A DNA stretch of 64,000 nucleotides from Selaginella moellendorffii (lineage: Eukaryota > Plantae > Lycopodiophyta), in contig NW_003314350.1 in the NCBI RefSeq assembly GCF_000143415.4, positions 248,001 to 312,000 of the forward strand. The letters run 5' to 3'. The notes under the pieces are model-generated. The model had not been told where the DNA came from and did not search any database. It was given only the letters and a program-made list of their open reading frames with translations. Position numbers and translations under genes: made by a program. Below are positions 1-64,000 of this stretch, in pieces. How positions within the stretch are numbered: position 1 is the stretch's first letter; the number at the start of each line of letters is the position of its first letter.

Positions 1-1059
1 ACATACCTGTAGCAGATTGCGGTGCTTCACATCAAATTCCCAATCTTAGTGTACGCACATCCAGGATCGAGGTGGTGAACGCTAGAATGCCTGAATGCCA
101 ATCAAGCTCGGCCTGTTCCTCCTCAGAGGAGGTGACATTGTTAGTAGGTTGATCAATGCCATCATGTGGAAACTCCAGGTCCAGAAAAACGGCCTCCTCA
201 TCCTGTGCCTCCTCATCCTCCTCCAACTCTAAGCCCATTTCTAACTGGAACTCCCCTCACTCTGGTTCCTGCTCATCGTGCTTACACTCTGCCTTGTACA
301 GCATGAAAAGGGCAAATGAACACAAGAGCCTAGAGAAAATGCTTGCCGGCCCTTGTCTTGGAAAACCAATGTGGCGTACACCTCCAACCACATGCACGGC
401 GCTCTCCCTTCCTGGAAACCTCTTTCGATTATACCTGGAATGTCGAGAAACTTAGACACAAGACGAGGCCAAGAATCCTTACCGATTCTTGGAGGCGTGG
501 CATCTGGGATCTGTTCGATCAGCCTGTACCTCTTCTTAAATTGCTCTTTAGTAATCTTGCTAGGTGACACTTGGAATAGTGGTGTTTCTTGCTGTAGCGC
601 TGCGAGTTGTGCTGTGGGAGCAACTCCTTGAGCAGAGCCCTAATGCGTTCCAAAAACGAACCAAAACCTGCATCCCTCTGTTTCTTATGAGCTGCCCCCC
701 TCCACCTCTTCTGACTTTGGTGCCTCTCTTTTGGTGATGACGGCATTGCCGTATATGATCGAGGTCACGGACTTGCCCCGAGGATGGGTGATTCCACCTC
801 GATTTTCGATCTGACATTGCTTGCCACAATCTACATGGAATCAAGGAGTTTGAAACAATGCTTTAGCAAACTCTTAAGCTTTTGAAGTTTAGACAAAGGC
901 CATCGAGCTCAAAGAACCTAGACATTAAAGGTTCTTGGAAGGATAGTGAGAACTTGGATCACTGTCACAACCTTGCAATCCTTTGAGACAGCCCAGATGT
1001 TCGGAATGTTGAAAGCCTAAGAAACATATGGTAAATGGGCCCCATGCATATACTAATAT

Positions 1060-1240
1060 TCCGCTGCTGTTGCAGAAGAATGATCTGAACAATCCAAAGA
1101 GTAGCAGTAGCAACACTGCAGCCTGATGCATCTCCTTAGTGCACTCACTGGGAAAGTCACCAAATTGGAGAAGCTGAACAAGCTGCTGCTTACCGTTAAA
1201 TCAAAGGGCAATTGCTACACCAAGCATATATATTAAAAAA
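1060..1240 (-). pseudogene. 5' stump (signal peptide, 5' UTR, TATA-like tract) of a methylesterase gene; also at ~9330-9500, ~17600-17770 and ~25740-25925
   Basis: [21 protein letters not shown] matches the N-terminus [21 protein letters not shown] of the methylesterase at 57220. The hydrolase body is absent. Confidence 0.75.
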
Positions 1241-1945
1241 GAGATGCTGGAGCTGTCAACGTGGAAAGCAAGGGAGCAAACTGTAAGGCTTTTTCTATTA
1301 TGACTTTCCAATTTATGATAAAATGTGGCAAGTCCAATTTATTAGAAAGAGTGTCAACCGTTTGTTCCTAGCTTAGTAAACCCCTAACCATGCGCTTGCC
1401 ATGTTTGGGGACAACATTACTGTTGCAATGACTCTTAACCAAGCTTGTGCTGTTAAGCTTCAAGAGACCCTCGTGGTAGTAAGAAGCTGCCAAGTCACAC
1501 CAAGTCACAGTTACCCAATGTGCAGGTCAACGGCCTCCTTGATGGGCGGCCTGGCCTGAATCGACGAGCAGTGCACTCCATGGATCTAGCCGCCAGTGGT
1601 GTCATCCATCCGGCATGGCCGCTCCAAGAGCTTTATACAGAAGTTGATCTATAATAATCATGACTTTAATTTGACAACTAAACTTGACCATATACCTTTT
1701 AAAAATTCTAGATTATTCATTACAATCCATACGTTATTCATTTAAATCTCTTATAAAAATGAATAAACCAAAAAACCATATTGTATTTAATAGTTTACTT
1801 TGAAATTATGCTAGATTAAACTGTATACTAGTTTAAGAGAAACAAACTGGACTACAATTTGGTAAATCACGAGTATACTAATTTAAATATAGACTATCTC
1901 TGGTTTCTAGGAAATCTGTAATTAAGGAACCAGAATCCTGTTCTA

Positions 1946-2134
1946 AACGTGAAACGTTCAAGTTGGTAGGACCGATAAATTGCATGGACCAGATAACTGT
2001 ATGGAAAACGTGCACCGTATAAAACGACAAGATTTCTCTCCAAGTATGTGGCTATGTGTGTAACGTACAGAATACGGATCACACGGAAATAAAAAACGTG
2101 AAATGTGATCTCTAATAGCTCTGATAGTATAAAA
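1946..2134 (+). promoter_or_regulatory. Oxygenase core promoter: TATA box and clustered AACGTG (T/G-box) motifs, repeated in each unit
   Basis: TATAAAA at 2128-2134, ~100 bp before the ATG; AACGTG at 1946, 2007 and 2095. Confidence 0.55.
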
Positions 2135-2233
2135 GACCCTTCTCCAGCCTCTGTTTCCTCAACCCACAGAGGAGTAGAAAACATTCTCCAATCAAGTTGA
2201 TCAGATCGATCAAACAGTTTTCACCATTTCGAC

Positions 2234-3277
2234 ATGGCTGCAATCGTGTTGATGATTGCGTTTCTCGTGATGGCTGCAGCATGGAAGATGGTGTGTATCC
2301 GCAAGAGAGAAGAGAGGGCACGATTTCTAGCGTCGCTCCACCCCGTGAGAGACGCACACAAGATCTTGTGGTACATGTACTCGGTGGAATTCCCCTTCCT
2401 CTCGCAAAAGGCGCTCGAGTTTGGCACAATCCGCACGCTCGGCATCCCGGGGATCACAAATCTGCTCTTCAAGACCAAGTACGGCCTCAAGGATCCGCAG
2501 AAGCGCGCCGCCGAGACCAACATTCTGGTGAGCGAGATGATCCACCACCACGTCGACAGCGATCGCGGCTCATACGCGGTGAGGAGATTGAATGGAATCC
2601 ACAACAAATTCAAGATCCCAAACGACCAATTCGCCTACGTCCTCTGCCTCAACGTGGTCAGCCCCATTGATTTCTCCGAGAGATTTGGATTCCGCAAGTG
2701 GACCGACAACGAGAAGGAGGCCGCGTATGTTGTGTGGCACGACGTGGGCGTGAGGATGGGCATCACAACCATCCCAGATAGCATTCCAGAGATGCGGGAG
2801 TACATTCGCGATTACGAGGCCAAGAACGCCATCTTCACGGACAAGAACAAGAGCATCGTCCAGGATCTCAAGCATCTGGTGCTGGATGCATTTCCTCGCC
2901 CCGTGCAGCCGCTGGTCGAGACTGGGATCTGTGCACTCATCGATCCCACAATCAGGAGCGCTGTTGGATTGGAAAAGCCTCCAGCAATTGTGGAGTGGAT
3001 CATCTTGGGTGCGTTCAAGCTGCTGGCCGGGAGCTTCGTGTCCGCGTTCTTGCCTCCCAGACGTGTGGAGGATGCAAAGGGCAGCATTGAGGTGGACTGG
3101 TGTCCTAATCCCGCTGCCAATCCGGAAGAGTACCGGCAGCTCAACGTGAATGTGTATCGGCCACCAGCATTCGAGAAGGGATACAAGCTGGCGGAGCTGG
3201 GAGCGCTGAAATCAGGCAAGCTTGGACCATACTACGATGGAGGCTTGCGCTGCCCCTTCCGGCAAATGCACGCATAG
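2234..3277 (+). CDS. MpaB'/rubber-oxygenase (Lcp)-like DUF2236 heme oxygenase with N-terminal membrane anchor, copy 1
   Basis: Intronless 347-aa ORF with a hydrophobic N-terminus. Motifs RTLGIPGITNLL, KRAAET, RRLNGIH, IPNDQFAYVL and W..VG.RMGI..IP match the MpaB/DUF2236 family. TATA box upstream. Confidence 0.88.
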   Translation: MAAIVLMIAFLVMAAAWKMVCIRKREERARFLASLHPVRDAHKILWYMYSVEFPFLSQKALEFGTIRTLGIPGITNLLFKTKYGLKDPQKRAAETNILVSEMIHHHVDSDRGSYAVRRLNGIHNKFKIPNDQFAYVLCLNVVSPIDFSERFGFRKWTDNEKEAAYVVWHDVGVRMGITTIPDSIPEMREYIRDYEAKNAIFTDKNKSIVQDLKHLVLDAFPRPVQPLVETGICALIDPTIRSAVGLEKPPAIVEWIILGAFKLLAGSFVSAFLPPRRVEDAKGSIEVDWCPNPAANPEEYRQLNVNVYRPPAFEKGYKLAELGALKSGKLGPYYDGGLRCPFRQMHA

Positions 3278-3518
3278 CAATAGAACGGGCATAGGACATT
3301 CGTTCGGAGAACCAAGCATCATTTAAAAATGATGAATCTTTTTGTAATTTTTGCAGATAGCACAAAACCATTATTAATAGTACGGGATCCAAACAATTTA
3401 GAAACACAGAGACAAAAATATTGCAGGTTGTAGTTAGAAGTCTAAGTTGACACGCTCGCTTACACCTAAGAGAACGAAAAGCTTGTCAAGCGGAAGGAAT
3501 AAAGATCAAAAGCTTACC

Positions 3519-5763
3519 TCCACGAGAAAACCTCACGTTAATCCATGGGGCTAGCATGCCCACCATCAGGTGCGAACTACCAAACTTTCCTTCGAGTCCA
3601 GCGCCGCACTCACTGGCCAATCAGGGTACCCGAGTACAACTTGAGCTCTCCCACTGAGATGGCTGCAAAGCCGCTTTCAAAGCTCGGCATCCCCCATGCC
3701 TGTTCAAGGCAACAGACTTTAAACACACGACAAAAACTCACCTTGGAGCAACCGGCCAACAGGGTGCGACCCATCCGGAATCGTAATGTCCTCCGATAAC
3801 AAGGATGCTCTCCAGGCTGCAAACTTATCCCGAACCTCCTGCGTGGTGAAGGCGCGTGTGAACTCTTCCGAGATCGGCTCTGTGGGTGAGTCAGGGAACT
3901 AATGCAGAGAAGCTTCAACCAGCTGGTTTCCCTTGACCTGCACATATCCATCGATCTCAGAAATGGCATATCGCCATTCCCTCATGTCCATGGCATACAC
4001 AAAACAAACAGAAATTGATTTCAAAACACGAAACTAGAAACTGGTACATACATGAAGATATGTTGGAGGTCTTGCTTGCTTCCCTAAGCTGGCAGTGATC
4101 CACGTACATGAAAACCTGTACCAGATCTTAGCGCAGATTTCAGATACTAACCAGCTTTACATACCTGTAGCAGATCGCGGTGCTTCACATCAATTCCCAA
4201 TTTTAATGTACGCACATCCAGGATCGAGGTGGTGAACGCTAGAATGCCTGAATGCCAATCAAGCTCGGCCTGTTCCTCCTCAGAGGAGGTGACATCGTTA
4301 GTAGGTTGATCAATGCCATCATGTGGAAACTCCAGGTCCAGAAAAACGGCCTCCTCATCCTGTGCCTCCTCATCCTCCTCCAACTCTAAGCCCATTTCTA
4401 ACTGGAACTCCCCTCACTCTGGTTCCTGCTCATCGTGCTTACACTCTGCCTTGTACAGCATGAAAAGGGCAAATGAACACAAGAGCCTAGAGAAAATGCT
4501 TGCCGGCCCTTGTCTTGGAAAACCAATGTGGCGTACACATCTTTAACCTCCAACTACACGCACGGCGCTCTCCCTCCTGGAAACATCTTTCGATTATACC
4601 TGGAATGTCGAGAAACTTAGACACAAGACAAGGTCGAGAATCCTTACCGATCATAGGGAGGCGTGGCATCTGGTATCTGTTCGATCAGCCCGTACCTCTT
4701 CTTAAATTGCTCTTCAGTAATCTTGCTAGGTGACAGTTGGAATAGTGGTGCTTCTTGCTGTAGCGCTGCGAGTTGTGCTGTGGGAGCAACTCCTTGAGCA
4801 GAGCCCTAATGTGTTCCAAAGACGAACCAAAACCTGCATCCCTCTGTTTCTTATGAGCTGCCCCCCTCCACCTCTTCTGACTTTGGTGCCTCTCTTTTGG
4901 TGATGACGGCATTGCCGTATATGATCGCGGTCACGGACTTGCCCCGAGGATGGGTGATTCCACCTCGATTTTCGATCTGACATTGCTTGCCACAATCTAC
5001 ATGGAATCAAGGAGTTTGAAACAATGCTTCAGCAAACTCTTAAGCTTTTGAAGTTTAGACAAAGTCCATCGAGCTCAAAGAACCTAGACATGAAAGGTTC
5101 TTGGAAGGATAGTGAGAACTTGGATCGCTGTCACAATCTTGCAATCCTTTGAGACTGCCCAGATGTTCGTTTGGGCAGCTCACAGTGTGGAATAAGTCAA
5201 ATATTTGTCACCCAGCTCGTCAGCCAGAGCAACTACCAAACAAGATGGTATTTGAGTGGTCCCAAGGAGACTTGGAACAAGATCTTTCCTAGGAAGTGGT
5301 AGACATCCCTAGATTGCAGGACCTGTGCTGCTACTTTATGCAAGCTTGTACCCTAGAAAGGTGTAATGAACAAACTTAGTATATCTAATATGTGCAATGC
5401 TTCCTTGATATCTTGCTAACACAGTTCGGTTGCTCTTTGCTTGTGAATGGCAGCTTCACAATGCAAAACAAGCACATGCACATGGCCCAGCCTCACAACA
5501 CACTGCAGATGCTAATGTGGAATCTCACTCACAGGAATGTAGAATCCCCAAGGGTGGGGTGGGGTGAGGCTCAGCCTAACCATCACTCCCCATTGCTTCC
5601 CACTTTTATTCTTTAACTTTGAGATTCTCGGGATCTCAAGAAATGATCTTGTCCTCATCCTCAAACACCATAAGTAGTTTGCAATGGTGGCAGCCTCCTT
5701 GCTTGGGCAAAAGTGGCATGAGTTACAAGGAAACATACACTTTTACAGTTTTCTTCTTGGTAA
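3519..5763 (-). pseudogene. Degenerate coding-like sequence of unknown family (repeated in each unit)
   Basis: Coding-like fragments (MREWRYAISEIDGYVQVKGN..., acidic EEDEEAQDEE tract, SPSKITKEQFKKRY...) and a splice donor near 3518. Stops and frameshifts differ between units. Confidence 0.35.
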
Positions 5764-5899
5764 CCTTAGCTTTAAAAGGGGACTCTATTTGAGATCTGTG
5801 ACTCACAAAATAATCTTTATAGATACAAATTTTCAAACATACATCTTGCAATATAATTGAATTAGTACTTGCCCAGCAAATGTTGGGTGAATATAAAAA

Positions 5900-6750
5900 T
5901 AAATTTTATGAGCAAATGTGATAATCAGGCGTTGACTGTCCAAGTCTTGAAGAATGTTGTAAGGCTGTGTTTCTAAATTCAGCACGTGTTTCCACTTTTT
6001 GTGTAACAGCTTAGCCAGAGTAGTTATTTTGGGATCAGGGATTGGTTTATCTTGGTTAATTGTAGCTGAAGGATCTAATCTTGGCTGCTTGCTCTCTCTT
6101 TTCTCCTTGCGGTTCTTTATACTGATGCTACTGTGCCCGTGTCATAACTCTAGATTCTAGTGCAGCTTGTTGGATGAAAATTGCATTGCTTTCTACTTGG
6201 CTTAAGCTTGTGCAAGCAATTGTCCTGCTTGTGGAAGCCTTATGTCTGACAGATGCCACATATAGGCTGGTATTTAATCTGTTTCCTTGGATGCTGGCTC
6301 ATAGCTCATTGTCTGAACTGGAGGAGAAAATGAGTGTTGAAAGAAAACTGGTGCTCAAGCCGAAGATGGTGGTGATGATGGCAAGGTTTTGATGTAACTT
6401 GCATGGATTGCCAGATTTCCTGGCTTGCAAAAATAATCTTCCTAGTGATGATTAATTTGCCGAGAATACTAGCACTTGTCTCAATTCATCACTGGTTGTG
6501 GACACTTATTTGGGTAGTGTCTGTAATTGTTGCATCACATACACTAAATGTTTTTTCGCTACTGTATGGCCTACTTTGTGCCCCTCGAACCCAATTCAAT
6601 TGCAAGTCACTATAGTTGTTGCTAGATTTAGACCTACACTCATTAAAGCTTGCCATTGTTGTTGTTGCTAGCAGCTATAGTCCATCATCCCAAGGCCTAT
6701 TCCAAATATTGTTCCAAATACTATCAATGAGACAAGGAAAGAGAACACAT
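5900..6750 (-). mobile_element. Decayed LTR-retrotransposon gag remnant (unit 1; also ~14160-15000)
   Basis: Minus-strand C-M-*-C-NNYR-H-YPNK-C (CX2CX4HX4C zinc knuckle) at ~6500-6545. Confidence 0.65.
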
Positions 6751-6932
6751 AGAGAGAAAGGAAGGAGTTGTACTAGCTGGTCTTTGCTAAACATTTGCTA
6801 CCTTATGGCTGGAATATCTCTATGTGCCATTATTAGTTCCTATTGACCAACTCCAAAGCTTTCTACTAGCTACACATACATATTTTATATTATAACACAA
6901 TACATTTGCATTTTTATTTATTTTTGTCTTTT

Positions 6933-7227
6933 TTGGTTTGCTTAAGCAAATTTGTAGAGGAACTGTACCTAGAATATGCTTGAATATTCTACCAGTTATT
7001 ATTCATTTAGATTAATCTTGTATTTATTATTTATAAACATGTTTATAATTTATAAACTTGCTTAAACACTTTCTAGTATATTCTTTTTTATTCTACCATC
7101 TAATAGTTGATATGAAATAAGATTAATCTTGTGTTTATAAATTATAAACTTTTATTTGATCAATTGAATTAATAGGTAACACTACTATTAAGAAAACCAA
7201 GCATTGCTACATGAAACGCATAGAAAG
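6933..7227 (+). mobile_element. Helentron/HINE-like (or MITE-like) non-autonomous element, unit 1 copy
   Basis: TTGGTTTGCTTAA ... TTAAGAAAACCAA subterminal IRs, degenerate 3' stem-loop and T-rich flanks; homologous to 40899-41218. Confidence 0.65.
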
Positions 7228-7259
7228 TTTTTTTTTCTAATAACTGATATTCATGTATT

Positions 7260-8600
7260 TACCTCGATTTGAAGGCCATAACTTTAGAGATCCCATTTAC
7301 AGTGGGTGACAAAAGAAAGATGCCTTCTGGATAAGGATTGTCTTTATAGAGTTTGATGGCCATAGATAAATCAGTTGAAGTAAACATTTGAAGAAAGGTG
7401 ATGGCCATCAAGCCATATACACGGTCAATGAGAGCATCATCCATTGTTACGTGCTGTGCTGTCGCTATAAGTGGATATTAACCGGGCATATACACATATA
7501 ACTATGAAAAAGGATGGTCATTGTTGCACTTGATGCAGTGTCCAATCTGCAAGTTAATCCTAGATAGCCAAAATTTGTGGCAAACACACCAGCCAAAGGA
7601 CACAGAGATAGGCAAAAGGAATTAAGCATCCCTTTATCTTAAATGAATAAATATAAGCCATTGAACAAATAAATATGACATACATACCCCATCAAAGTCT
7701 CTTCGATACATAGAAGTTATGGATTTCAAGTGGTCATGAATTGCATTCCATGGTGCTAGTCCAGGCACATTGTAAACTATAGTTGGAGGTCCAATCTTGG
7801 AAACATTATGATCACTTGTTCCTTCAATGTTGTGAAATATTTTGAGTGGCATTTGACGTCCAAACCATTCTGATTTGACTTTATGATACACGAAAGACAT
7901 ACATGCTGCAACTTGAACCGGAGTATGGTAGTTATTATTAACAGCTGTATTGAAAGCTCAAGCATACCTTGTAAATATACTCAAAGTCGTTAGCATGTTT
8001 GTGCTCTACTCATTTAGGTCAACTGAGGAAGTATGCTGCAGCAGTGCAAAATGCTGATCATGTGGCTTCTAGCATGAAATCATGCAAAAGAACCAAGTTG
8101 GATATAGGAATTATATCAAGCATAGGTGGCCTCAGTGGTGGGAACTCACAGACCAGGGAGGAAACAATAATATCAATAAAGGAATAGACCACCAAACATA
8201 TCAGCAACATGTTGAGAAAGAAAATCTGTAGTAATATGAACAATATCATTGAAGTCGACATTGGGGAAGGTGGTAGAGCTAGTTCTCCGCAAGCTGTTGT
8301 AGAAGCCATCATAAGTTCCATAGCGAGATAGGGTGTATAGTAGCAATGGCTGAGCTCCAGATAGCAGTTGCAAGTCAGCAATTTGATCCACTAAGGAGTG
8401 GCCACTGGCTTTGAAAATGCTACTTGTAATAGAACACCACAGATTATCTTGTGATATGTCACTAATGTGACACTTTGCTGTGTCAAAAAATAGTAAGAAA
8501 ATATCACCCAAAAATTGTTTTTTTGCATAATGGTAGCATTGAATCAAAAGTTGAAGTGAAGTAATCCACATGTAGTTTCGTTGTTATAAGAATGTTGTAA
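7260..8600 (-). pseudogene. Degenerate coding-like sequence of unknown family (repeated in full units)
   Basis: Consecutive minus-strand ORF fragments of 61-132 aa, separated by frameshifts or intron-like stretches; no recognisable motif. Confidence 0.25.
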
Positions 8601-10464
8601 GAAACCATGTTAAGAGAAAATCATGTACCTGTTAAAATAGATGCCATCACAGTGATAGGTGTTGCATGGTTGGCATGAAGTGGAACAATGTTAATATTAG
8701 CCAACCCTCCTGCAAGAGTGTTAGATCATGCTATATCAGTTAAAAAGAGACAAACAAAACTTAATAAACATACCACTAATGTCAAGTATGCTATTAGAAG
8801 TTTTGCCAACTAAAATGCAAACTAAAATATCATTTGAAAGCAAAAGTGCAACATACCACTATTGTCAGGAGCACCACTTGAATTTATGTTAGATTTGATT
8901 AATCAAAAAAGTAAAAAATGTCAGTAATGCATACTAGGAATGTTGTGGTGCTTGGTGACAATAGGTTTTGTTACAACACAGTTCACAGCTGCGTCATTAT
9001 TATTCCCAAGCTCAGTGGTTGCTATAGCATTCTTACAATGTTAAAGGAAAGTTTTGGTTATAATGGAAATTATACCTGTGTGTAAGTTCAAGAACTTGTT
9101 ACATATGTCGTCAAGAGTTTGATCTCATGAATGAGACTTGCTATTGTGAACCTCATGAACCTGTGATGTGCTAGAAATGTAGTCAATTACATCGTCACTT
9201 GAAAACAACACTATACTTTCCATTCTTGGTGACAGACAAAAACAAAGAAGAACTTTTGGAATGTTGAAAGCCTAAGAAACATATGGTAAATGAGCCCAAT
9301 GCATGTACTAATATTGACACGTTGCATGGAGGCAACCGCTGCTGTTGCAGAAGAATGATCCAAAGAATCCAAAGAGTAGCAGCCTGATGCATCTCCTTAG
9401 TGCACTCACCGAGATTCTCACCAAATTGGAGAAGCTGAACAAGCTGCTACTTACCATTGAATCAAAGGGCAATTGCTACACCAAACATATATATTAAAAA
9501 AGAGATGTTGGAGCTGTCAACGTGGAAAGCAAGGGAGCAAACTGTAAGGCGTTTTCTATTATGACTTTCCGATTTATGATAAAATATGGCAATTCCAATT
9601 TATTAGAAAGAGTGTCAACCGTTTGTTCCTAGCTTAGGAAACCCCTAACCATGCGCTTGCCATGTTTGGGGACAACATTACTGTTGCAATTACTCTTAAC
9701 CAAGCTTGTGCTGTTAAGCTTCAAGAGACCCTCGTGGTAGTACAGTTACCCAGGTCAACAGCCTCCTTGATGGGCGGCCAGGCCTGAATCCTACAGTGAG
9801 AGCAAAGTCAGGATGATGGCAGGAAAGAAGAACACGAGTTGCTCCATGAAGAATTCCAACCTCAACACCAAATGCATAGAAGTTGATCTATAATAACCAT
9901 GACTTTAAATTGAAAAATAAATAATATAAAAGAAAATAAACTTGACCATATACCTTTTAGAAAATTCTAGATTATTCATTACAATAAAAACACATTATAT
10001 ATTTAAATCTCTTATAAATATGAATAAACCGAAAAACGATATTGTATTATTGAAATTATGTTAGATTAAACTGTATACTAGTTTAAGAGAAACAACAAAA
10101 AAACTTTGGTAAATAACGAATATACTAATTTAAATATAGTTTATCTCTGTAATTAAGGAACCAGAATCCTGTTCTAAACGTGAAACGTTCAAGTTGGTAG
10201 GACCGATAAATTGCATGGACCAGATAACTGTATGGAAAACGTGCACCGTATAAAACAACAAGATTCCTCTCCAAGTATGTGGCTATGTGTGTAACGTACA
10301 GAATACGGATCACACGGAAATAAAAAACGTGAAATGTGATCTCTAATAGCTCTGATAGTATAAAAGACCCTTCTCCAGCCTCTGTTTCCTCAACCCACAG
10401 AGGAGTAGAAAACATTCTCCAATCAAGTTGATCAGATCGATCAAACAGTTTTCACCATTTCGAA

Positions 10465-11508
10465 ATGGCTGCAATCGTGTTGATGATTGCGTTTCTCGTG
10501 ATGGCTGCAGCATGGAAGATGGTGTGTATCCGCAAGAGAGAAGAGAGGGCACGATTTCTAGCGTCGCTCCACCCCGTGAGAGACGCACACAAGATCTTGT
10601 GGTACATGTACTCGGTGGAATTCCCCTTCCTCTCGCAAAAGGCGCTCGAGTTTGGCACAATCCGCACGCTCGGCATCCCGGGGATCACAAATCTGCTCTT
10701 CAAGACCAAGTACGGCCTCAAGGATCCGCAGAAGCGCGCCGCCGAGACCAACATTCTGGTGAGCGAGATGATCCACCACCACGTCGACAGCGATCGCGGC
10801 TCATACGCGGTGAGGAGATTGAATGGAATCCACAACAAATTCAAGATCCCAAACGACCAATTCGCCTACGTCCTCTGCCTCAACGTGGTCAGCCCCATTG
10901 ATTTCTCCGAGAGATTTGGATTCCGCAAGTGGACCGACAACGAGAAGGAGGCCGCGTATGTTGTGTGGCACGACGTGGGCGTGAGGATGGGCATCACAAC
11001 CATCCCAGATAGCATTCCAGAGATGCGGGAGTACATTCGCGATTACGAGGCCAAGAACGCCATCTTCACGGACAAGAACAAGAGCATCGTCCAGGATCTC
11101 AAGCATCTGGTGCTGGATGCATTTCCTCGCCCCGTGCAGCCGCTGGTCGAGACTGGGATCTGTGCACTCATCGATCCCACAATCAGGAGCGCTGTTGGAT
11201 TGGAAAAGCCTCCAGCAATTGTGGAGTGGATCATCTTGGGTGCGTTCAAGCTGCTGGCCGGGAGCTCCGTCTCCGCGTTCTTGCCTCCCAGACGTGTGGA
11301 GGACGCAAAGGGCAGCATTGAGGTGGACTGGTGTCCTAATCCCGCTGCCAATCCGGAAGAGTACCGGCAGCTCAACGTGAATGTGTATCGGCCACCAGCA
11401 TTCGAGAAGGGATACAAGCTGGCGGAGCTGGGAGCGCTGAAATCAGGCAAGCTTGGACCATACTACTATGGAGGCTTGCGCTGCCCCTTCCGGCAAATGC
11501 ACGCATAG
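10465..11508 (+). CDS. MpaB'/Lcp-like DUF2236 oxygenase, copy 2
   Basis: Same ORF as copy 1 except F268S and D335Y. Confidence 0.88.
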   Translation: MAAIVLMIAFLVMAAAWKMVCIRKREERARFLASLHPVRDAHKILWYMYSVEFPFLSQKALEFGTIRTLGIPGITNLLFKTKYGLKDPQKRAAETNILVSEMIHHHVDSDRGSYAVRRLNGIHNKFKIPNDQFAYVLCLNVVSPIDFSERFGFRKWTDNEKEAAYVVWHDVGVRMGITTIPDSIPEMREYIRDYEAKNAIFTDKNKSIVQDLKHLVLDAFPRPVQPLVETGICALIDPTIRSAVGLEKPPAIVEWIILGAFKLLAGSSVSAFLPPRRVEDAKGSIEVDWCPNPAANPEEYRQLNVNVYRPPAFEKGYKLAELGALKSGKLGPYYYGGLRCPFRQMHA

Positions 11509-14500
11509 AAATAGAACGGGCATAGGACATTCGTTCGGAGAACAAAGCATCATTTGAAAATGCGTAGTTTACGTGAATCTTTTTGTAATTTTTGCAGAAC
11601 AATATGGGATCCAAACAATTTAGAAACACGCTCTGGCTAAAGACAATGATTCTAAGATATTACAGGCTGTAGTTAGAAGTCTAAGTTGACACGCTCACTT
11701 TACACCTAAGAGAAGGAAAAGCTTGTCAAGAGGAAGGAACAAAGGTCAAAAGCTTACCTCCACGAGAAAACCTCACGTTAATCCATGGGGCCTCAGCACG
11801 GCCCATGCCCACCATCAGGTGCGAACTGCCAAACTTTCCTTGGAGTCCAGCGCCGCACTCGCTGGCCAATCAGGATACCCGACTACAACTTGAGCTCTCC
11901 CACTGAGATGGCTTTGAAAGCTCGGCATCCCCCATGCCTGTTCAAGGCAACAGACTCTAAACACACGAACAAAACTCACCTTGGCACGTTGAAGGCAAAA
12001 GACTTTAAACACACGACAAAAACTCACCTTGGAGCAGTAGTACAACCGGCCAACAGGGTGCAACCCATCCGGAATCGTAAGGTCCTTCGATAACAAGGAT
12101 GCTCTCCAGGCTGCAAACTTATCCCGAACCTCCTGCTTGGTGAAGGCCTCTTCCGATATCGGCTCTCTGGGTGAGTCAGGGAACGAATGCAGGGAAGCTT
12201 CAACCAGCTGGTTTCCCTTGACCTGCACATATCCATCGATCTCAGAAATGGCATATCGCCATTCCCTCATGTCCATGGCGTACAGAAAACAAACAGAAAT
12301 TGATTTCAAAACACGAAACTAGAAACTGGTACATACATGAAGATATGTTGGAGGTCTTGCTTGCTTCCCTAAGCTGGCAGTGATCCACGTACATGAAAAC
12401 CTGTACCAGATCTTAGCGCAGATTTCAGATACTAACCAGCTTTACATACCTGTAGCAGATCGCGGTGCTTCACATCAATTCCCAATCTTAGTGTACGCAC
12501 ATCCAGGATCGAGGTGGTGAACGCTAGAATGCCTGAATGCCAATCAAGCTCGGCCTGTTCCTCCTCAGAGGAGGTGACATCGTTAGTAGGTTGATCAATG
12601 CCATCATGTGGAAACTCCAGGTCCAGAAAAACGGCCTCCTCATCCTGTGCCTCCTCATCCTCCTCCAACTCTAAGCCCATTTCTAACTGGAACTCCCCCC
12701 ACTCTGGTTCCTGCTCATCGTGTTTACACTCTGCCTTGTACAGCATGAAAAGGGCAAATGAACACAAGAGCCTAGAGAAAATGCTTGCCGGCCCTTGTCT
12801 TGGAAAACCAATGTGGCGTACACATCTTTAACCTCCAACTACACGCACGGCGCTCTCCCTCCTGGAAACATCTTTCGATTATACCTGGAATGTCGAGAAA
12901 CTTAGACACAAGACAAGGTCGAGAATCCTTACCGATCATAGGGAGGCGTGGCATCTGGTATCTGTTCGATCAGCCCGTACCATTGCTCTTCAGTAATCTT
13001 GCTAGGTGACAGTTGGAATAGTGGTGCTTCTTGCTGTAGCGCTGCGAGTTGTGCTGTGGGAGCAACTCCTTGAGCAGAGCCCTAATGTGTTCCAAAGACG
13101 AACCAAAACCTGCATCCCTGTTTCTTATGAGCTGCCCCCCTCCACCTCTTCTGACTTTGGTGCCTCTCTTTTGGTGATGACGGCATTGCCGTATATGATC
13201 GCGGTCACGGACTTGCCCCGAGGATGGGTGATTCCACCTCGATTTTCGATCTGACATTGCTTGCCACAATCTACATGGAATCAAGGAGTTTGAAACAATG
13301 CTTCAGCAAACTCTTAAGCTTTTGAAGTTTAGACAAAGTCCATCGAGCTCAAAGAACCTAGACATGAAAGGTTCTTGGAAGGATAGTGAGAACTTGGATC
13401 ACTGTCACAATCTTGCAATCCTTTGAGACTGCCCAGATGTTCGTTTGGGCAGCTCACAGTGTGGAATAAGTCCAGCTCGTCAGCCAGAGCAACTACCAAA
13501 CAAGATGGTATTTGAGTGGTCCCAAGGAGACTTGGAACAAGATCTTTCCTAGGAAGTGGTAGACATCCCTAGATTGCAGGAGCTGTGCTGCTACTTTATG
13601 CAAGCTTGTACCCTAGAAAGGTGTAATGAACAAACTTAGTATATCTAATATGTGCAATGCTTCCTTGATATCTTGCTAACACAGTTAGGTTGCTCTTTGC
13701 TTGTGAATGGCAGCTTCACAATGCAAAACAAGCACATGCACATGGCCCAGCCTCACAACACTGCAGATGCTAATGTGGAATCTCACTCACAGGAATGTAG
13801 AATCCCCAAGGGTGGGGTGGGGTGAGGCTCAGCCTAACCATCACTCCCATTGCTTCCCACTTTTATTCTTTAACTCTGAGATTCTCGGGATCTCAAGAAA
13901 TGATCTTGTCCTCATCCTCAAACACCATAAGTAGTTTGCAATGGTGGCAGCCTCCTTGCTTGGGCATAAGTGGCATGAGTTACAAGGAAACATACACTTC
14001 TACAGTTTTCTTATTGGTAACTTTAGCTTTAAAAGGGGACTCTGTTTGAGATCTGTGACTCACAAAATAATCTTTATAGATACAAATTTTCAAACATACA
14101 TCTTGCAATATAATTGAATTAGTACTTGCCCAGCAAATGTTGGATGAATATAAAAATAAATTTTATGAGCGAATGTGATAATCAGGTGTTGACTGTCCAA
14201 GTCTTGAAGAATGTTGTAAGGCTGTGTTTCTAAATTCAGCACGTGTTTCCACTTTTTATGTAACAGCTTAGCCAGAGTAGTTATTTTGGGATCAGGGATT
14301 GGTTTATCTTGGTTAATTGTAGTTGAAGGATCTAATCTTGGCTGCTTGCTCTCTCTTTTCTCCTTGCGGTTCTTTATACTGATGCTACTGTGCCCGTGTC
14401 ATAACTCTAGATTCTAGTGCAGCTTGTTGGATGAAAATTGCATTGCTTTCTACTTGGCTTAAGCTTGTGCAAGCAATTGTCCTGCTTGTGGAAGCCTTAT

Positions 14501-15191
14501 GTCTGACAGATGCCACATATAGGCTGGTATTTAATCTGTTTCCTTGGATGCTGGCTCATAGCTCATTGTCTAAACTGGAGGAGAAAAAATGGGTGTTGAA
14601 AGAAAACTGGTGCTCAAGCCGAAGATGGTGGTGATGATGGCAAGGTTTTGATGTAACTTGCATGGATTGCCAGATTTCCTGGCTTGCAAAAATAATCTTC
14701 CTAGTGATGATTAATTTGCCGACAATACTAGCACTTGTCTCAATTCATCACTGGTTGTGGACACTTATTTGGGTAGTGTCTGTAATTGTTGCATCACATA
14801 CACTAGATGTTTTTTCGCTACTGTATGGCCTACTTTGTGCCCCTCGAACCCAATTCAATTGCAAGTCACTATAGTTGTTGCTAGATTTAGACCTACACTC
14901 ATTAAAGCTTGCCATTGTTGTTGTTGCTGGCAGCTATAGTCCATCATCCCAAGGCCTATTCCAAATATTGTTCCAAATACTAACAATGAGACAAGGAAAG
15001 AGAACACATAGAGAGAAAGGAAGGAGTTGTACTAGCTGGTCTTTGCTAACCATTTGCTACCTTATGGCTGGAATATCTCTATGTGCCATTATTAGTTCCT
15101 ATTGACCAACTCCAAAGCTTTCTACTAGCTACACATACATATTTTATATTATAACACAATACATTTGCATTTTTATTTATTTTTGTTTTTT

Positions 15192-15509
15192 TTGGTTTGC
15201 TTAAGCAAATTTGTAGAGGAACTGGGATGGTAGTGAATATACCTAGAATATGCTTGAATATTCTACCATCTAGCAGTTATTATTCATTTAGATTAATCTT
15301 GTATTTATTATTTATAAACATGTTTATAATTTATAAACTTGCTTAAACACTTTCTAGTATATTCTTTTTTATTCTACCATCTAATAGTTGATATGAAATA
15401 AGATTAATCTTGTGTTTATAAATTATAAACTTTTATTTGATCAATTAAATTAATAGGTAACACTACTATTAAGAAAACCAAGCATTGATACATGAAACGC
15501 ATAGAAAGG
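15192..15509 (+). mobile_element. Helentron/HINE-like element, unit 2 copy
   Basis: Same termini as 6933-7227. Confidence 0.65.
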
Positions 15510-18500
15510 TTTTTTTTCTAATAACTGATTTTCATGTATTTACCTCGATTTGAAGGCCATAACTTTAGAGATCCCATTTACAGTGGCTGACAAAAGAAAG
15601 ATGCCTTCTGGATAAGGATTGTCTTTATAGAGTTTGATGGCCATAGATAAATCAGTTGAAGTAAACATTTGAAGAAAGGTGATGGCCATCAAGCCATATA
15701 CACGGTCAATGAGAGCATCATCCATTGTTACGTGCTGTGCTGTTGCTATAAGTGGATATTAACCGGGCATATACACATATAACTATGAAAAAGGATGGTC
15801 ATTGTTGCACTTGATGCAGTGTCCAATCTGCAAGTTAATCCTAGATAGCCAAAATTTGTGGCAAACACACCAGCCAAAGGACATAGAGATAGGCAAAAGG
15901 AATTAAGCATCCCTTTATCTTAAATGAATAAATATAAGCCATTGAACAAATAAATATGACATACATGCCCCATCAAAGTCTCTTCGATACATAGAAGTTA
16001 TGGATTTCAAGTGGTCATGAATTGCATTCCATGGTGCTAGTCCAGGCACATTGTAAACTATAGTTGGAGGTCCAATCTTGGAAACATTATGATCACTTGT
16101 TCCTTCAATGTTGTGAAATATTTTGAGTGGCATTTGACATCCAAACCATTCTGATTTGACTTTATGATACACGAAAGACATACATGCTGCAACTTGAACC
16201 AAAGTATGGTAGTTATTATTAACAGCTGTATTGAAAGCTCAAGCATACCTTGTAAATATACTCAAAGTCGTAAGCATGTTTGTGCTCTGCTCATTTAGGT
16301 CAACTGAGGAAGTATGCTGCAGCAGTGCAAAATGCTGATCATGTGGCTTCTAGCATGAAATCATGCAAAAGAACCAAGTTGGATATAGGAATTATATCAA
16401 GCATAGGTGGCCTCAGTGGTGGGAACTCACAGACCAGGGAGGAAACAATAATATCAATAAAGGAATAGACCACCAAACATATCAGCAACATGTTGAGAAA
16501 GAAAATCTGTAGTAATATGAACAATATCATTGAAGTCGACATTGGGGAAGGTGGTAGAGCTAGTTCTCCACAAGCTGTTGCAGAAGCCATCATAAGTTCC
16601 ATAGCGAGATAGGGTGTATAGTAGCAATGGCTGAGCTCCAGATAGCAGTTGCAAGTCAGCAATTTGATCCACTAAGGAGTGGCCACTGGCTTTGAAAATG
16701 CTACTTGTAATAGAACACCACAGATTATCTTGTGATATGTCACTAATGTGACCCTTTGCTGTGTCAAAAAATAGTAAGAAAATATCACCCAAAAAATGTT
16801 TTTTTGCATAATGGTAGCATTGAATCAAAAGTAATCCACATGTAGTTTCGTTGTTAAAAGAATGTTGTAAGAAACCATGTTAAGAGAAAATCATGTACCC
16901 ATTAAAATAGATGCCATCACAGTGATAGGTGTTGCATGGTTGGCATGAACTGGAACAATGTTAGTATTAGCCAACCCTCCTGCAAGAGTGTTAGATCATG
17001 CTATATCAGTTAAAAAGAGACAAACAAAACTTAATAAACATACCACTAATGTCAAGTATGCTATTAGAAGTTTTGCCAACTAAAATGCAAATTAAAATAT
17101 CATTTGAAAGCAAAAGTGCAACATACCACTATTGTCAGGAGCACCACTTGAATTTATGTTAGATTTGATTAATCAAAAAAGCAAAAAATGTCGGTAATGC
17201 ATACTAGGAATGTTGTGGTGCTTGGTGACAATAGGTTTTGTTACAACACAGTTCACAGCTGCGTCATTATTATTCCAAAGCTCAGTGGTTGCTATAGCAT
17301 TCTTACAATGTTAAAGGAAAGTTTTGGTTATAATGGAAATTATACCTGTGTGTAAGTTCAAGAACTTGCTACATATGTCGTCAAGAGTTTGATCTCATGA
17401 ATGAGACTTGCTATTGTGAACCTCATGAACCTGTGATGTGCTAAAAATGTAGTCAATTACATCGTCACTTGAAAACAACACTATACTTTCCATTCTTGGT
17501 GACAGACAAAAACAAAGAAGAACATTTGGAATGTTGAAAGCCTAAGAAACATATGGTAAATGAGCCCAATGCATGTACTAATATTGACACGTTGCATGGA
17601 GGCAACCACTGCTGTTGCAGAAGAATGATCCAAAGAATCCAAAGAGTAGCAGCCTGATGCATCTCCTTAGTGCACTCACCGAGATTCTCACCAAATTGGA
17701 GAAGCTGAACAAGCTGCTACTTACCATTGAATCAAAGGGCAATTGCTACACCAAACATATATATTAAAAAAGAGATGTTGGAGCTGTCAACGTGGAAAGC
17801 AAGGGAGCAAACTGTAAGGCGTTTTCTATTATGACTTTCCGATTTATGATAAAATATGGCAATTCCAATTTATTAGAAAGAGTGTCAACCGTTTGTTCCT
17901 AGCTTAGGAAACCCCTAACCATGCGCTTGCCATGTTTGGGGACAACATTACTGTTGCAATTACTCTTAACCAAGCTTGTGCTGTTAAGCTTCAAGAGACC
18001 CTCGTGGTAGTACAGTTACCCAGGTCAACAGCCTCCTTGATGGGCGGCCAGGCCTGAATCGAGCTTCACCCTTGAGCAGCCCACTCCATGGATCTAGCTG
18101 CCAGTGATGTCATCCATCCAGCATGGCCGTTCCAAGAGCTTTATACCAAATGCATAGAAGTTGATCTATAATAACCATGACTTTAAATTGAAAAATAAAT
18201 AATATAAAAGAAAATAAACTTGACCATATACCTTTTAGAAAATTCTAGATTATTCATTACAATAAAAACACATAATTTATTTAAATCTCTTATAAATATG
18301 AATAAACCGAGAAACGATATTGTATTATTGAAATTATGCTAGATTAAACTGTATACTAGTTTAAGAGAAACAACCAAAAAACTTTGGTAAATAACGAATA
18401 TACTAATTTAAATATAGTTTATCTCTGGTTTCTACTGCATTTTTGTGAAATCTGTAATTAAGGAACCAGAATCCTGTTCTAAACGTGAAACGTTCAAGTT

Positions 18501-18769
18501 GGTAGGACCGATAAATTGCATGGACCAGATAACTGTATGGAAAACGTGCACCGTATAAAACGACAAGATTTCTCTCCAAGTATGTGGCTATGTGTGTAAC
18601 GTACAGAATACGGATCACACGGAAATAAAAAACGTGAAATGTGATCTCTAATAGCTCTGATAGTATAAAAGACCCTTCTCCAGCCTCTGTTTCCTCAACC
18701 CACAGAGGAGTAGAAAACATTCTCCAATCAAGTTGATCAGATCGATCAAACAGTTTTCACCATTTCGAA

Positions 18770-19813
18770 ATGGCTGCAATCGTGTTGATGATTGCGTTTC
18801 TCGTGATGGCTGCAGCATGGAAGATGGTGTGTATCCGCAAGAGAGAAGAGAGGGCACGATTTCTAGCGTCGCTCCACCCCGTGAGAGACGCATACAAGAT
18901 CTTGTGGTACATGTACTCGGTGGAATTCCCCTTCCTCTCGCAAAAGGCGCTCGAGTTTGGCACAATCCGCACGCTCGGCATCCCGGGGATCACAAATCTG
19001 CTCTTCAAGACCAAGTACGGCCTCAAGGATCCGCAGAAGCGCGCCGCCGAGACCAACATTCTGGTGAGCGAGATGATCCACCACCACGTCGACAGCGATC
19101 GCGGCTCATACGCGGTGAGGAGATTGAATGGAATCCACAACAAATTCAAGATCCCAAACGACCAATTCGCCTACGTCCTCTGCCTCAACGTGGTCAGCCC
19201 CATTGATTTCTCCGAGAGATTTGGATTCCGCAAGTGGACCGACAGCGAGAAGGAGGCCGCGTATGTTGTGTGGCACGACGTGGGCGTGAGGATGGGCATC
19301 ACAACCATCCCAGATGGCATTCCAGAGATGCGGGAGTACATTCGCGATTACGAGGCCAAGAACGCCATCTTCACGGACAAGAACAAGAGCATCGTCCAGG
19401 ATCTCAAGCATCTGGTGCTGGATGCATTTCCTCGCCCCGTGCAGCCGCTGGTCGAGACTGGGATCTGTGCACTCATCGATCCCACAATCAGGAGCGCTGT
19501 TGGATTGGAAAAGCCTCCAGCAATTGTGGAGTGGATCATCTTGGGTGCGTTCAAGCTGCTGGCCGGGAGCTTCGTGTCCGCGTTCTTGCCTCCCAGACGT
19601 GTGGAGGATGCAAAGCGCAGCATTGAGGTGGACTGGTGTCCTAATCCCGCTGCCAATCCGGAAGAGTACCGGCAGCTCAACGTGAATGTGTATCGGCCAC
19701 CGGCATTTGAGAAGGGATACAAGCTGGCGGAGCTGGGAGCGCTGAAATCAGGCAAGCTTGGACCATACTACGATGGAGGCTTGCGCTGCCCCTTCCGGCA
19801 AATGCACGCATAG
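18770..19813 (+). CDS. MpaB'/Lcp-like DUF2236 oxygenase, copy 3
   Basis: Same ORF as copy 1 except H42Y, N159S, S183G and G283R. Confidence 0.88.
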   Translation: MAAIVLMIAFLVMAAAWKMVCIRKREERARFLASLHPVRDAYKILWYMYSVEFPFLSQKALEFGTIRTLGIPGITNLLFKTKYGLKDPQKRAAETNILVSEMIHHHVDSDRGSYAVRRLNGIHNKFKIPNDQFAYVLCLNVVSPIDFSERFGFRKWTDSEKEAAYVVWHDVGVRMGITTIPDGIPEMREYIRDYEAKNAIFTDKNKSIVQDLKHLVLDAFPRPVQPLVETGICALIDPTIRSAVGLEKPPAIVEWIILGAFKLLAGSFVSAFLPPRRVEDAKRSIEVDWCPNPAANPEEYRQLNVNVYRPPAFEKGYKLAELGALKSGKLGPYYDGGLRCPFRQMHA

Positions 19814-22319
19814 AAATAGAACGGGCATAGGACATTCGTTCGGAGAACAAAGCATCATTTGAAAATGCGTTGTTTACGTGAATCTTTTTGTAATTTTTGC
19901 AGAACAATATGGGATCCAAACAATTTAGAAACACGCTTTGGCTAAAGACAATGATTCTAAGATATTACAGGTTGTAGTTAGAAGTCTAAGTTGACACGCT
20001 CACTTTACACCTAAGAGAAGGAAAAGCTTGTCAAGCGAAAGGAACAAAGGTCAAAAGCTTACCTCCACGAGAAAACCTCACGTTAATCCATGGGGCCTCA
20101 GCACGGCGCATGCCCACCATCAGGTGCGAACTGCCAAACTTTCCTTGGAGTCCAGCGCCGCACTCGCTGGCCAATCAGGATACCCGAGTACAACTTGAGC
20201 TCTCCCACTGAGATGGCTGCAAAGCCGCTTTCAAAGCTCGGCATCCCCTGTTCAAGGCAACAGACTCTAAACACACGAACAAAACTCACCTTGGCACCAT
20301 GCCTGTTCAAGGCAAAAGACTTTAAACACACAACAAAAACTCACCTTGGAGCAGTAGTACAACCGGCCAACAAGGTGCAACCCATCCGGAATCGTAAGGT
20401 CCTTCGATAACAAGGATGCTCTCCAGGCTGCAAACTTATCCCGAACCTCCTGCTTGGTGAAGGCCTCTTCCGATATCCGCTCTCTGGGTGAGTCAGGGAG
20501 CGAATGCAGAGAAGCTTCAACCAGCTGGTTTCCTTTGACCTGCACATATCCATCGATCTCAGAAATGGCATATCGCCATTCCCTCATGTCCATGGCATAC
20601 AGAAAACAAACAGAAATTGATTTCAAAACACGAAACTAGAAACTGGTACATACATGAAGATATGTTGGAGGTCTTGCTTGCTTCCCTAAGCTGGCAGTGA
20701 TCCACGTACATGAAAACCTGTACCAGATCTTAACGCAGATTTCAGATACTAACCAGCTTTACATAGCAGGTCGCGGTGCTTCACATCAGTTCCCAATTTT
20801 AGTGTACGCACATCCAGGATCGGAATGCCAATCAAGCCCTCCTCAGAGGAGGTGACATCGTTAGTAGGTTGATCAATGCCATCATGTGGAAACTCCAGGT
20901 CCAGAAAAACGGCCTCCTCATCCTGTGCCTCCTCATCCTCCTCCAACTCTAAGCCCATTTCTAACTGGAACTGCCGCCACTCTGGTTCTTGCTCATCGTG
21001 CTTACACTCTGCCTTGTACAGCATGAAAAGGGCAAATGAACACAAGAGCCTAGAGAAAATGCTTGCTGGCCCTTGTCTTGGAAAACCAATGTGGTATACA
21101 CATCTTTAACCTCCAACTACACGCACGGCGCTCTCCCTTCCTGGAAACATCTTTCGATTATACCTGGAATGTCGACACAAGACGAGGTCAAGAATCCTTA
21201 CCGATCATAGGGAGGCGTGGCATCTGGGATCTGTTCGATCAGCCCGTACCTCTTCTTAAATTGCTCTTCAGTGATCTTGCTAGGTGACACTTGGAATAGT
21301 GGTGCTTCTTGCTGTAGCGCTGCGAGTTGTGCTGTGGGAGCAAGTCCTTGAGCAGAGCCCTAAGGTGTTCCAAAGACGAACCAAAACCTGCATCCCTCTG
21401 TTTCTTATGAGCTGCCCCCCTCCACCTCTTCTGACTTTGGTGCCTCTCTTTTGGTGATGACGGCATTGCCGTATATGATCGAGGTCACGGACTTGCTCCG
21501 AGGATGGGTGATTCCACCTCGATTTTCGATCTGACATTGCTTGCCTGGAATCAAGGAGTTTGAAACAATGCTTTAGCAAACTCTTAAGCTTTTGAAGTTT
21601 AGACAAAGTCCATTGAGCTCATAGACATGAAAGGTTCTGGGAAGGATAGTGAGAACTTGGATCACTGTCACAATCCTTCAATCCTTTGAGACAGTGTGGA
21701 ATAAGTCAAATATTTGTCACCCAGCCCGTCACCCAGAGCAACTACCAAACAACAAAGAGTTTTGGAATAAGATCTTTCCTAGGAAGTGGTGGACATCCCT
21801 AGATTGCAAGAGTTGTGTTGCTGCTTTATGCAAGTTTGTACTACCCTAGAAGGGTGTAATGAATAAAATTAGTATATCTAACATGTGCAATGCTTCCCTG
21901 ATCTCTTGTTAATACAACCCGGTTGCTCTTTGCTTGCTAATGGCAGCCTCACAATGCAAAACAAGCACATGCACATGACCCAGCCTCACAACACACTGCA
22001 GATGCTGATGTGGAATTGCTTCCCACTTTTATTCTGTAGCTTTGAGATTCTTGGGATCTCAAGAAATGATCTTATCCTCATCCTCAAACACCATAAGTAA
22101 TTTGCAATGGTGGCAGCTTCCTTGCTTGGGCAAAAGTGGCATGAGTTACAAGGAAACATACACTTCTACAGTTTTCTTATTGGTAACCTTAGCTTTAAAA
22201 GGGGACTCTGTTTGAGATCTATGACTCACAAAATAATCTTTATTTTCAAACATACATCTTGCAATATAATTGAATTAGTACTTGCCCAGCAAATGCTGGA
22301 TGAATATAAAAATAAATTT

Positions 22320-23230
22320 TATACACCTAAGTGAGAGCTGAGCAAATGTGATATTCAGGCGTTGGCTGTCCAAGTCTTGAAAAATGTTGTAGGGCTGTGT
22401 TTCTAGATTCAGCACATGTTTCCACTTTTTGTGTAAAAGCTTAGCCAAGGTAGTTATTTTGGCATTAGAGACTTGTTTATCTTGGTTAATTGTAGTGGGA
22501 GGATCTAATCTTGGCTGCTCACTCTCTCTTTTCTCCTTGCGGTTTTTTCTTGCAATTTTCTTTAGGTCTTCCTCCTCCTCAACATCATCAAGTACAGAGT
22601 TCTTCCTCCTCCTCAACATCATGAAATACAGAGTTCTCCATATGCTAATGCTGTTGTGCCCATGTCATAACTCTAGATTTTGGTGCAGCTTGTTGGATGA
22701 AAATTGCATTGCTTTCTGCTTGGCTTAAGCTTGTGCAGGCAATTGTCCTGCTTATGCAAGCCTTGTGTCTGATAGATTCCACATATAAGCTGGTACCTAA
22801 TCTGTTTCCTCGGATGCTGGCTTGTAGCTCATTGTCTGAACTGGAGGAGAAAATGGGTGTTGAAAGAAAATTGGTGCTCAAGCCGAAGATGGCGGTGATG
22901 ACAGCAAGGTCTTGATGTAACTTGTAGAAGATCTCCTGGCTTGTAAAAATAATCTTCCCAGTGATGATTAGTTTGCCGACAATACTGGCACTTGTCTCAA
23001 TTCATCACTGGTTGTGGACACTCATTTGGGTAGTGTGTGTAATTGTTGCATCACACACACTAGATGTCTTTTTGCTACTGCACGGCCTACTTTGTGCCCC
23101 TCGGACCCAATTCAATTGCAAGTCACTATAGTTGTTGCTGGATTTGGACCTACACTCATTAAAGCTTGCCATTGTTGTTGTTACTGGCAGCTATAGTCCA
23201 TCATCCCAAGGCATATTCCAAATATTGTTC
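22320..23230 (-). mobile_element. Decayed LTR-retrotransposon gag remnant (unit 3, least deleted copy)
   Basis: C-V-*-C-NNYT-H-YPNE-C knuckle at ~23018-23059, followed by PYNIFQDLDSQRLNITFAQL, which resembles the pre-protease region of Gypsy gag. Confidence 0.68.
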
Positions 23231-23440
23231 CAAATACTAACAATGAGACAAGGAGAGAGAACACATAGAGAGAAAGGAAGGAGTTGTACTAGCTGGTTTT
23301 TGCTAAACATTTGCTACCTTATGGCTGGAATATCTCTATGTGCCATTGTTAGTTACTGTTGACCAACTCCAAAGCTTTCTACTAGCTACACACACATTTT
23401 ATATTATAACACAACACAGTTGCATTTTTTTGTCTTTTTC

Positions 23441-23740
23441 TGGTTTGCTTAAGCAAATTTGCAGAGAACCTGGGATGGTAGTGAATATACCCAGAATATT
23501 CTTGGATATTCTAATAGTCTTAGATTAATCTTGTATTTATTATTTATAAACATGTTTATAATTTATAAACTTGCTTAAACACTTTCTAGTATATTCTTTT
23601 TTATTCTACCATCTAATAGTTGATATGAAATAAGATTAATCTTGTGTTTATAAATTATAAACTTTTATTTGATCAATTGAATTAATAGGTAACACTACTA
23701 TTAAGAAAACCAAGCATTGCTACATGAAACGCATAGAAAG
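23441..23740 (+). mobile_element. Helentron/HINE-like element, unit 3 copy
   Basis: Same termini as 6933-7227. Confidence 0.65.
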
Positions 23741-26700
23741 TTTTTTTTTCTAATAACTGATATTGATGTATTTACCTCGGTTTGAAGGCCATAACTTTAG
23801 AGATCCCATTTACAGTGGCTGACAAAAGAAAGCGGCCTTCTGGATAAGGATTGTCTTTACAGAGTTCGATGGCCATAGATAAATCAGTTGAAGTAAACAT
23901 TTGAAGAAAGGTGATAGCCATCAAGCCATATACACGGTCAATGAGAGCATCATCCATTGTTACGTGCTGTGTTGAGTTGCTATAAGTAGATATCAACTGG
24001 CCATGTACACATATAACCATGAAAAAAGGATGGTCATTGTTTCACTAGATGCAGTGTCCAATCTGCAAGTTAATCCTAGATAGCTAAAATTTGTGGCAAA
24101 CACACCAGCCCAAGGACACAGAGATGTCTCGAGAGGCAAAAGGAATTAAGCATCCCTTTATCTTAAATGAATAAATATAAGCCATTGAACAAATAAATAT
24201 GACATACATACCCCATCAAAGTCTCTTCGATACATAGAATTTATGGATTTCAAGTGGTCATGAATTGCATTCCATGGTGCTAGTCCAGGCACATTGTAAA
24301 CTATAGTTGGAGGTCCAATCTTGGAAGTATTATGATCACTTGTTCCTTCGATGTTGTGAAATATTTTGAGTGGCATTTGACGTCCAAACCATTCTGATTT
24401 GACTTTATGATACACGAAAGACATACATGCTGCAACTTGAACTGGAGTATGGTAGTTATTATTAACAGCTGTATTGAAAGCTCAAGCATACCTTGTAAAT
24501 ATACTCAAAGTCGTAAGCATGTTTGTGCTCTGCTCATTTAGGTCAACTGAGGAAGTATGCTGCAGCAGTGCAAAATGCTGATCATGTGGCTTCTAGCATG
24601 AAATCATGCAAAAGAACCAAGTTGGATATAGGAATTATATCAAGCATAGGTGGCCTCAGTGGTGGGAACTCACAGACCAGGGAGGAAACAATAATATCAA
24701 TAAAGGAATAGACCACCAAACATATCAGCAACATGTTGAGAAAGAAAATCTGTAGTAATATGAACAATATCATTGAAGTCGACATTGGGGAAGGTGGTAG
24801 AGCTAGTTCTCCGCAAGCTGTTGCAGAAGCCATCATAAGTTCCATAGCGAGATAGGGTGTATAGTAGCAATGGCTGAGCTCCAGATAGCAGTTGCAAGTC
24901 AGCAATTTGATCCACTAAGGAGTGGCCACTGGCTTTGAAAATGCTACTTGTAATAGAACACCACAGATTATCTTGTGATATATCACTAATGTGACGCTTT
25001 GCTGTGTCAAAAAGTAGTAAGAAAATATCACCCAAAAAATGTTTTGTTACATAGTGGTAGCATTGAATCAAAAGTTGAAGTGAAGTAATCCACATGTAAT
25101 TTCGTAAGAATGTTGTAAGAAACCATGTTAAGAGAAAACCATGTACCTGTTGAAATAGATGCCATCACAGTGGTAGGTGTTGCATGGTTGGCATGAAATA
25201 AACATACCACTAATGTCAAGTATGCTATTAGAACTTTTGCCAACTAAAATGCAAATTAAAATATCATTTGAAAGCAAAAGTGTAGCATACCACTATTGTT
25301 AGGAGCACCACTTGACTTTACGTTAAATTTGATTAATCAAAATAGCAAAAAATGTCGGTAATGCATACTAGGAATGTTGTGGTGCTTGGTGATAGTAGGT
25401 TTTTTTGCAAGACAGTTCACAGCTGCGTCATTATTATTCCCAAGCTCAGTGGTTGCTATAGCATTCTTACAATGTTAAAAGAAAGTTTTGATTATAATGG
25501 AAACTATACCTGGGTGTAAGTTCAAGAACTTGTTACATACGTCGTCAAGAGTTTGATCTGATGAATGAGACTTGCTATTGTGAACCTCCTGAACTTGTGA
25601 TGTGCTAGAAATGTAGTCAACTGCATCATCACTTGAAGACGACAGACTAAAACAAAGAAGAACTTTTGGAATGTTGAAAGCCTAAGAAATATATGGTAAA
25701 TGGGCCCAATGCATGTACTAATATTGACACATTGCATGGAGGCAGCTGCTACTGTTGCAGAAGAATGATCCGAACAATCCAAAGAGTAGCAGCAGCAACA
25801 CTGCAGCCTGATGCATCTCCTTAGTGCACTCACCCAGATTCTCACCAAATTGGAGAAGCTGAACAAGCTGCTGCTTACCGTTGAATCAAAGGGCAATTGC
25901 TACACCACACATATATATTAAAAAAGAGATGTTGGAGCTGTCAACGTGGAAAGCAAGGAAGCAAACTGTAAGGCTTTTTCTATTATGACTTTCCGATTTA
26001 TGATAAGATATGGCAATTCCAATTTATTAGAAAGAGTGTGAACCGTTTGTTCCTAGCTTAGTAAACCCCTAACCATGCGCTTGCCATGTTTGGGGACAAC
26101 ATCAATTACTCTTAACCAAGCTTGTGCTGTTAGGCTTCAAGAGACCCTCGTGGTAGTAAGAAGCTGCTAAATCACATCAAGTCACAGTTACCCAATGTCC
26201 AGGTCAACAGTCTCCTTGATGGGCGGCCAGGCCTGAATCGAGCTTCACCCTCGAGCAGCCCACTCCATGGATCTAGCTGCCAGTGATGTCATCCATCCGG
26301 CATGGCCGCTCCAAGAGCTTTACACCAAATGCATAGAAGTTGATCTATAATAACCATGACTTTAAATTGAAAAATAAATAATATAAAAGAAAATGAAGTT
26401 GACCATATACCTTTTAGAAAATTCTACATTATTCATTACAATAAAAATACATTATTTATTTAAATCTCTTATAAATATGAATAAGCAGAGAAACCATACT
26501 GTATTATATGGTATTTCTTGAAATTATGCTAGATTAAACTGTATACTAGTTTAAGAGAAACAACCAAAAAAACTTTGGTACATAACGAATATACTAATTT
26601 AAATATAGTTTATGGTTTCTACTGCGTCTTTTGTGAAATCTGTAATAAAGGAACCAGAATCCAGTTCTAAACGTGAAACGTTCAAGTTGGTAGGACCGAT

Positions 26701-26957
26701 AAATTGCATGGACCAGATAACTGTATGGAAAACGTGCAGCGTATAGAACAACAAGATTTCTCTCCAAGTATGTGGCTATGTGTGTAACGTACAGAATACA
26801 GATCACACGGAAATAAAAAACGTGAAATGTGATCTCTAATAGCTCTGATAGTATAAAAGACCCTTCTCCAGCCTCTGTTTCCTCAACCCACAGAGGAGTA
26901 GAAAACATTCTCCAATCAAGTTGATCAGATCGATCAAACAGTTTTCACCATTTCGAA

Positions 26958-28001
26958 ATGGCTGCAATCGTGTTGATGACTGTGTTTCTCGTGATGGCTG
27001 CAGCTTGGAAGATGGTGTGTATCCGCAAGAGAGAAGAGAGGGCACGATTTCTAGCGTCGCTCCACCCCGTGAGAGACGCACACAAGATCTTGTGGTACAT
27101 GTACTCGGTGGAATTCCCTTTCCTCTCGCAAAAGGCGCTCGAGTTTGGCACAATCCGCACGCTCGGCATCCCGGGGATCACAAATCTGCTCTTCAAGACC
27201 AAGTACGGCCTCAAGGATCCGCAGAAGCGCGCCGCCGAGACCAACATTCTGGTGAGCGAGATGATCCACCACCACGTCGACAGCGATCGCGGCTCATACG
27301 CGGTGAGGAGATTGAATGGAATCCACAACAAATTCAAGATCCCAAACGACCAATTCGCCTACGTCCTCTGCCTCAACGTGGTCAGCCCCATTGATTTCTC
27401 CGAGAGATTTGGATTCCGCAAGTGGACCGACAACGAGAAGGAGGCCGCGTATGTTGTGTGGCACGACGTGGGCGTGAGGATGGGCATCACAACCATCCCA
27501 GATAGCATTCCAGAGATGCGGGAGTACATTCGCGATTACGAGGCCAAGAACGCCATCTTCACGGACAAGAACAAGAGCATCGTCCAGGATCTCAAGCATC
27601 TGGTGCTGGATGCATTTCCTCGCCCCGTGCAGCCGCTGGTCGAGACTGGGATCTGTGCACTCATCGATCCCACAATCAGGAGCGCTGTTGGATTGGAAAA
27701 GCCTCCAGCAATTGTGGAGTGGATCATCTTGGGTGCGTTCAAGCTGCTGGCCGGGAGCTTCGTGTCCGCGTTCTTGCCTCCCAGACGTGTGGAGGATGCA
27801 AAGGGCAGCATTGAGGTGGACTGGTGTCCTAATCCCGCTGCCAATCCGGAAGAGTACCGGCAGCTCAACGTGAATGTGTATCGGCCACCGGCATTTGAGA
27901 AGGGATACAAGCTGGCGGAGCTGGGAGCGCTGAAATCAGGCAAGCTTGGACCATACTACGATGGAGGCTTGCGCTGCCCCTTCCGGCAAATGCACGCATA
28001 G
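26958..28001 (+). CDS. MpaB'/Lcp-like DUF2236 oxygenase, copy 4
   Basis: Same ORF as copy 1 except I8T and A9V. Confidence 0.88.
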   Translation: MAAIVLMTVFLVMAAAWKMVCIRKREERARFLASLHPVRDAHKILWYMYSVEFPFLSQKALEFGTIRTLGIPGITNLLFKTKYGLKDPQKRAAETNILVSEMIHHHVDSDRGSYAVRRLNGIHNKFKIPNDQFAYVLCLNVVSPIDFSERFGFRKWTDNEKEAAYVVWHDVGVRMGITTIPDSIPEMREYIRDYEAKNAIFTDKNKSIVQDLKHLVLDAFPRPVQPLVETGICALIDPTIRSAVGLEKPPAIVEWIILGAFKLLAGSFVSAFLPPRRVEDAKGSIEVDWCPNPAANPEEYRQLNVNVYRPPAFEKGYKLAELGALKSGKLGPYYDGGLRCPFRQMHA

Positions 28002-30569
28002 AAATAGAACGGGCATAGGACATTCGTTCGGAGAACAAAGCATCATTTGAAAATGCGTTGTTTACGTGAATCTTTTTGTAATTTTTGCAGAACAATATGG
28101 GATCCAAACAATTTAGAAACACGCTCTGGCTAAAGACAATGATTCTAAGATATTACAGGTTGTAATTAGAAGTCTAAGTTGACACGCTCACTTTACACCT
28201 AAGAGAAGGAAAAGCTTGTCAAGCGAAAGGAACAAAGGTCAAAAGCTTACCTCCACGAGAAAACCTCACGTTAATCCATGGGGCCTCAGCACGGCGCATG
28301 CCCACCATCAGGTGCGAACTGCCAAACTTTCCTTGGAGTCCAGCGCCGCACTCGCTGGCCAATCAGGATACCCGAGTACAACTTGAGCTCTCCCACTGAG
28401 ATGGCTGCAAAGCCGCTTTCAAAGCTCGGCATCCCCCATGCCTGTTCAAGGCAACAGACTCTAAACACACGAACAAAACTCACCTTGGCACCATGCCTGT
28501 TCAAGGCAAAAGACTTTAAACACACGACAAAAACTCACCTTGGAGCAGTAGTACAACCGGCCAACAGGGTGCAACCCATCCGGAATCGTAAGGTCCTTCG
28601 ATAACAAGGATGCTCTCCAGGCTGCAAACTTATCCCGAACCTCCTGCTTGGTGAAGGCCTCTTCCGATATCGGCTCTCTGGGTGAGTCAGGGAACGAATG
28701 CAGAGAAGCTTCAACCAGCTGGTTTCCCTTGACCTGCACATATCCATTGATCTCAGAAATGGCATATCGCCATTCTCTCATGTCCATGGCATACAGAAAA
28801 CAAACAGAAATTGATTTCAAAACACGAAACTAGAAACTGGTACATGGTCTTGCTTGCTTCCCTAAGCTGGCAGTGATCCACGTACATGAAAACCTGTACC
28901 AGATCTTAACGCAGATTTCAGATACTAACCAGCTTTATGTAGCAGATCGCAGTGCTTCACATCAATTCCCAATCTTAGTGTACGCACATCCAGGATCGGA
29001 ATGCCAATCAAGCCCTCCTCACATCGTTTGTAGGTTGATCAACGCCATCATGTGGAAACTCCAGGTCCAGAAAAACGGCCTCCTCATCCTCTAAGCCCAT
29101 TTCTAACTGGAACTGCCGCCACTCTGGTTCTTGCTCATCGTGCTTACACTCTGCCTTGTACAGCATGAAAAGGGCAAATGAACACAAGAGCCTAGAGAAA
29201 ATGCTTGCCGGCCCTTGTCTTGGAAAACCAATGTGGCGTACACATCTTTAACCTCCAACTACACGCACGGCGCTCTCCCTTCCTGGAAACATCTTTCGAT
29301 TATACCTGGAATGTCGAGAAACTTAGACACAAGACGAGGTCAAGAATCCTTACCGATCATAGGGAGGCGTGGCATCTGGGATCTGTTCGATCAGCCCGTA
29401 CCTCTTCTTAAATTGCTCTTCAGTAATCTTGCTAGGTGACACTTGGAATAGTGGTGCTTCTTGCTGTAGCGCTGTGAGTTGGTCACGGAATCGTTGTGGG
29501 AGTGGGAGCAACTCCTTGAGCAGAACCCCTAATGCGTTCCAAGACGAACCAAAACCTGCATCCCTCTGTTTCTTATGAGCTGCCCCCCTCCACCACTTCT
29601 GACCTTGGTGCCTCTCTTTTGGTGATGACGGCAGTGCCGTATATGATCGAGGTCATGGACTTGCCCCGAGGACAGGTGATTCCATCTCTGACTCCTCAAT
29701 TTTCGATCTGACGTTGCTCGCCGCAATCTACCTGGAATCAAGGAGTTTGAAACAATGCTTTAGCAAACTCTTAAGCTTTGGAAGTTTAGATAAAGTGCCT
29801 TCATGCTCCATCAATTGAAGAACCTAGACATGAAAGGTTCTTGGAAGGATAGTGAGCTGAGCTTGTATACTCATGTTGTTGCCATTGTTGGGAACTTGGA
29901 TCATTATCACAACCCTGCAATCTTTCGAGACTGCCCAAATGTTTTTCTGAGCAGCTTACAGCATGGAATAAGTCAAATATTTGTCACCCAGCTCATCAGC
30001 CAAAGCAACTTCCAAACAAGATGGTATTAAGAGACTTGGAACAAGATCTTTTCTAAGAAGTGGTAAATATCCCTAGATTGCAAGAACCATGCTGCTGCTT
30101 TACAGAAGCTTGTACTACCCTAGAAGGGTGTAATGAACAAACTTAGTATATCTGACATGCCAGCTTAGTGATGCTTTCCTGATCTCTCACCAGGACAGCC
30201 CAGTTGCTCTTTGCTGGCCAATGGCAGCCTCACAATGCAAAACAACACATGACCCAGCCATGACCCAGCCTTGCAACACACTATAGATGTTGACATGGAA
30301 TCTCCGAATATGTTCACTTGGAGGAATACAAAATCTCAAGGGATGGGGTGGGGTGAGTTGTAGCTTAACCCTCACTCCCCATTCCTTCCTGCTTTTATTC
30401 TCTAACTCCAAGATTCTCAAGATCTCAGGAAATGATCTTGTCCTCATCCTCAAACACCATCAAGTAATTTGCAATGGTGGCAGTCACATTGCTTGGGCAG
30501 AATGGTATGAGTTATAAGGAAACATACACTCTTGCAGTTTTCTTCTTGGTAAGAATAAAAGTTGCTTAA

Positions 30570-33500
30570 ATAAACAGATTGCTCACAATCACATGGATAT
30601 GATATAGTAATTATAATGACTTGATCATCAATTGAGCAATACCATGAGAAACACCCATGTCACTACTACAAAGATTTACGTGAGTATTAAGTGCCAACTC
30701 AATTCAACAAAATGCAACATAAATGCCATACCCCACCTATAAAGATTTACAACATCGAACATTACCAGCTTTATTCATAATATAGACAAACTTGAACCTT
30801 TGGACATATAATATATGACATGTGAGTGGAACCCAAGTTTCAGGGCCTTGGGCCACTGAATAAAGGTACAAAGCCAAACTCCTAAAGCATACAACCAAAG
30901 AGTGACTTTTGAGCATTCAACCCAAAAAGCAAAGGGATAGAGGCACAGAGCAACTTGGAACAGTCCTAGAATTTCCAACATCCCAATACCAAAACTAATA
31001 TACAAAATGGAGCCAAATCAAATTTTGTGCTATTTTAGCATATCGGTGGCCTAATGCAAGGATATGGGTACTCCACCAGCTAGCATCGTATGGAACTTAA
31101 GCTTAAACCTAAGCCAAATACAGAACAAAAACAGGCACGTAAGCAAGAGCTAAATTATGTTTTAAATTGATCAACCATGCTTAATCTACCCACTATCCCT
31201 ATTATACATTTGGAATCCCCCACAACACCCCATGCTTTGGGCTCTCACCCTTAGCCACCCTTAATAACAGAAGTTAGTATCTGGGACTAATTTGAAACTT
31301 ACTATATATGGAATAGCACTAGATTGTGAATTTGGACATGGGACCAACACCATTGTGTTTAGGACAATCTCTACATTTTGTAGATATGCTAAATTAGTAA
31401 ATTTAAAAACTTTCTATACATAACAATTATAACCAAATGGTACTAATATAAGGTGCATGATAGCAAAGGTGTTTGGCAGATACAATAAGCTATCATTTGG
31501 CAAATATTGAAGGACTAAGCTCAATATCACAGGCAGTTTTTGTCAAGCTAGTGCATAACAGAGCAAAAGAGAACTAACAAGCTGGGCCAAGTATGTTTGG
31601 CTAAATAGACATTTAGGAATTCCTTCCTTATATTTATTTGGCCAAGTATAAATGCAAAGTCAAGTTTACTAACACTTGAATAATAGGGATTGATAAAGGG
31701 CCTATCAATACTGTCTTTTTATTATCGTGGCAGTAAAGAAAGAATATCCGAAAGGACTAGCTAACATGTAACTTTTGATACTTGCAGTCACATTCACGAC
31801 AATAAGAAGTATCAAACAAGGGGGAGAAGTCTCAAAGTCACACTTGACATGATTCTATTGCAACCAATCCATATTAAGGATGAGGTCAAAAGCTTGGCTT
31901 GACACCACTCTCAACAATTGCAACTTAAGTTTGAGATTGCCCACATGTATAACCTCATGTTGTGTATATGTATATGTATAATTGTTGCCATAAAAAATGA
32001 AAATTGGCTTTGTCACATAACACAAATGTAGATAGCAACATGCTAAGTAATAGAAGATAAACTTCAACTTATATCAACCAATATAGACAGAATAATATAA
32101 AACCTTTTGTTATAAAAACAAGCTTGGAAAGTAAACACTAGATGAATTGGTGCCGAGTGAACCCCTTAATGATACTCTTGAAAAGAAGATGGAGGGTCAT
32201 TGACTTATTCACTTAAGGACCTTTCGCTACTCACACAACTCTTCATTTCCTGAAAGCATCTCAGTGTCTAGATCTTCCATCGCAATAACACCAATAAAAT
32301 ATTGTTAACACCAAGGTCTCCACCCAGGAAATGGAAGTCGCCAATATGGAAAACACCAATAATGTCAATATGTGTGACCAACTTCATCACACATTCAACA
32401 GCAGATATCACAGCCATGACCACATCTTCACCCTTGTCCTTGAACTCAGGCAGCAATAGCATCAACCTCTATTGGAACAAACCATCTCCCATAGGAAGTG
32501 GAGCTGAAGGACATACAGTGAGAAGTGGAAGAAGCAATGTCTCATAACATTGTACCAAACAAAGGGCATCGTCAAGGGTGGCTGAAGCAAGTGCATGCAC
32601 AAGTCTTACAAGATCTTGACGAAGTGTTAGCCACAACATTCTTAGTTCGATTTGTTTCGATATATTTAACTTCGTATGAAACAAGAAGCTTTGGAAATAA
32701 ATACCAAATTGCATCACTAATTCTAATGGCCCTTGACAAAAACAATGCAATTGTTAGAAGGCATAATCACAATTGTCAGCATGTCTAAATCTGCATTTGA
32801 AGACATTTGAGAGAATGCTCCAATTGACATAAGTGGCTATGCTCAAACCATTATACCATTATAGCACCGTCCCTTGGAGACATGTGGGAAACTGTTGCAA
32901 ATGTGACTACAGATTGAAAGTTATCTGTTAATTAGTCCTTTCAAATATTCTTTATTTATTGCCACAACGGCAGGAAATCGGTATTACTGAACCCTTTATC
33001 AATCTCCACCTAAACTAGTTGAGAAATTGGTTATCATATGTGCATTTAGATTAGAAAGGCATTAAGGAAAGAAATCCTACGTTGTTATTTAGTCAAATAT
33101 ACTTGACATGGTGATAAGAAACTTATGTTGATATGCATTTGCTAATGTTGGAAACCCCTGCAATATTGAGCTTAGTCCCTCAATATCGCAAGATGACAAC
33201 TTACCATGTTTGCTAAACACCCTCCTATCATGCCCCTTGTATTAGTCTTGTTTAGTCCTAATTGCTATTTATAGAAAGTGTTTAGATTTGCTAATTTAAC
33301 ATATCTATAGAATGTAGAGATTGTTCTGAACACAATAGTGTTGGTCCCATGTCGAAATTTGCAATTTAACACCATTCTATATTTAATAAGTTTCAAGTTT
33401 GTCCCAAAAATTAATTCCTAATACTAAAGGTGTTTAAGGGCAAAAGCCTGAAGCATGGGGGGGCGGGGGCTATAGGAGGTTCCAAAAGTATAGTAGACAT

Positions 33501-34104
33501 AATGGGTAGGTTGGGCATGGTCAATTAATTTGAGGTATAATCTAGCTCTTGTCTACATGTTTGTCCTTTTTTTGCATTTAGCTTAAATCTAAGCTTAAAT
33601 TTCACACTATGTTAGCTAATGGAGTACCCATATCCTTGCATTAGGCCACCGATATGCTAAAATAGTGCCAAACGTTATTTGGCTCCATTTTGTATGTTGA
33701 TCTTGCCATTGGGATGCTATATATTCTAAGATTGTTCCTATGTCACTCTGTACTCTTATCTCTTTGCTTCTTGGGCTGTATGCTTGGGAGTTGTTTTGTG
33801 CTCCACTTCCTTGACTCTTTGTAAATCACTATAGAATAAAGGGTGAAAACCACATGTGCTACATTTGGTATCAGTATGGATTTTGGTTACCATAAGCTTA
33901 TCCATGTTGTGAACGAAAATAGTGGTGTTGAGTATTGTAAATCTCTATCGGTAGGGTGTGGCATTTATGTTGCATTTTGTCGAATTAAGTTAGCACTTGA
34001 TACTCACATAAACCTTTGAAGTATTGGCATAGCGTTGCTCAATTGATAATCAAGTTATTATGATACTTATATCATATCTATATGATAATGAGTAATGTGT
34101 TTAC
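30570..34104. repeat. Long degenerate inverted repeat: arms ~30570-31800 and ~32893-34104, spacer ~1.1 kb
   Basis: A 45-mer at 31030-31074 (ctattttagcatatcggtggcctaatgcaaggatatgggtactcc) is the exact reverse complement of 33621-33665. Collinear inverted similarity holds at both arm ends and at the internal points checked. Confidence 0.9.
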
Positions 34105-35011
34105 AAAGTTTTCTGGTTAAATGTTGATCAACCCCAAAATGGTTCATAGTGAAGTTAATTTACTTGCAAGTAGTAATATTGAAGTAACTTGGATCTAGCA
34201 AAGTTCCTGAACCAAAGGTGAGTTTCCCGGCGAAATTTTCAAGCAAGCGTTCAGAGCTTCGTGGATTCCTAAACCAAATGGAGCTGATCTTCGCACTTCA
34301 ACATCGGCAGAACCCCACTCCCGAGTCTCAAATCAGCACGATTGGGACGTTGCTCGAAGGTGCAGCTTTGTCATGGTTTTCTCCTCTCCTGGAGAAGAGC
34401 ATGAAAGGGGTTGTGGTTCCGGAGCTGATGGATCTTCAGTTGTTCAAAGAGAAGCTCGAAGCATGTTTTGGCGAGACGGATTGGGTTCGGGCTGCCACCA
34501 CAAAGATGAGATGTCTCTCTCAGGGGTCTTGTCCTGCCTCGATCTATGCTACAGAGTTCCAACTCCTTGCCTTGGACATTTAGTGGGATGAGCGGGCCCT
34601 GATTGATCAATTTTGTTTTGGCCTCAACAATGGTGTTAAGGATTTGTTGCTCACCATGGAGGATCCCACAGACTTGTTGGACGCCATCAACAAAGCTGTT
34701 TGCTGCCACAATCGTCTCTTTGAACGTCGTCAGGAAAATCACTGTGCCGCTGTTTTCCCATCCCAGACTCAGGAATCCCAGCTTAAGTCTTCGGTACATA
34801 CTCTTGAACCTACTACTCTGGTCCCGATGGATATTTCTGGTACTCCCCGACTCATCAGAGGGAAGTTAAGTCCTACTAAGAAGCAACGTCGAATGTCTCA
34901 TAATCTTTGCCTCTATTGTGCTGATCCTAATCACAAAGCAGCTGTGTGTCCCAAGAAGCTTTCCCAACTGCTCGAGTTCACTCTGCCTCAAGGTCCACCT
35001 CTGTTGCAGTC

Positions 35012-35059
35012 GGGAAACGACCCTGTCCAAACAGAGTAGGAGCTATCTATTTGGACTCC
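35012..35059 (+). promoter_or_regulatory. Programmed -1 ribosomal frameshift signal (gag-pol)
   Basis: G GGA AAC slippery heptamer in the gag frame, 6-nt spacer, then stem GTCCAAACAGA/TCTATTTGGAC. The protease ORF is in the -1 frame. Confidence 0.75.
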
Positions 35060-38000
35060 CCAAATAAAAATCACTTTTCTTCTTTATCAAGCTCCTCACC
35101 ACCTTTCATCAAAGCCACCACCAATTCCCGCAACTTCCACATCCCATGTCTCCTTTCTTTCACCGGACAATCAGGACTCAAGGCTCTAGCGCTACTGGAC
35201 TCGGGTGCAACTTCTTGCTTCATGGACATGGACTTTGTTGCCCAACATCACATTCCTCTTTCTCCTATCATACGGGATTCGAGGGTTGAAGGCATCGGTA
35301 GGCATTTTGTGTCTCCATCTTCTGGACTTAGGGAAACGTTGCTTGTTCGAGTACACATTAGGTCCACCATCACCGATATCACCTTCAACATCATCAACAG
35401 CAAGTCCTCCTCTGTGGTGCTTGGCCTTCCTTGGTTTCAACTACACTAGCCTCAGATCTGTTGGAAGGAATTACAGCTCATCTCTCCCACATCACCATTT
35501 CCCACGGCTTCCCCTGCTGTTCATCGAGTCCGAATCAGGAAAAGTTCCTTAACCTCAAATCGGGGTTCTGTTCCTGACTCTACGAAGTTTTCACCCTCTT
35601 CTTTTCCCTCTCTTCCATCTTACACTGGACAGTATCCTCGTCTCATCATTCCATTTAGTCATACACCTCCTCTTATCTCCACAATCACTATGAAAGAACT
35701 CCTTCCTGAAGAACCTATCTTCCTTTTTGCTTTGCATGTTTCTCCTGTCAGTCTTCCTGAGAAGTATCATGATTTTGGGGATGTGTTTGACAAGAAAAAT
35801 CCTAGTGTACTACTTGTTCATTGGCCTTATGACTGTCCCATTGATTTACAAGAAGGAGCATCACCTCCATGGGGGCCTATCTACGGGTTATCCCCGTCCG
35901 AGCTTAAGGCCCTTAAAAAGTACGTGGATGAGAACTTTACCTCGGGGTACATTTAGCATTCGCAGTCCCCAACTGAAGTGCCTGTCTTCTTTGTCAAGAA
36001 GAAGGATGGGAGTTTGCAGCTAGTCATCGACTACCGAGGTTTGAACAAGGTGACTATTCGGAACTGTTATCCGCTGCCCCTGATCTCAAACCTGTTGGAA
36101 CACCTCGACGGTGCCTGCTTCTTCACCAAGATCGACCTCCATGGAGCATACAACTTGATCCAGATCCGGCCTAACGATGAATGGAAGACTGTGTTCCAAA
36201 CCCGCTATGGCCACTTTGAGTACACTGTCATGCCATTTGGCTTGACAAATGCTTCAGCAATTTTCCAACACATGGCGAATGATGTCTTTTGGGAGTTTCT
36301 TGATCAGATGGTGATCGTCTACCTTAATGACATCCTCATCTACTAAAAAACTCAAGAGGAGCACGATAAGCATGTGCGCAAGGTGCTGGCGAAGCCGCAG
36401 GAACATGGCCTATACACGAAGCTTGAGAAGTGTTCTTTCGATCAAGAGTTTGTGGAGTTCCTTGGGTACATTGTCACTCCTGAGGGTATCACGATGGATC
36501 CTGCCAAAGTCAAGACTATTCTCGAATGGGAGCAATCAATGTCAGATATTCAGGTTTTTCTTGGCTTCGCTAACTTCTACCGCAAATTCATAATGGATCA
36601 CTACTCTGACATTGTCCTTCCTCTCATGCATATCACTTGCAAGGATGTTCCCTTCTCTTGGTCTGCTGCTTCCCAACAGGCCTTCGACACACTCAAAGCG
36701 GCTTTCAGTTCTGCTCCCGTCTTGATCTATGCTGATCCCTCACAACCTTTCTTCATCAAGGCTAATGCCTCTGACTTTGCCATCGGTGTTGTGTTGTCTC
36801 AACTCGGAGTAGATCAGGAATTTCATCTAGTCACTTTCCATTCTCAGAAATTCCAGCCTGTAGAGATCAATTACAAAATCCACAACAAAGAGCTCCTTGC
36901 CATCGTAGATTCCTTTGGAGAGTGGTGTCATTTCTTGGAGGGGGCAAACCATCAAACAACAATCTAGACGGATCACAAAAATCTTGAGTACTTTGCCACT
37001 TCCCGAGTTTTGAGCCGTCGTCAGGCAAGGTGGGCACAATTCCTAAGTTGGTTTGACTTTGTTATCAAGTATAGACTTGGAAAGCTTCAACGCCTTCCTG
37101 ATGCTTTTTCAAGGTGCTCCTATCTCAGTCTTAGGCCTGGTAATTCTGCCTTCGATCAACAGGATCAGGTTATCCTCAGCCCTGATCAGCTTCAAGTTAT
37201 GGCAATTTCCTTGGCCCCTCAGGACTCCTCCTTGATGGATGCAATCAGAAACGATCTTCAATCTGACGACCTCGCCAGTGACATTTTCCCCCATCTTCAG
37301 GCTGGACACCCAGTGACTCCTGACTGCCGGCGATTTGACGAGTTTGAGTTCTTAGATGGCTTGTTGTACCGTGGGGAGCAGCTTTACATTTCTGAAGGTG
37401 ATGCTCGAAAGTTGGTCCTGATGGCGTGCCACGATAACCCAACTGCTGGTCATTTCGGCATTGCGAAAACCTATGAGCTGGTTGCACGGGACTTTTGGTG
37501 GCCTCACATGGACGACTACATCAAAGCTTTTGTTACCTCCTGTGACACTTGCGCCAGGAATAAAGTACCTCGCCACCTTCCTTTAGGTTTGCTTCGTTCG
37601 CTCCCGATCCCTTTAGATCCTTGGGAATCCATCTCCATGGATTTCTTGAGTGATCTTTCGAGTTCTAGAGGCTTCAACATCATTTTAGTCGTGGTGGATC
37701 ACTTCACAAAGATGGCACACTTCCTGCTGTGTACCAAGGAGTTTTCCAGCGAGGACATGGCAAAACTGGTATTCAAGGAAATTTTCTGACTTCATGGGAT
37801 TTCTGTAGATGTTGTTTCGGATCGGGGACCTCAATTCATCTCTCATTTATGGCAATGGTTCTTGCAGCTGCTTGGAGTGAAGGCCAACCTCTCTTCGGCG
37901 TATCATCCTCAAACTAATGGACAGTCCGAGCAAATGATTCAGACATTGGAATAATTCCTGAGGTGCTTCATCAATTATCATCAAGATGACTGATTCAATA

Positions 38001-38780
38001 TCCTTCCCCTTGCTGAGTTCTCCTATAACAATTATGTTCACTCCTCCCTTCGAGTTTCCTCCTTCTTTGCGAACTCTGGCCGAAATCCCCGATTCAATCT
38101 CTCACTTCCTTCTCCATCCGAATCCCCTCATTCAAATGCCCGCTATGAGGCATTTGTCTCCAACCTCTAGGAAATCCACAACTCCATCTCCTTCCACCTC
38201 CATCGTGCTCAGGAATCTTATAAAACATTTGCCAATTTCCATCGTCAGGATTGTCCCCCTTACAATATCAGGGATAAAGTCTAGCTCCTCAGGCGAAATA
38301 TCTCTACCATCAGGCCATGTCCCAAACTCGATTTCAAATGCCTTGGTCCTTTCCCTATCACTACCATCATTAATCGTGTCACTTATCACCTTGCACTTCC
38401 CTCCTCATATCAAATTCACCCCGTTTTTCACTCCTCTCTCCTTGAGCCTTATATTCCCAGTCCTATTCCAAATCGGGTCATTCCTCTGCCTCCACCAGTG
38501 CAGCTCAAGGATGGGAGTGAGTACAAGGTTTAGGACATCCTTGATTCCAAGATCTCACAGTCTAAACTTTACTATCTGGTAGATTGGAAGGGTTACGGAG
38601 CTAAGGAACGCACTTAGGAACTTGCGGGCAACCTGATTCATTCTCCTGACTTTGTTCAGGACTTCCACCACCCCTATCCTTCTCGTCCCAGTCTTCATTC
38701 TTTTTCTTCATCTCCCATCCCTCGCCGCCCATCTCATCCTCCTCTTTGTTCTCATTCACATCCTCGTTCCACTCGTTCTT

Positions 38781-39169
38781 GAGGAGGGGGTGTTGTCAGG
38801 AATTGCCACATTCCTGACTCTCGCCAGATTCCTGACCTGTAGACCACATTCCTGACTCTCGAGACACTTCCCTATTCCTGACTCTCAAGACACTTCTCTA
38901 TTCCTGACTCTCTGATTTCCTGTATAATTCCTAAGTCTCAAGCCACATTCCTGATGATGATGTGGCACCTCCTCGACCTCAACTATATTTAGGCCATCTT
39001 TGATCCAAGAGTGGTGGAGCTTCATCAACCTATAGTATATATAAGTTAGCCTTGTTCCATTTTTCCACAATCTGAATCAACACCAGTCTAAGGCATTTTC
39101 TTCATTTCCACTAGCTTTTCTCTTTGTCTTCTACATTTTCTAGTCTTGATCTTATTAGGGGTCTTGACA
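38781..39169 (+). repeat. Polypurine tract and 3' LTR (38794-39169)
   Basis: GAGGAGGGGG PPT, then TGTCAGGA...TCTTGACA inverted ends and internal TTCCTGACTCT repeats. Confidence 0.85.
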
Positions 39170-40898
39170 CTAGCTCTTGGAAAGAAAAACCACTAAGTGA
39201 ATTGATTGAGAGAGACCTTGCATGTATACCTCATGAAAAGGGACAAAAGTAGTGCTTATCTGAAAAATTTCCTTCTCTTCTCACCCTGTTTTGGTACACT
39301 TTGGCATTATTTAATGCAACAATGTCTTTTGGGGTTAAAAATACAATTATATTGCATTGAACATATATTAGAAGTTGTAAATAGAAGCTTTGTCACCACT
39401 ATACCCTTTGCTCATTCAGTGGGAATAGTTTTGCTAGAATATGTGTAGAGCAATATCTATGCCTCTTTGTGAAAGTGTGCACTATATGCCAATTCTATGT
39501 GTTTATATGTTTATGAAGGCATTGCATAAATTTGGCATAAAGAACCTAAAGCAAGCCATGAGCATACTAATCATCCCTCATATCAATTAAGCAATAGCAC
39601 TCCATAGTCAAAATTATCATTTTGAAGTACCAAATCAAATTGCACCACATCTCCCCCTAAAAGTGTTTAATCCACCATAAACACATTGTTATTGATATGT
39701 ATAGAAAGGGGCATTTCACTTGGTTATGAATTGAGGAACCACAGACTTGGCTCACTCTTATGCTCAAGTTTGAGTTCAAACTGTAGAAATATTGTGTTAT
39801 TATATTTACATATGTGAGTATAACTTTTGTTTTTCATTGCACACAATCACATTTTAATTTTTATAATAGTGTGCATTATAATATTTGCATAGGACATGCC
39901 ACATGCATAAACACTTCATGCCACACGTGCAACCATGTCATCTCCTTTTTTTTGACAATAGGATCATACATTCCAACTCATCTAGCATGCCATACAGCTC
40001 TATAATCTCTATCAATTCGCTAATATGCTCATCTAGTCTCTTTTGGGATTCTACTCCCGTAGAACAAACTTTTGTTCTTGGTGAAGAGTTTGAGCATCAT
40101 ATTGCAATATGTGTGGTATTTGTGATTTTCTGTTCTGAGGTAGAGATTTGCCAGACTCTAGATCAACACCCAACTGCATGTAACTGCTGAAGATCACAAA
40201 GTGTGTGCTCAATGCATCAAAGGCCTTCATCGAGCACAGCAATGGTGTGGTATACTTGACAATGGACAATAGCGAGCACATGGTGGCTCATGGCTAATGC
40301 TTCTCACAATTAACATCTATCATGCCTAGTTTAGCTGTGCTAGAATGGAAGTGATGTAGTGAGCACATCTAAATACATACATTCTTGCCATTCTTGCTAA
40401 ACTTTAGTGACAAAAAAGATGTTGATGTGGTAAATAGACTTACATGGATTAAGAACTCATATATGGCAATGCATGCCAATATATATATGCCATGAAAAAA
40501 AACATGGCATCCAAAAGATTATTTGTGAGTCATATATATGTTTTATAATTGTGTTTTAAATTCATAGATTTTGCAGCTTAATACATTCTTTTTGCCCCTA
40601 GGAGGTGTACCTTCCCCCAAAACCTGCATAAATTACTTGCCATAATAAACCCTGACTATGAAAATATTAAATCCTTTGGCAAAATAGTTTTTTATTAGAA
40701 AAAAATCAAAAGAAGATTTAAACCAATCTCCCCACAAAATGATGCCAAGCAATCTTGTCCTATGCAACTCTTAAGAGAGGTATGCTGCTCTGCTCCAGTA
40801 TCCATGCTTTCCACCAAGAAAGTTTCTTTGTGTGCAATAGTAATAGTGATATCTAGAAGCCATCATTCAAGTTTTGCCGATAATAAATTCCCACATTT

Positions 40899-41218
40899 TT
40901 GGTTTGCTTAAGCAAACCTAGGGATGGTAGTGGATATACCTAGAATATACTTGGATATTCTAGAATATTCTACCATTTAACGGTTGTTATTCATTTAGAT
41001 TAATCTTGTATTTATAATTTATAAACTTCCTTAAACCTTTTCTAGTATATTTTTTTTTATTCTACCATCTAATGGTTGATATGCAATAAAATTAATCTTG
41101 TATATATAAATTACAAACATGCTTATAATTATAAACTTTATTTGATCAATTGGATTAATATGTCATAATAACACTAGTGTTAAGCAAACCAAGCGTTGCT
41201 ACATGCAACGCGAAGCAA
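40899..41218 (+). mobile_element. Helentron/HINE-like non-autonomous element (best preserved copy)
   Basis: 5' palindrome GGTTTGCTTAAGCAAACC, 13-bp subterminal IRs TTGGTTTGCTTAA/TTAAGCAAACCAA, 3' hairpin GCGTTGC-TACAT-GCAACGC, T-rich flanks and no obvious TSD. Confidence 0.7.
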
Positions 41219-41519
41219 TTTATTCTTGCTTGAGAAGAGCCAAGGTCAAAATTTAGCAAAGAAGGAAGAAAAAGATTATTATATTATCTTATAATCACCT
41301 AAAGAAGCTTGGAATTGGACATGACTAGTAACATTACTGCAGGTCTATGTGTTTTATTGTTGTAGAATAGATCTCATGTTTCTTGCAAAGTTTACAATTC
41401 AAGTTTTTTAGAGCGGCCAGATCCTCTTAGAACCTGGACGAAATTCGCCAAAGAAAGCTTCTCTAGACATGTCCAATTCCAAGCTTCTCTAGACGACTTG
41501 TCTAGAACAAAAGAACAAA

Positions 41520-42695
41520 CTATTGTGTCTTCTCCAACTTCTTCACTGATTCCAGGAGGAGCTGGTTCCACATATCCACAGCCCCTGGCAAGCACCAGTG
41601 CAAGCAATCATTTCGGATGTAGCGGCTGATCTCTCCTGCATATGGCGGGTGTGTTCTGTATGGCCCGGGGTGGCCGTCTGGCCGGAGGAAGGTGCTGTAC
41701 GTCACGTCCAGCACCCGCAGCCTGGAGCCATTGGATGGGTCGAACTTCCGTGCCTCGTCGCGCTGCACACGGTTGAGATTGCTCGGCAGCCACGGCAGCT
41801 CCACCTCACCGACGCCACCGCGTATGGCATCGCGTCAGAGTGCGTTGGCCGCGTACGGTTGCACGTCCCGCCGTTGCTCCACGTCCCGTGCTCGAAGTGG
41901 TCCGGAGACGCAGTACGGAGGAACGTGGTCCCATTGTAGCCGTCCAGCGTGGCGATGGAGCGGAGGGACGTACGGAATGCGAGCTCCAGCGCCGTGAGGA
42001 AGTGTACGTCAGTGTAGTTTACATGCGAGTACTTGTTGCAGCCCTCTCCACCTTTTTTATGTGACCACATTGAGACAAATTTGAATCGAGATTTGAGGAA
42101 CTCACCGGGGAAAGGGAGCAAAGAAGCGACTGCATGTGGTTCCTGGCGAGCGAGTCCCCAAAGAAGAGCATACTTTTGGCCCGCATGAGCTCGAGAAAGG
42201 TGGCGGGGTCGAAAAGTGGGAGCTCACAGTTGTGAGGCCGCCATCGCCAATGCAGGTAGCCCGTGTCAGGCCTCCCATTTCCCAGGCAGTTCTGGAGAAG
42301 CTGGATTTGATCGCAGGTGGAATTTGTATAGAGCGGTGGTGTCGAGTCGAAAATCCACTCGCCCTTGCTCAAATCGCAGGTATCTGTAGCATTTTAGTAT
42401 CCCTGAAACTTTGTTTCAAATCCAAATTACCTGAATTTGAGGAGGAGTTTTGGAGATCTGGGAGAATTGGAGCAACCGGGGAATTCTGGCTGCCACGGAC
42501 GAAGAAAACGTAGGTGAGGCAGCTGTTGAGCAGGACGACAATTGGCAGCCAGAATCGGATATTGTTGTTGTTGTAGTAGAACCACAAGAAGCTTCCAGTC
42601 TCCGAGGAGACCGATTGATCATGAGCAGAAGAATTGTTGCTGGCGGCCTTCGCAGAGGGTGAACTCCCAGATCCCTGGAGCAGCATTGTCATCTT
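41520..42695 (-). pseudogene. Trichome-birefringence-like (TBL/PC-esterase) O-acetyltransferase, apparently missing an internal exon
   Basis: TM segment, CDLSKGEW, CLGNGRPD, WRWRP, GDSLARN and RPDGHP...DCLHWCLPG; 47-bp intron at 42384-42430. The conserved central segment is absent after LLCSLSP. Confidence 0.8.
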
Positions 42696-43550
42696 GGATT
42701 CAAACACAGAACAGCAGCAGCAGCATGATTATGATCAGGAAGGCTGGTTGTGGCAGAGGAATTGGAATTGGACATAGGAAGAAATGCTATCTCCATCAAT
42801 GGTGTGAGAGAAAGAAGAAAAGCGAGCAACTACATCTTGTTAGGAGGACATGATTCTCTTGCAGAGGGGAGTTAGAACAATGAATCAACTAATAGTGCCA
42901 TTGTACTTCCTGTTCTAAAACTCATTTTAAGCTTTTGTCATAAAGGTTGAACTGAAGAATGTTCAGCAGGGTGTTTTGGGCCAGGATGATCAAAGCACAC
43001 TCTTATCAGCTGTGCGTTCGTAGAGGAAAATATTGAAAAGCTGTCGTGGCCGTTTTAAAAAACTTGAATCATGAGACCCATGAGCATCAAAACAAGCTTA
43101 TCGATCGTGGTTAAGAAACTTGATCGTTCACAGATGGTTTGACTTGTTCGTATGACTGAGATGTTTGGTTGTTTAATGTTGTATGAAATGTTTGGTTTAC
43201 CCAATGAAAGCTCAGGCAAACAAACATAGTCCATTTATATTTCATGTTCATTCATTCAGCATCAGGGCTTTTGGGTTAATTTATATGCATAATTTTTTCT
43301 TTCCATATTTCATGCACACACAAGCCTACTTATATTGGAGATATTGGGCCCACCCAAGAAATATGAGACTGATGCATTCAAGCCAACCCTTGATTGTCTT
43401 AGATGGAGTGGCAATGTGGCAAACATAACTGTAGAGTTGGCTTGTAATCCTGCATAGTTCTGGCCGGACAGATTTTCTGATCAGGTTTTGGCGCTTCTGT
43501 GCATACAATTTTATTATCTTCTCACGTCATCTGTGATGTCCGCGAGAGTT

Positions 43551-44118
43551 CTAAGAGTGGAGCCAGACGCGATCACGGAGCCTCTGAGCTCCAACTCCGT
43601 AGAACTCGTCCACTTTGTCACCGTTGGAGTAGAACCGGAATGTGGGGGTGTAGCGCACGTCTTTGGTTTCGTCCGGGCACTCGTCTATGTCTGCGTAGAT
43701 GAACAGCGATCGCGGGTATTCGTTGCTAAGATTGCAAAACGTCGGGAGCATTTGTTTACACATAACACACCTGGATGCATCGAGAGAAGAAAAAGAAATA
43801 CATCAGCAAAGAAACCAAGAATGGTAAATCGTTACCATGATGCTCCAAAGCTCACGATCGTCTATCAGTGTATCAAAGCCAGATAGCAAAGAGAGCGAGA
43901 GAAATAAAAAAAAACTCATATAAGGGAAGAGGAATCTCTTTGAAGTACAGGCTCACCGTCTTCTTTGACGCCTTGGCCCGATCCAACAGCGACTTAAACT
44001 GTTCGTTGTTGCGTGCACTAACGAGATTCCCATGAAAGTTTACCGGTAAAGAATCGCCTCCAACACCATCCAGGGACGATGGCGCAGCAGCAGCACCGCT
44101 ACCTTCTGCAGCAGCCAT
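43551..44118 (-). CDS. Thioredoxin-like 3-3 protein (WCVMC active site), 3 exons
   Basis: Exons 44118-43957, 43861-43836 and 43770-43551 give LPVNFHGNL...GASWCVMC...YADIDECP...YTPTF...RVWLHS. Confidence 0.9.
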
Positions 44119-44174
44119 TACAACCCTAGAGCGAGAAATGAGATAAAAGAAAACGGAGAAGAAGTACCGGTTAT

Positions 44175-47100
44175 CTATAAGAGGTCCTCGAAGTCAAAAG
44201 TTGACGCTGGATTTCTCGGCTGAGCATTTGGAGGTGGAGTAGAAGCTTCAGGAGCGCTATCGAGGTCAGCAAACGGATTGCCAGCTGTAAACTGTTCGCC
44301 GCTCGAGCTTGGATTGGAGACTAGAGCTTCGGCTGAAGTGTCGGGCCCGAGAAGATCAATACTGTCTGGGGCTCCAGTGTTTTCCTGTCTGTAGTTCGAA
44401 GCAGGAATATGAACAGCAGCTGAGGAGAGAGGTTCTTGAAGAGAAACTGGTGCAGCATTGGATGATGACGCGGAAGGCTTTGCTAAGGCTGCAAAATCAC
44501 TGGGAGCGAAGAGATCAGCAAGAGGATCATTAAGCACCGCGGGGACGTTCATAGGTGGCAAGGGATTGGAGCTCGAAAGATTTTGACCAGCCATCATGGC
44601 CAGAGTTGTGAAACTGCGAGAAAGAGGAAGAGGTTTCTGAGCGAAGCCTGTGGAAACTGTGGGAAACGCTTGCAGATTGGAAGAACTCATTGCAGTGATG
44701 GGAGGGGCGGAGAGTATCGGTGCTGGAACTGACTGAACTGGCTGTAAAACGGGCGGGACTGGAACCATAGCTGTTTGAACAGGAGAAGTAGACGTTGGCA
44801 AAGTCACAGGCAGTTGCTCTTTGAGAAACTCCTTGAGTCTGGACAAACAAATGAGAAAATCAAGCTACGTGCTGCTTAGAGTATCAAGCTTACTCTAGTG
44901 CTAAGCGTGAATTCGGCGACGCGACTGTCAAGCGTAACTGCGTCTTATCAGCCGGATCTGTTTCGATGCGTACCTGGGAAAACGGAACCTGTTTAGCTCT
45001 GGAATGAGTACGTAATGGTATGAACTTACCATGCACAGCAAAGCACCACCAGTTTCTGAATGAAAACTCGAGGCTGCAACGAGGTTATTGGGATTGGGTT
45101 CCTGGAAGATAACTTTGTCTACGTGTTTTGCATCTATAAAACAGATTTGGCTTACCAGTCCAGTAGCCACGCCTATGCGAAGTCCGTTTAGCTTGTCAGA
45201 AAACTCCGAGACAGTAGAATACTGCAGTCCACGAATCTGTAAAGAGATTCATAGAAGTCAGAAGAAAACGATGGAAAAGGATCATATACCACTTCTTGAA
45301 GCTTGTTTGGAGCTGTAACAAGAGCTCTCCAGGCAGAAAAAAAATCGTTTGCAGAGAGAGTGGCTGGTTGCAAAAACTTGCTGATTACAATTGGAATCCG
45401 CAATTTGACAGACACCTAGAAGAGTTCTGCGGACGTTAGCACTAAATAAAACACGGGAAAGCTTAGCTTACCGTCATGCCAGAAACCATATACGAAAAGT
45501 CGAGAAGTGGAGCAATTCTCCCGGCATACAAGCATGCCACGTTAAGAAGCACTTGTATCTGCAACGGCGATCATGAAGAAATTAGAAGTCTTATCAACGA
45601 CATTACTACCTGTTCAGCAGCTTGTATGCTTGGAGGAGCTCCCGGAAATTCAACTCTAAGATGTGGCTGAGGTAGGATAATGGCTCGGACTGATGTCAAA
45701 GTCTTGCTTTGCTTATTACCAAGATAGAAATTTATCTCGCCACGAGAACCTTGATATTGCGCTTTAATCCCAATCTAAGCACCCAAGAAAAATCACAAAT
45801 TGCAAGCTCAAACAATGCCAGAAACCTGAACGTATGGGTCTTCATACAAGATTCCCGTATTCTTGTAACACAAGGCGTTAAACCATTCGATGAGGTTTCC
45901 AGTTGGCTGCAAAAACCAAAAGAAACAAAGAACAAGTTACCGCAAGGATTATAAAAACTCCATTACCTGAACAGCAGGAGCGAGCATTGAAGAGAATGGA
46001 TCTTTTGTAATTCCCGTTTGAAATGGGTCGTTTTGTCTAGGAGCCACTAAGTCCCCAAGAAGATCTACTTCAGGTGCTCTAGCTGTTGAGGTCTGGATGG
46101 AATATAGACAAGAAAAATGTTACTGACGATGAGGAAATCAAAATAACGTACTCCAGGCAGAGAATCCCTTGAGCTTTTTACCGGAGCTTCCTGCAAAAGC
46201 ACTTCAGACTGCGTAGAATCGTCACTTGTAAGAACGAACCTGTCGCTTTGGTTCTTCATTAGAAATATACTGATCCTGCTGGCTTAAAGAGAAAAATCCC
46301 ATAGCACGTTGTTGCAAGTCTGCTTCAAGGTGCTCCCCATACCTGTAGTGAATGCTAGTATGAGGGGAGGAAAGAACAAGGATAGCTCACTTTTCAAAAA
46401 GAGGAAAAATTTCCTTCCGGAGCTCTTCATCTGCAGGCTGTGTATGCAGTAACAATTTGATATAGGAAGACAGCAGCACCATCTTGGTTGGCGTACTGTT
46501 TGGAAACATAATCAAACTCATTAAAGTTCAGTGGAGCACACATCCTACCTCACATTTGAAAACTTATCGTGAAGGGCCCAAAAGATCTCCTTGGGAGTGT
46601 AGCCAGGTTTTCGCGCAAGTAAATGGCTGTTGTCTCCAAGAAGACTCCCAGCAATCTGACAAAAAAAAATCATTACTGAGTTGTCGTTGGGAAATCAGAA
46701 AAACTTACTTTAAGCATGGTCTCGTGAACCATCGGTTTGCTGATGTACTCCCGAGCTTTGGTGGCGGCGTAGACTTGTATATCGTCATGTTCTGCAACGC
46801 ATTGAATCAACCCTCGCCAGACATCATCCGGAACAAGGGCTCCACCTTTTTCAACTAGAAGCAAAACAACGTCCACATACCTGACACACACCACATAACA
46901 AAACCACATTTCACTCTGAACCAGCACTAGCTTGTGCTTACCAGGAGCAATCTGTTGCGTATTTTTCTGCAAGAAGGCCAGCCTTTGTTGCAATACTTTC
47001 TTGAACATCAAACTCGGCCGTAGAGAAACACTACATACAAGTCACCGTTTGATTTCAAAATCAAAACAAACAAAACCAAATACCTCCAGAAACTCTTCAA

Positions 47101-48542
47101 CAATACGCTTGACATTCGTCGCATCACATATTTCGTAAAGAAGGTCTACAGAGACCTTCTGGATACTGTCAAATGGGTTACTTATCACTAGGAAACCCGG
47201 AAAACAAACAAACCAACCTTCGGTCTTGATCTCTCAAGGAGAATAGAATGTCAGTTTCATACACACTAACATTATCACGGACGTCGGCCACAGACAGCAG
47301 CCGAGCTAAAACTCTCTACAATGAACAACGTTAGTAGTATATAATGAGTACATCAAAGCACATTACCATGCCTAGACATCGAAGGTTCGGTTCACGAAGA
47401 CTAACAAATTTCGAAAGCGATACCATACACCTTGGGATCAAACTCTGCTGTGTATCAATCAGCATAATCTGTGACAAGGGTGCTGTAGTATCGTTAGCAA
47501 AGCCAGACTAAAACTAGCAAGTAACTTACCAGTTCCATGGCTTCAAACAAAGCCGCGTGCATAACATTTGTTCTGTTTATACTTTGAGTGATGTCGGTCC
47601 CAATCACAAGACGCTCGAGAAGCTGATAGAAAAAACGATGGTCATATAAAGGCTAACGAGAAGAAAAAAGAGAGGGAGAGAGAAAGAAGACAACCTCGAG
47701 AAGCAGCCGCACACTAGAGGGGTCTTCAAGCAATGGAAGCAGTTGCAATGCTTGCATCGTCTTCACCTGAAAGTGAACTATTAGCACTTGAATTTGCTGA
47801 AGCTGCAGTTAAGCTAGAAACCTGCAGCCAGGGAGACGGGATTCCATAGAACGTGTAGTCCTGTGGAATGCTTTGACTTCGCAACAATCTTTCTAGAATG
47901 CGAACACACTTTGAGACACAGTAGTAATACTGCTGAGGATTATTTGAAGATAGTGCAACAAGCAATGTCATCACACATAAAAGAACACCATAATCTCTTT
48001 CGTCAAGAAGATTCACAATGTGGTCAGGCCTACAGACCGATCAAGCCAGTTTCAAGCAATGCAAGTTGATGCTGCAAACTAGGATAAGTTCCTTACCATA
48101 TATCCAGTTGGATAACCTCCGGATGGTTTCGGTAAATGTGAAGGAGACAGAGAATCGCCTTCTTCCGCACAAGTGGTCGACAAGAACCAGAAACCTGGAA
48201 AAGAAATAGCGCCTTCCATTGTCAATTCGAGAGGAGCAGTAATGGAGCTACTTACGACAAGCTTTTGTACATCCGGAGCTAAGGCTTCGGCAAAATCTCT
48301 GCCGCCGATGTTTCCAATCTGTGATCATGCACGAGAGAGTTTTCTTCTTTTCTCTTTGGTGTATAGCTTTCGATTGATCTTACCATTGTTAGTGCAAGGC
48401 ACTGATACGTTTCGCTGCGACCAATAATGTCGAGACGAATAGCTTTGGTGATCAAGTTGAGAAACTCATGGTTTTCGTGGAGCAAACATCCAGCAACCAT
48501 GTAGCCAACCTGCGAGCATTCTTCTTTAGCTATAAGCAGTGA

Positions 48543-48573
<31 letters not shown>

Positions 48574-48899
48574 ACTTACTTGCTTCTCAGCATATTTATG
48601 CGATCCAACAAGCGAAAGAACCTCTCGATGCCCAAAATCAAGCTGATAGCCAAGAATGTGGATGTAGAGCAGCTTCCACACGTATTTCTTCTTCTCATAC
48701 GACGATAAACTCTGAAATTTGCGCACAGTTCCATCGAAACGTAAAAAAAGAGAGAGAGATTTGCTACCTTCTCGTATGAGAATTTCATCCGGATCTTATT
48801 GAGCTCCTTCTCGACGCGCGCCATCTCCTGATCCTTGCTCTGGCAGTTCCTCACATCCGTGATAAACATCTGCAAGCCCCGCATTGACGCCATCGCCAT
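44175..48899 (-). CDS. AP2A: AP-2 complex alpha subunit (alpha-adaptin), divergent and multi-exon, with long C-terminal extension
   Basis: MRGL.MFITDVRNCQ, YEKKKYVWKLLY, ETYQCLAL, YGIPSPWLQ, appendage pieces (LRIPIVISKFLQP, PNPNNLVA) and LKEFLKEQL, with many short introns. Confidence 0.9.
48546..48572. repeat. (AG)n microsatellite in an alpha-adaptin intron
   Basis: Direct reading. Confidence 0.9.
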
Positions 48900-48993
48900 G
48901 GGTGACCTAACGTCCGTATACCATTGCCGTACCAAGTTCTAATTTTTAGGGTTCTTGACATTGCTCTAGAGAATGTAGCTTTAGATTCAAGCC

Positions 48994-50007
48994 ATGGCCA
49001 GTTCCAAAGCGCTCGTTCTCTCCTGGTTCGTTGTCTCTGTTCCACTGCTCGTGATCTTCCTGCTGTTCCCTCACACCGCCACCATCTTGTGCCCATCGAT
49101 CTCCTTCTCTCCGCAGCAGCAGCAAGCTCTCGAATCTCGCGAAGAGGACGCTGTGGGTGTGAGTCGCGAGGATTTGACATGGGTTTCGTCGCAGATGGCA
49201 AATGCCCAGCTCGGGGATCCTCCAAAGTCGGCCGAGGACTGGATCCAGATGCGCAAAGGGATAAATCCCCGGACGAGAGAGGAGCAACTCTATGATCTTC
49301 GCCGGTAAGGTCGAGTGATCTCTATAGCAAGCTTGAGTTGCGAGCTGGCGTTTCCTTCCTACAGGTACCACGGGATATCTCATTACGAAGAAAGCGAAGA
49401 GAAAAACCACACGAGATTACCTTGTCCGAGCGAGCTTCTCGTCGAGCAGCACCACAGCAACTATGGCGAGCCTTGGGCTGGAGGTCGAGACGTCTTTGAG
49501 TTCATCGCAAAGGCCTCGGCTCTCAAGAGACACCACCGGGTGTTGGAAGTTGGCTGTGGAACTCTGCGCGTTGGCCTCCATTTCATCAGATTTCTCGCGG
49601 CCGGGAACTACCACTGCATCGAAAAGGATCCGCTCTCGCTCATGGCTGCGTTTTCTTACGAGTTGCCATCGCAGGGACTGCTTCACAAGAGACCCGTCAT
49701 CGTTCGCAGCGATAATCTGGAATTCGAGCTGTTAGGAGACAATGAATACGATGTAGTCTATGCAAGCGCAGCGTTTCTTCACATGCCTGATAAACTCGTC
49801 TGGACTGGTCTCGAGAAGCTCGTGCCGAGGATCAAGCCGGGTGGAAGAGTTTTCGTGTCTCACAACATTAAGTTTTGCAGCAGGCTCGGAGGAGACGAGT
49901 GTAACAAAAAGCTGCGAGAGCTGAAGCTGGAGTACGTTGGCAAGCAGACACACGATAGTCTCTTGTTCAATCACTATGAGATCTGGCACCAGTTCGTCAA
50001 GGTGTGA
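48994..50007 (+). CDS. Membrane-anchored SAM-dependent methyltransferase, 2 exons
   Basis: Intron 49305-49364 joins DLRR|YHG in frame; VLEVGCGTLRVG SAM motif I; HHSNYGEPWAGGRD; N-terminal TM segment. Confidence 0.88.
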
Positions 50008-50008
50008 T

Positions 50009-51211
50009 TCATTTTTTGTCTGTACCCTGTATTTAAACCATGGATGAGTAAACTGTCGTTAATTTTTCGTGAGGTTTCTACCTGGTTATTGTCCTCTAGC
50101 TTGAGAGCACTGAGAAAAAAACCTGTGAGATATGGAGGCTGCAACAAAAAACACAAAAATAATTCTTTGTGGCGTTGAAATACTTATTTACCTCTGGGAA
50201 GCCAACTCTAAAATGGTAGACGAGCTCGTTTTTGCCTTGCCTTAAAGCTCCACCCTGCTTTCTCATACACGCTTCGCACTGCGGGTAGAACCGTTGCAAC
50301 TCGAGCTTATGGACCATGTTGAATACATGCTTGGCAAGTGAAAAGTTGAATTTTTTCAGTATTCTCAGTTTCTCGGCGACCTTGTTCTTCATTACGACGT
50401 TGGGTGGCATATGATCTGCTATGCTAAGAAAATAATTCACGAGTGAATGTCAGCTCCAGGGAAATTGAGAGTACCTGGTCCCTTTGTAGCTTCCACAGTG
50501 ATGACAACCATACTTGCTAAACAAGTCTCTTACGAGCTGTGCTTCTACATCGCCTGCGTACCTTGATCCTCTAGCTGACCAAAGAATAATCAGCACGAGA
50601 GGGACAGAGAGAAAAAATCAAAGGAGGCAAACTGACCAGGCACTGAGTATCGTGAGAGTGCTCCAGGATGACTTAAGCTACTTGGCATCACATTCCTGTA
50701 GTGCCCGCCAAGTATCTGTATGAACAGTAGGCTACATTGTCTAGTCTATGAAAATTTCCAAGCAAACCTTAAACAAAACCATGCCCACTGCCGCATGAAG
50801 AACTAGATCGCCAACACTCGGCATTTTCCTCTTCCGGCTCTTGCCATTGCCCTCTTCTACAATAGATTCCAGCGCAAACGCTACCTGCGTTGCAATGAGA
50901 GCTCTAAGAATCAAAGAAATCTATGACTGAAATTGATTAACGAGAACCTGAGCTGCGAGAACCGAGGCCGATGCCACCGCCACGCCTCCCAGCAGCGATC
51001 CGGCAACAGGGGTAGCGCAAGAAACCCGGAATGCCTTCCCTGCACACTAGAAATCCGCAAGAAATCCCCGATAAATTTCCCGATTCACAGCTCGCAGCAG
51101 CGATCGCACCTGCCATGCTAGCAATGCCGCATTGAATCCCGCGGCAGCGCCGGCGCAAGGAATCGCCACCCCGAGAAGGCGCTCTACCGGTGGGAGGAGC
51201 CCTAGAATCAT
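50009..51211 (-). CDS. Uncharacterised membrane protein with a C-terminal zinc-binding HNH-like nuclease domain (~270 aa, 7-8 exons)
   Basis: Phase-consistent GT-AG exons 51211-51110, 51046-50948, 50884-50768, 50715-50637, 50574-50475, 50423-50192 and 50138-onward. Motifs GCHHCG, IADHMPP and QRFYPQCEACMRKQG. The 3' end is either 50009 (extra intron) or 49974. Confidence 0.8.
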
Positions 51212-51237
51212 CAAACCCGGAAAGAATCTTTCTATTG

Positions 51238-52323
51238 CTATAAAAGAATCTTGGCAAGGACAAGGAGGACAAGCAAATGCCAACAAGAAAACGTGGCCTT
51301 CCACGAGCTCGAACTCTGGACGTTTGAGTCCGTACCGGCGGTCGAGCCCGGCACGAAGTTTGGATTGGCTCCGTACAGCGCCTGTGCGCCGTCGATATCG
51401 TCCTGTCCAAACGCTGTCTTGATCTGCCGAGGAGCGATGCTGGGAAACATGATCGCCGCGGAATCGCCCGAGTGGCCCAGCCCGATCAGGTGTCCAATCT
51501 CGTGGGTCACCACGGATTCCAGATCGATCGCGGCCAGCGACGTCGCGGATCGAACATTGACGCTCCAGGACTCGGAGGAGTCGAGGTGGAATCGCCCATC
51601 CTCGGGCGCGAATGCGTGAGCTAGAACGCCCATTTGCCCATCGAATGGATGCCGGTCGCCGTGATCGAAGCCCGCGAAGGCGATGACGATGTCCGCGGAG
51701 GAGATCGACGAGGTCTCTGTGAATGTGAGAGGGACGATGTTCGCCCAGCGCTGGAATCCCCTGCTAAAGGCCGTCCGGAGAGAAGTGAGGGGGATTCCAG
51801 AGGCCAGCGACGTCGTGGATTGATCGAATGCGTATGTGAGCGATCGCTTGGAGACCCATCTGGGCGTTCCTGGGAAGAAGGAGTAGTGCTTGACGAAATG
51901 GGAAGTGCCGGGATGGGTGAGATTCTGGAGCATTTGCGAGACGCCGCTGGGATCCACGTCGATTCCACCGCATCTGGGCGTGACGAGCTGGGCGATTGTG
52001 GCGGAATCGAGGTTCCCGGTGACCGGGAGGCGGAAATTCTGCTGGTAGAGCCTCACGGCGGCCTCTAGCGCGTCATCGAAGGAGAGATCGGCAGTGAGAG
52101 TGGAGTTGCCGAGGTAGCCGAAATCCACGAAGTAAGATTTGAGCTTCTGGATCGCGGGCTTGGAATCGCCCTTGTGTGCGTCGACGAGCGAGAGGAGATC
52201 CGCCCACGCCCCGGCAAGATTGCTGGTGGGCAGATCGGCTAGAATAGCGGTGTCGAGCCCCGAGGAGAAGCCCACGATGATTGCGAAGTGGAAGAATGCG
52301 AGGAAAAACAGTCGATTTGCCAT
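51238..52323 (-). CDS. Matrix metalloproteinase (matrixin, M10A), probably GPI/membrane anchored
   Basis: Signal peptide, PRCG cysteine switch, HEIGHLIGLGH zinc motif, AIMFP Met-turn and hydrophobic C-terminus; intronless. Confidence 0.95.
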   Translation of the reverse strand: MANRLFFLAFFHFAIIVGFSSGLDTAILADLPTSNLAGAWADLLSLVDAHKGDSKPAIQKLKSYFVDFGYLGNSTLTADLSFDDALEAAVRLYQQNFRLPVTGNLDSATIAQLVTPRCGGIDVDPSGVSQMLQNLTHPGTSHFVKHYSFFPGTPRWVSKRSLTYAFDQSTTSLASGIPLTSLRTAFSRGFQRWANIVPLTFTETSSISSADIVIAFAGFDHGDRHPFDGQMGVLAHAFAPEDGRFHLDSSESWSVNVRSATSLAAIDLESVVTHEIGHLIGLGHSGDSAAIMFPSIAPRQIKTAFGQDDIDGAQALYGANPNFVPGSTAGTDSNVQSSSSWKATFSCWHLLVLLVLAKILL

Positions 52324-52996
52324 GGTTCTTCTTCTTTCCAGGAAGATTAGGGATTGAGAGATTTAAGCAGTGCCCGGGGGGTCAGACTTTGCCTCGCGTC
52401 GTGTCTAGTGTCCGGCATTGACAAGATCAAGGAGTTAGAAGCGCGTGAAACCAAGACCTTGTCAATGCCCCTGTATAAGCCCTAAACTACAGAATATACT
52501 TAAAACCCTTACGTGTGATGGAATGCGAATTGTTGATTGTGACTAACTTAGTAAAAGGCTTTTTGCCAAGCACTTTAATAGTTGCCAAGCACTTAATAGT
52601 TGCTGGATATTTTTCCGGAGGGGAGTTTTCATTTGCATCCATTGCATTGTGGTCTCATGCCTCGGCAAATGTGAAAACTTCTTGCAAGGATGTGAGGAAT
52701 GATCACAAATCCCGAGCACATAGTTTATGTCGTATTGTTTAATGTCGTTTACTTTGTAGCGTGAGGACATGTCATTCTTGTCTCAACTTCAAAGAAATGG
52801 GAAGCTAATTAGATATACTAGCTGCAGCTCAGCAGTTGGCCAAATGGCAGATATTTGCACTGAGACTCACTAATCCACATCATATAACATGTGTCAGAAA
52901 TTGCAGGATGGTAAAAACTGTGAACTCTGTGTGTCAAACAAGGTTGCACACAATGTGTCAGCAGGACAACAAAACTGCTGTGGGACTAAACAACAT

Positions 52997-53061
52997 AGCA
53001 TTTCCAAATTGAACTCGGGTCTGTTTTGTGGCAGGGAGCTATTCCACTAGACTAGCAGTGC
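52997..53061 (-). pseudogene. tRNA-Gly(GCC) pseudogene / tRNA-derived relic
   Basis: The reverse complement gcactgctagtctagtggaatagctccctGCCacaaaacagacccgagttcaatt aligns to the plant tRNA-Gly(GCC) pattern but has broken stems. Confidence 0.75.
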
Positions 53062-54299
53062 TTTATATGTTAATCAACTAGAATACGCTCGAATATACCT
53101 GTATGTAGTCATTCTTGGATGTCAAGAATTCACTGAAAGGGTGCAAACATATATATATCTAACACATTCATATATATCTTGATTGACTCATACATGTCCA
53201 AAGCTTCGTCGATAGTCAATATAAGAACAGTGCAGCTCACATCTCAAGCAACATCCAGTCCTGGAGACAAAAAAGAAGATCCAGCTTATATGGTCAGACT
53301 CTTGAACTACAGTCCTCACACAAATCAGAGTCTGGATCTCGAAATGGTTTCTTCTCGGAGCAAGCTTGCAATGACACTGCCTCAAGGGGAATAGTTAAAG
53401 TTTTTGCTAACAATCTTCCATGACTTCTTGATTTGTCCACCGTTTTGGAAATCATTTCTGGGTAGCTCTTCTTGGAGTAAGTCTTGCTACAGACATAGAC
53501 TCTACATTTCTGGAAGCCAAATACAAGGTTCGTTATGCTATCCATCAAGTGGACACATAAGATTTTCATATTTTAATTCAGTGTTAAGTGCCATGTAAAT
53601 TTAGATTGGAAACAAATATACAAATCCAATGGAAGTTTTGGTTCATAAGTTTTAAGAATTAATTTTTAATATAGCAAATAAAACATGATTATATGCATTA
53701 TAATATTGGCAAGACATTTGATGCCACGTGTTATTGTTATTTATTGTCACTACCTCCCATGCAAGTATGTGAACTAATTTTTTTAACAATCCAATGTACA
53801 AAACATGCAAAGCACGAAACAAGCCTGATCAGGTGATGCCATCCACCCTCATGAGCCTCCCCAAACTTCCCAAGAACATAGTAGAGAATCCCTATGTTAC
53901 TATGTTGCTTTCAGATGCTATGTTGATTGTTCAATCGTGTCAAACATGCTACTCAACAGCTAGAGCCCAGCACGTCATACAATGCTTCAATCTGCTGATA
54001 ATCTCATCGAAGGCCTGCCTCCTACTACTGCTGCAATTCTACTCCCTCCTCATTCTTGTGCACTCCACAATGTCAGGAGCCCTAATCAAGCAGCAATAGT
54101 ATTGCCAAATTAGTCGACAGCAGCCAGCAAGTGGACACTTGCCTGATTGAATTGCTGCTTGATTTCTCGTAGAGCACGTAGGCCAGCAAGAGTTCCCTTT
54201 AGGGCCAGCAAGATTTCTTCTCACTTACTCACTGACTTGGATTTTGCATGAGCTGGTGCATTATGAATTCTTACCTGATGAGGATGTGTATAAAATAAT

Positions 54300-55680
54300 G
54301 CAAATGTGGCAAGCATGCCCATGGCTTGAAAAAAACAGTCGCGTTTAAAGATATGTGTTTAAGCAATTTAAACTCAGGTCAAAACATGTTATCACATTTT
54401 ATGCCATTTTATATGCATTGCATATATATTACATAATAAAAATTTAGCCACAAAAATCATTTCACACTATACAGCACTATGTACTAGTGGCTACATTTTA
54501 TGAATATGTATAAGTATTAAAGAATAAGGAGAAATATAATATGTTCTGATTAAGTTTTATAAAATTTGGAGAAGGTATACCTCCCAAAAGGAGAGATGCA
54601 TCTAGGGTGAGTCGCAAAGTAGAGCAATTGTTAAACAAAATGGTTTTAAGTGGTTGTAAAGAGACTTAGAACAAAATCTTTTTTGGGAAGTGGTTGCTAC
54701 TTTAATTTATAAAATGTTAATAAACTCTCAGAATGTTAAAAGTTATATTATATACTTAGAAAAAATTATGATTTTTTGAAAATTTATAGTATGGAAATCC
54801 AAAATTTGGATAGTTAAAAAAAAAAATGTATATAATACTCAATGTTAAAAAAAATTGTAAATAATAGTTGAGCTCTAATCATATTTCTTACAAATTATTA
54901 TTTCTAATATAATTAAAAAATAAATAATATGATAAAATTTTCTAAGTAATAAATAAATTATTTATACAGAAAATAAATTATGATGCTGATTTTTGCATAA
55001 GTGATGATATTGTGTCATTTACAAGTTTGATAATTACTTAATTAAAATATTAAATTAAATAAACTACAAAATACATGTATTATATTAATATTACACTTTA
55101 TAGTGTAAATATGTTTCATTTGAGTGTACATATGTTTTTTAATGTTGTTATAAATTTTGAAATATTAATTCTCTTCCACCAAAAAATAAATAAAAAATAA
55201 TTTCATTATATTAAATTCTTAAATTTAATGTGTTATAAATATTAATTAGTTTATACTAGAATTTTAACAAAATATTATATTATAAATTATTTATTCTTTA
55301 AAAGAAGGTATTTATGAAATGTTATGTGGGAATTTCCTTCAATAAAATTTAGGTTATTATCCAATATTAGTAAAGAAGTGAAGAAAGTAAAAATCAAATA
55401 AAACTTATGAATTTAGTTAATATTTAATTTGAAATTTAAACTTTAAAATCAATAAACAAGCTATTAACTTAATGAGAATTACTGTGAGTGTCTTCCTTTA
55501 AACTAGACCTATTTTTATTATTTTATATATAATACATTAAAAATATTTGTAAGATTTAGAATTTTAAAATTAAAGTTAAAATTAAAATAAAAAATGTATT
55601 TTATACATAATAAAAAAGGAATTTAGCTAAAAAATATTGAGGAAAAATATTACATAATCAAATAGATTTTTCAGCCAAAG
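54300..55680. other. Extremely AT-rich non-coding tract
   Basis: Direct reading; no ORFs. Confidence 0.7.
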
Positions 55681-56134
55681 ATAAAAGAATATATTTCTTT
55701 TATAATGAGTTATGGAAGTGATGATGGTGATTTTGTGTGGTGGGAACCTGACTATTAAGACCATCACAGATGGTGGTGCTCCCTTAGGTTTTGGGGGAAT
55801 GCTTCCTGTGCCAATTGAAATAGGTGCAACTTCAAATGTCCACATTAAAACAGATTCGAACAGATTCTTTTGTTTCCATCAAAGATTATTAACAACAGGT
55901 TTTATTCATTTCAGATGCTGAGCGAGCAGTTGTACCCACTGGTGGACATAGAACATGACCACGCATGGCCAACGTGATTGGCATGCTTTCCAAACAGAGG
56001 TTTTACATCTGATCGAGTGACCCGAGGCTCTGAAGACCATGGCCATGGAAGTGTTGAGGAAGGCCAAACTTTTTCAATGAGGCCTTTGCTAGCTTTAGTT
56101 GAAGGATTCTATTGTTTAATTCGTCCATGTTCTG

Positions 56135-57220
56135 CTAGCCATAGTGAAGCTTTGCAACTTTGAGAAGATACTCCAACAGGATGGCAGGCTTGCTGAAGAA
56201 TGGGCTGTGATCGGAATGAACATGAAAAACCCATTCCGGTGGATTGTACTCGATCATCAAATGGTGAAATCAGCTTGTCTTGTGTTGTCTTCACGAAGTA
56301 CCTCGGAATTGATACATACTTCTCCTGTGAGAGCTCAGCAACTGTGGTGCTTGAAAAGTGGGCGAGGTTTCAACAGCAACTTTGCTAAAACTACATCTTT
56401 GGATGGAGAAAGGTGGTAGAGCACGTCTTCTACTACGTAGAGCTTGAATGCCACAGCAACAGGGGTCTTTGATCCATTGTTGTAGTACACTTTGCTGTTC
56501 TGTACTGCCATGTTGTTAGTAATAACCTGTAAGTTGACAGCAATTGAACACTTATAAGCATTCCACTTTGCTGCTCCTCTTGATGTATTTGTAGAACAGC
56601 TTTGGCAAAAAAGAAGAGAAATGAAATCAAGCAAGAGTTTTATATGAATTTAACAATATCAAAACAATATACCTGGTTGTAAACAAAAGTTCCGTTGGAG
56701 CTTCTTTGAAACATATTTGCAGCCACAAACATAGCAGCTGCAATTTGGTGAGGGTCCTTTCCATCACATAGGTGAGACTGTCACCTCCGAGACTGTGACC
56801 AACCAAGATGATCTGCAGTAACAGCAAGTACTTGTTTTGGGTGAAGACCAGCAATAAAACATAAATATCAGGTTTGCGATGTCAGTTACCTTGTGGCCAC
56901 GCGGCACCGATCGGAGCAGCTGGAGTAGCGGGCCGAAGTATTACTCCAGGCTGGTCACAGACCGGGGATCAACTCCGTTGATCCCCGCTGGTCAAGTCAA
57001 CGGCGCTGACCATGTGGCCTCGCTTCTGTAGTTGATCGTACCAGCACCAAGCGCCGTGGCCTGCTCTATGAACAAGAACAAAATGGAAACTGGCATTCTG
57101 CTGCTGACTTGCTGTTTGGATTGTTGAAGCTGTGGAAGTACCAATTAGAATGCCGCAGTTGCAGAAGAATGATCCGAACAATCCAAAGAGTAGCAGCAGC
57201 AACACTGTAGCCTGATGCAT
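56135..57220 (-). pseudogene. Methylesterase (MES/SABP2-like alpha/beta hydrolase) pseudogene with signal peptide
   Basis: [24 protein letters not shown] nucleophile motif, YFVKTTQD and SDHSPFFSKP; frameshifts and an in-frame stop in exon 1. Confidence 0.85.
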
Positions 57221-57440
57221 CTCCTTAGTGCACTCAACAAGATTCTCACCAAATTGGAAAAACTAAGCAAGCTGCTGCTTACCCTTGAATCAAAGGGCAA
57301 GCATATATTTTATAAAAGAGGAATATATTTAAAATATCCTCAGATATTTTAGGATATTTTACCATTTAAAGGTTGTTATTCATTTAAATTAATCTTGTAT
57401 TTATAATGTATAAACATGTTTATAATTTCACCATTTCAAC

Positions 57441-57857
57441 ATGGCTGCAATTGTGTTGATGATTGTGTTTCTCGTATTGGCTGCAACATGGAAGATGGTG
57501 TGTATCCGCAAGAGAGAAGAGAGGGCACAATTTCTAGTGTTGCTCCACCTTAGGTACATGTACTCGGTGGAATTCCCCTTCCTCTTGCAAAAGGCACTCG
57601 AGGTTGGCACAATCCACATGCTCAGCATCCCAGGGATCACAAATCTGCTCTTCAAGACCAAGTACAGCCTCAAGGATCCACAGAAGCGTGCCGCTGAGAC
57701 CAACATTCTGGTGAGCGAGATGATCCACCACCACGTTGACAGGGATCACGGCTCATATGTGGTGAGGAGATTGAGTGGAATCCACAAAAAATTCAAGATC
57801 CCAAACAACCAATTTGAATATGTGTCTAACGCGAACCCTCATAATTCGGTGTGCGCT
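57441..57857 (+). pseudogene. Fifth, diverged and truncated MpaB-like oxygenase copy
   Basis: Homologous to roughly residues 1-135 of the 347-aa protein, with an in-frame deletion and many substitutions. It loses homology just before the gap. Confidence 0.85.
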
Positions 57858-57957
57858 NNNNNNNNNNNNNNNNNNNNNNNNNNNNNNNNNNNNNNNNNNN
57901 NNNNNNNNNNNNNNNNNNNNNNNNNNNNNNNNNNNNNNNNNNNNNNNNNNNNNNNNN
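57858..57957. other. Assembly gap (100 N)
   Basis: Run of N. Confidence 1.
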
Positions 57958-58336
57958 ACTTGATTGGAGATGTATTCTACTCCTCTATGGGTTGAGGAAA
58001 CAGAGGCTGAAGAAAAGTCTTTTATACTATCAGAGCTATCAGAGATATTTTCGTTTCACGTTTTTTATTTCTGTGTGATCCGTATTCTGTACCTTACACA
58101 CGTAGCCACATACTTGGAGATATACGTTGTCCATACAGTCATCTGGTCTATGCAATTTATTGGTTTGACGTTTAGAAGGTTCCTTTGGTATTTCCAGTGT
58201 ACTTTGAAATTATGCTAGATTAAACTGTATACTAGTTTAAGAGAAACAAACAAAAAACTTTGGTAAATAACGAATATACTAATCGAAATATAGTTTATCT
58301 CTGGTTTCTACTGCATCTTTTGTGAAATCTGTAATT
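57958..58336. repeat. Rearranged oxygenase promoter pieces (57958-~58170 inverted; ~58200-58336 direct)
   Basis: Reverse complement of ~1975-2198, followed by a forward copy of ~1795-1922. Confidence 0.8.
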
Positions 58337-59574
58337 GCCTCTAGAATTTAGAACATCAAGATCTTAGCCATATACACTTTTGTGAAATTTTTCTCTAGAA
58401 GCTTTCTCACCTTTAGAGCATATGCATACTAATTTCACCCTTCATACTTGTCAAAGTATGCGTGCAAAACACGCTGTACTTGGCCTCATATAGCTTCCAT
58501 ATCCTTTTTTGTAGGCCCTCTGAAGTCTTGTATATTATCATCTAGCACCAATTGGCCACCAACAAACTGGTCATACACAAAGTACAGCTAAGGGAAAAGC
58601 AAGCTTGTTCTTCTGAAAAACCTATGTACTCCGAGTTGAGGCAAACATTCACACACTTGCAACACTCTAAATTTGAAAAATATATCTTGACATACTCACC
58701 TCAGCGTATATCTAGCCATGCTGGGGAGAGATTGTGATAACTGTGACACCAAAGTAGAAAGCACAGTGTTTCTAAGACATCAGGATTAGAATTCTCCTTA
58801 TATGGATATCCACCAAGAGGATTGACCAATTAGATTGGTTTGTGTTTAGGTTTCATTCACAAGTGTTTAGCTTACCTTTGTCTTGACACTCACAGGTCCA
58901 GGGGATCCATCCATGCCTGCTGCCATATACATGGAACCTGCATCATAGGTAGTGCCCAACACCACACTCATTACATCAAGTGTGGCCACCATCAAAATTG
59001 GTGTTTTCGGGCACAACACTATCTCCTGGATCACCATGCTCGAGGCATGCATGCAAAATAGTTCTCCCATGGCTCTATCTCCAGAAAAACAGTGGAGAGC
59101 AAAGTAGTCCCACTTAATGGAATCCAAGGGGCTTGAGAGATTGGCAATATAAGTATTGAGAGCCATGGTCACTAAGTTATGTGCTCAATTGTCCAGAAGG
59201 TCCCCAAGTATCAAAGCTTATGGACCAGGAATTTCCAAAAATCCTGGTGGCAATCTCTTCAAGGTATTGATGGAGCCAGAATGCTCAGTGCTGTTGGCAT
59301 TCCTGGTTCTTAAAGTCCACAAGCTTTAGGTAGGTTAAGTTCCTTACAGCCAGAACTATATAGGATATCCTATTTGGTCAAATAGTATGGCACGTAGGTT
59401 TACTAATAGGATGCCATACGTAGGGGTGCATTTCCTTCCTCCCACCAGCCAATGGACAACCACGTCATTGGGCCTGAGAGCACCTGAGAGCACCTGCTCC
59501 CTATATATTGTGATGATAATGGTGATGAGTGGTGATACTGCTAAAGTCAACAACGAAATATGTAAATACTGAAT

Positions 59575-61845
59575 TTATTTCCAGACTAATGGAAGCATGC
59601 GCTTCACAATATCCTTCTCCGTGCCAGTCATCTGCAGAACATGACCACTGGTGTTGAGCTTCAGCACATCCCGCATTGCGTCCACAACAGAATCCTCTAA
59701 AAGAAACGGGAACAGCTGACGAGACAGCCCGTAAATAACTATAGTCCGCCGAGCAGAACCTTCAACTCTCACGCGATTGTCAGGCGAGCCGAGCTGGAAA
59801 ATGAGACTAAGCATGAACCCCATGCCATCAACACCAGCCTCGAGCTTCTCAACCGCTTCTGCTATGCCAGTCTTTCTGTCAGCTTCCCATTGTTTTGCCC
59901 GGATCCCAATCGCACCTTTGCTGCTTGGCAGAACGTTGTCAACGGCCTTTTGTCCGGGCTTGCACGTTAATGCTCGATAGTGTTGGGAGCACTCATTGAT
60001 CAGGAGGGTATCCAAGCTTCCGTAAGTTGGTGAGAAGCTATTAAACTGGAGCTCAGCGTCCAAGTGAACTGTGCTTGCTAGACCGTCTGGAACCATTCCC
60101 AGCAGTGTAGTCAAGAACTCTCGGAGTGTTATCTTCTTTGTGTACATCACGTCCGTCTTGCGTTTGAGACACGTGAGCATGGCTAGCAGCACTAGTAACC
60201 TGGTAACCATCTTCCCCGGTGGACCACCAGTTACCACGCCTTCCTTGCACATCTTGGAGACGGACACAAGAATCTTGCGGAGCTTGTCCTTGTCAAGCAA
60301 GACTGGTGCTGCGGCTGATGCAAGAACCGGTTCAGCAGCATTAGAGACGTGAATTCGCTGTCTGTCGTCGGAAATCCAGGATGCCGTCATCATATGATAG
60401 GCCATGCCGAGCTCCACCACCTTGGACCATGATGCAAGCTCCACTCCAATAGTGCACCCGAGAACACCAACCACCATCTCATCTTTCAGTTCCTCCTCCA
60501 GGTTAAGCTTGTCCTTCGCAAGGCTCAGTAACTCTTCAGGACTGCATCCTCGGTCGATAAAAGCGCGCCACAGAGGCCTTCCAAGGCGGAAGACAGATTT
60601 TGCTGCACCAGGCTCAGGAGGCGCCGCTGTCCCTGTTAACCAAAACGGCTTGAACAGCTTAAAGTCTCGAGAGCGCACTTTTCTTGTCGGATCCAAGGCT
60701 TTCGCTGGCGCAAAACTTGACAAGCGCGGATTCGTACCAAGCATTACTGCCCAAATACCAGAAAATGCTGTGCCGAGAACCCGCCTTAAAAGTGTGAATC
60801 CAGTATCCATTTCATCCGCCAACTCAGTATCCGCTAACGTACTAGCCTCGTCAAAGCAAAACAACACCTTCAGACGTTTGCCGTCGGGTCCCGCAACGCC
60901 AAGCACAGGCAACGTTTCGATGGCAGCCTTCAAGGCTCTCTGCACAGTATCGTATGCATGCTTTTCCCCCTTAAGAAATTCTGTGGTCCGACGCTCAAAC
61001 GTTATCGGGCCGGGCTCCTCCTGCGCCTCCATTGCGGAGTCTTCAAGACGCTTCAGACACCTTGGCATTTTGTCACGTATCATGGCTGCTATAGGAAAGC
61101 CATGCTCAGGATGCGTCTGCTTCAAAATCCAGAGACTCGGGTTAGGACCTCCGCCGCCTTCTTCTTTAGAGTTTCCAGTGTCAGACTCCGGAATGCCTTC
61201 CCCAACATACTCTCCGAGAGCCTCAATGCTGGCGATTAGAAACGCAGCCATCTTGAGTGCCGTTGCGTCTCTCGTACAGATCCAGTCGGCCAAATGTGGA
61301 GTTCGGCCGGGCATTCCAGCCGAGTCAACCTTCATGCAGGAGACATAGATGGTGTACAAGCCTTTCCTGTGAAGCTCACACACGAGCCTTGACTTACCCC
61401 AGCCGCTGCCCTGCACCACAGCAAAGTACGGCGCAAGATACCTGGAGCCGGGCGTTATCCAGGTCATGTAATCCTGCTCGATCTTACGCCACAGCTCCTC
61501 CAGTATGTCCATGTCCTGAAGCGGATAGTCGAAGAAAGCTTTCTGTGCTATCCCCATGCCCGGCGCTGCTTCTCTGCGAGCCCCCATGCGGTTGCTAGCT
61601 TTGTTCTCATTCATGCTATCCACCGCAGCCAGAAACTCCTCCCTAGTGCCGAAATTTGCTAGCCGCATTCGCTCACTTCCCTTCTCGTACAGCCAATCCG
61701 CAACTGCTTCTACGTCCCCAGATGCAAAATTAGATCGCACCCATGAAGCGGTAGCGCTCAAGTGCCTGAGGTCGTTCACAGTTGGAGGCCTGAAACTTGC
61801 TGATTCAAAGATCTCCCTCGCCCGTTTCACCATGGCCGCCGACAA
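59575..61845 (-). CDS. Crinkler/RHS (CR)-type P-loop NTPase + restriction-endonuclease-fold protein, 756 aa, intronless
   Basis: YLAPYFAVVQGSGWGKSRL Walker A, LFCFDEA Walker B, GRPLW and AEPVLA motifs, and a degenerate REase motif (GPPGK..RLL; CKPGQKAVDNVLP; IGIRAK). Confidence 0.75.
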   Translation of the reverse strand: MSAAMVKRAREIFESASFRPPTVNDLRHLSATASWVRSNFASGDVEAVADWLYEKGSERMRLANFGTREEFLAAVDSMNENKASNRMGARREAAPGMGIAQKAFFDYPLQDMDILEELWRKIEQDYMTWITPGSRYLAPYFAVVQGSGWGKSRLVCELHRKGLYTIYVSCMKVDSAGMPGRTPHLADWICTRDATALKMAAFLIASIEALGEYVGEGIPESDTGNSKEEGGGGPNPSLWILKQTHPEHGFPIAAMIRDKMPRCLKRLEDSAMEAQEEPGPITFERRTTEFLKGEKHAYDTVQRALKAAIETLPVLGVAGPDGKRLKVLFCFDEASTLADTELADEMDTGFTLLRRVLGTAFSGIWAVMLGTNPRLSSFAPAKALDPTRKVRSRDFKLFKPFWLTGTAAPPEPGAAKSVFRLGRPLWRAFIDRGCSPEELLSLAKDKLNLEEELKDEMVVGVLGCTIGVELASWSKVVELGMAYHMMTASWISDDRQRIHVSNAAEPVLASAAAPVLLDKDKLRKILVSVSKMCKEGVVTGGPPGKMVTRLLVLLAMLTCLKRKTDVMYTKKITLREFLTTLLGMVPDGLASTVHLDAELQFNSFSPTYGSLDTLLINECSQHYRALTCKPGQKAVDNVLPSSKGAIGIRAKQWEADRKTGIAEAVEKLEAGVDGMGFMLSLIFQLGSPDNRVRVEGSARRTIVIYGLSRQLFPFLLEDSVVDAMRDVLKLNTSGHVLQMTGTEKDIVKRMLPLVWK

Positions 61846-62938
61846 CTAACCCTAAACCTGTTTGAAGGTATGTAAACAGTTCCGGGTTCGAAACCGGCTG
61901 TAAAAGTCATGACTCTTGCCAATTCCATTCCCGGAGCGCACTGCCGGTTCTGCACGTTGCGATGCATGAAAAGGAATTTCAGCAATACCACACAAGGTGA
62001 ACTCACTTTTTTGCGCCACACTCAAAGTTTTGGCATCTCTCCTCACATCAGGCCTTAGTATTGGAATAGTTGGTTAATAAAATGGCTTGGGTTTGGTCAA
62101 GATTCCAATAGATGCCAGCTTAGCTTCACTGTTTAATCAAGAAGCTGAGTAAGATGTATACCATTATATATGGATAAAAAAATCTATATTATTATATGCT
62201 ACTTTGTTATTGTTGTAAGCCTATGTTATTTAAACTGTGAAAACAATCAAAGTCATATTTGATCAATATGGCATCTAGGGTGTGATGTGGAGATGCACAA
62301 ATATTCCCTCAGAATCGTGGGAGGAAAAATTACACTAGAGGATAACAGAGATCTAAAAGAAATTAGTGGGAGAGCCAGTTATAAAAAGGAAGGTGATGAT
62401 AGGGAAGGGTTAGACTAAACTTCACCCATTTTAAATTGTTTATAAAGTGATCTTAAAGAGCAATGAGAAGATTGTGAGTGCTAATGAAATTACACTTGGT
62501 ATTTTGTGAGTTTTGAAGTGTTTTAAAGAGCTTTTTTTGTAACTCATGGTTAGCCACTAGTAACAAAATGTCCCTGAGCAATTTCATCAAGTAATCCTTT
62601 GTTATTTCTCTTGCAGTTGGCTATATTCTTACATGGGCATAGCACAATAGAATCTACATAACACTTTTTGGCCACGGGTCTAACAAAGACTATCAAATCG
62701 AAGTGGCCAAAGGATAGCTGTAAACCCAAATAGATTTTGGGAGCTAGGAATAGATTGCCATCTTTTCTTAGCTAGGAAAGTTTTTAGTGAGTAGGGTTTC
62801 TTAAATTTTGGTGTGGGGAGACTGGCAACTAGAAATTGCATGTGCATTTGACTAAGCAGCCAATTGGGTCCTCAGATCTTTGTCTAGATCATAGTTACTC
62901 TTATGAGCAATAATCTTCACTTGAGAAATTGGCTTAGG

Positions 62939-64000
62939 TGTAAACGACTAATTTTTCCATTCTACTTTAGTTGCTTAACCACACCTCCGACCACTTGGAG
63001 GAGTCTCATTCACAACCTCCATAAGTCCTATTTAGGACTTGGGACTTGCTAGTCCCAAGAATGGCATCCATGCCACTCAACATTTGCACCTGGTCCAAGT
63101 GCTCCACGTGTCTGGTCCCAAGACCGACACCCAAAGGTGCCACTGACATCTTGGCCCGTTACGCTAAGGCCATGCCCATTCACCTTTGCCGCACTAGTGG
63201 TCCAATACCACTTGCATCACAATCCCGTCTCTCCAAGACTGGGCCATCCGTCTACGAGTGGTCATCCTAGATCCACTCCTTAGCATCCTTAGGATGCCCA
63301 CAGACATGGGGAATAGCCTTCCCCAATATCCCTTTGTCAGTTCTTACCAAGTCCCTTTTCTACCTATAGCCATGTTCGCCAACACTGCCACTAGATCAAG
63401 GCCCACCGGCCCGACCACTAAGTCCCATAGTCCTCTGGGACTTCCTCACCATGTGACTGTATCCTTAGTCACTACACTAGAGGACTGTTCCTCCTCCTTT
63501 CCCCCATTTGGGATTCCGGGACAACATTTCGGAACACCGTGGGCCTACGCGAGCCCCGTGGGTACTCTCCCCACCTTTTGCCTTTAGGTGCTCTAGCCAT
63601 GGGCTTAGAGCAAGGTTCCGTTGAGCCATGCCTGGTATCCAAGTAGGTAGTGCCACCCACACTTGGACTGGGAGCATCGGCCAGTCGATTGTAAGCGACT
63701 AATTTTTCCATTCTACTTTAGTCACTTAACCACACCTCCGACCACTTGGAGGAGTCTCACTCACAACCTCCATAAGTCCTATTTTAGACTTGGGCTTGCT
63801 AGCCCTGAGAATGGCATCCCTGCCACTCAACCTATGCACTTGATCCAAGTGCTCCACGTGTCCGATCCCATGACCGACACCCCAAGGTACCACCAACGTA
63901 TCGGCCCGTTACGCTAAGGCCATGCCCAATTACCTTGGTCACACTGGTGGTCCAACACCACCTGCATTCCAATCCCGTCTCTCAAAGACTGGGTCATCCG
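62939..64000. mobile_element. LTR/TRIM-like direct repeat (copies start at 62939 and 63690, period 751 bp)
   Basis: Both copies start TGTAA(A/G)CGACTAATTTTTCC. Possible LTR end GTCACTACA at 63476 with a nearby polypyrimidine tract. The second copy is cut by the window end. Confidence 0.6.

Follow-up and report, generated by a model that had tools for sequence, protein, structure and literature searches.

How did Selaginella moellendorffii come to carry a tandem array of intronless, GC-rich genes for a seemingly microbial heme oxygenase, and what might the encoded proteins do? The question is raised by a 64,000-nt stretch of its genome (hereafter, the window), which maps to scaffold GL377654.1 at about 248,001-312,000. 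An earlier sequence-only reading saw here the dosage amplification of a possibly horizontally acquired, ER-anchored, isoprenoid-cleaving dioxygenase. Our analyses support that interpretation in part. In our view, the locus quite probably holds a native plant gene, tandem-amplified specifically in the S. moellendorffii lineage, that encodes a predicted C=C-cleaving heme oxygenase.

The four near-identical, intact genes described earlier are indeed present as complete plus-strand ORFs of 347 aa, 98.9-99.4% identical, with coding sequences that differ pairwise at 4-10 nucleotides per 1044 and contain no indels relative to one another (Table 1). In self-BLAST of the window, they lie head-to-tail in units of ~8.2 kb, with ATG-to-ATG spacings of 8231, 8305 and 8188 bp. 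The tandem array itself is thus confirmed, yet it is larger than the first reading recognized and extends upstream beyond the window, where the public scaffold GL377654.1 carries an intact copy with its ATG 4158 nt before copy 1 and, still farther upstream, the end of one further copy. On the right, the array ends near 30552, since 18020-21609 matches 26199-29796 and 5113-5763 matches 29889-30552. Copy 1 has an exact protein match in the GL377654.1 annotation, a window gene matches the NCBI S. moellendorffii locus LOC112349549 at 99%, and a second cluster of three copies resides on GL377605.1.

Table 1. Features of the array and of related genes (window positions, unless another locus is named)
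Feature	Position	Strand	Remarks
Preceding array unit's tail	1-1003	+	95-96% identity to 4159-5169 and 12444-13443 (self-BLAST)
Conserved upstream block, copy 1	1916-2233	+	~-318 to ATG; no gap columns and 1-2% substitutions across four copies; putative promoter and 5′ UTR
MpaB/Lcp-family gene copy 1	2234-3277	+	ORF call; 347 aa, intronless, intact
MpaB/Lcp-family gene copy 2	10465-11508	+	347 aa, intact; F268S, D337Y versus copy 1
MpaB/Lcp-family gene copy 3	18770-19813	+	347 aa, intact; H42Y, N158S, S183G, G285R versus copy 1
MpaB/Lcp-family gene copy 4	26958-28001	+	347 aa, intact; I8T, A9V versus copy 1
Last array unit, remainder	28002-30552	+	homology to other units stops near 30552
Second transcribed element	28173-29551	-	carried by all units; convergent with the oxygenase gene, on its downstream side
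Fifth, partial copy	57441-57824	+	codons 1-136 only; in-frame loss of 8 residues (PVRDAHKI)
Assembly gap, 100 N	57858-57957		limits reading of the fifth copy
Inverted unit promoter/5′ UTR fragment	57958-58164	-	corresponds to unit 1, 2197 back to 1971; ~90% reverse-orientation identity to all four units
Shared intron, Selaginella paralogue P0002 (GL377594.1)	L001:10456-10553		
Shared intron, Adiantum P0004	L002:8465-8549		
Shared intron, L003 (Selaginella clade)	L003:741-903		
Shared intron, L004 (gymnosperm clade)	L004:526-608		
Shared intron, L005 (fern side)	L005:3468-3632		

Within the units, coding regions are protected while their surroundings decay, and self-BLAST and the four-way alignment agree on this earlier observation. 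By self-BLAST, the units match at 89-97% outside the coding regions, each alignment having anywhere from dozens to over 100 gap positions. In the four-way alignment, positions ~-318 to +1081 (counted from the ATG) form a block free of gaps in which mean pairwise substitutions amount to 0.25-1.8%, versus 2-12% plus many gap columns in the flanks. The portion of this block upstream of the ATG may comprise the promoter and 5′ UTR, and contains a TATAAAAG motif at 2128-2135, 106 nt 5′ of the copy 1 ATG. That this 1.4-kb promoter-plus-CDS block stays near-identical while the rest of the unit decays points to purifying selection; among the copies, dS is 0.009-0.026 and dN/dS 0.14-0.87, the latter being imprecise because the substitutions are so few.

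The encoded proteins belong to the MpaB/Lcp/trans-anethole oxygenase (TAO) family of all-alpha, globin-fold proteins; the MpaB/Lcp assignment had already been made by the sequence-only reading. Residues 86-251 match PF09995 (formerly DUF2236) at 48.8 bits (curated cut-off, 23; E 1.3e-12), and an exhaustive search returned 1199 homologues at E<=0.001. Aligned with VIA-align, the AlphaFold2 model of the copy 1 protein (pLDDT 93.7) reaches a Z of 25.3 to the TAO structure 8S1J (280 residues, 3.0 Å), 17.6 to the Lcp structure 5O1M and about 8 to ordinary globins. Foldseek gives TM values of 0.62/0.71 against 8S1J with a probability of 1.0, and a profile of 94 homologues matches TAO at E 2.2e-19, with the R..DT and N.IH motifs aligned. 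R91, T95 and H123, previously equated with the Lcp triad, are kept in all four copies; across the 94 sequences, neither R91 nor H123 varies while T95 is conserved at >90%, and in the 13 closest sequences R91, E101, R111, R118, N120 and H123 are all invariant. The N-terminal hydrophobic segment holds up as well, with residues 2-22 forming the most hydrophobic 19-residue stretch of the protein (Kyte-Doolittle mean 2.5), modelled as a helix and followed by RKREER. Relatives from plants, chytrids and protists have such a helix too, and bacterial-type matches are mostly 270-330 aa long, with alignments starting only at around residue 25-50 of the query.

Among solved proteins, TAO from Stenotrophomonas maltophilia is the best match in both structure and sequence. 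TAO and the plant protein can be aligned at the R..(D/E)T and N.IH motifs and, as most of the family, have an acidic residue rather than Lys before the conserved Thr. However, the two are only 19-20% identical, and TAO is a soluble bacterial enzyme that has neither the putative N-terminal anchor nor the C-terminal extension (plant residues ~280-347); its substrates are aryl-propenes, which are at most candidates for the plant protein. The closest solved structure is that of an aryl-alkene oxygenase, not Lcp. The fungal MpaB/MpaB′, which is ER-bound and cleaves a farnesyl side chain in the mycophenolic acid pathway, shares with the plant protein its Pfam family, a comparable length and a eukaryotic architecture with a predicted N-terminal membrane anchor, and MpaB′ has been localized to the ER (bioRxiv 10.1101/524025). 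The PgMpaB residues reported as essential or important, R125, E135, R145, R152 and H157 (PMC6900556), have the same spacing as window residues R91, E101, R111, R118 and H123, with a constant offset of 34 in a comparison of spacing alone. The plant clade nevertheless lies apart from the chytrid, the sole named fungus in our trees, and the window genes have no polyketide synthase or prenyltransferase beside them, as a cluster of the mycophenolate type would. Lcp of Streptomyces sp. K30 (5O1L/5O1M) has the globin-like core in common with the plant protein, and R91, T95 and H123 are the counterparts of its DUF2236 triad R164/T168/H198, in which H198 serves as proximal heme ligand while the activity of Lcp depends on R164 and T168 (PMC5522427). 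In contrast, Lcp is only 12-15% identical, is a secreted bacterial protein with extra N- and C-terminal domains, acts on extracellular polyisoprene, and uses as distal ligand Lys167, replaced by Glu94 in the plant protein.

As to origin, named homologues occur in ferns (Adiantum nelumboides, at least seven; A. capillus-veneris; Ceratopteris richardii, at least four) and in gymnosperms (Ginkgo and Pinus taeda). In two ML trees, all plant sequences form a single clade (support 100/99 and 97/95), outside which protists and chytrids fall in both trees and bacteria in the first. Sequence comparison shows a family that appears to have been inherited within vascular plants, not recently acquired from a microbe. 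The gene tree does not match the species tree, in that gymnosperms are sister to Selaginella plus ferns (support 91-93/81-82); the Selaginella stem branch is long, at about 1 change per site. Distribution is patchy, since searches that were non-exhaustive for bryophytes, green algae and angiosperms returned no homologue from these groups.

Gene structure adds to this picture. Because five plant-clade genes have a GT-AG phase-2 intron in the same alignment column, that of window codon R150, the intronlessness of the window genes is a secondary loss; the chytrid gene carries a different intron. The Selaginella-clade gene L003 branches outside the pair formed by the window gene and its paralogue P0002, which places the loss on the window gene's branch. 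The window genes are thus derived copies that have lost the ancestral intron. Ordinary plant genes adjoin P0002, namely those for a glucanase, a GDSL lipase, an LRR receptor kinase and CPSF_A (cleavage and polyadenylation factor A-type); the paralogue itself has diverged from the window gene to a dS of 1.37 (dN/dS 0.17). As in retrocopies, the window genes are uninterrupted at R150 and the parent-type paralogue sits on another scaffold. Retroposition is just one possible route of intron loss, because poly(A) remnants and target-site duplications were not seen, nor was there an A-tract after the stop codon; at a dS of 1.37, however, such marks would have decayed, so their absence is compatible with retroposition.

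These results bear directly on the proposal of a recent transfer, in which Selaginella would have taken intronless, GC-rich genes from a fungus or bacterium and then amplified them. Such a scenario draws on the lack of introns in the window genes, on the predominance of fungi and bacteria among family members in public databases, and on the missing angiosperm and bryophyte homologues (in a limited search), but the comparisons above already contradict it and make it highly improbable. The window genes have their nearest relatives among ferns and gymnosperms, within a single plant clade supported at 97-100, and do not nest in any donor group, while the closest non-plant proteins are just 30-35% identical; vertical presence across land plants, which would speak against a transfer, is largely what we find. 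In addition, the phase-2 intron is common to the paralogue of this genome and four more genes of the plant clade, and the saturated dS to that paralogue argues for a very long residence. Intronlessness and GC richness (CDS GC 0.557 and GC3 0.73, against 0.43 GC for the whole window) were correctly observed, but neither marks the genes as foreign, as the intron was lost and GC3 is below the 0.81 of the native paralogue. An ancient transfer carries more weight, although we still consider it unlikely: the plant clade would go back to a single event in which the vascular-plant ancestor received the gene from a protist or an early fungus, with the intron gained afterwards, the gene later lost from angiosperms, and the array arising later by native amplification. 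It would fit the restriction of known members to lycophytes, ferns and gymnosperms (limited search), the chytrid gene that does not have the plant intron, and the placement of the plant clade amid patchy protist, chytrid and environmental sequences (Pharyngomonas, Phalansterium, Salpingoeca, Hemiselmis and Batrachochytrium). An old eukaryotic gene that underwent many losses would leave this pattern too, however, the branch next to the plant clade is poorly resolved (support 50-89) and consists of unnamed sequences, and the bryophyte and algal searches were non-exhaustive. Somewhat more doubtful still is the extended version, in which the transferred clade of membrane-anchored MpaB-type oxygenases was then recruited, with massive amplification in Selaginella, to cleave an alkene in a specialised metabolism since lost from flowering plants.

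Under the preferred reading of a native gene, the ancestral gene of the lycophyte-fern-gymnosperm clade had one phase-2 intron, and a duplication in the Selaginella lineage produced a daughter that kept it (on GL377594.1) and another that lost it, perhaps via retroposition or recombination with cDNA. The intronless gene may later have been multiplied by unequal crossing-over in units of ~8.2 kb, with the promoter-plus-CDS uniformity maintained by purifying selection, probably aided by gene conversion. Were conversion the dominant force, repeatedly homogenizing the 1.4-kb block, the copies might not be recent at all and their low divergence would not date the amplification; to this older array we assign a chance somewhat short of even. 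Sharp block edges at about -318 and +1081 suggest it, as do inter-copy differences that do not resolve into a clear tree, with copy 1 nearest to each of the others, and a synonymous divergence in the CDS below the substitution level of most flanks (0.02-0.12). Yet any two copies have only 2-6 synonymous differences, indel-rich alignments inflate the apparent substitutions in the flanks, and certain flank segments are likewise just 1.4-2% diverged. It is scarcely credible, by comparison, that just one or two genes underlie the four copies, multiplied in the assembly as haplotypes or by mis-joining of reads. The public assembly does contain both haplotypes, an N gap adjoins the fifth copy, and the DNA contigs of run X3 are uninformative on copy number; nevertheless, the units follow one another on a gap-free 30 kb with many indels and a flank difference of 3-11%, and are therefore distinct sequences, both alleles at copy-distinguishing sites occur in independent runs (including X15), and the protein cluster at 90% identity has 22 different members. 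In its head-to-tail units, near-identical coding regions and decaying spacers, the array resembles those of plant specialised metabolism, and parallel local duplications of this oxygenase family exist in ferns (three adjacent Ceratopteris genes); unlike those arrays, it is linked to no metabolite, pathway partner or phenotype.

As for function, the window proteins are probably heme-dependent oxygenases, and homology suggests an ER-anchored enzyme that would cleave a C=C bond. The N-terminal helix would anchor the protein in the ER membrane, heme b would be bound via His123 and flanked distally by Arg91 and Thr95, and O2-dependent cleavage of a C=C bond in a lipophilic substrate would yield carbonyl products. 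Candidate substrates are a prenyl or polyprenyl chain, as for MpaB′ and Lcp, or an aryl-propenyl group, as for TAO, and the physiological role may lie in isoprenoid cleavage, defence or specialised metabolism.

Support for expression of the oxygenase gene is tentative and comes from contig sets rather than raw reads. Two raw RNA-seq runs, each sampled to ~12%, gave zero reads on the CDS, while transcriptome-size contig sets from ~8 studies contain 47-100% of the CDS words, the runs holding the CDS being only guessed to be RNA; in one of them, X15, contigs span copy 4 from ATG to stop. The raw RNA reads of runs X22 and X23 fall only on a second transcribed element (Table 1), with the first mate on the plus strand in all cases. 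Its single GT-AG intron, on the minus strand at 29282-29352, is marked by a read joint 29281>29353 with ends CT..AC, and small minus-strand genes are annotated at the equivalent places of GL377654.1. The ORFs of this element have zero Pfam matches and no recognizable domain. Other neighbours of the oxygenase genes are retroelement pieces, a methyltransferase and a matrixin.

The fifth relic announced by the sequence-only reading was also found, far outside the interval of the four intact genes, as a partial copy with 87% nucleotide and 79% protein identity (dS 0.19 and dN/dS 0.40 relative to copy 1). Since its homology ends 34 nt short of the 100-N assembly gap and an inverted promoter piece lies beyond that gap, it appears to be a rearranged 5′ fragment, a reading that the gap keeps from being certain. 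In place of its native promoter stands an AT-rich repeat.

The array is a real, well-defined tandem set of genes for a plant MpaB-type oxygenase, a new member of a known enzyme family, with machine annotation already in place. Its four genes within the window (copies 1–4; see the table) differ pairwise at 4–10 of 1044 nt and carry no indels. Self-comparison of the window places their units head to tail, with ATG-to-ATG spacings of 8231, 8305 and 8188 bp and gap-rich non-coding parts of 89–97% identity, and a four-way alignment resolves a gap-free block (about −318 to +1081, counted from the ATG) in which mean pairwise substitutions are 0.25–1.8%; its flanks have 2–12% substitutions and many gap columns. 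Open reading frames, self-comparison and alignment thus agree with the sequence-only reading, which had described intact, nearly identical genes with indel-free coding regions amid indel-rich flanks. The array nevertheless exceeds that description. The window corresponds letter for letter to scaffold GL377654.1 from about position 248,001, its first 1003 nt (1–1003) are the tail of an earlier unit, and upstream of copy 1 the scaffold holds one more intact copy, at a distance of 4158 nt, plus the end of yet another, which brings the array to at least five intact copies. On the right, unit homology stops near 30552. No inverted repeats or transposable-element termini were found within a unit, and the DNA-run contigs (X3) were uninformative on copy number. 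An AT-rich stretch of about 4 kb (GC 0.33–0.41; window 5200–9250), with no recognisable ORF, occupies the middle of the unit and is found at the corresponding place in units 2 and 3. The shorter unit that immediately precedes the window (4.16 kb between ATGs) lacks it, and it may have entered as an insertion that later duplications then multiplied.

Features of the window and of related loci (positions refer to the window unless a scaffold is named)
Feature	Position	Strand	Details
MpaB-type gene, copy 1	2234-3277	+	complete 347-aa ORF
MpaB-type gene, copy 2	10465-11508	+	complete 347-aa ORF
MpaB-type gene, copy 3	18770-19813	+	complete 347-aa ORF
MpaB-type gene, copy 4	26958-28001	+	complete 347-aa ORF
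Second transcribed element, convergent, in every unit	28173-29551	-	one GT-AG intron, 29282-29352
Equivalents of the - strand element	near 3.4-4.9, 11.7-13.1 and 20.0-21.4 kb		
Ty3/gypsy pieces	36374-37789		RT-RNase H, integrase zinc-binding domain; in several frames, hence a broken element
Class I SAM-methyltransferase ORF	49315-50007	+	Methyltransf_12, E 1.6e-8; probably one exon of a larger gene
Matrix-metalloproteinase gene (matrixin)	51238-52323	-	intact, intronless; PG_binding_1 and Peptidase_M10, E 1e-43
Fifth, partial copy	57441-57824		codons 1-136 only; 87% nucleotide and 79% protein identity
756-aa ORF	59575-61845	-	no Pfam match at E<=0.01
Second Selaginella cluster (L008)	GL377605.1:261711-282754		three MpaB-type genes, one forward and two inverted; one only 321 aa
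Short contig L003, Selaginella clade			163-nt intron at the P0002/P0004 column
Short contig L004, gymnosperm clade			83-nt intron at the P0002/P0004 column
Short contig L005, fern side			165-nt intron at the P0002/P0004 column

The window protein shares 99% identity with S. moellendorffii LOC112349549, and the 90%-identity protein cluster comprises 22 distinct sequences. It matches PF09995 (MPAB_Lcp_cat) in Pfam with 48.8 bits against a cut-off of 23; an NCBIfam search with the same protein returned no match. An AlphaFold2 model built from 94 homologues (mean pLDDT 93.7) has as its best structural match trans-anethole oxygenase (TAO, 8S1J; Z 25.3 over 280 residues, 3.0 Å), followed by latex-clearing protein (Lcp, 5O1M; Z 17.6), with ordinary globins at about Z 8, and a search of the ESM Atlas led to fungal clusters of the same family. 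The profile match and the structural matches of the predicted model together confirm the membership in the MpaB/Lcp (DUF2236) family that had been proposed from the sequence.

R91 and H123 show no variation across the 94 sequences, in which T95 is more than 90% conserved; in the 13 closest, E101, R111, R118 and N120 are likewise invariant. In Lcp, H198 is the proximal heme ligand and activity requires R164 and T168 (PMC5522427). The correspondence of R164/T168/H198 to R91/T95/H123, already remarked in the sequence-only reading, is borne out by this conservation, whereas the distal ligand of Lcp, Lys167, is not kept, being replaced by Glu94 in the window protein and by Asp in TAO and most relatives. 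Residues essential or important in PgMpaB (R125, E135, R145, R152 and H157; PMC6900556) have the same spacing as R91, E101, R111, R118 and H123, a match of spacing only, made without an alignment to PgMpaB. At the N-terminus, residues 2–22 form a strongly hydrophobic stretch ahead of RKREER. Bacterial-type matches, mostly 270–330 aa long, align only from query residue 25–50 or so and, judged by sequence, appear to be devoid of this segment. MpaB' is ER-bound (bioRxiv 10.1101/524025).

A word-indexed search with a single window protein returned only three proteins, and a profile of 13 mixed sequences mostly unnamed metagenome proteins. Exhaustive search placed fern proteins (Adiantum, Ceratopteris; 36–42% identity) closest after Selaginella, followed by a chytrid, environmental and protist sequences, and bacteria. 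Only a plant-clade profile revealed gymnosperm members (Ginkgo biloba and Pinus taeda) and further fern ones, with at least seven genes in Adiantum nelumboides, two in A. capillus-veneris and a fourth in Ceratopteris. In two careful maximum-likelihood trees, all plant sequences form one clade (support 100/99 and 97/95) with supported gymnosperm, fern and Selaginella subclades (the last 100/100); protists and a chytrid fall outside it in both trees, as do bacterial sequences, which were taken into the first tree only. An MpaB/TAO/Lcp-like clade is therefore common to lycophytes, ferns and gymnosperms, with none found in flowering plants.

The sequence-only reading had taken the intronless, GC-rich coding sequence as a sign of foreign, possibly horizontal, origin. 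The intron-bearing S. moellendorffii paralogue P0002, on GL377594.1 (69% identity to the window gene, dS 1.37, dN/dS 0.17), is interrupted in phase 2 by a GT-AG intron of 98 nt, and at that alignment column the Adiantum homologue P0004 likewise carries a phase-2 intron, of 85 nt. Three short contigs found via split gene calls, L003–L005, have phase-2 introns at this column as well, while the window genes run uninterrupted through the corresponding codon, R150. The single intron of a Batrachochytrium gene lies elsewhere (phase 0, after residue 199). Since L003 branches outside the pair formed by the window gene and P0002, one loss on the window-gene branch is the simplest history. Nor is composition a foreign mark, as GC3 is 0.73 in the window genes versus 0.81 in the native paralogue. 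The plant clade and the shared phase-2 intron thus refute recent horizontal acquisition, and vertical presence among land plants is what the sequence-only reading had itself named as contradicting transfer. Gene structure is the decisive evidence against a recent foreign origin. Contamination was considered and rejected, as both the scaffold and the P0002 locus carry ordinary plant genes: the matrix-metalloproteinase gene in the window supports a native genomic context, and P0002 neighbours a glucanase, a GDSL lipase, an LRR receptor kinase and CPSF_A (cleavage and polyadenylation factor A-type). As regards the deep origin, the homologue searches turned up no bryophyte, algal or angiosperm member, and the trees fix no sister group for the plant clade. 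Two histories are left that the data cannot tell apart: an old eukaryotic gene that was lost many times, or one ancient transfer into the vascular-plant ancestor. An attractive but wrong case of microbe-to-plant transfer is thereby removed, and the absence of an intron combined with a microbial-looking family proves to be weak evidence by itself, given that here the intron was lost.

Among the copies, dS is 0.009–0.026 and dN/dS 0.14–0.87, on very few changes, and none of the amino-acid differences touches a conserved residue. The uniform block has sharp edges and comprises the coding sequence and about 320 bp upstream, including the TATAAAAG motif at 2128–2135, a pattern consistent with purifying selection on a functional gene. 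Synonymous divergence within the block is lower than that of most of the spacer, which also suggests gene conversion. Tandem amplification is well founded, but the recency claimed by the sequence-only reading may go beyond what the divergence shows. The plant clade has been tandem-duplicated repeatedly, as the copies described here and three adjacent Ceratopteris genes (KP509_24G042500 to 042700) illustrate. In the chytrid Batrachochytrium dendrobatidis, two MpaB-type genes lie side by side on DS022304.1 (locus positions 1501–2620 and 3176–4112); local duplication in this family recurs across unrelated eukaryotes.

The fifth relic of the sequence-only reading exists as a partial copy, but far outside the interval 2234–28001 in which it had been placed. 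Compared to copy 1 (dS 0.19, dN/dS 0.40), it lacks eight residues, PVRDAHKI, through an in-frame loss, and an AT-rich repeat stands in place of its own upstream region. A 100-N gap begins 34 nt past the end of its homology, with an inverted promoter-region piece beyond (57958–58164). Pieces of the unit's upstream region also occur in + orientation around the gap, at 57152–57300 and 58198–58336. The scrambled locus (57152–58336) could be either a real rearrangement or a mis-join; the copy looks like a rearranged, decaying fragment, although the adjacent assembly gap precludes a firm statement. To its left, 55095–57300 is 84.6% like the alpha/beta-hydrolase region preceding an intact copy in the second cluster, whose genes adjoin strictosidine-synthase-like and alpha/beta-hydrolase genes. 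This likeness points to an old segmental duplication, by which the family would also have spread.

Two raw RNA-seq runs, each sampled at about 12%, yielded zero reads on the coding sequence. Transcriptome-size contig sets from about eight studies, whose RNA nature is a guess, contain 47–100% of its words, and those of one such run (X15) cover it from ATG to stop. A cloned coding sequence as the source of these contig ends was rejected: SNPs at 26957 and 28002, which separate copy 1 from copies 2–4, break the contigs. X15 contains both alleles at 27896 and hence sequence from more than one copy. Expression of the oxygenase is likely, and is probably tissue- or condition-specific. Reads of the two RNA-seq runs (X22 and X23) within the window fall on the − strand element only and are mostly 95–99% alike, so the expressed copy probably lies elsewhere, in a different unit or cluster. 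Equivalents of this element carry annotations of small genes of 129 and 151 aa, and Pfam detected no domain in the unit's − strand ORFs.

The MpaB/TAO/Lcp family is known for an unusual, heme-dependent cleavage of C=C bonds. By analogy, the window protein would hold heme b through His123 and cleave a C=C bond of a lipophilic substrate at the ER membrane in an O2-dependent manner, and amplification may have brought a gain in dosage. No substrate class is preferable, because TAO, the closest solved relative, takes aryl-propenes, and the closest eukaryotic precedent acts on a farnesyl chain. Full-text literature searches found no characterised plant member under DUF2236, PF09995 or MpaB; a Selaginella transcript of 1KP (1000 Plants transcriptome project) that resembles the S. 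moellendorffii 'mycophenolic acid synthesis protein' receives a passing mention in one preprint. A plant member could account for an unassigned cleavage step of non-flowering vascular plant metabolism, or find use as a biocatalyst. The neighbours of the array (the − strand small gene, Ty3/gypsy pieces, methyltransferase and matrixin) form no recognisable pathway cluster, and neither do the strictosidine-synthase-like gene and hydrolase of the second cluster.

Just beyond the array, the summed depth of X3 DNA contigs reaches 35,000–88,000 in most bins of 30537–32300, compared to about 1,000–15,000 over the array, which marks this segment as a high-copy genomic repeat. It overlaps one arm of a 77% inverted repeat (30912–31533 versus 33784–33157).

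Follow-up and report, generated by a model that had tools for sequence, protein, structure and literature searches.

A gene on the minus strand occupies positions 50009-51211 of the window, the whole 64,000-nt stretch of Selaginella moellendorffii DNA that was analysed. There is no long ORF on this strand; three-frame translation revealed coding blocks split by short GT-AG introns. The resulting splice model begins with an ATG at 51211, ends with a TGA stop (50011-50009) and comprises eight exons and seven introns (Table 1), giving a phase-consistent coding sequence of 804 nt, or 267 codons plus the stop. The introns are 51-63 nt each and mostly AT-richer than the exons. An acceptor for exon 3 at 50904 was rejected because it breaks the frame, whereas 50885/50884 keeps the frame and was confirmed by the database protein described below. 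The original prediction had placed here a hidden spliced gene encoding a membrane anchor and an HNH nuclease domain of the polymorphic-toxin type. Its coordinates and the peptide strings that it quoted were exact, all of them being present on the minus strand, and the phase consistency of its exons was confirmed, but their number is eight rather than seven. A matrixin ORF on the same strand has its stop 26 nt upstream of the ATG, and a class-I methyltransferase ORF runs convergently on the plus strand and ends one base from the stop codon. Because the matrixin, HNH and methyltransferase genes are so tightly packed (49315-52323), their transcripts and UTRs must overlap.

Table 1. Exons of the gene at 50009-51211, with the parts of the protein that they encode, and the two flanking ORFs.
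Feature	Coordinates	Strand	Content
Matrixin ORF	52323-51238	-	Peptidase_M10 and PG_binding_1
Exon 1	51110-51211	-	Residues 1-34 (residues 1-34 of XP_024518152.1); most of hairpin helix 1, Ala/Gly-rich; AlphaFold2 helix 9-39
Exon 2	50948-51046	-	Residues 35-67; end of helix 1, loop FRVSCATPV (51031-51005), start of helix 2
Exon 3	50768-50884	-	Residues 68-106; end of helix 2, variable basic linker, helix 3 (50815-50768); AlphaFold2 helices 49-79 and 91-107
Exon 4	50637-50715	-	Residues 107-132 and first base of codon 133; pre-core LGG..RN.MPS...PGA...SVP
Exon 5	50475-50574	-	Residues 133-166; ARG..YA, helix, first zinc knuckle GCHHCG (50509-50492)
Exon 6	50192-50423	-	Residues 166-243; beta1 with putative catalytic DH in DHMPPN (50416-50399), insert (50395-50300)
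Exon 6, further parts		-	beta2 and helix QRFYPQCEACMRKQ with second CxxC and invariant Q222 (50296-50255); H236 (50215-50213)
Exon 7	50082-50138	-	Residues 244-262; conserved C-terminal helix PPYLTGFFLSALK, absent from bacterial versions
Exon 8	50009-50026	-	GTDKK and TGA stop (50011-50009)
Class-I methyltransferase ORF	49315-50007	+	Convergent

A phmmer search with exon 6 alone as query, against 1.84 billion representative sequences, retrieved a 267-aa protein, XP_024518152.1, with 100% identity over residues 167-243. This is the RefSeq entry 'uncharacterized protein LOC112341759' of Selaginella moellendorffii. All eight exon translations were found in it at the expected offsets and both split codons agree, an exon-by-exon agreement that far exceeds chance. 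We conclude that the locus is LOC112341759, a real gene that is annotated by RefSeq and has no functional name. It is hidden, as had been claimed, in the sense that no single ORF shows it, but it was already annotated by NCBI. No second copy was found within the 64,000-nt window. Elsewhere in the S. moellendorffii genome lie a second copy, LOC112349592, whose protein is 99.6% identical to that of LOC112341759, and a paralogue, LOC9652271, which is 37% identical. Isoform X2 of LOC112349592 is the same through exon 6 (residue 243), continues for seven different residues and then ends; it would be without the conserved C-terminal helix.

A search with XP_024518152.1, followed by one with a 44-sequence profile, yielded ~90 relatives. 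All are labelled 'hypothetical', none has a Pfam domain, and they belong to bryophytes (Sphagnum, Marchantia with MPTK1_1g08910, Calypogeia), a lycophyte (Diphasiastrum), ferns (Ceratopteris, Adiantum), green algae (Closterium, Coccomyxa, Chlorella, Chloropicon, Ostreococcus, Cymbomonas, Enallax, Flechtneria) and a stramenopile (Mallomonas). Seed plants were absent from the ~90 relatives retrieved in this non-exhaustive search. Identity is ~35-48% from algae to lycophytes, and the family is low-copy and slowly evolving. In alignment >90 homologues are collinear across the exon junctions, and the C-termini of homologues, like the GTDKK of exon 8, are short polar tails that contain basic residues.

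The conserved residues cluster in a pattern that the original prediction had read as the treble-clef HNH signature, CxxC...DH..P...CxxC. In the 44-sequence eukaryotic alignment S118, G124, G155, C156, H157, C159, G160, Q209, Q214, C215, C218 and Q222 were invariant, and the near-invariant residues included D169, H170, P172, N174, R210, Y212, P213 and H236. The cysteine pairs C156/C159 and C215/C218, the D169-H170 pair and Q222 were invariant or near-invariant in each of three sets (44 eukaryotic, 32 bacterial and 63 mixed sequences). The helix residue right after the second CxxC is Met or Ser in the family, and it is likewise non-His in the bacterial toxins. The predicted metal site is atypical, with Met or Ser rather than the usual His or Asn ligand directly after the second CxxC. 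The invariant Gln (Q222) lies four residues, or one helical turn, beyond the second CxxC, and Glu65 of T4 EndoVII occupies the same +4 position.

The domain is not recognized by existing models. The Pfam HNH families (PF01844, HNH_5 PF14279 and others) did not reach their thresholds with any exon or with any of 10 full-length eukaryotic members, and HNH_5 was touched by only two of the 32 bacterial domains (E 0.0036). A per-exon Pfam scan, a PDB sequence search and a word search limited to lengths of 63-200 aa all came back blank for the gene; Pfam, NCBIfam and PDB sequence searches gave nothing significant for the domain, which no Pfam or NCBIfam model covers.

The fold was modelled with AlphaFold2, using the core of a Xanthomonas Rhs tip with the 63-sequence mixed alignment. 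The bacterial core was predicted at pLDDT 94.2 as a helix (28-41), a CxxC knuckle, a strand (59-63) ending in DH, a second strand (76-80) and a helix (82-94) opening with CxxC. When this model was compared by VIA-align with 48,161 chains, 58 chains had a Z of 2 or more, and the first 14 matches were all HNH nucleases or HNH-containing chains (Z 4.5-3.1); HNH nucleases made up nearly all of the matches from Z 4.5 down to 3.0. The best was the GVE2 HNH protein (5h0o; Z 4.5, 68 residues aligned, rmsd 3.1), followed by Cap5 (4.4), the ZRANB3 HNH domain (4.3), T4 EndoVII (4.1), McrA (4.0) and Gme HNH (4.0), and after those by the HNH domains of IscB and Cas9. In a profile search of the PDB, the CxxC, DH and CxxC motifs fell in register with those of 4h9d (E 0.45). 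The Z values are low in absolute terms (<=4.5), as would be expected for a motif of ~70 residues, and we call the fold HNH because the matches are consistent and the motifs agree with them. Thus the invariant residues, the confident core model and its top 14 matches support the treble-clef HNH reading. VIA-align with the core and the PDB profile point to HNH; Foldseek, which had been suggested, found no match for either the whole model or the core model.

The whole plant protein was modelled at pLDDT 87.5 and pTM 0.84. Helices 9-39, 49-79 and 91-107 precede the core, a C-terminal helix spans residues 244-254, and the insert (173-203) forms two helices at lower confidence. A VIA search with the whole model was swamped by helical hairpins.

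The resemblance to the C-terminal domains of bacterial Rhs toxins, which the original prediction had proposed, was followed into bacterial genomes. A scan for the pattern QR[FL]YPQCxxC identified 70 bacterial loci, in Acidobacteriota, Actinomycetota, Pseudomonadota, Cyanobacteria, Bacillota and other phyla. Many of the matches are the C-terminal ~110 residues of ORFs that measure from 1,200 to >1800 aa, and these carriers bear RHS_repeat, Rhs core, TEN_YD-shell or PT-HINT; others lie in short stand-alone cassettes. When the eukaryotic alignment was compared with the bacterial one, hhalign gave a probability of 99.7% (E 1.6e-26) over plant residues ~121-230, a stretch that covers PG.A..SIPARG, GCH.CG, DH.PP and QR.YPQC..C...Q. 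Detectable homology with the toxins starts in exon 4, the hhalign alignments beginning at residues ~98-121. Among 55 ORFs directly downstream of the toxin genes, 18 belong to one BLAST cluster. Its six members that were scanned with Pfam are Imm21, five at E 1e-29 to 1e-43 and one (L002) at 29.9 bits, just below the cut-off of 30.7. The other downstream ORFs include two Imm33-like proteins, one DUF7003 protein and 27 members of one unnamed family of ~121 aa.

RHS or PT-HINT carriers with immunity genes downstream are the anatomy of a polymorphic toxin-immunity system, and the proposed resemblance to Rhs tips is therefore correct: the domain stands at the extreme C-terminus of RHS-repeat or PT-HINT proteins, is followed by immunity genes and aligns to the plant family with near-maximal hhalign probability. 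Both the Rhs-tip and the algal homologues that had been expected were found, the former by the pattern scan and the latter by the phmmer and profile searches. No match was obtained in phage genomes by tblastn with the bacterial core; 11 IMG/VR contigs carry the domain.

Several features of the bacterial loci were recorded in passing. The ~121-aa family (27 of 55 downstream ORFs; L012:5282-5644 and 26 other loci, alignment A4) is a candidate undescribed immunity protein of this toxin clade; it had no match in Pfam (20 members scanned), in NCBIfam (two members) or in the PDB (profile). At L010:5391-5936 a DUF7003 protein is encoded directly 3' of a stand-alone Bacillus HNH toxin cassette, and this position points to an immunity function for DUF7003. 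A conserved N-terminal region is common to toxins that are 260-400 aa long and has a consensus like ELDPNWRPTPS...EG.I...A.EA..R..EL; these toxins occur at L012, L019-L022, L025, L029, L032, L033, L040 and other loci, in Xanthobacteraceae and relatives. This region had no Pfam or NCBIfam match in the one member scanned (L012); it may serve in non-Rhs delivery, as a trafficking or adaptor domain that is not yet described.

These properties correspond to a clade that has been described computationally. The NGO1392-like HNH domain, or Tox-SuFu-Nuc, has the signature CxxC, DH, CXXC, Q and is borne by RHS and HINT carriers (Zhang et al. 2012, PMC3482391, Table 2); its immunity partners are Imm-SuFu, Imm13, Imm21, Imm33 and Imm38, and its distribution includes viridiplantae and stramenopiles (PMC3482391). 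For Imm21 the sole toxin partner listed is the NGO1392-like HNH domain (PMC3482391, Table 3). The occurrence of the nuclease in plants was noted in 2011 by Zhang, Iyer & Aravind (PMC3113570). The agreement extends to signature, carriers, immunity partners and phyletic pattern, and residues ~121-230 can be assigned to the NGO1392-like HNH clade, the comparison with the clade being made through its published description. The plant protein shares the CxxC, DH, CxxC and Q of the signature, whereas the carriers and immunity genes belong to the bacterial relatives only. The domain clade and its transfer to plants (2011-2012) and the RefSeq annotation were thus known already, and the finding is not new in kind; what is newly described here is an uncharacterised Selaginella member of a computationally known clade. 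The original prediction had suggested that the protein may be an uncharacterised nuclease, and had named membership of an already characterised family as an objection. The clade was indeed described by computation (PMC3113570, PMC3482391), but we found no functional study of the family or the gene in the literature searched, so that the claim holds as to experiment.

A tree was built from 31 eukaryotic and 66 bacterial domains (107 columns, quick search); one branch parted the two groups, with an SH-aLRT of 95.5. The eukaryotic family forms one group against the bacterial sequences. An old domestication had been read from the many introns, and the spread over green algae, bryophytes, lycophytes, ferns and a stramenopile, together with the single branch between eukaryotes and bacteria, agrees with it.

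Two known groups of HNH domains were compared with the family. The classical zinc HNH/EndoVII domains (T4 endonuclease VII 1e7d, EcoKMcrA 6ghc, Gme HNH 4h9d, phage GVE2 HNH 5h0o and CBASS Cap5 7rwk) have the knuckle-beta-beta-alpha topology in common with it, with CxxC before beta1, DH closing beta1 and CxxC opening the helix. Unlike these, the plant family falls below the Pfam HNH thresholds and has as its helix ligand a Gln at +4, not a His or Asn at +1. GH-E (PF14410) is likewise a small toxin HNH domain, with cysteines in some members, and gave the nearest look-alikes in an ESM Atlas search with exon 6, its sole link to the family being this feature score of 0.83. It was rejected: there was no Pfam match, and the motif here reads DH instead of GH, with Gln in place of Glu. 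The NGO1392-like assignment supersedes this lead.

The plant protein differs from the bacterial toxins in both what it lacks and what it adds. It lacks trafficking and repeat domains, and no immunity gene adjoins it, neither neighbour at the locus resembling one. Motif spelling differs slightly, with GCHHCG and DHMPP in the plant protein and GCHTCG and DHQPP in bacteria. The core of the eukaryotic proteins is preceded by an Ala/Gly-rich helical hairpin and then by a third helix, and its beta-hairpin is enlarged by 25-45 aa, an insert located between DHMPPN and QRFYPQC in the plant protein; H236, which is near-invariant, and a C-terminal helix are further additions. Conservation of the hairpin loop, (F)RVSCATPV, matches that of the catalytic core (majority-residue fraction 0.76 versus 0.77), and S43 and G54 of the hairpin are near-invariant. 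A loop this conserved would be more than a plain membrane anchor needs.

The membrane anchor of the original prediction is plausible. An Ala/Gly-rich hairpin is present, but its hydrophobicity is only borderline (KD19 1.5-1.9): the KD19 maxima of the Selaginella helices are 1.67 and 1.89, and those of the Ostreococcus, Coccomyxa, Cymbomonas and Mallomonas members are below 1.5. For residues 8-83 the structure search returned transmembrane hairpins, but at Z 5-6 such matches do not rise above the noise for helices. Membrane tethering is plausible at this borderline hydrophobicity; given the high pTM, the modelled N-terminal helices may instead pack on the nuclease domain and not span a membrane. 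Tethering to an organelle, which had also been proposed, is unsupported. The eukaryotic alignment contains no conserved N-terminal targeting sequence, its N-terminal extensions are variable and the Selaginella protein begins directly at helix 1. Nor did the plant protein contain a signal peptide or secretion domain.

Two bacterial sources of the N-terminal module were considered and rejected. In some Rhs tips the stretch from the Rhs cleavage motif to the core contains Ala/Gly-rich helices, as if the module had come with the toxin. However, an HMM of residues 1-112 found no match in the 70 bacterial loci, hhalign to the Rhs tips with such helices begins only at residues 98-121, and a hydrophobic segment upstream of the core was present in only five of 60 toxins; the likeness is compositional only. 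Because of these three results we regard the hairpin as added in eukaryotes, any parallel in bacteria being compositional at most. A fused immunity protein was rejected as well, since hhalign against the immunity-like family of 121 aa gave a probability of 0.1%. An ESM Atlas search with residues 1-112 gave no usable match.

The absence of the usual His or Asn ligand after the second CxxC, and the eukaryotic insert in the beta-hairpin, could be taken to mean that the protein has lost catalysis and serves as a zinc-finger scaffold for binding nucleic acid or protein, a change that the GHH domain of Teneurin has undergone. We regard this as highly improbable, since D169, H170 and Q222 show exactly the conservation seen in the bacterial toxins, which are necessarily active, and the Met/Ser position is non-His in those toxins too. 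The plant protein is most likely an active nuclease, predicted to be sequence-nonspecific, because it shares its catalytic residues with toxins that must be active. By analogy with the HNH/EndoVII fold, the four cysteines would hold a structural zinc and His170, at the end of beta1, would act as general base; Asp169 and Gln222, possibly with Asn174 or His236, would position a divalent metal for phosphodiester cleavage.

Our overall reading is that the gene encodes an NGO1392-like, toxin-derived nuclease, most likely active, that is controlled by its hydrophobic module, and we think this probably correct. As the nuclease has no immunity protein, the module would control it, either as a membrane tether or by keeping it latent, and release might occur only in regulated destruction of nucleic acid, for example in cell death, defence or organelle DNA turnover.

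A DNA-repair role was suggested for the eukaryotic members by those who described the clade, from their conservation and low divergence (PMC3113570, PMC3482391). On this account the protein would be a housekeeping repair or recombination nuclease of the nucleus or an organelle, with the helices part of a soluble fold. The conserved catalytic residues, the single compact unit predicted by the model and the weak hydrophobicity of the helices in several members are all consistent with it. Yet a core enzyme would not be expected to be absent from all seed plants among the matches, and the protein has neither a recognizable DNA-binding or repair-partner domain nor a conserved targeting sequence, while the structure matches of the hairpin are to transmembrane hairpins. 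We therefore hold a repair role to be quite unlikely.

Since the domain stems from a killing domain, keeps its catalytic residues and has no immunity gene beside it, the protein could alternatively serve as a weapon or suicide effector, directed at viruses or microbes or employed in programmed cell death, with the hairpin inserting in a membrane on activation. Metazoa offer a precedent: DFF40/CAD (HNH-CIDE), the apoptotic nuclease, is thought to be derived from a bacterial polymorphic-toxin HNH domain and to be restrained by regulation and not by secretion (PMC3417536), as the plant protein would be. DFF40/CAD differs in that it belongs to another HNH clade (DHxxE) and another lineage and has a partner, ICAD, whereas a cell-death role of the plant protein is only conjectured. 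The hairpin also had a weak compositional match to the hairpins of MakA/Nhe-type alpha-pore-forming toxins (E ~0.1), but this match is not significant and the region is of low complexity. Furthermore, low copy number and slow evolution from algae to lycophytes are unlike arms-race genes, and a signal peptide or secretion domain is missing. A weapon or suicide effector is, in our judgement, unlikely.

The family is a clear example of a bacterial killing domain that photosynthetic eukaryotes have preserved, together with its catalytic residues, over hundreds of millions of years and in the absence of its immunity partner. It raises the questions of how a cell survives such a nuclease and what the equally conserved hairpin does. 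The apparent absence from seed plants suggests that the process was lost or replaced there. A more specific proposal, to which we give very little credence, is that in algae and non-seed plants the protein is the executioner nuclease of regulated DNA destruction, kept latent by the hairpin and released on organelle or nuclear DNA, for instance when zygotes eliminate the chloroplast DNA of one parent, or during programmed cell death. If true, it would be a green-lineage counterpart of DFF40/CAD whose recruitment from a bacterial toxin was a separate event and which seed plants have lost. The single or low-copy orthologues in tractable species, Marchantia and green algae among them, make the role directly testable.

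Apart from the gene, positions 1-30000 of the window contain a unit of ~8.25 kb repeated in tandem ~3.7 times at 95-100% identity. The array has an internal repeat spaced ~4.16 kb, and its GC content swings from 0.35 to 0.51 and back with the same periodicity. The array may consist of LTR-type elements that share terminal repeats.
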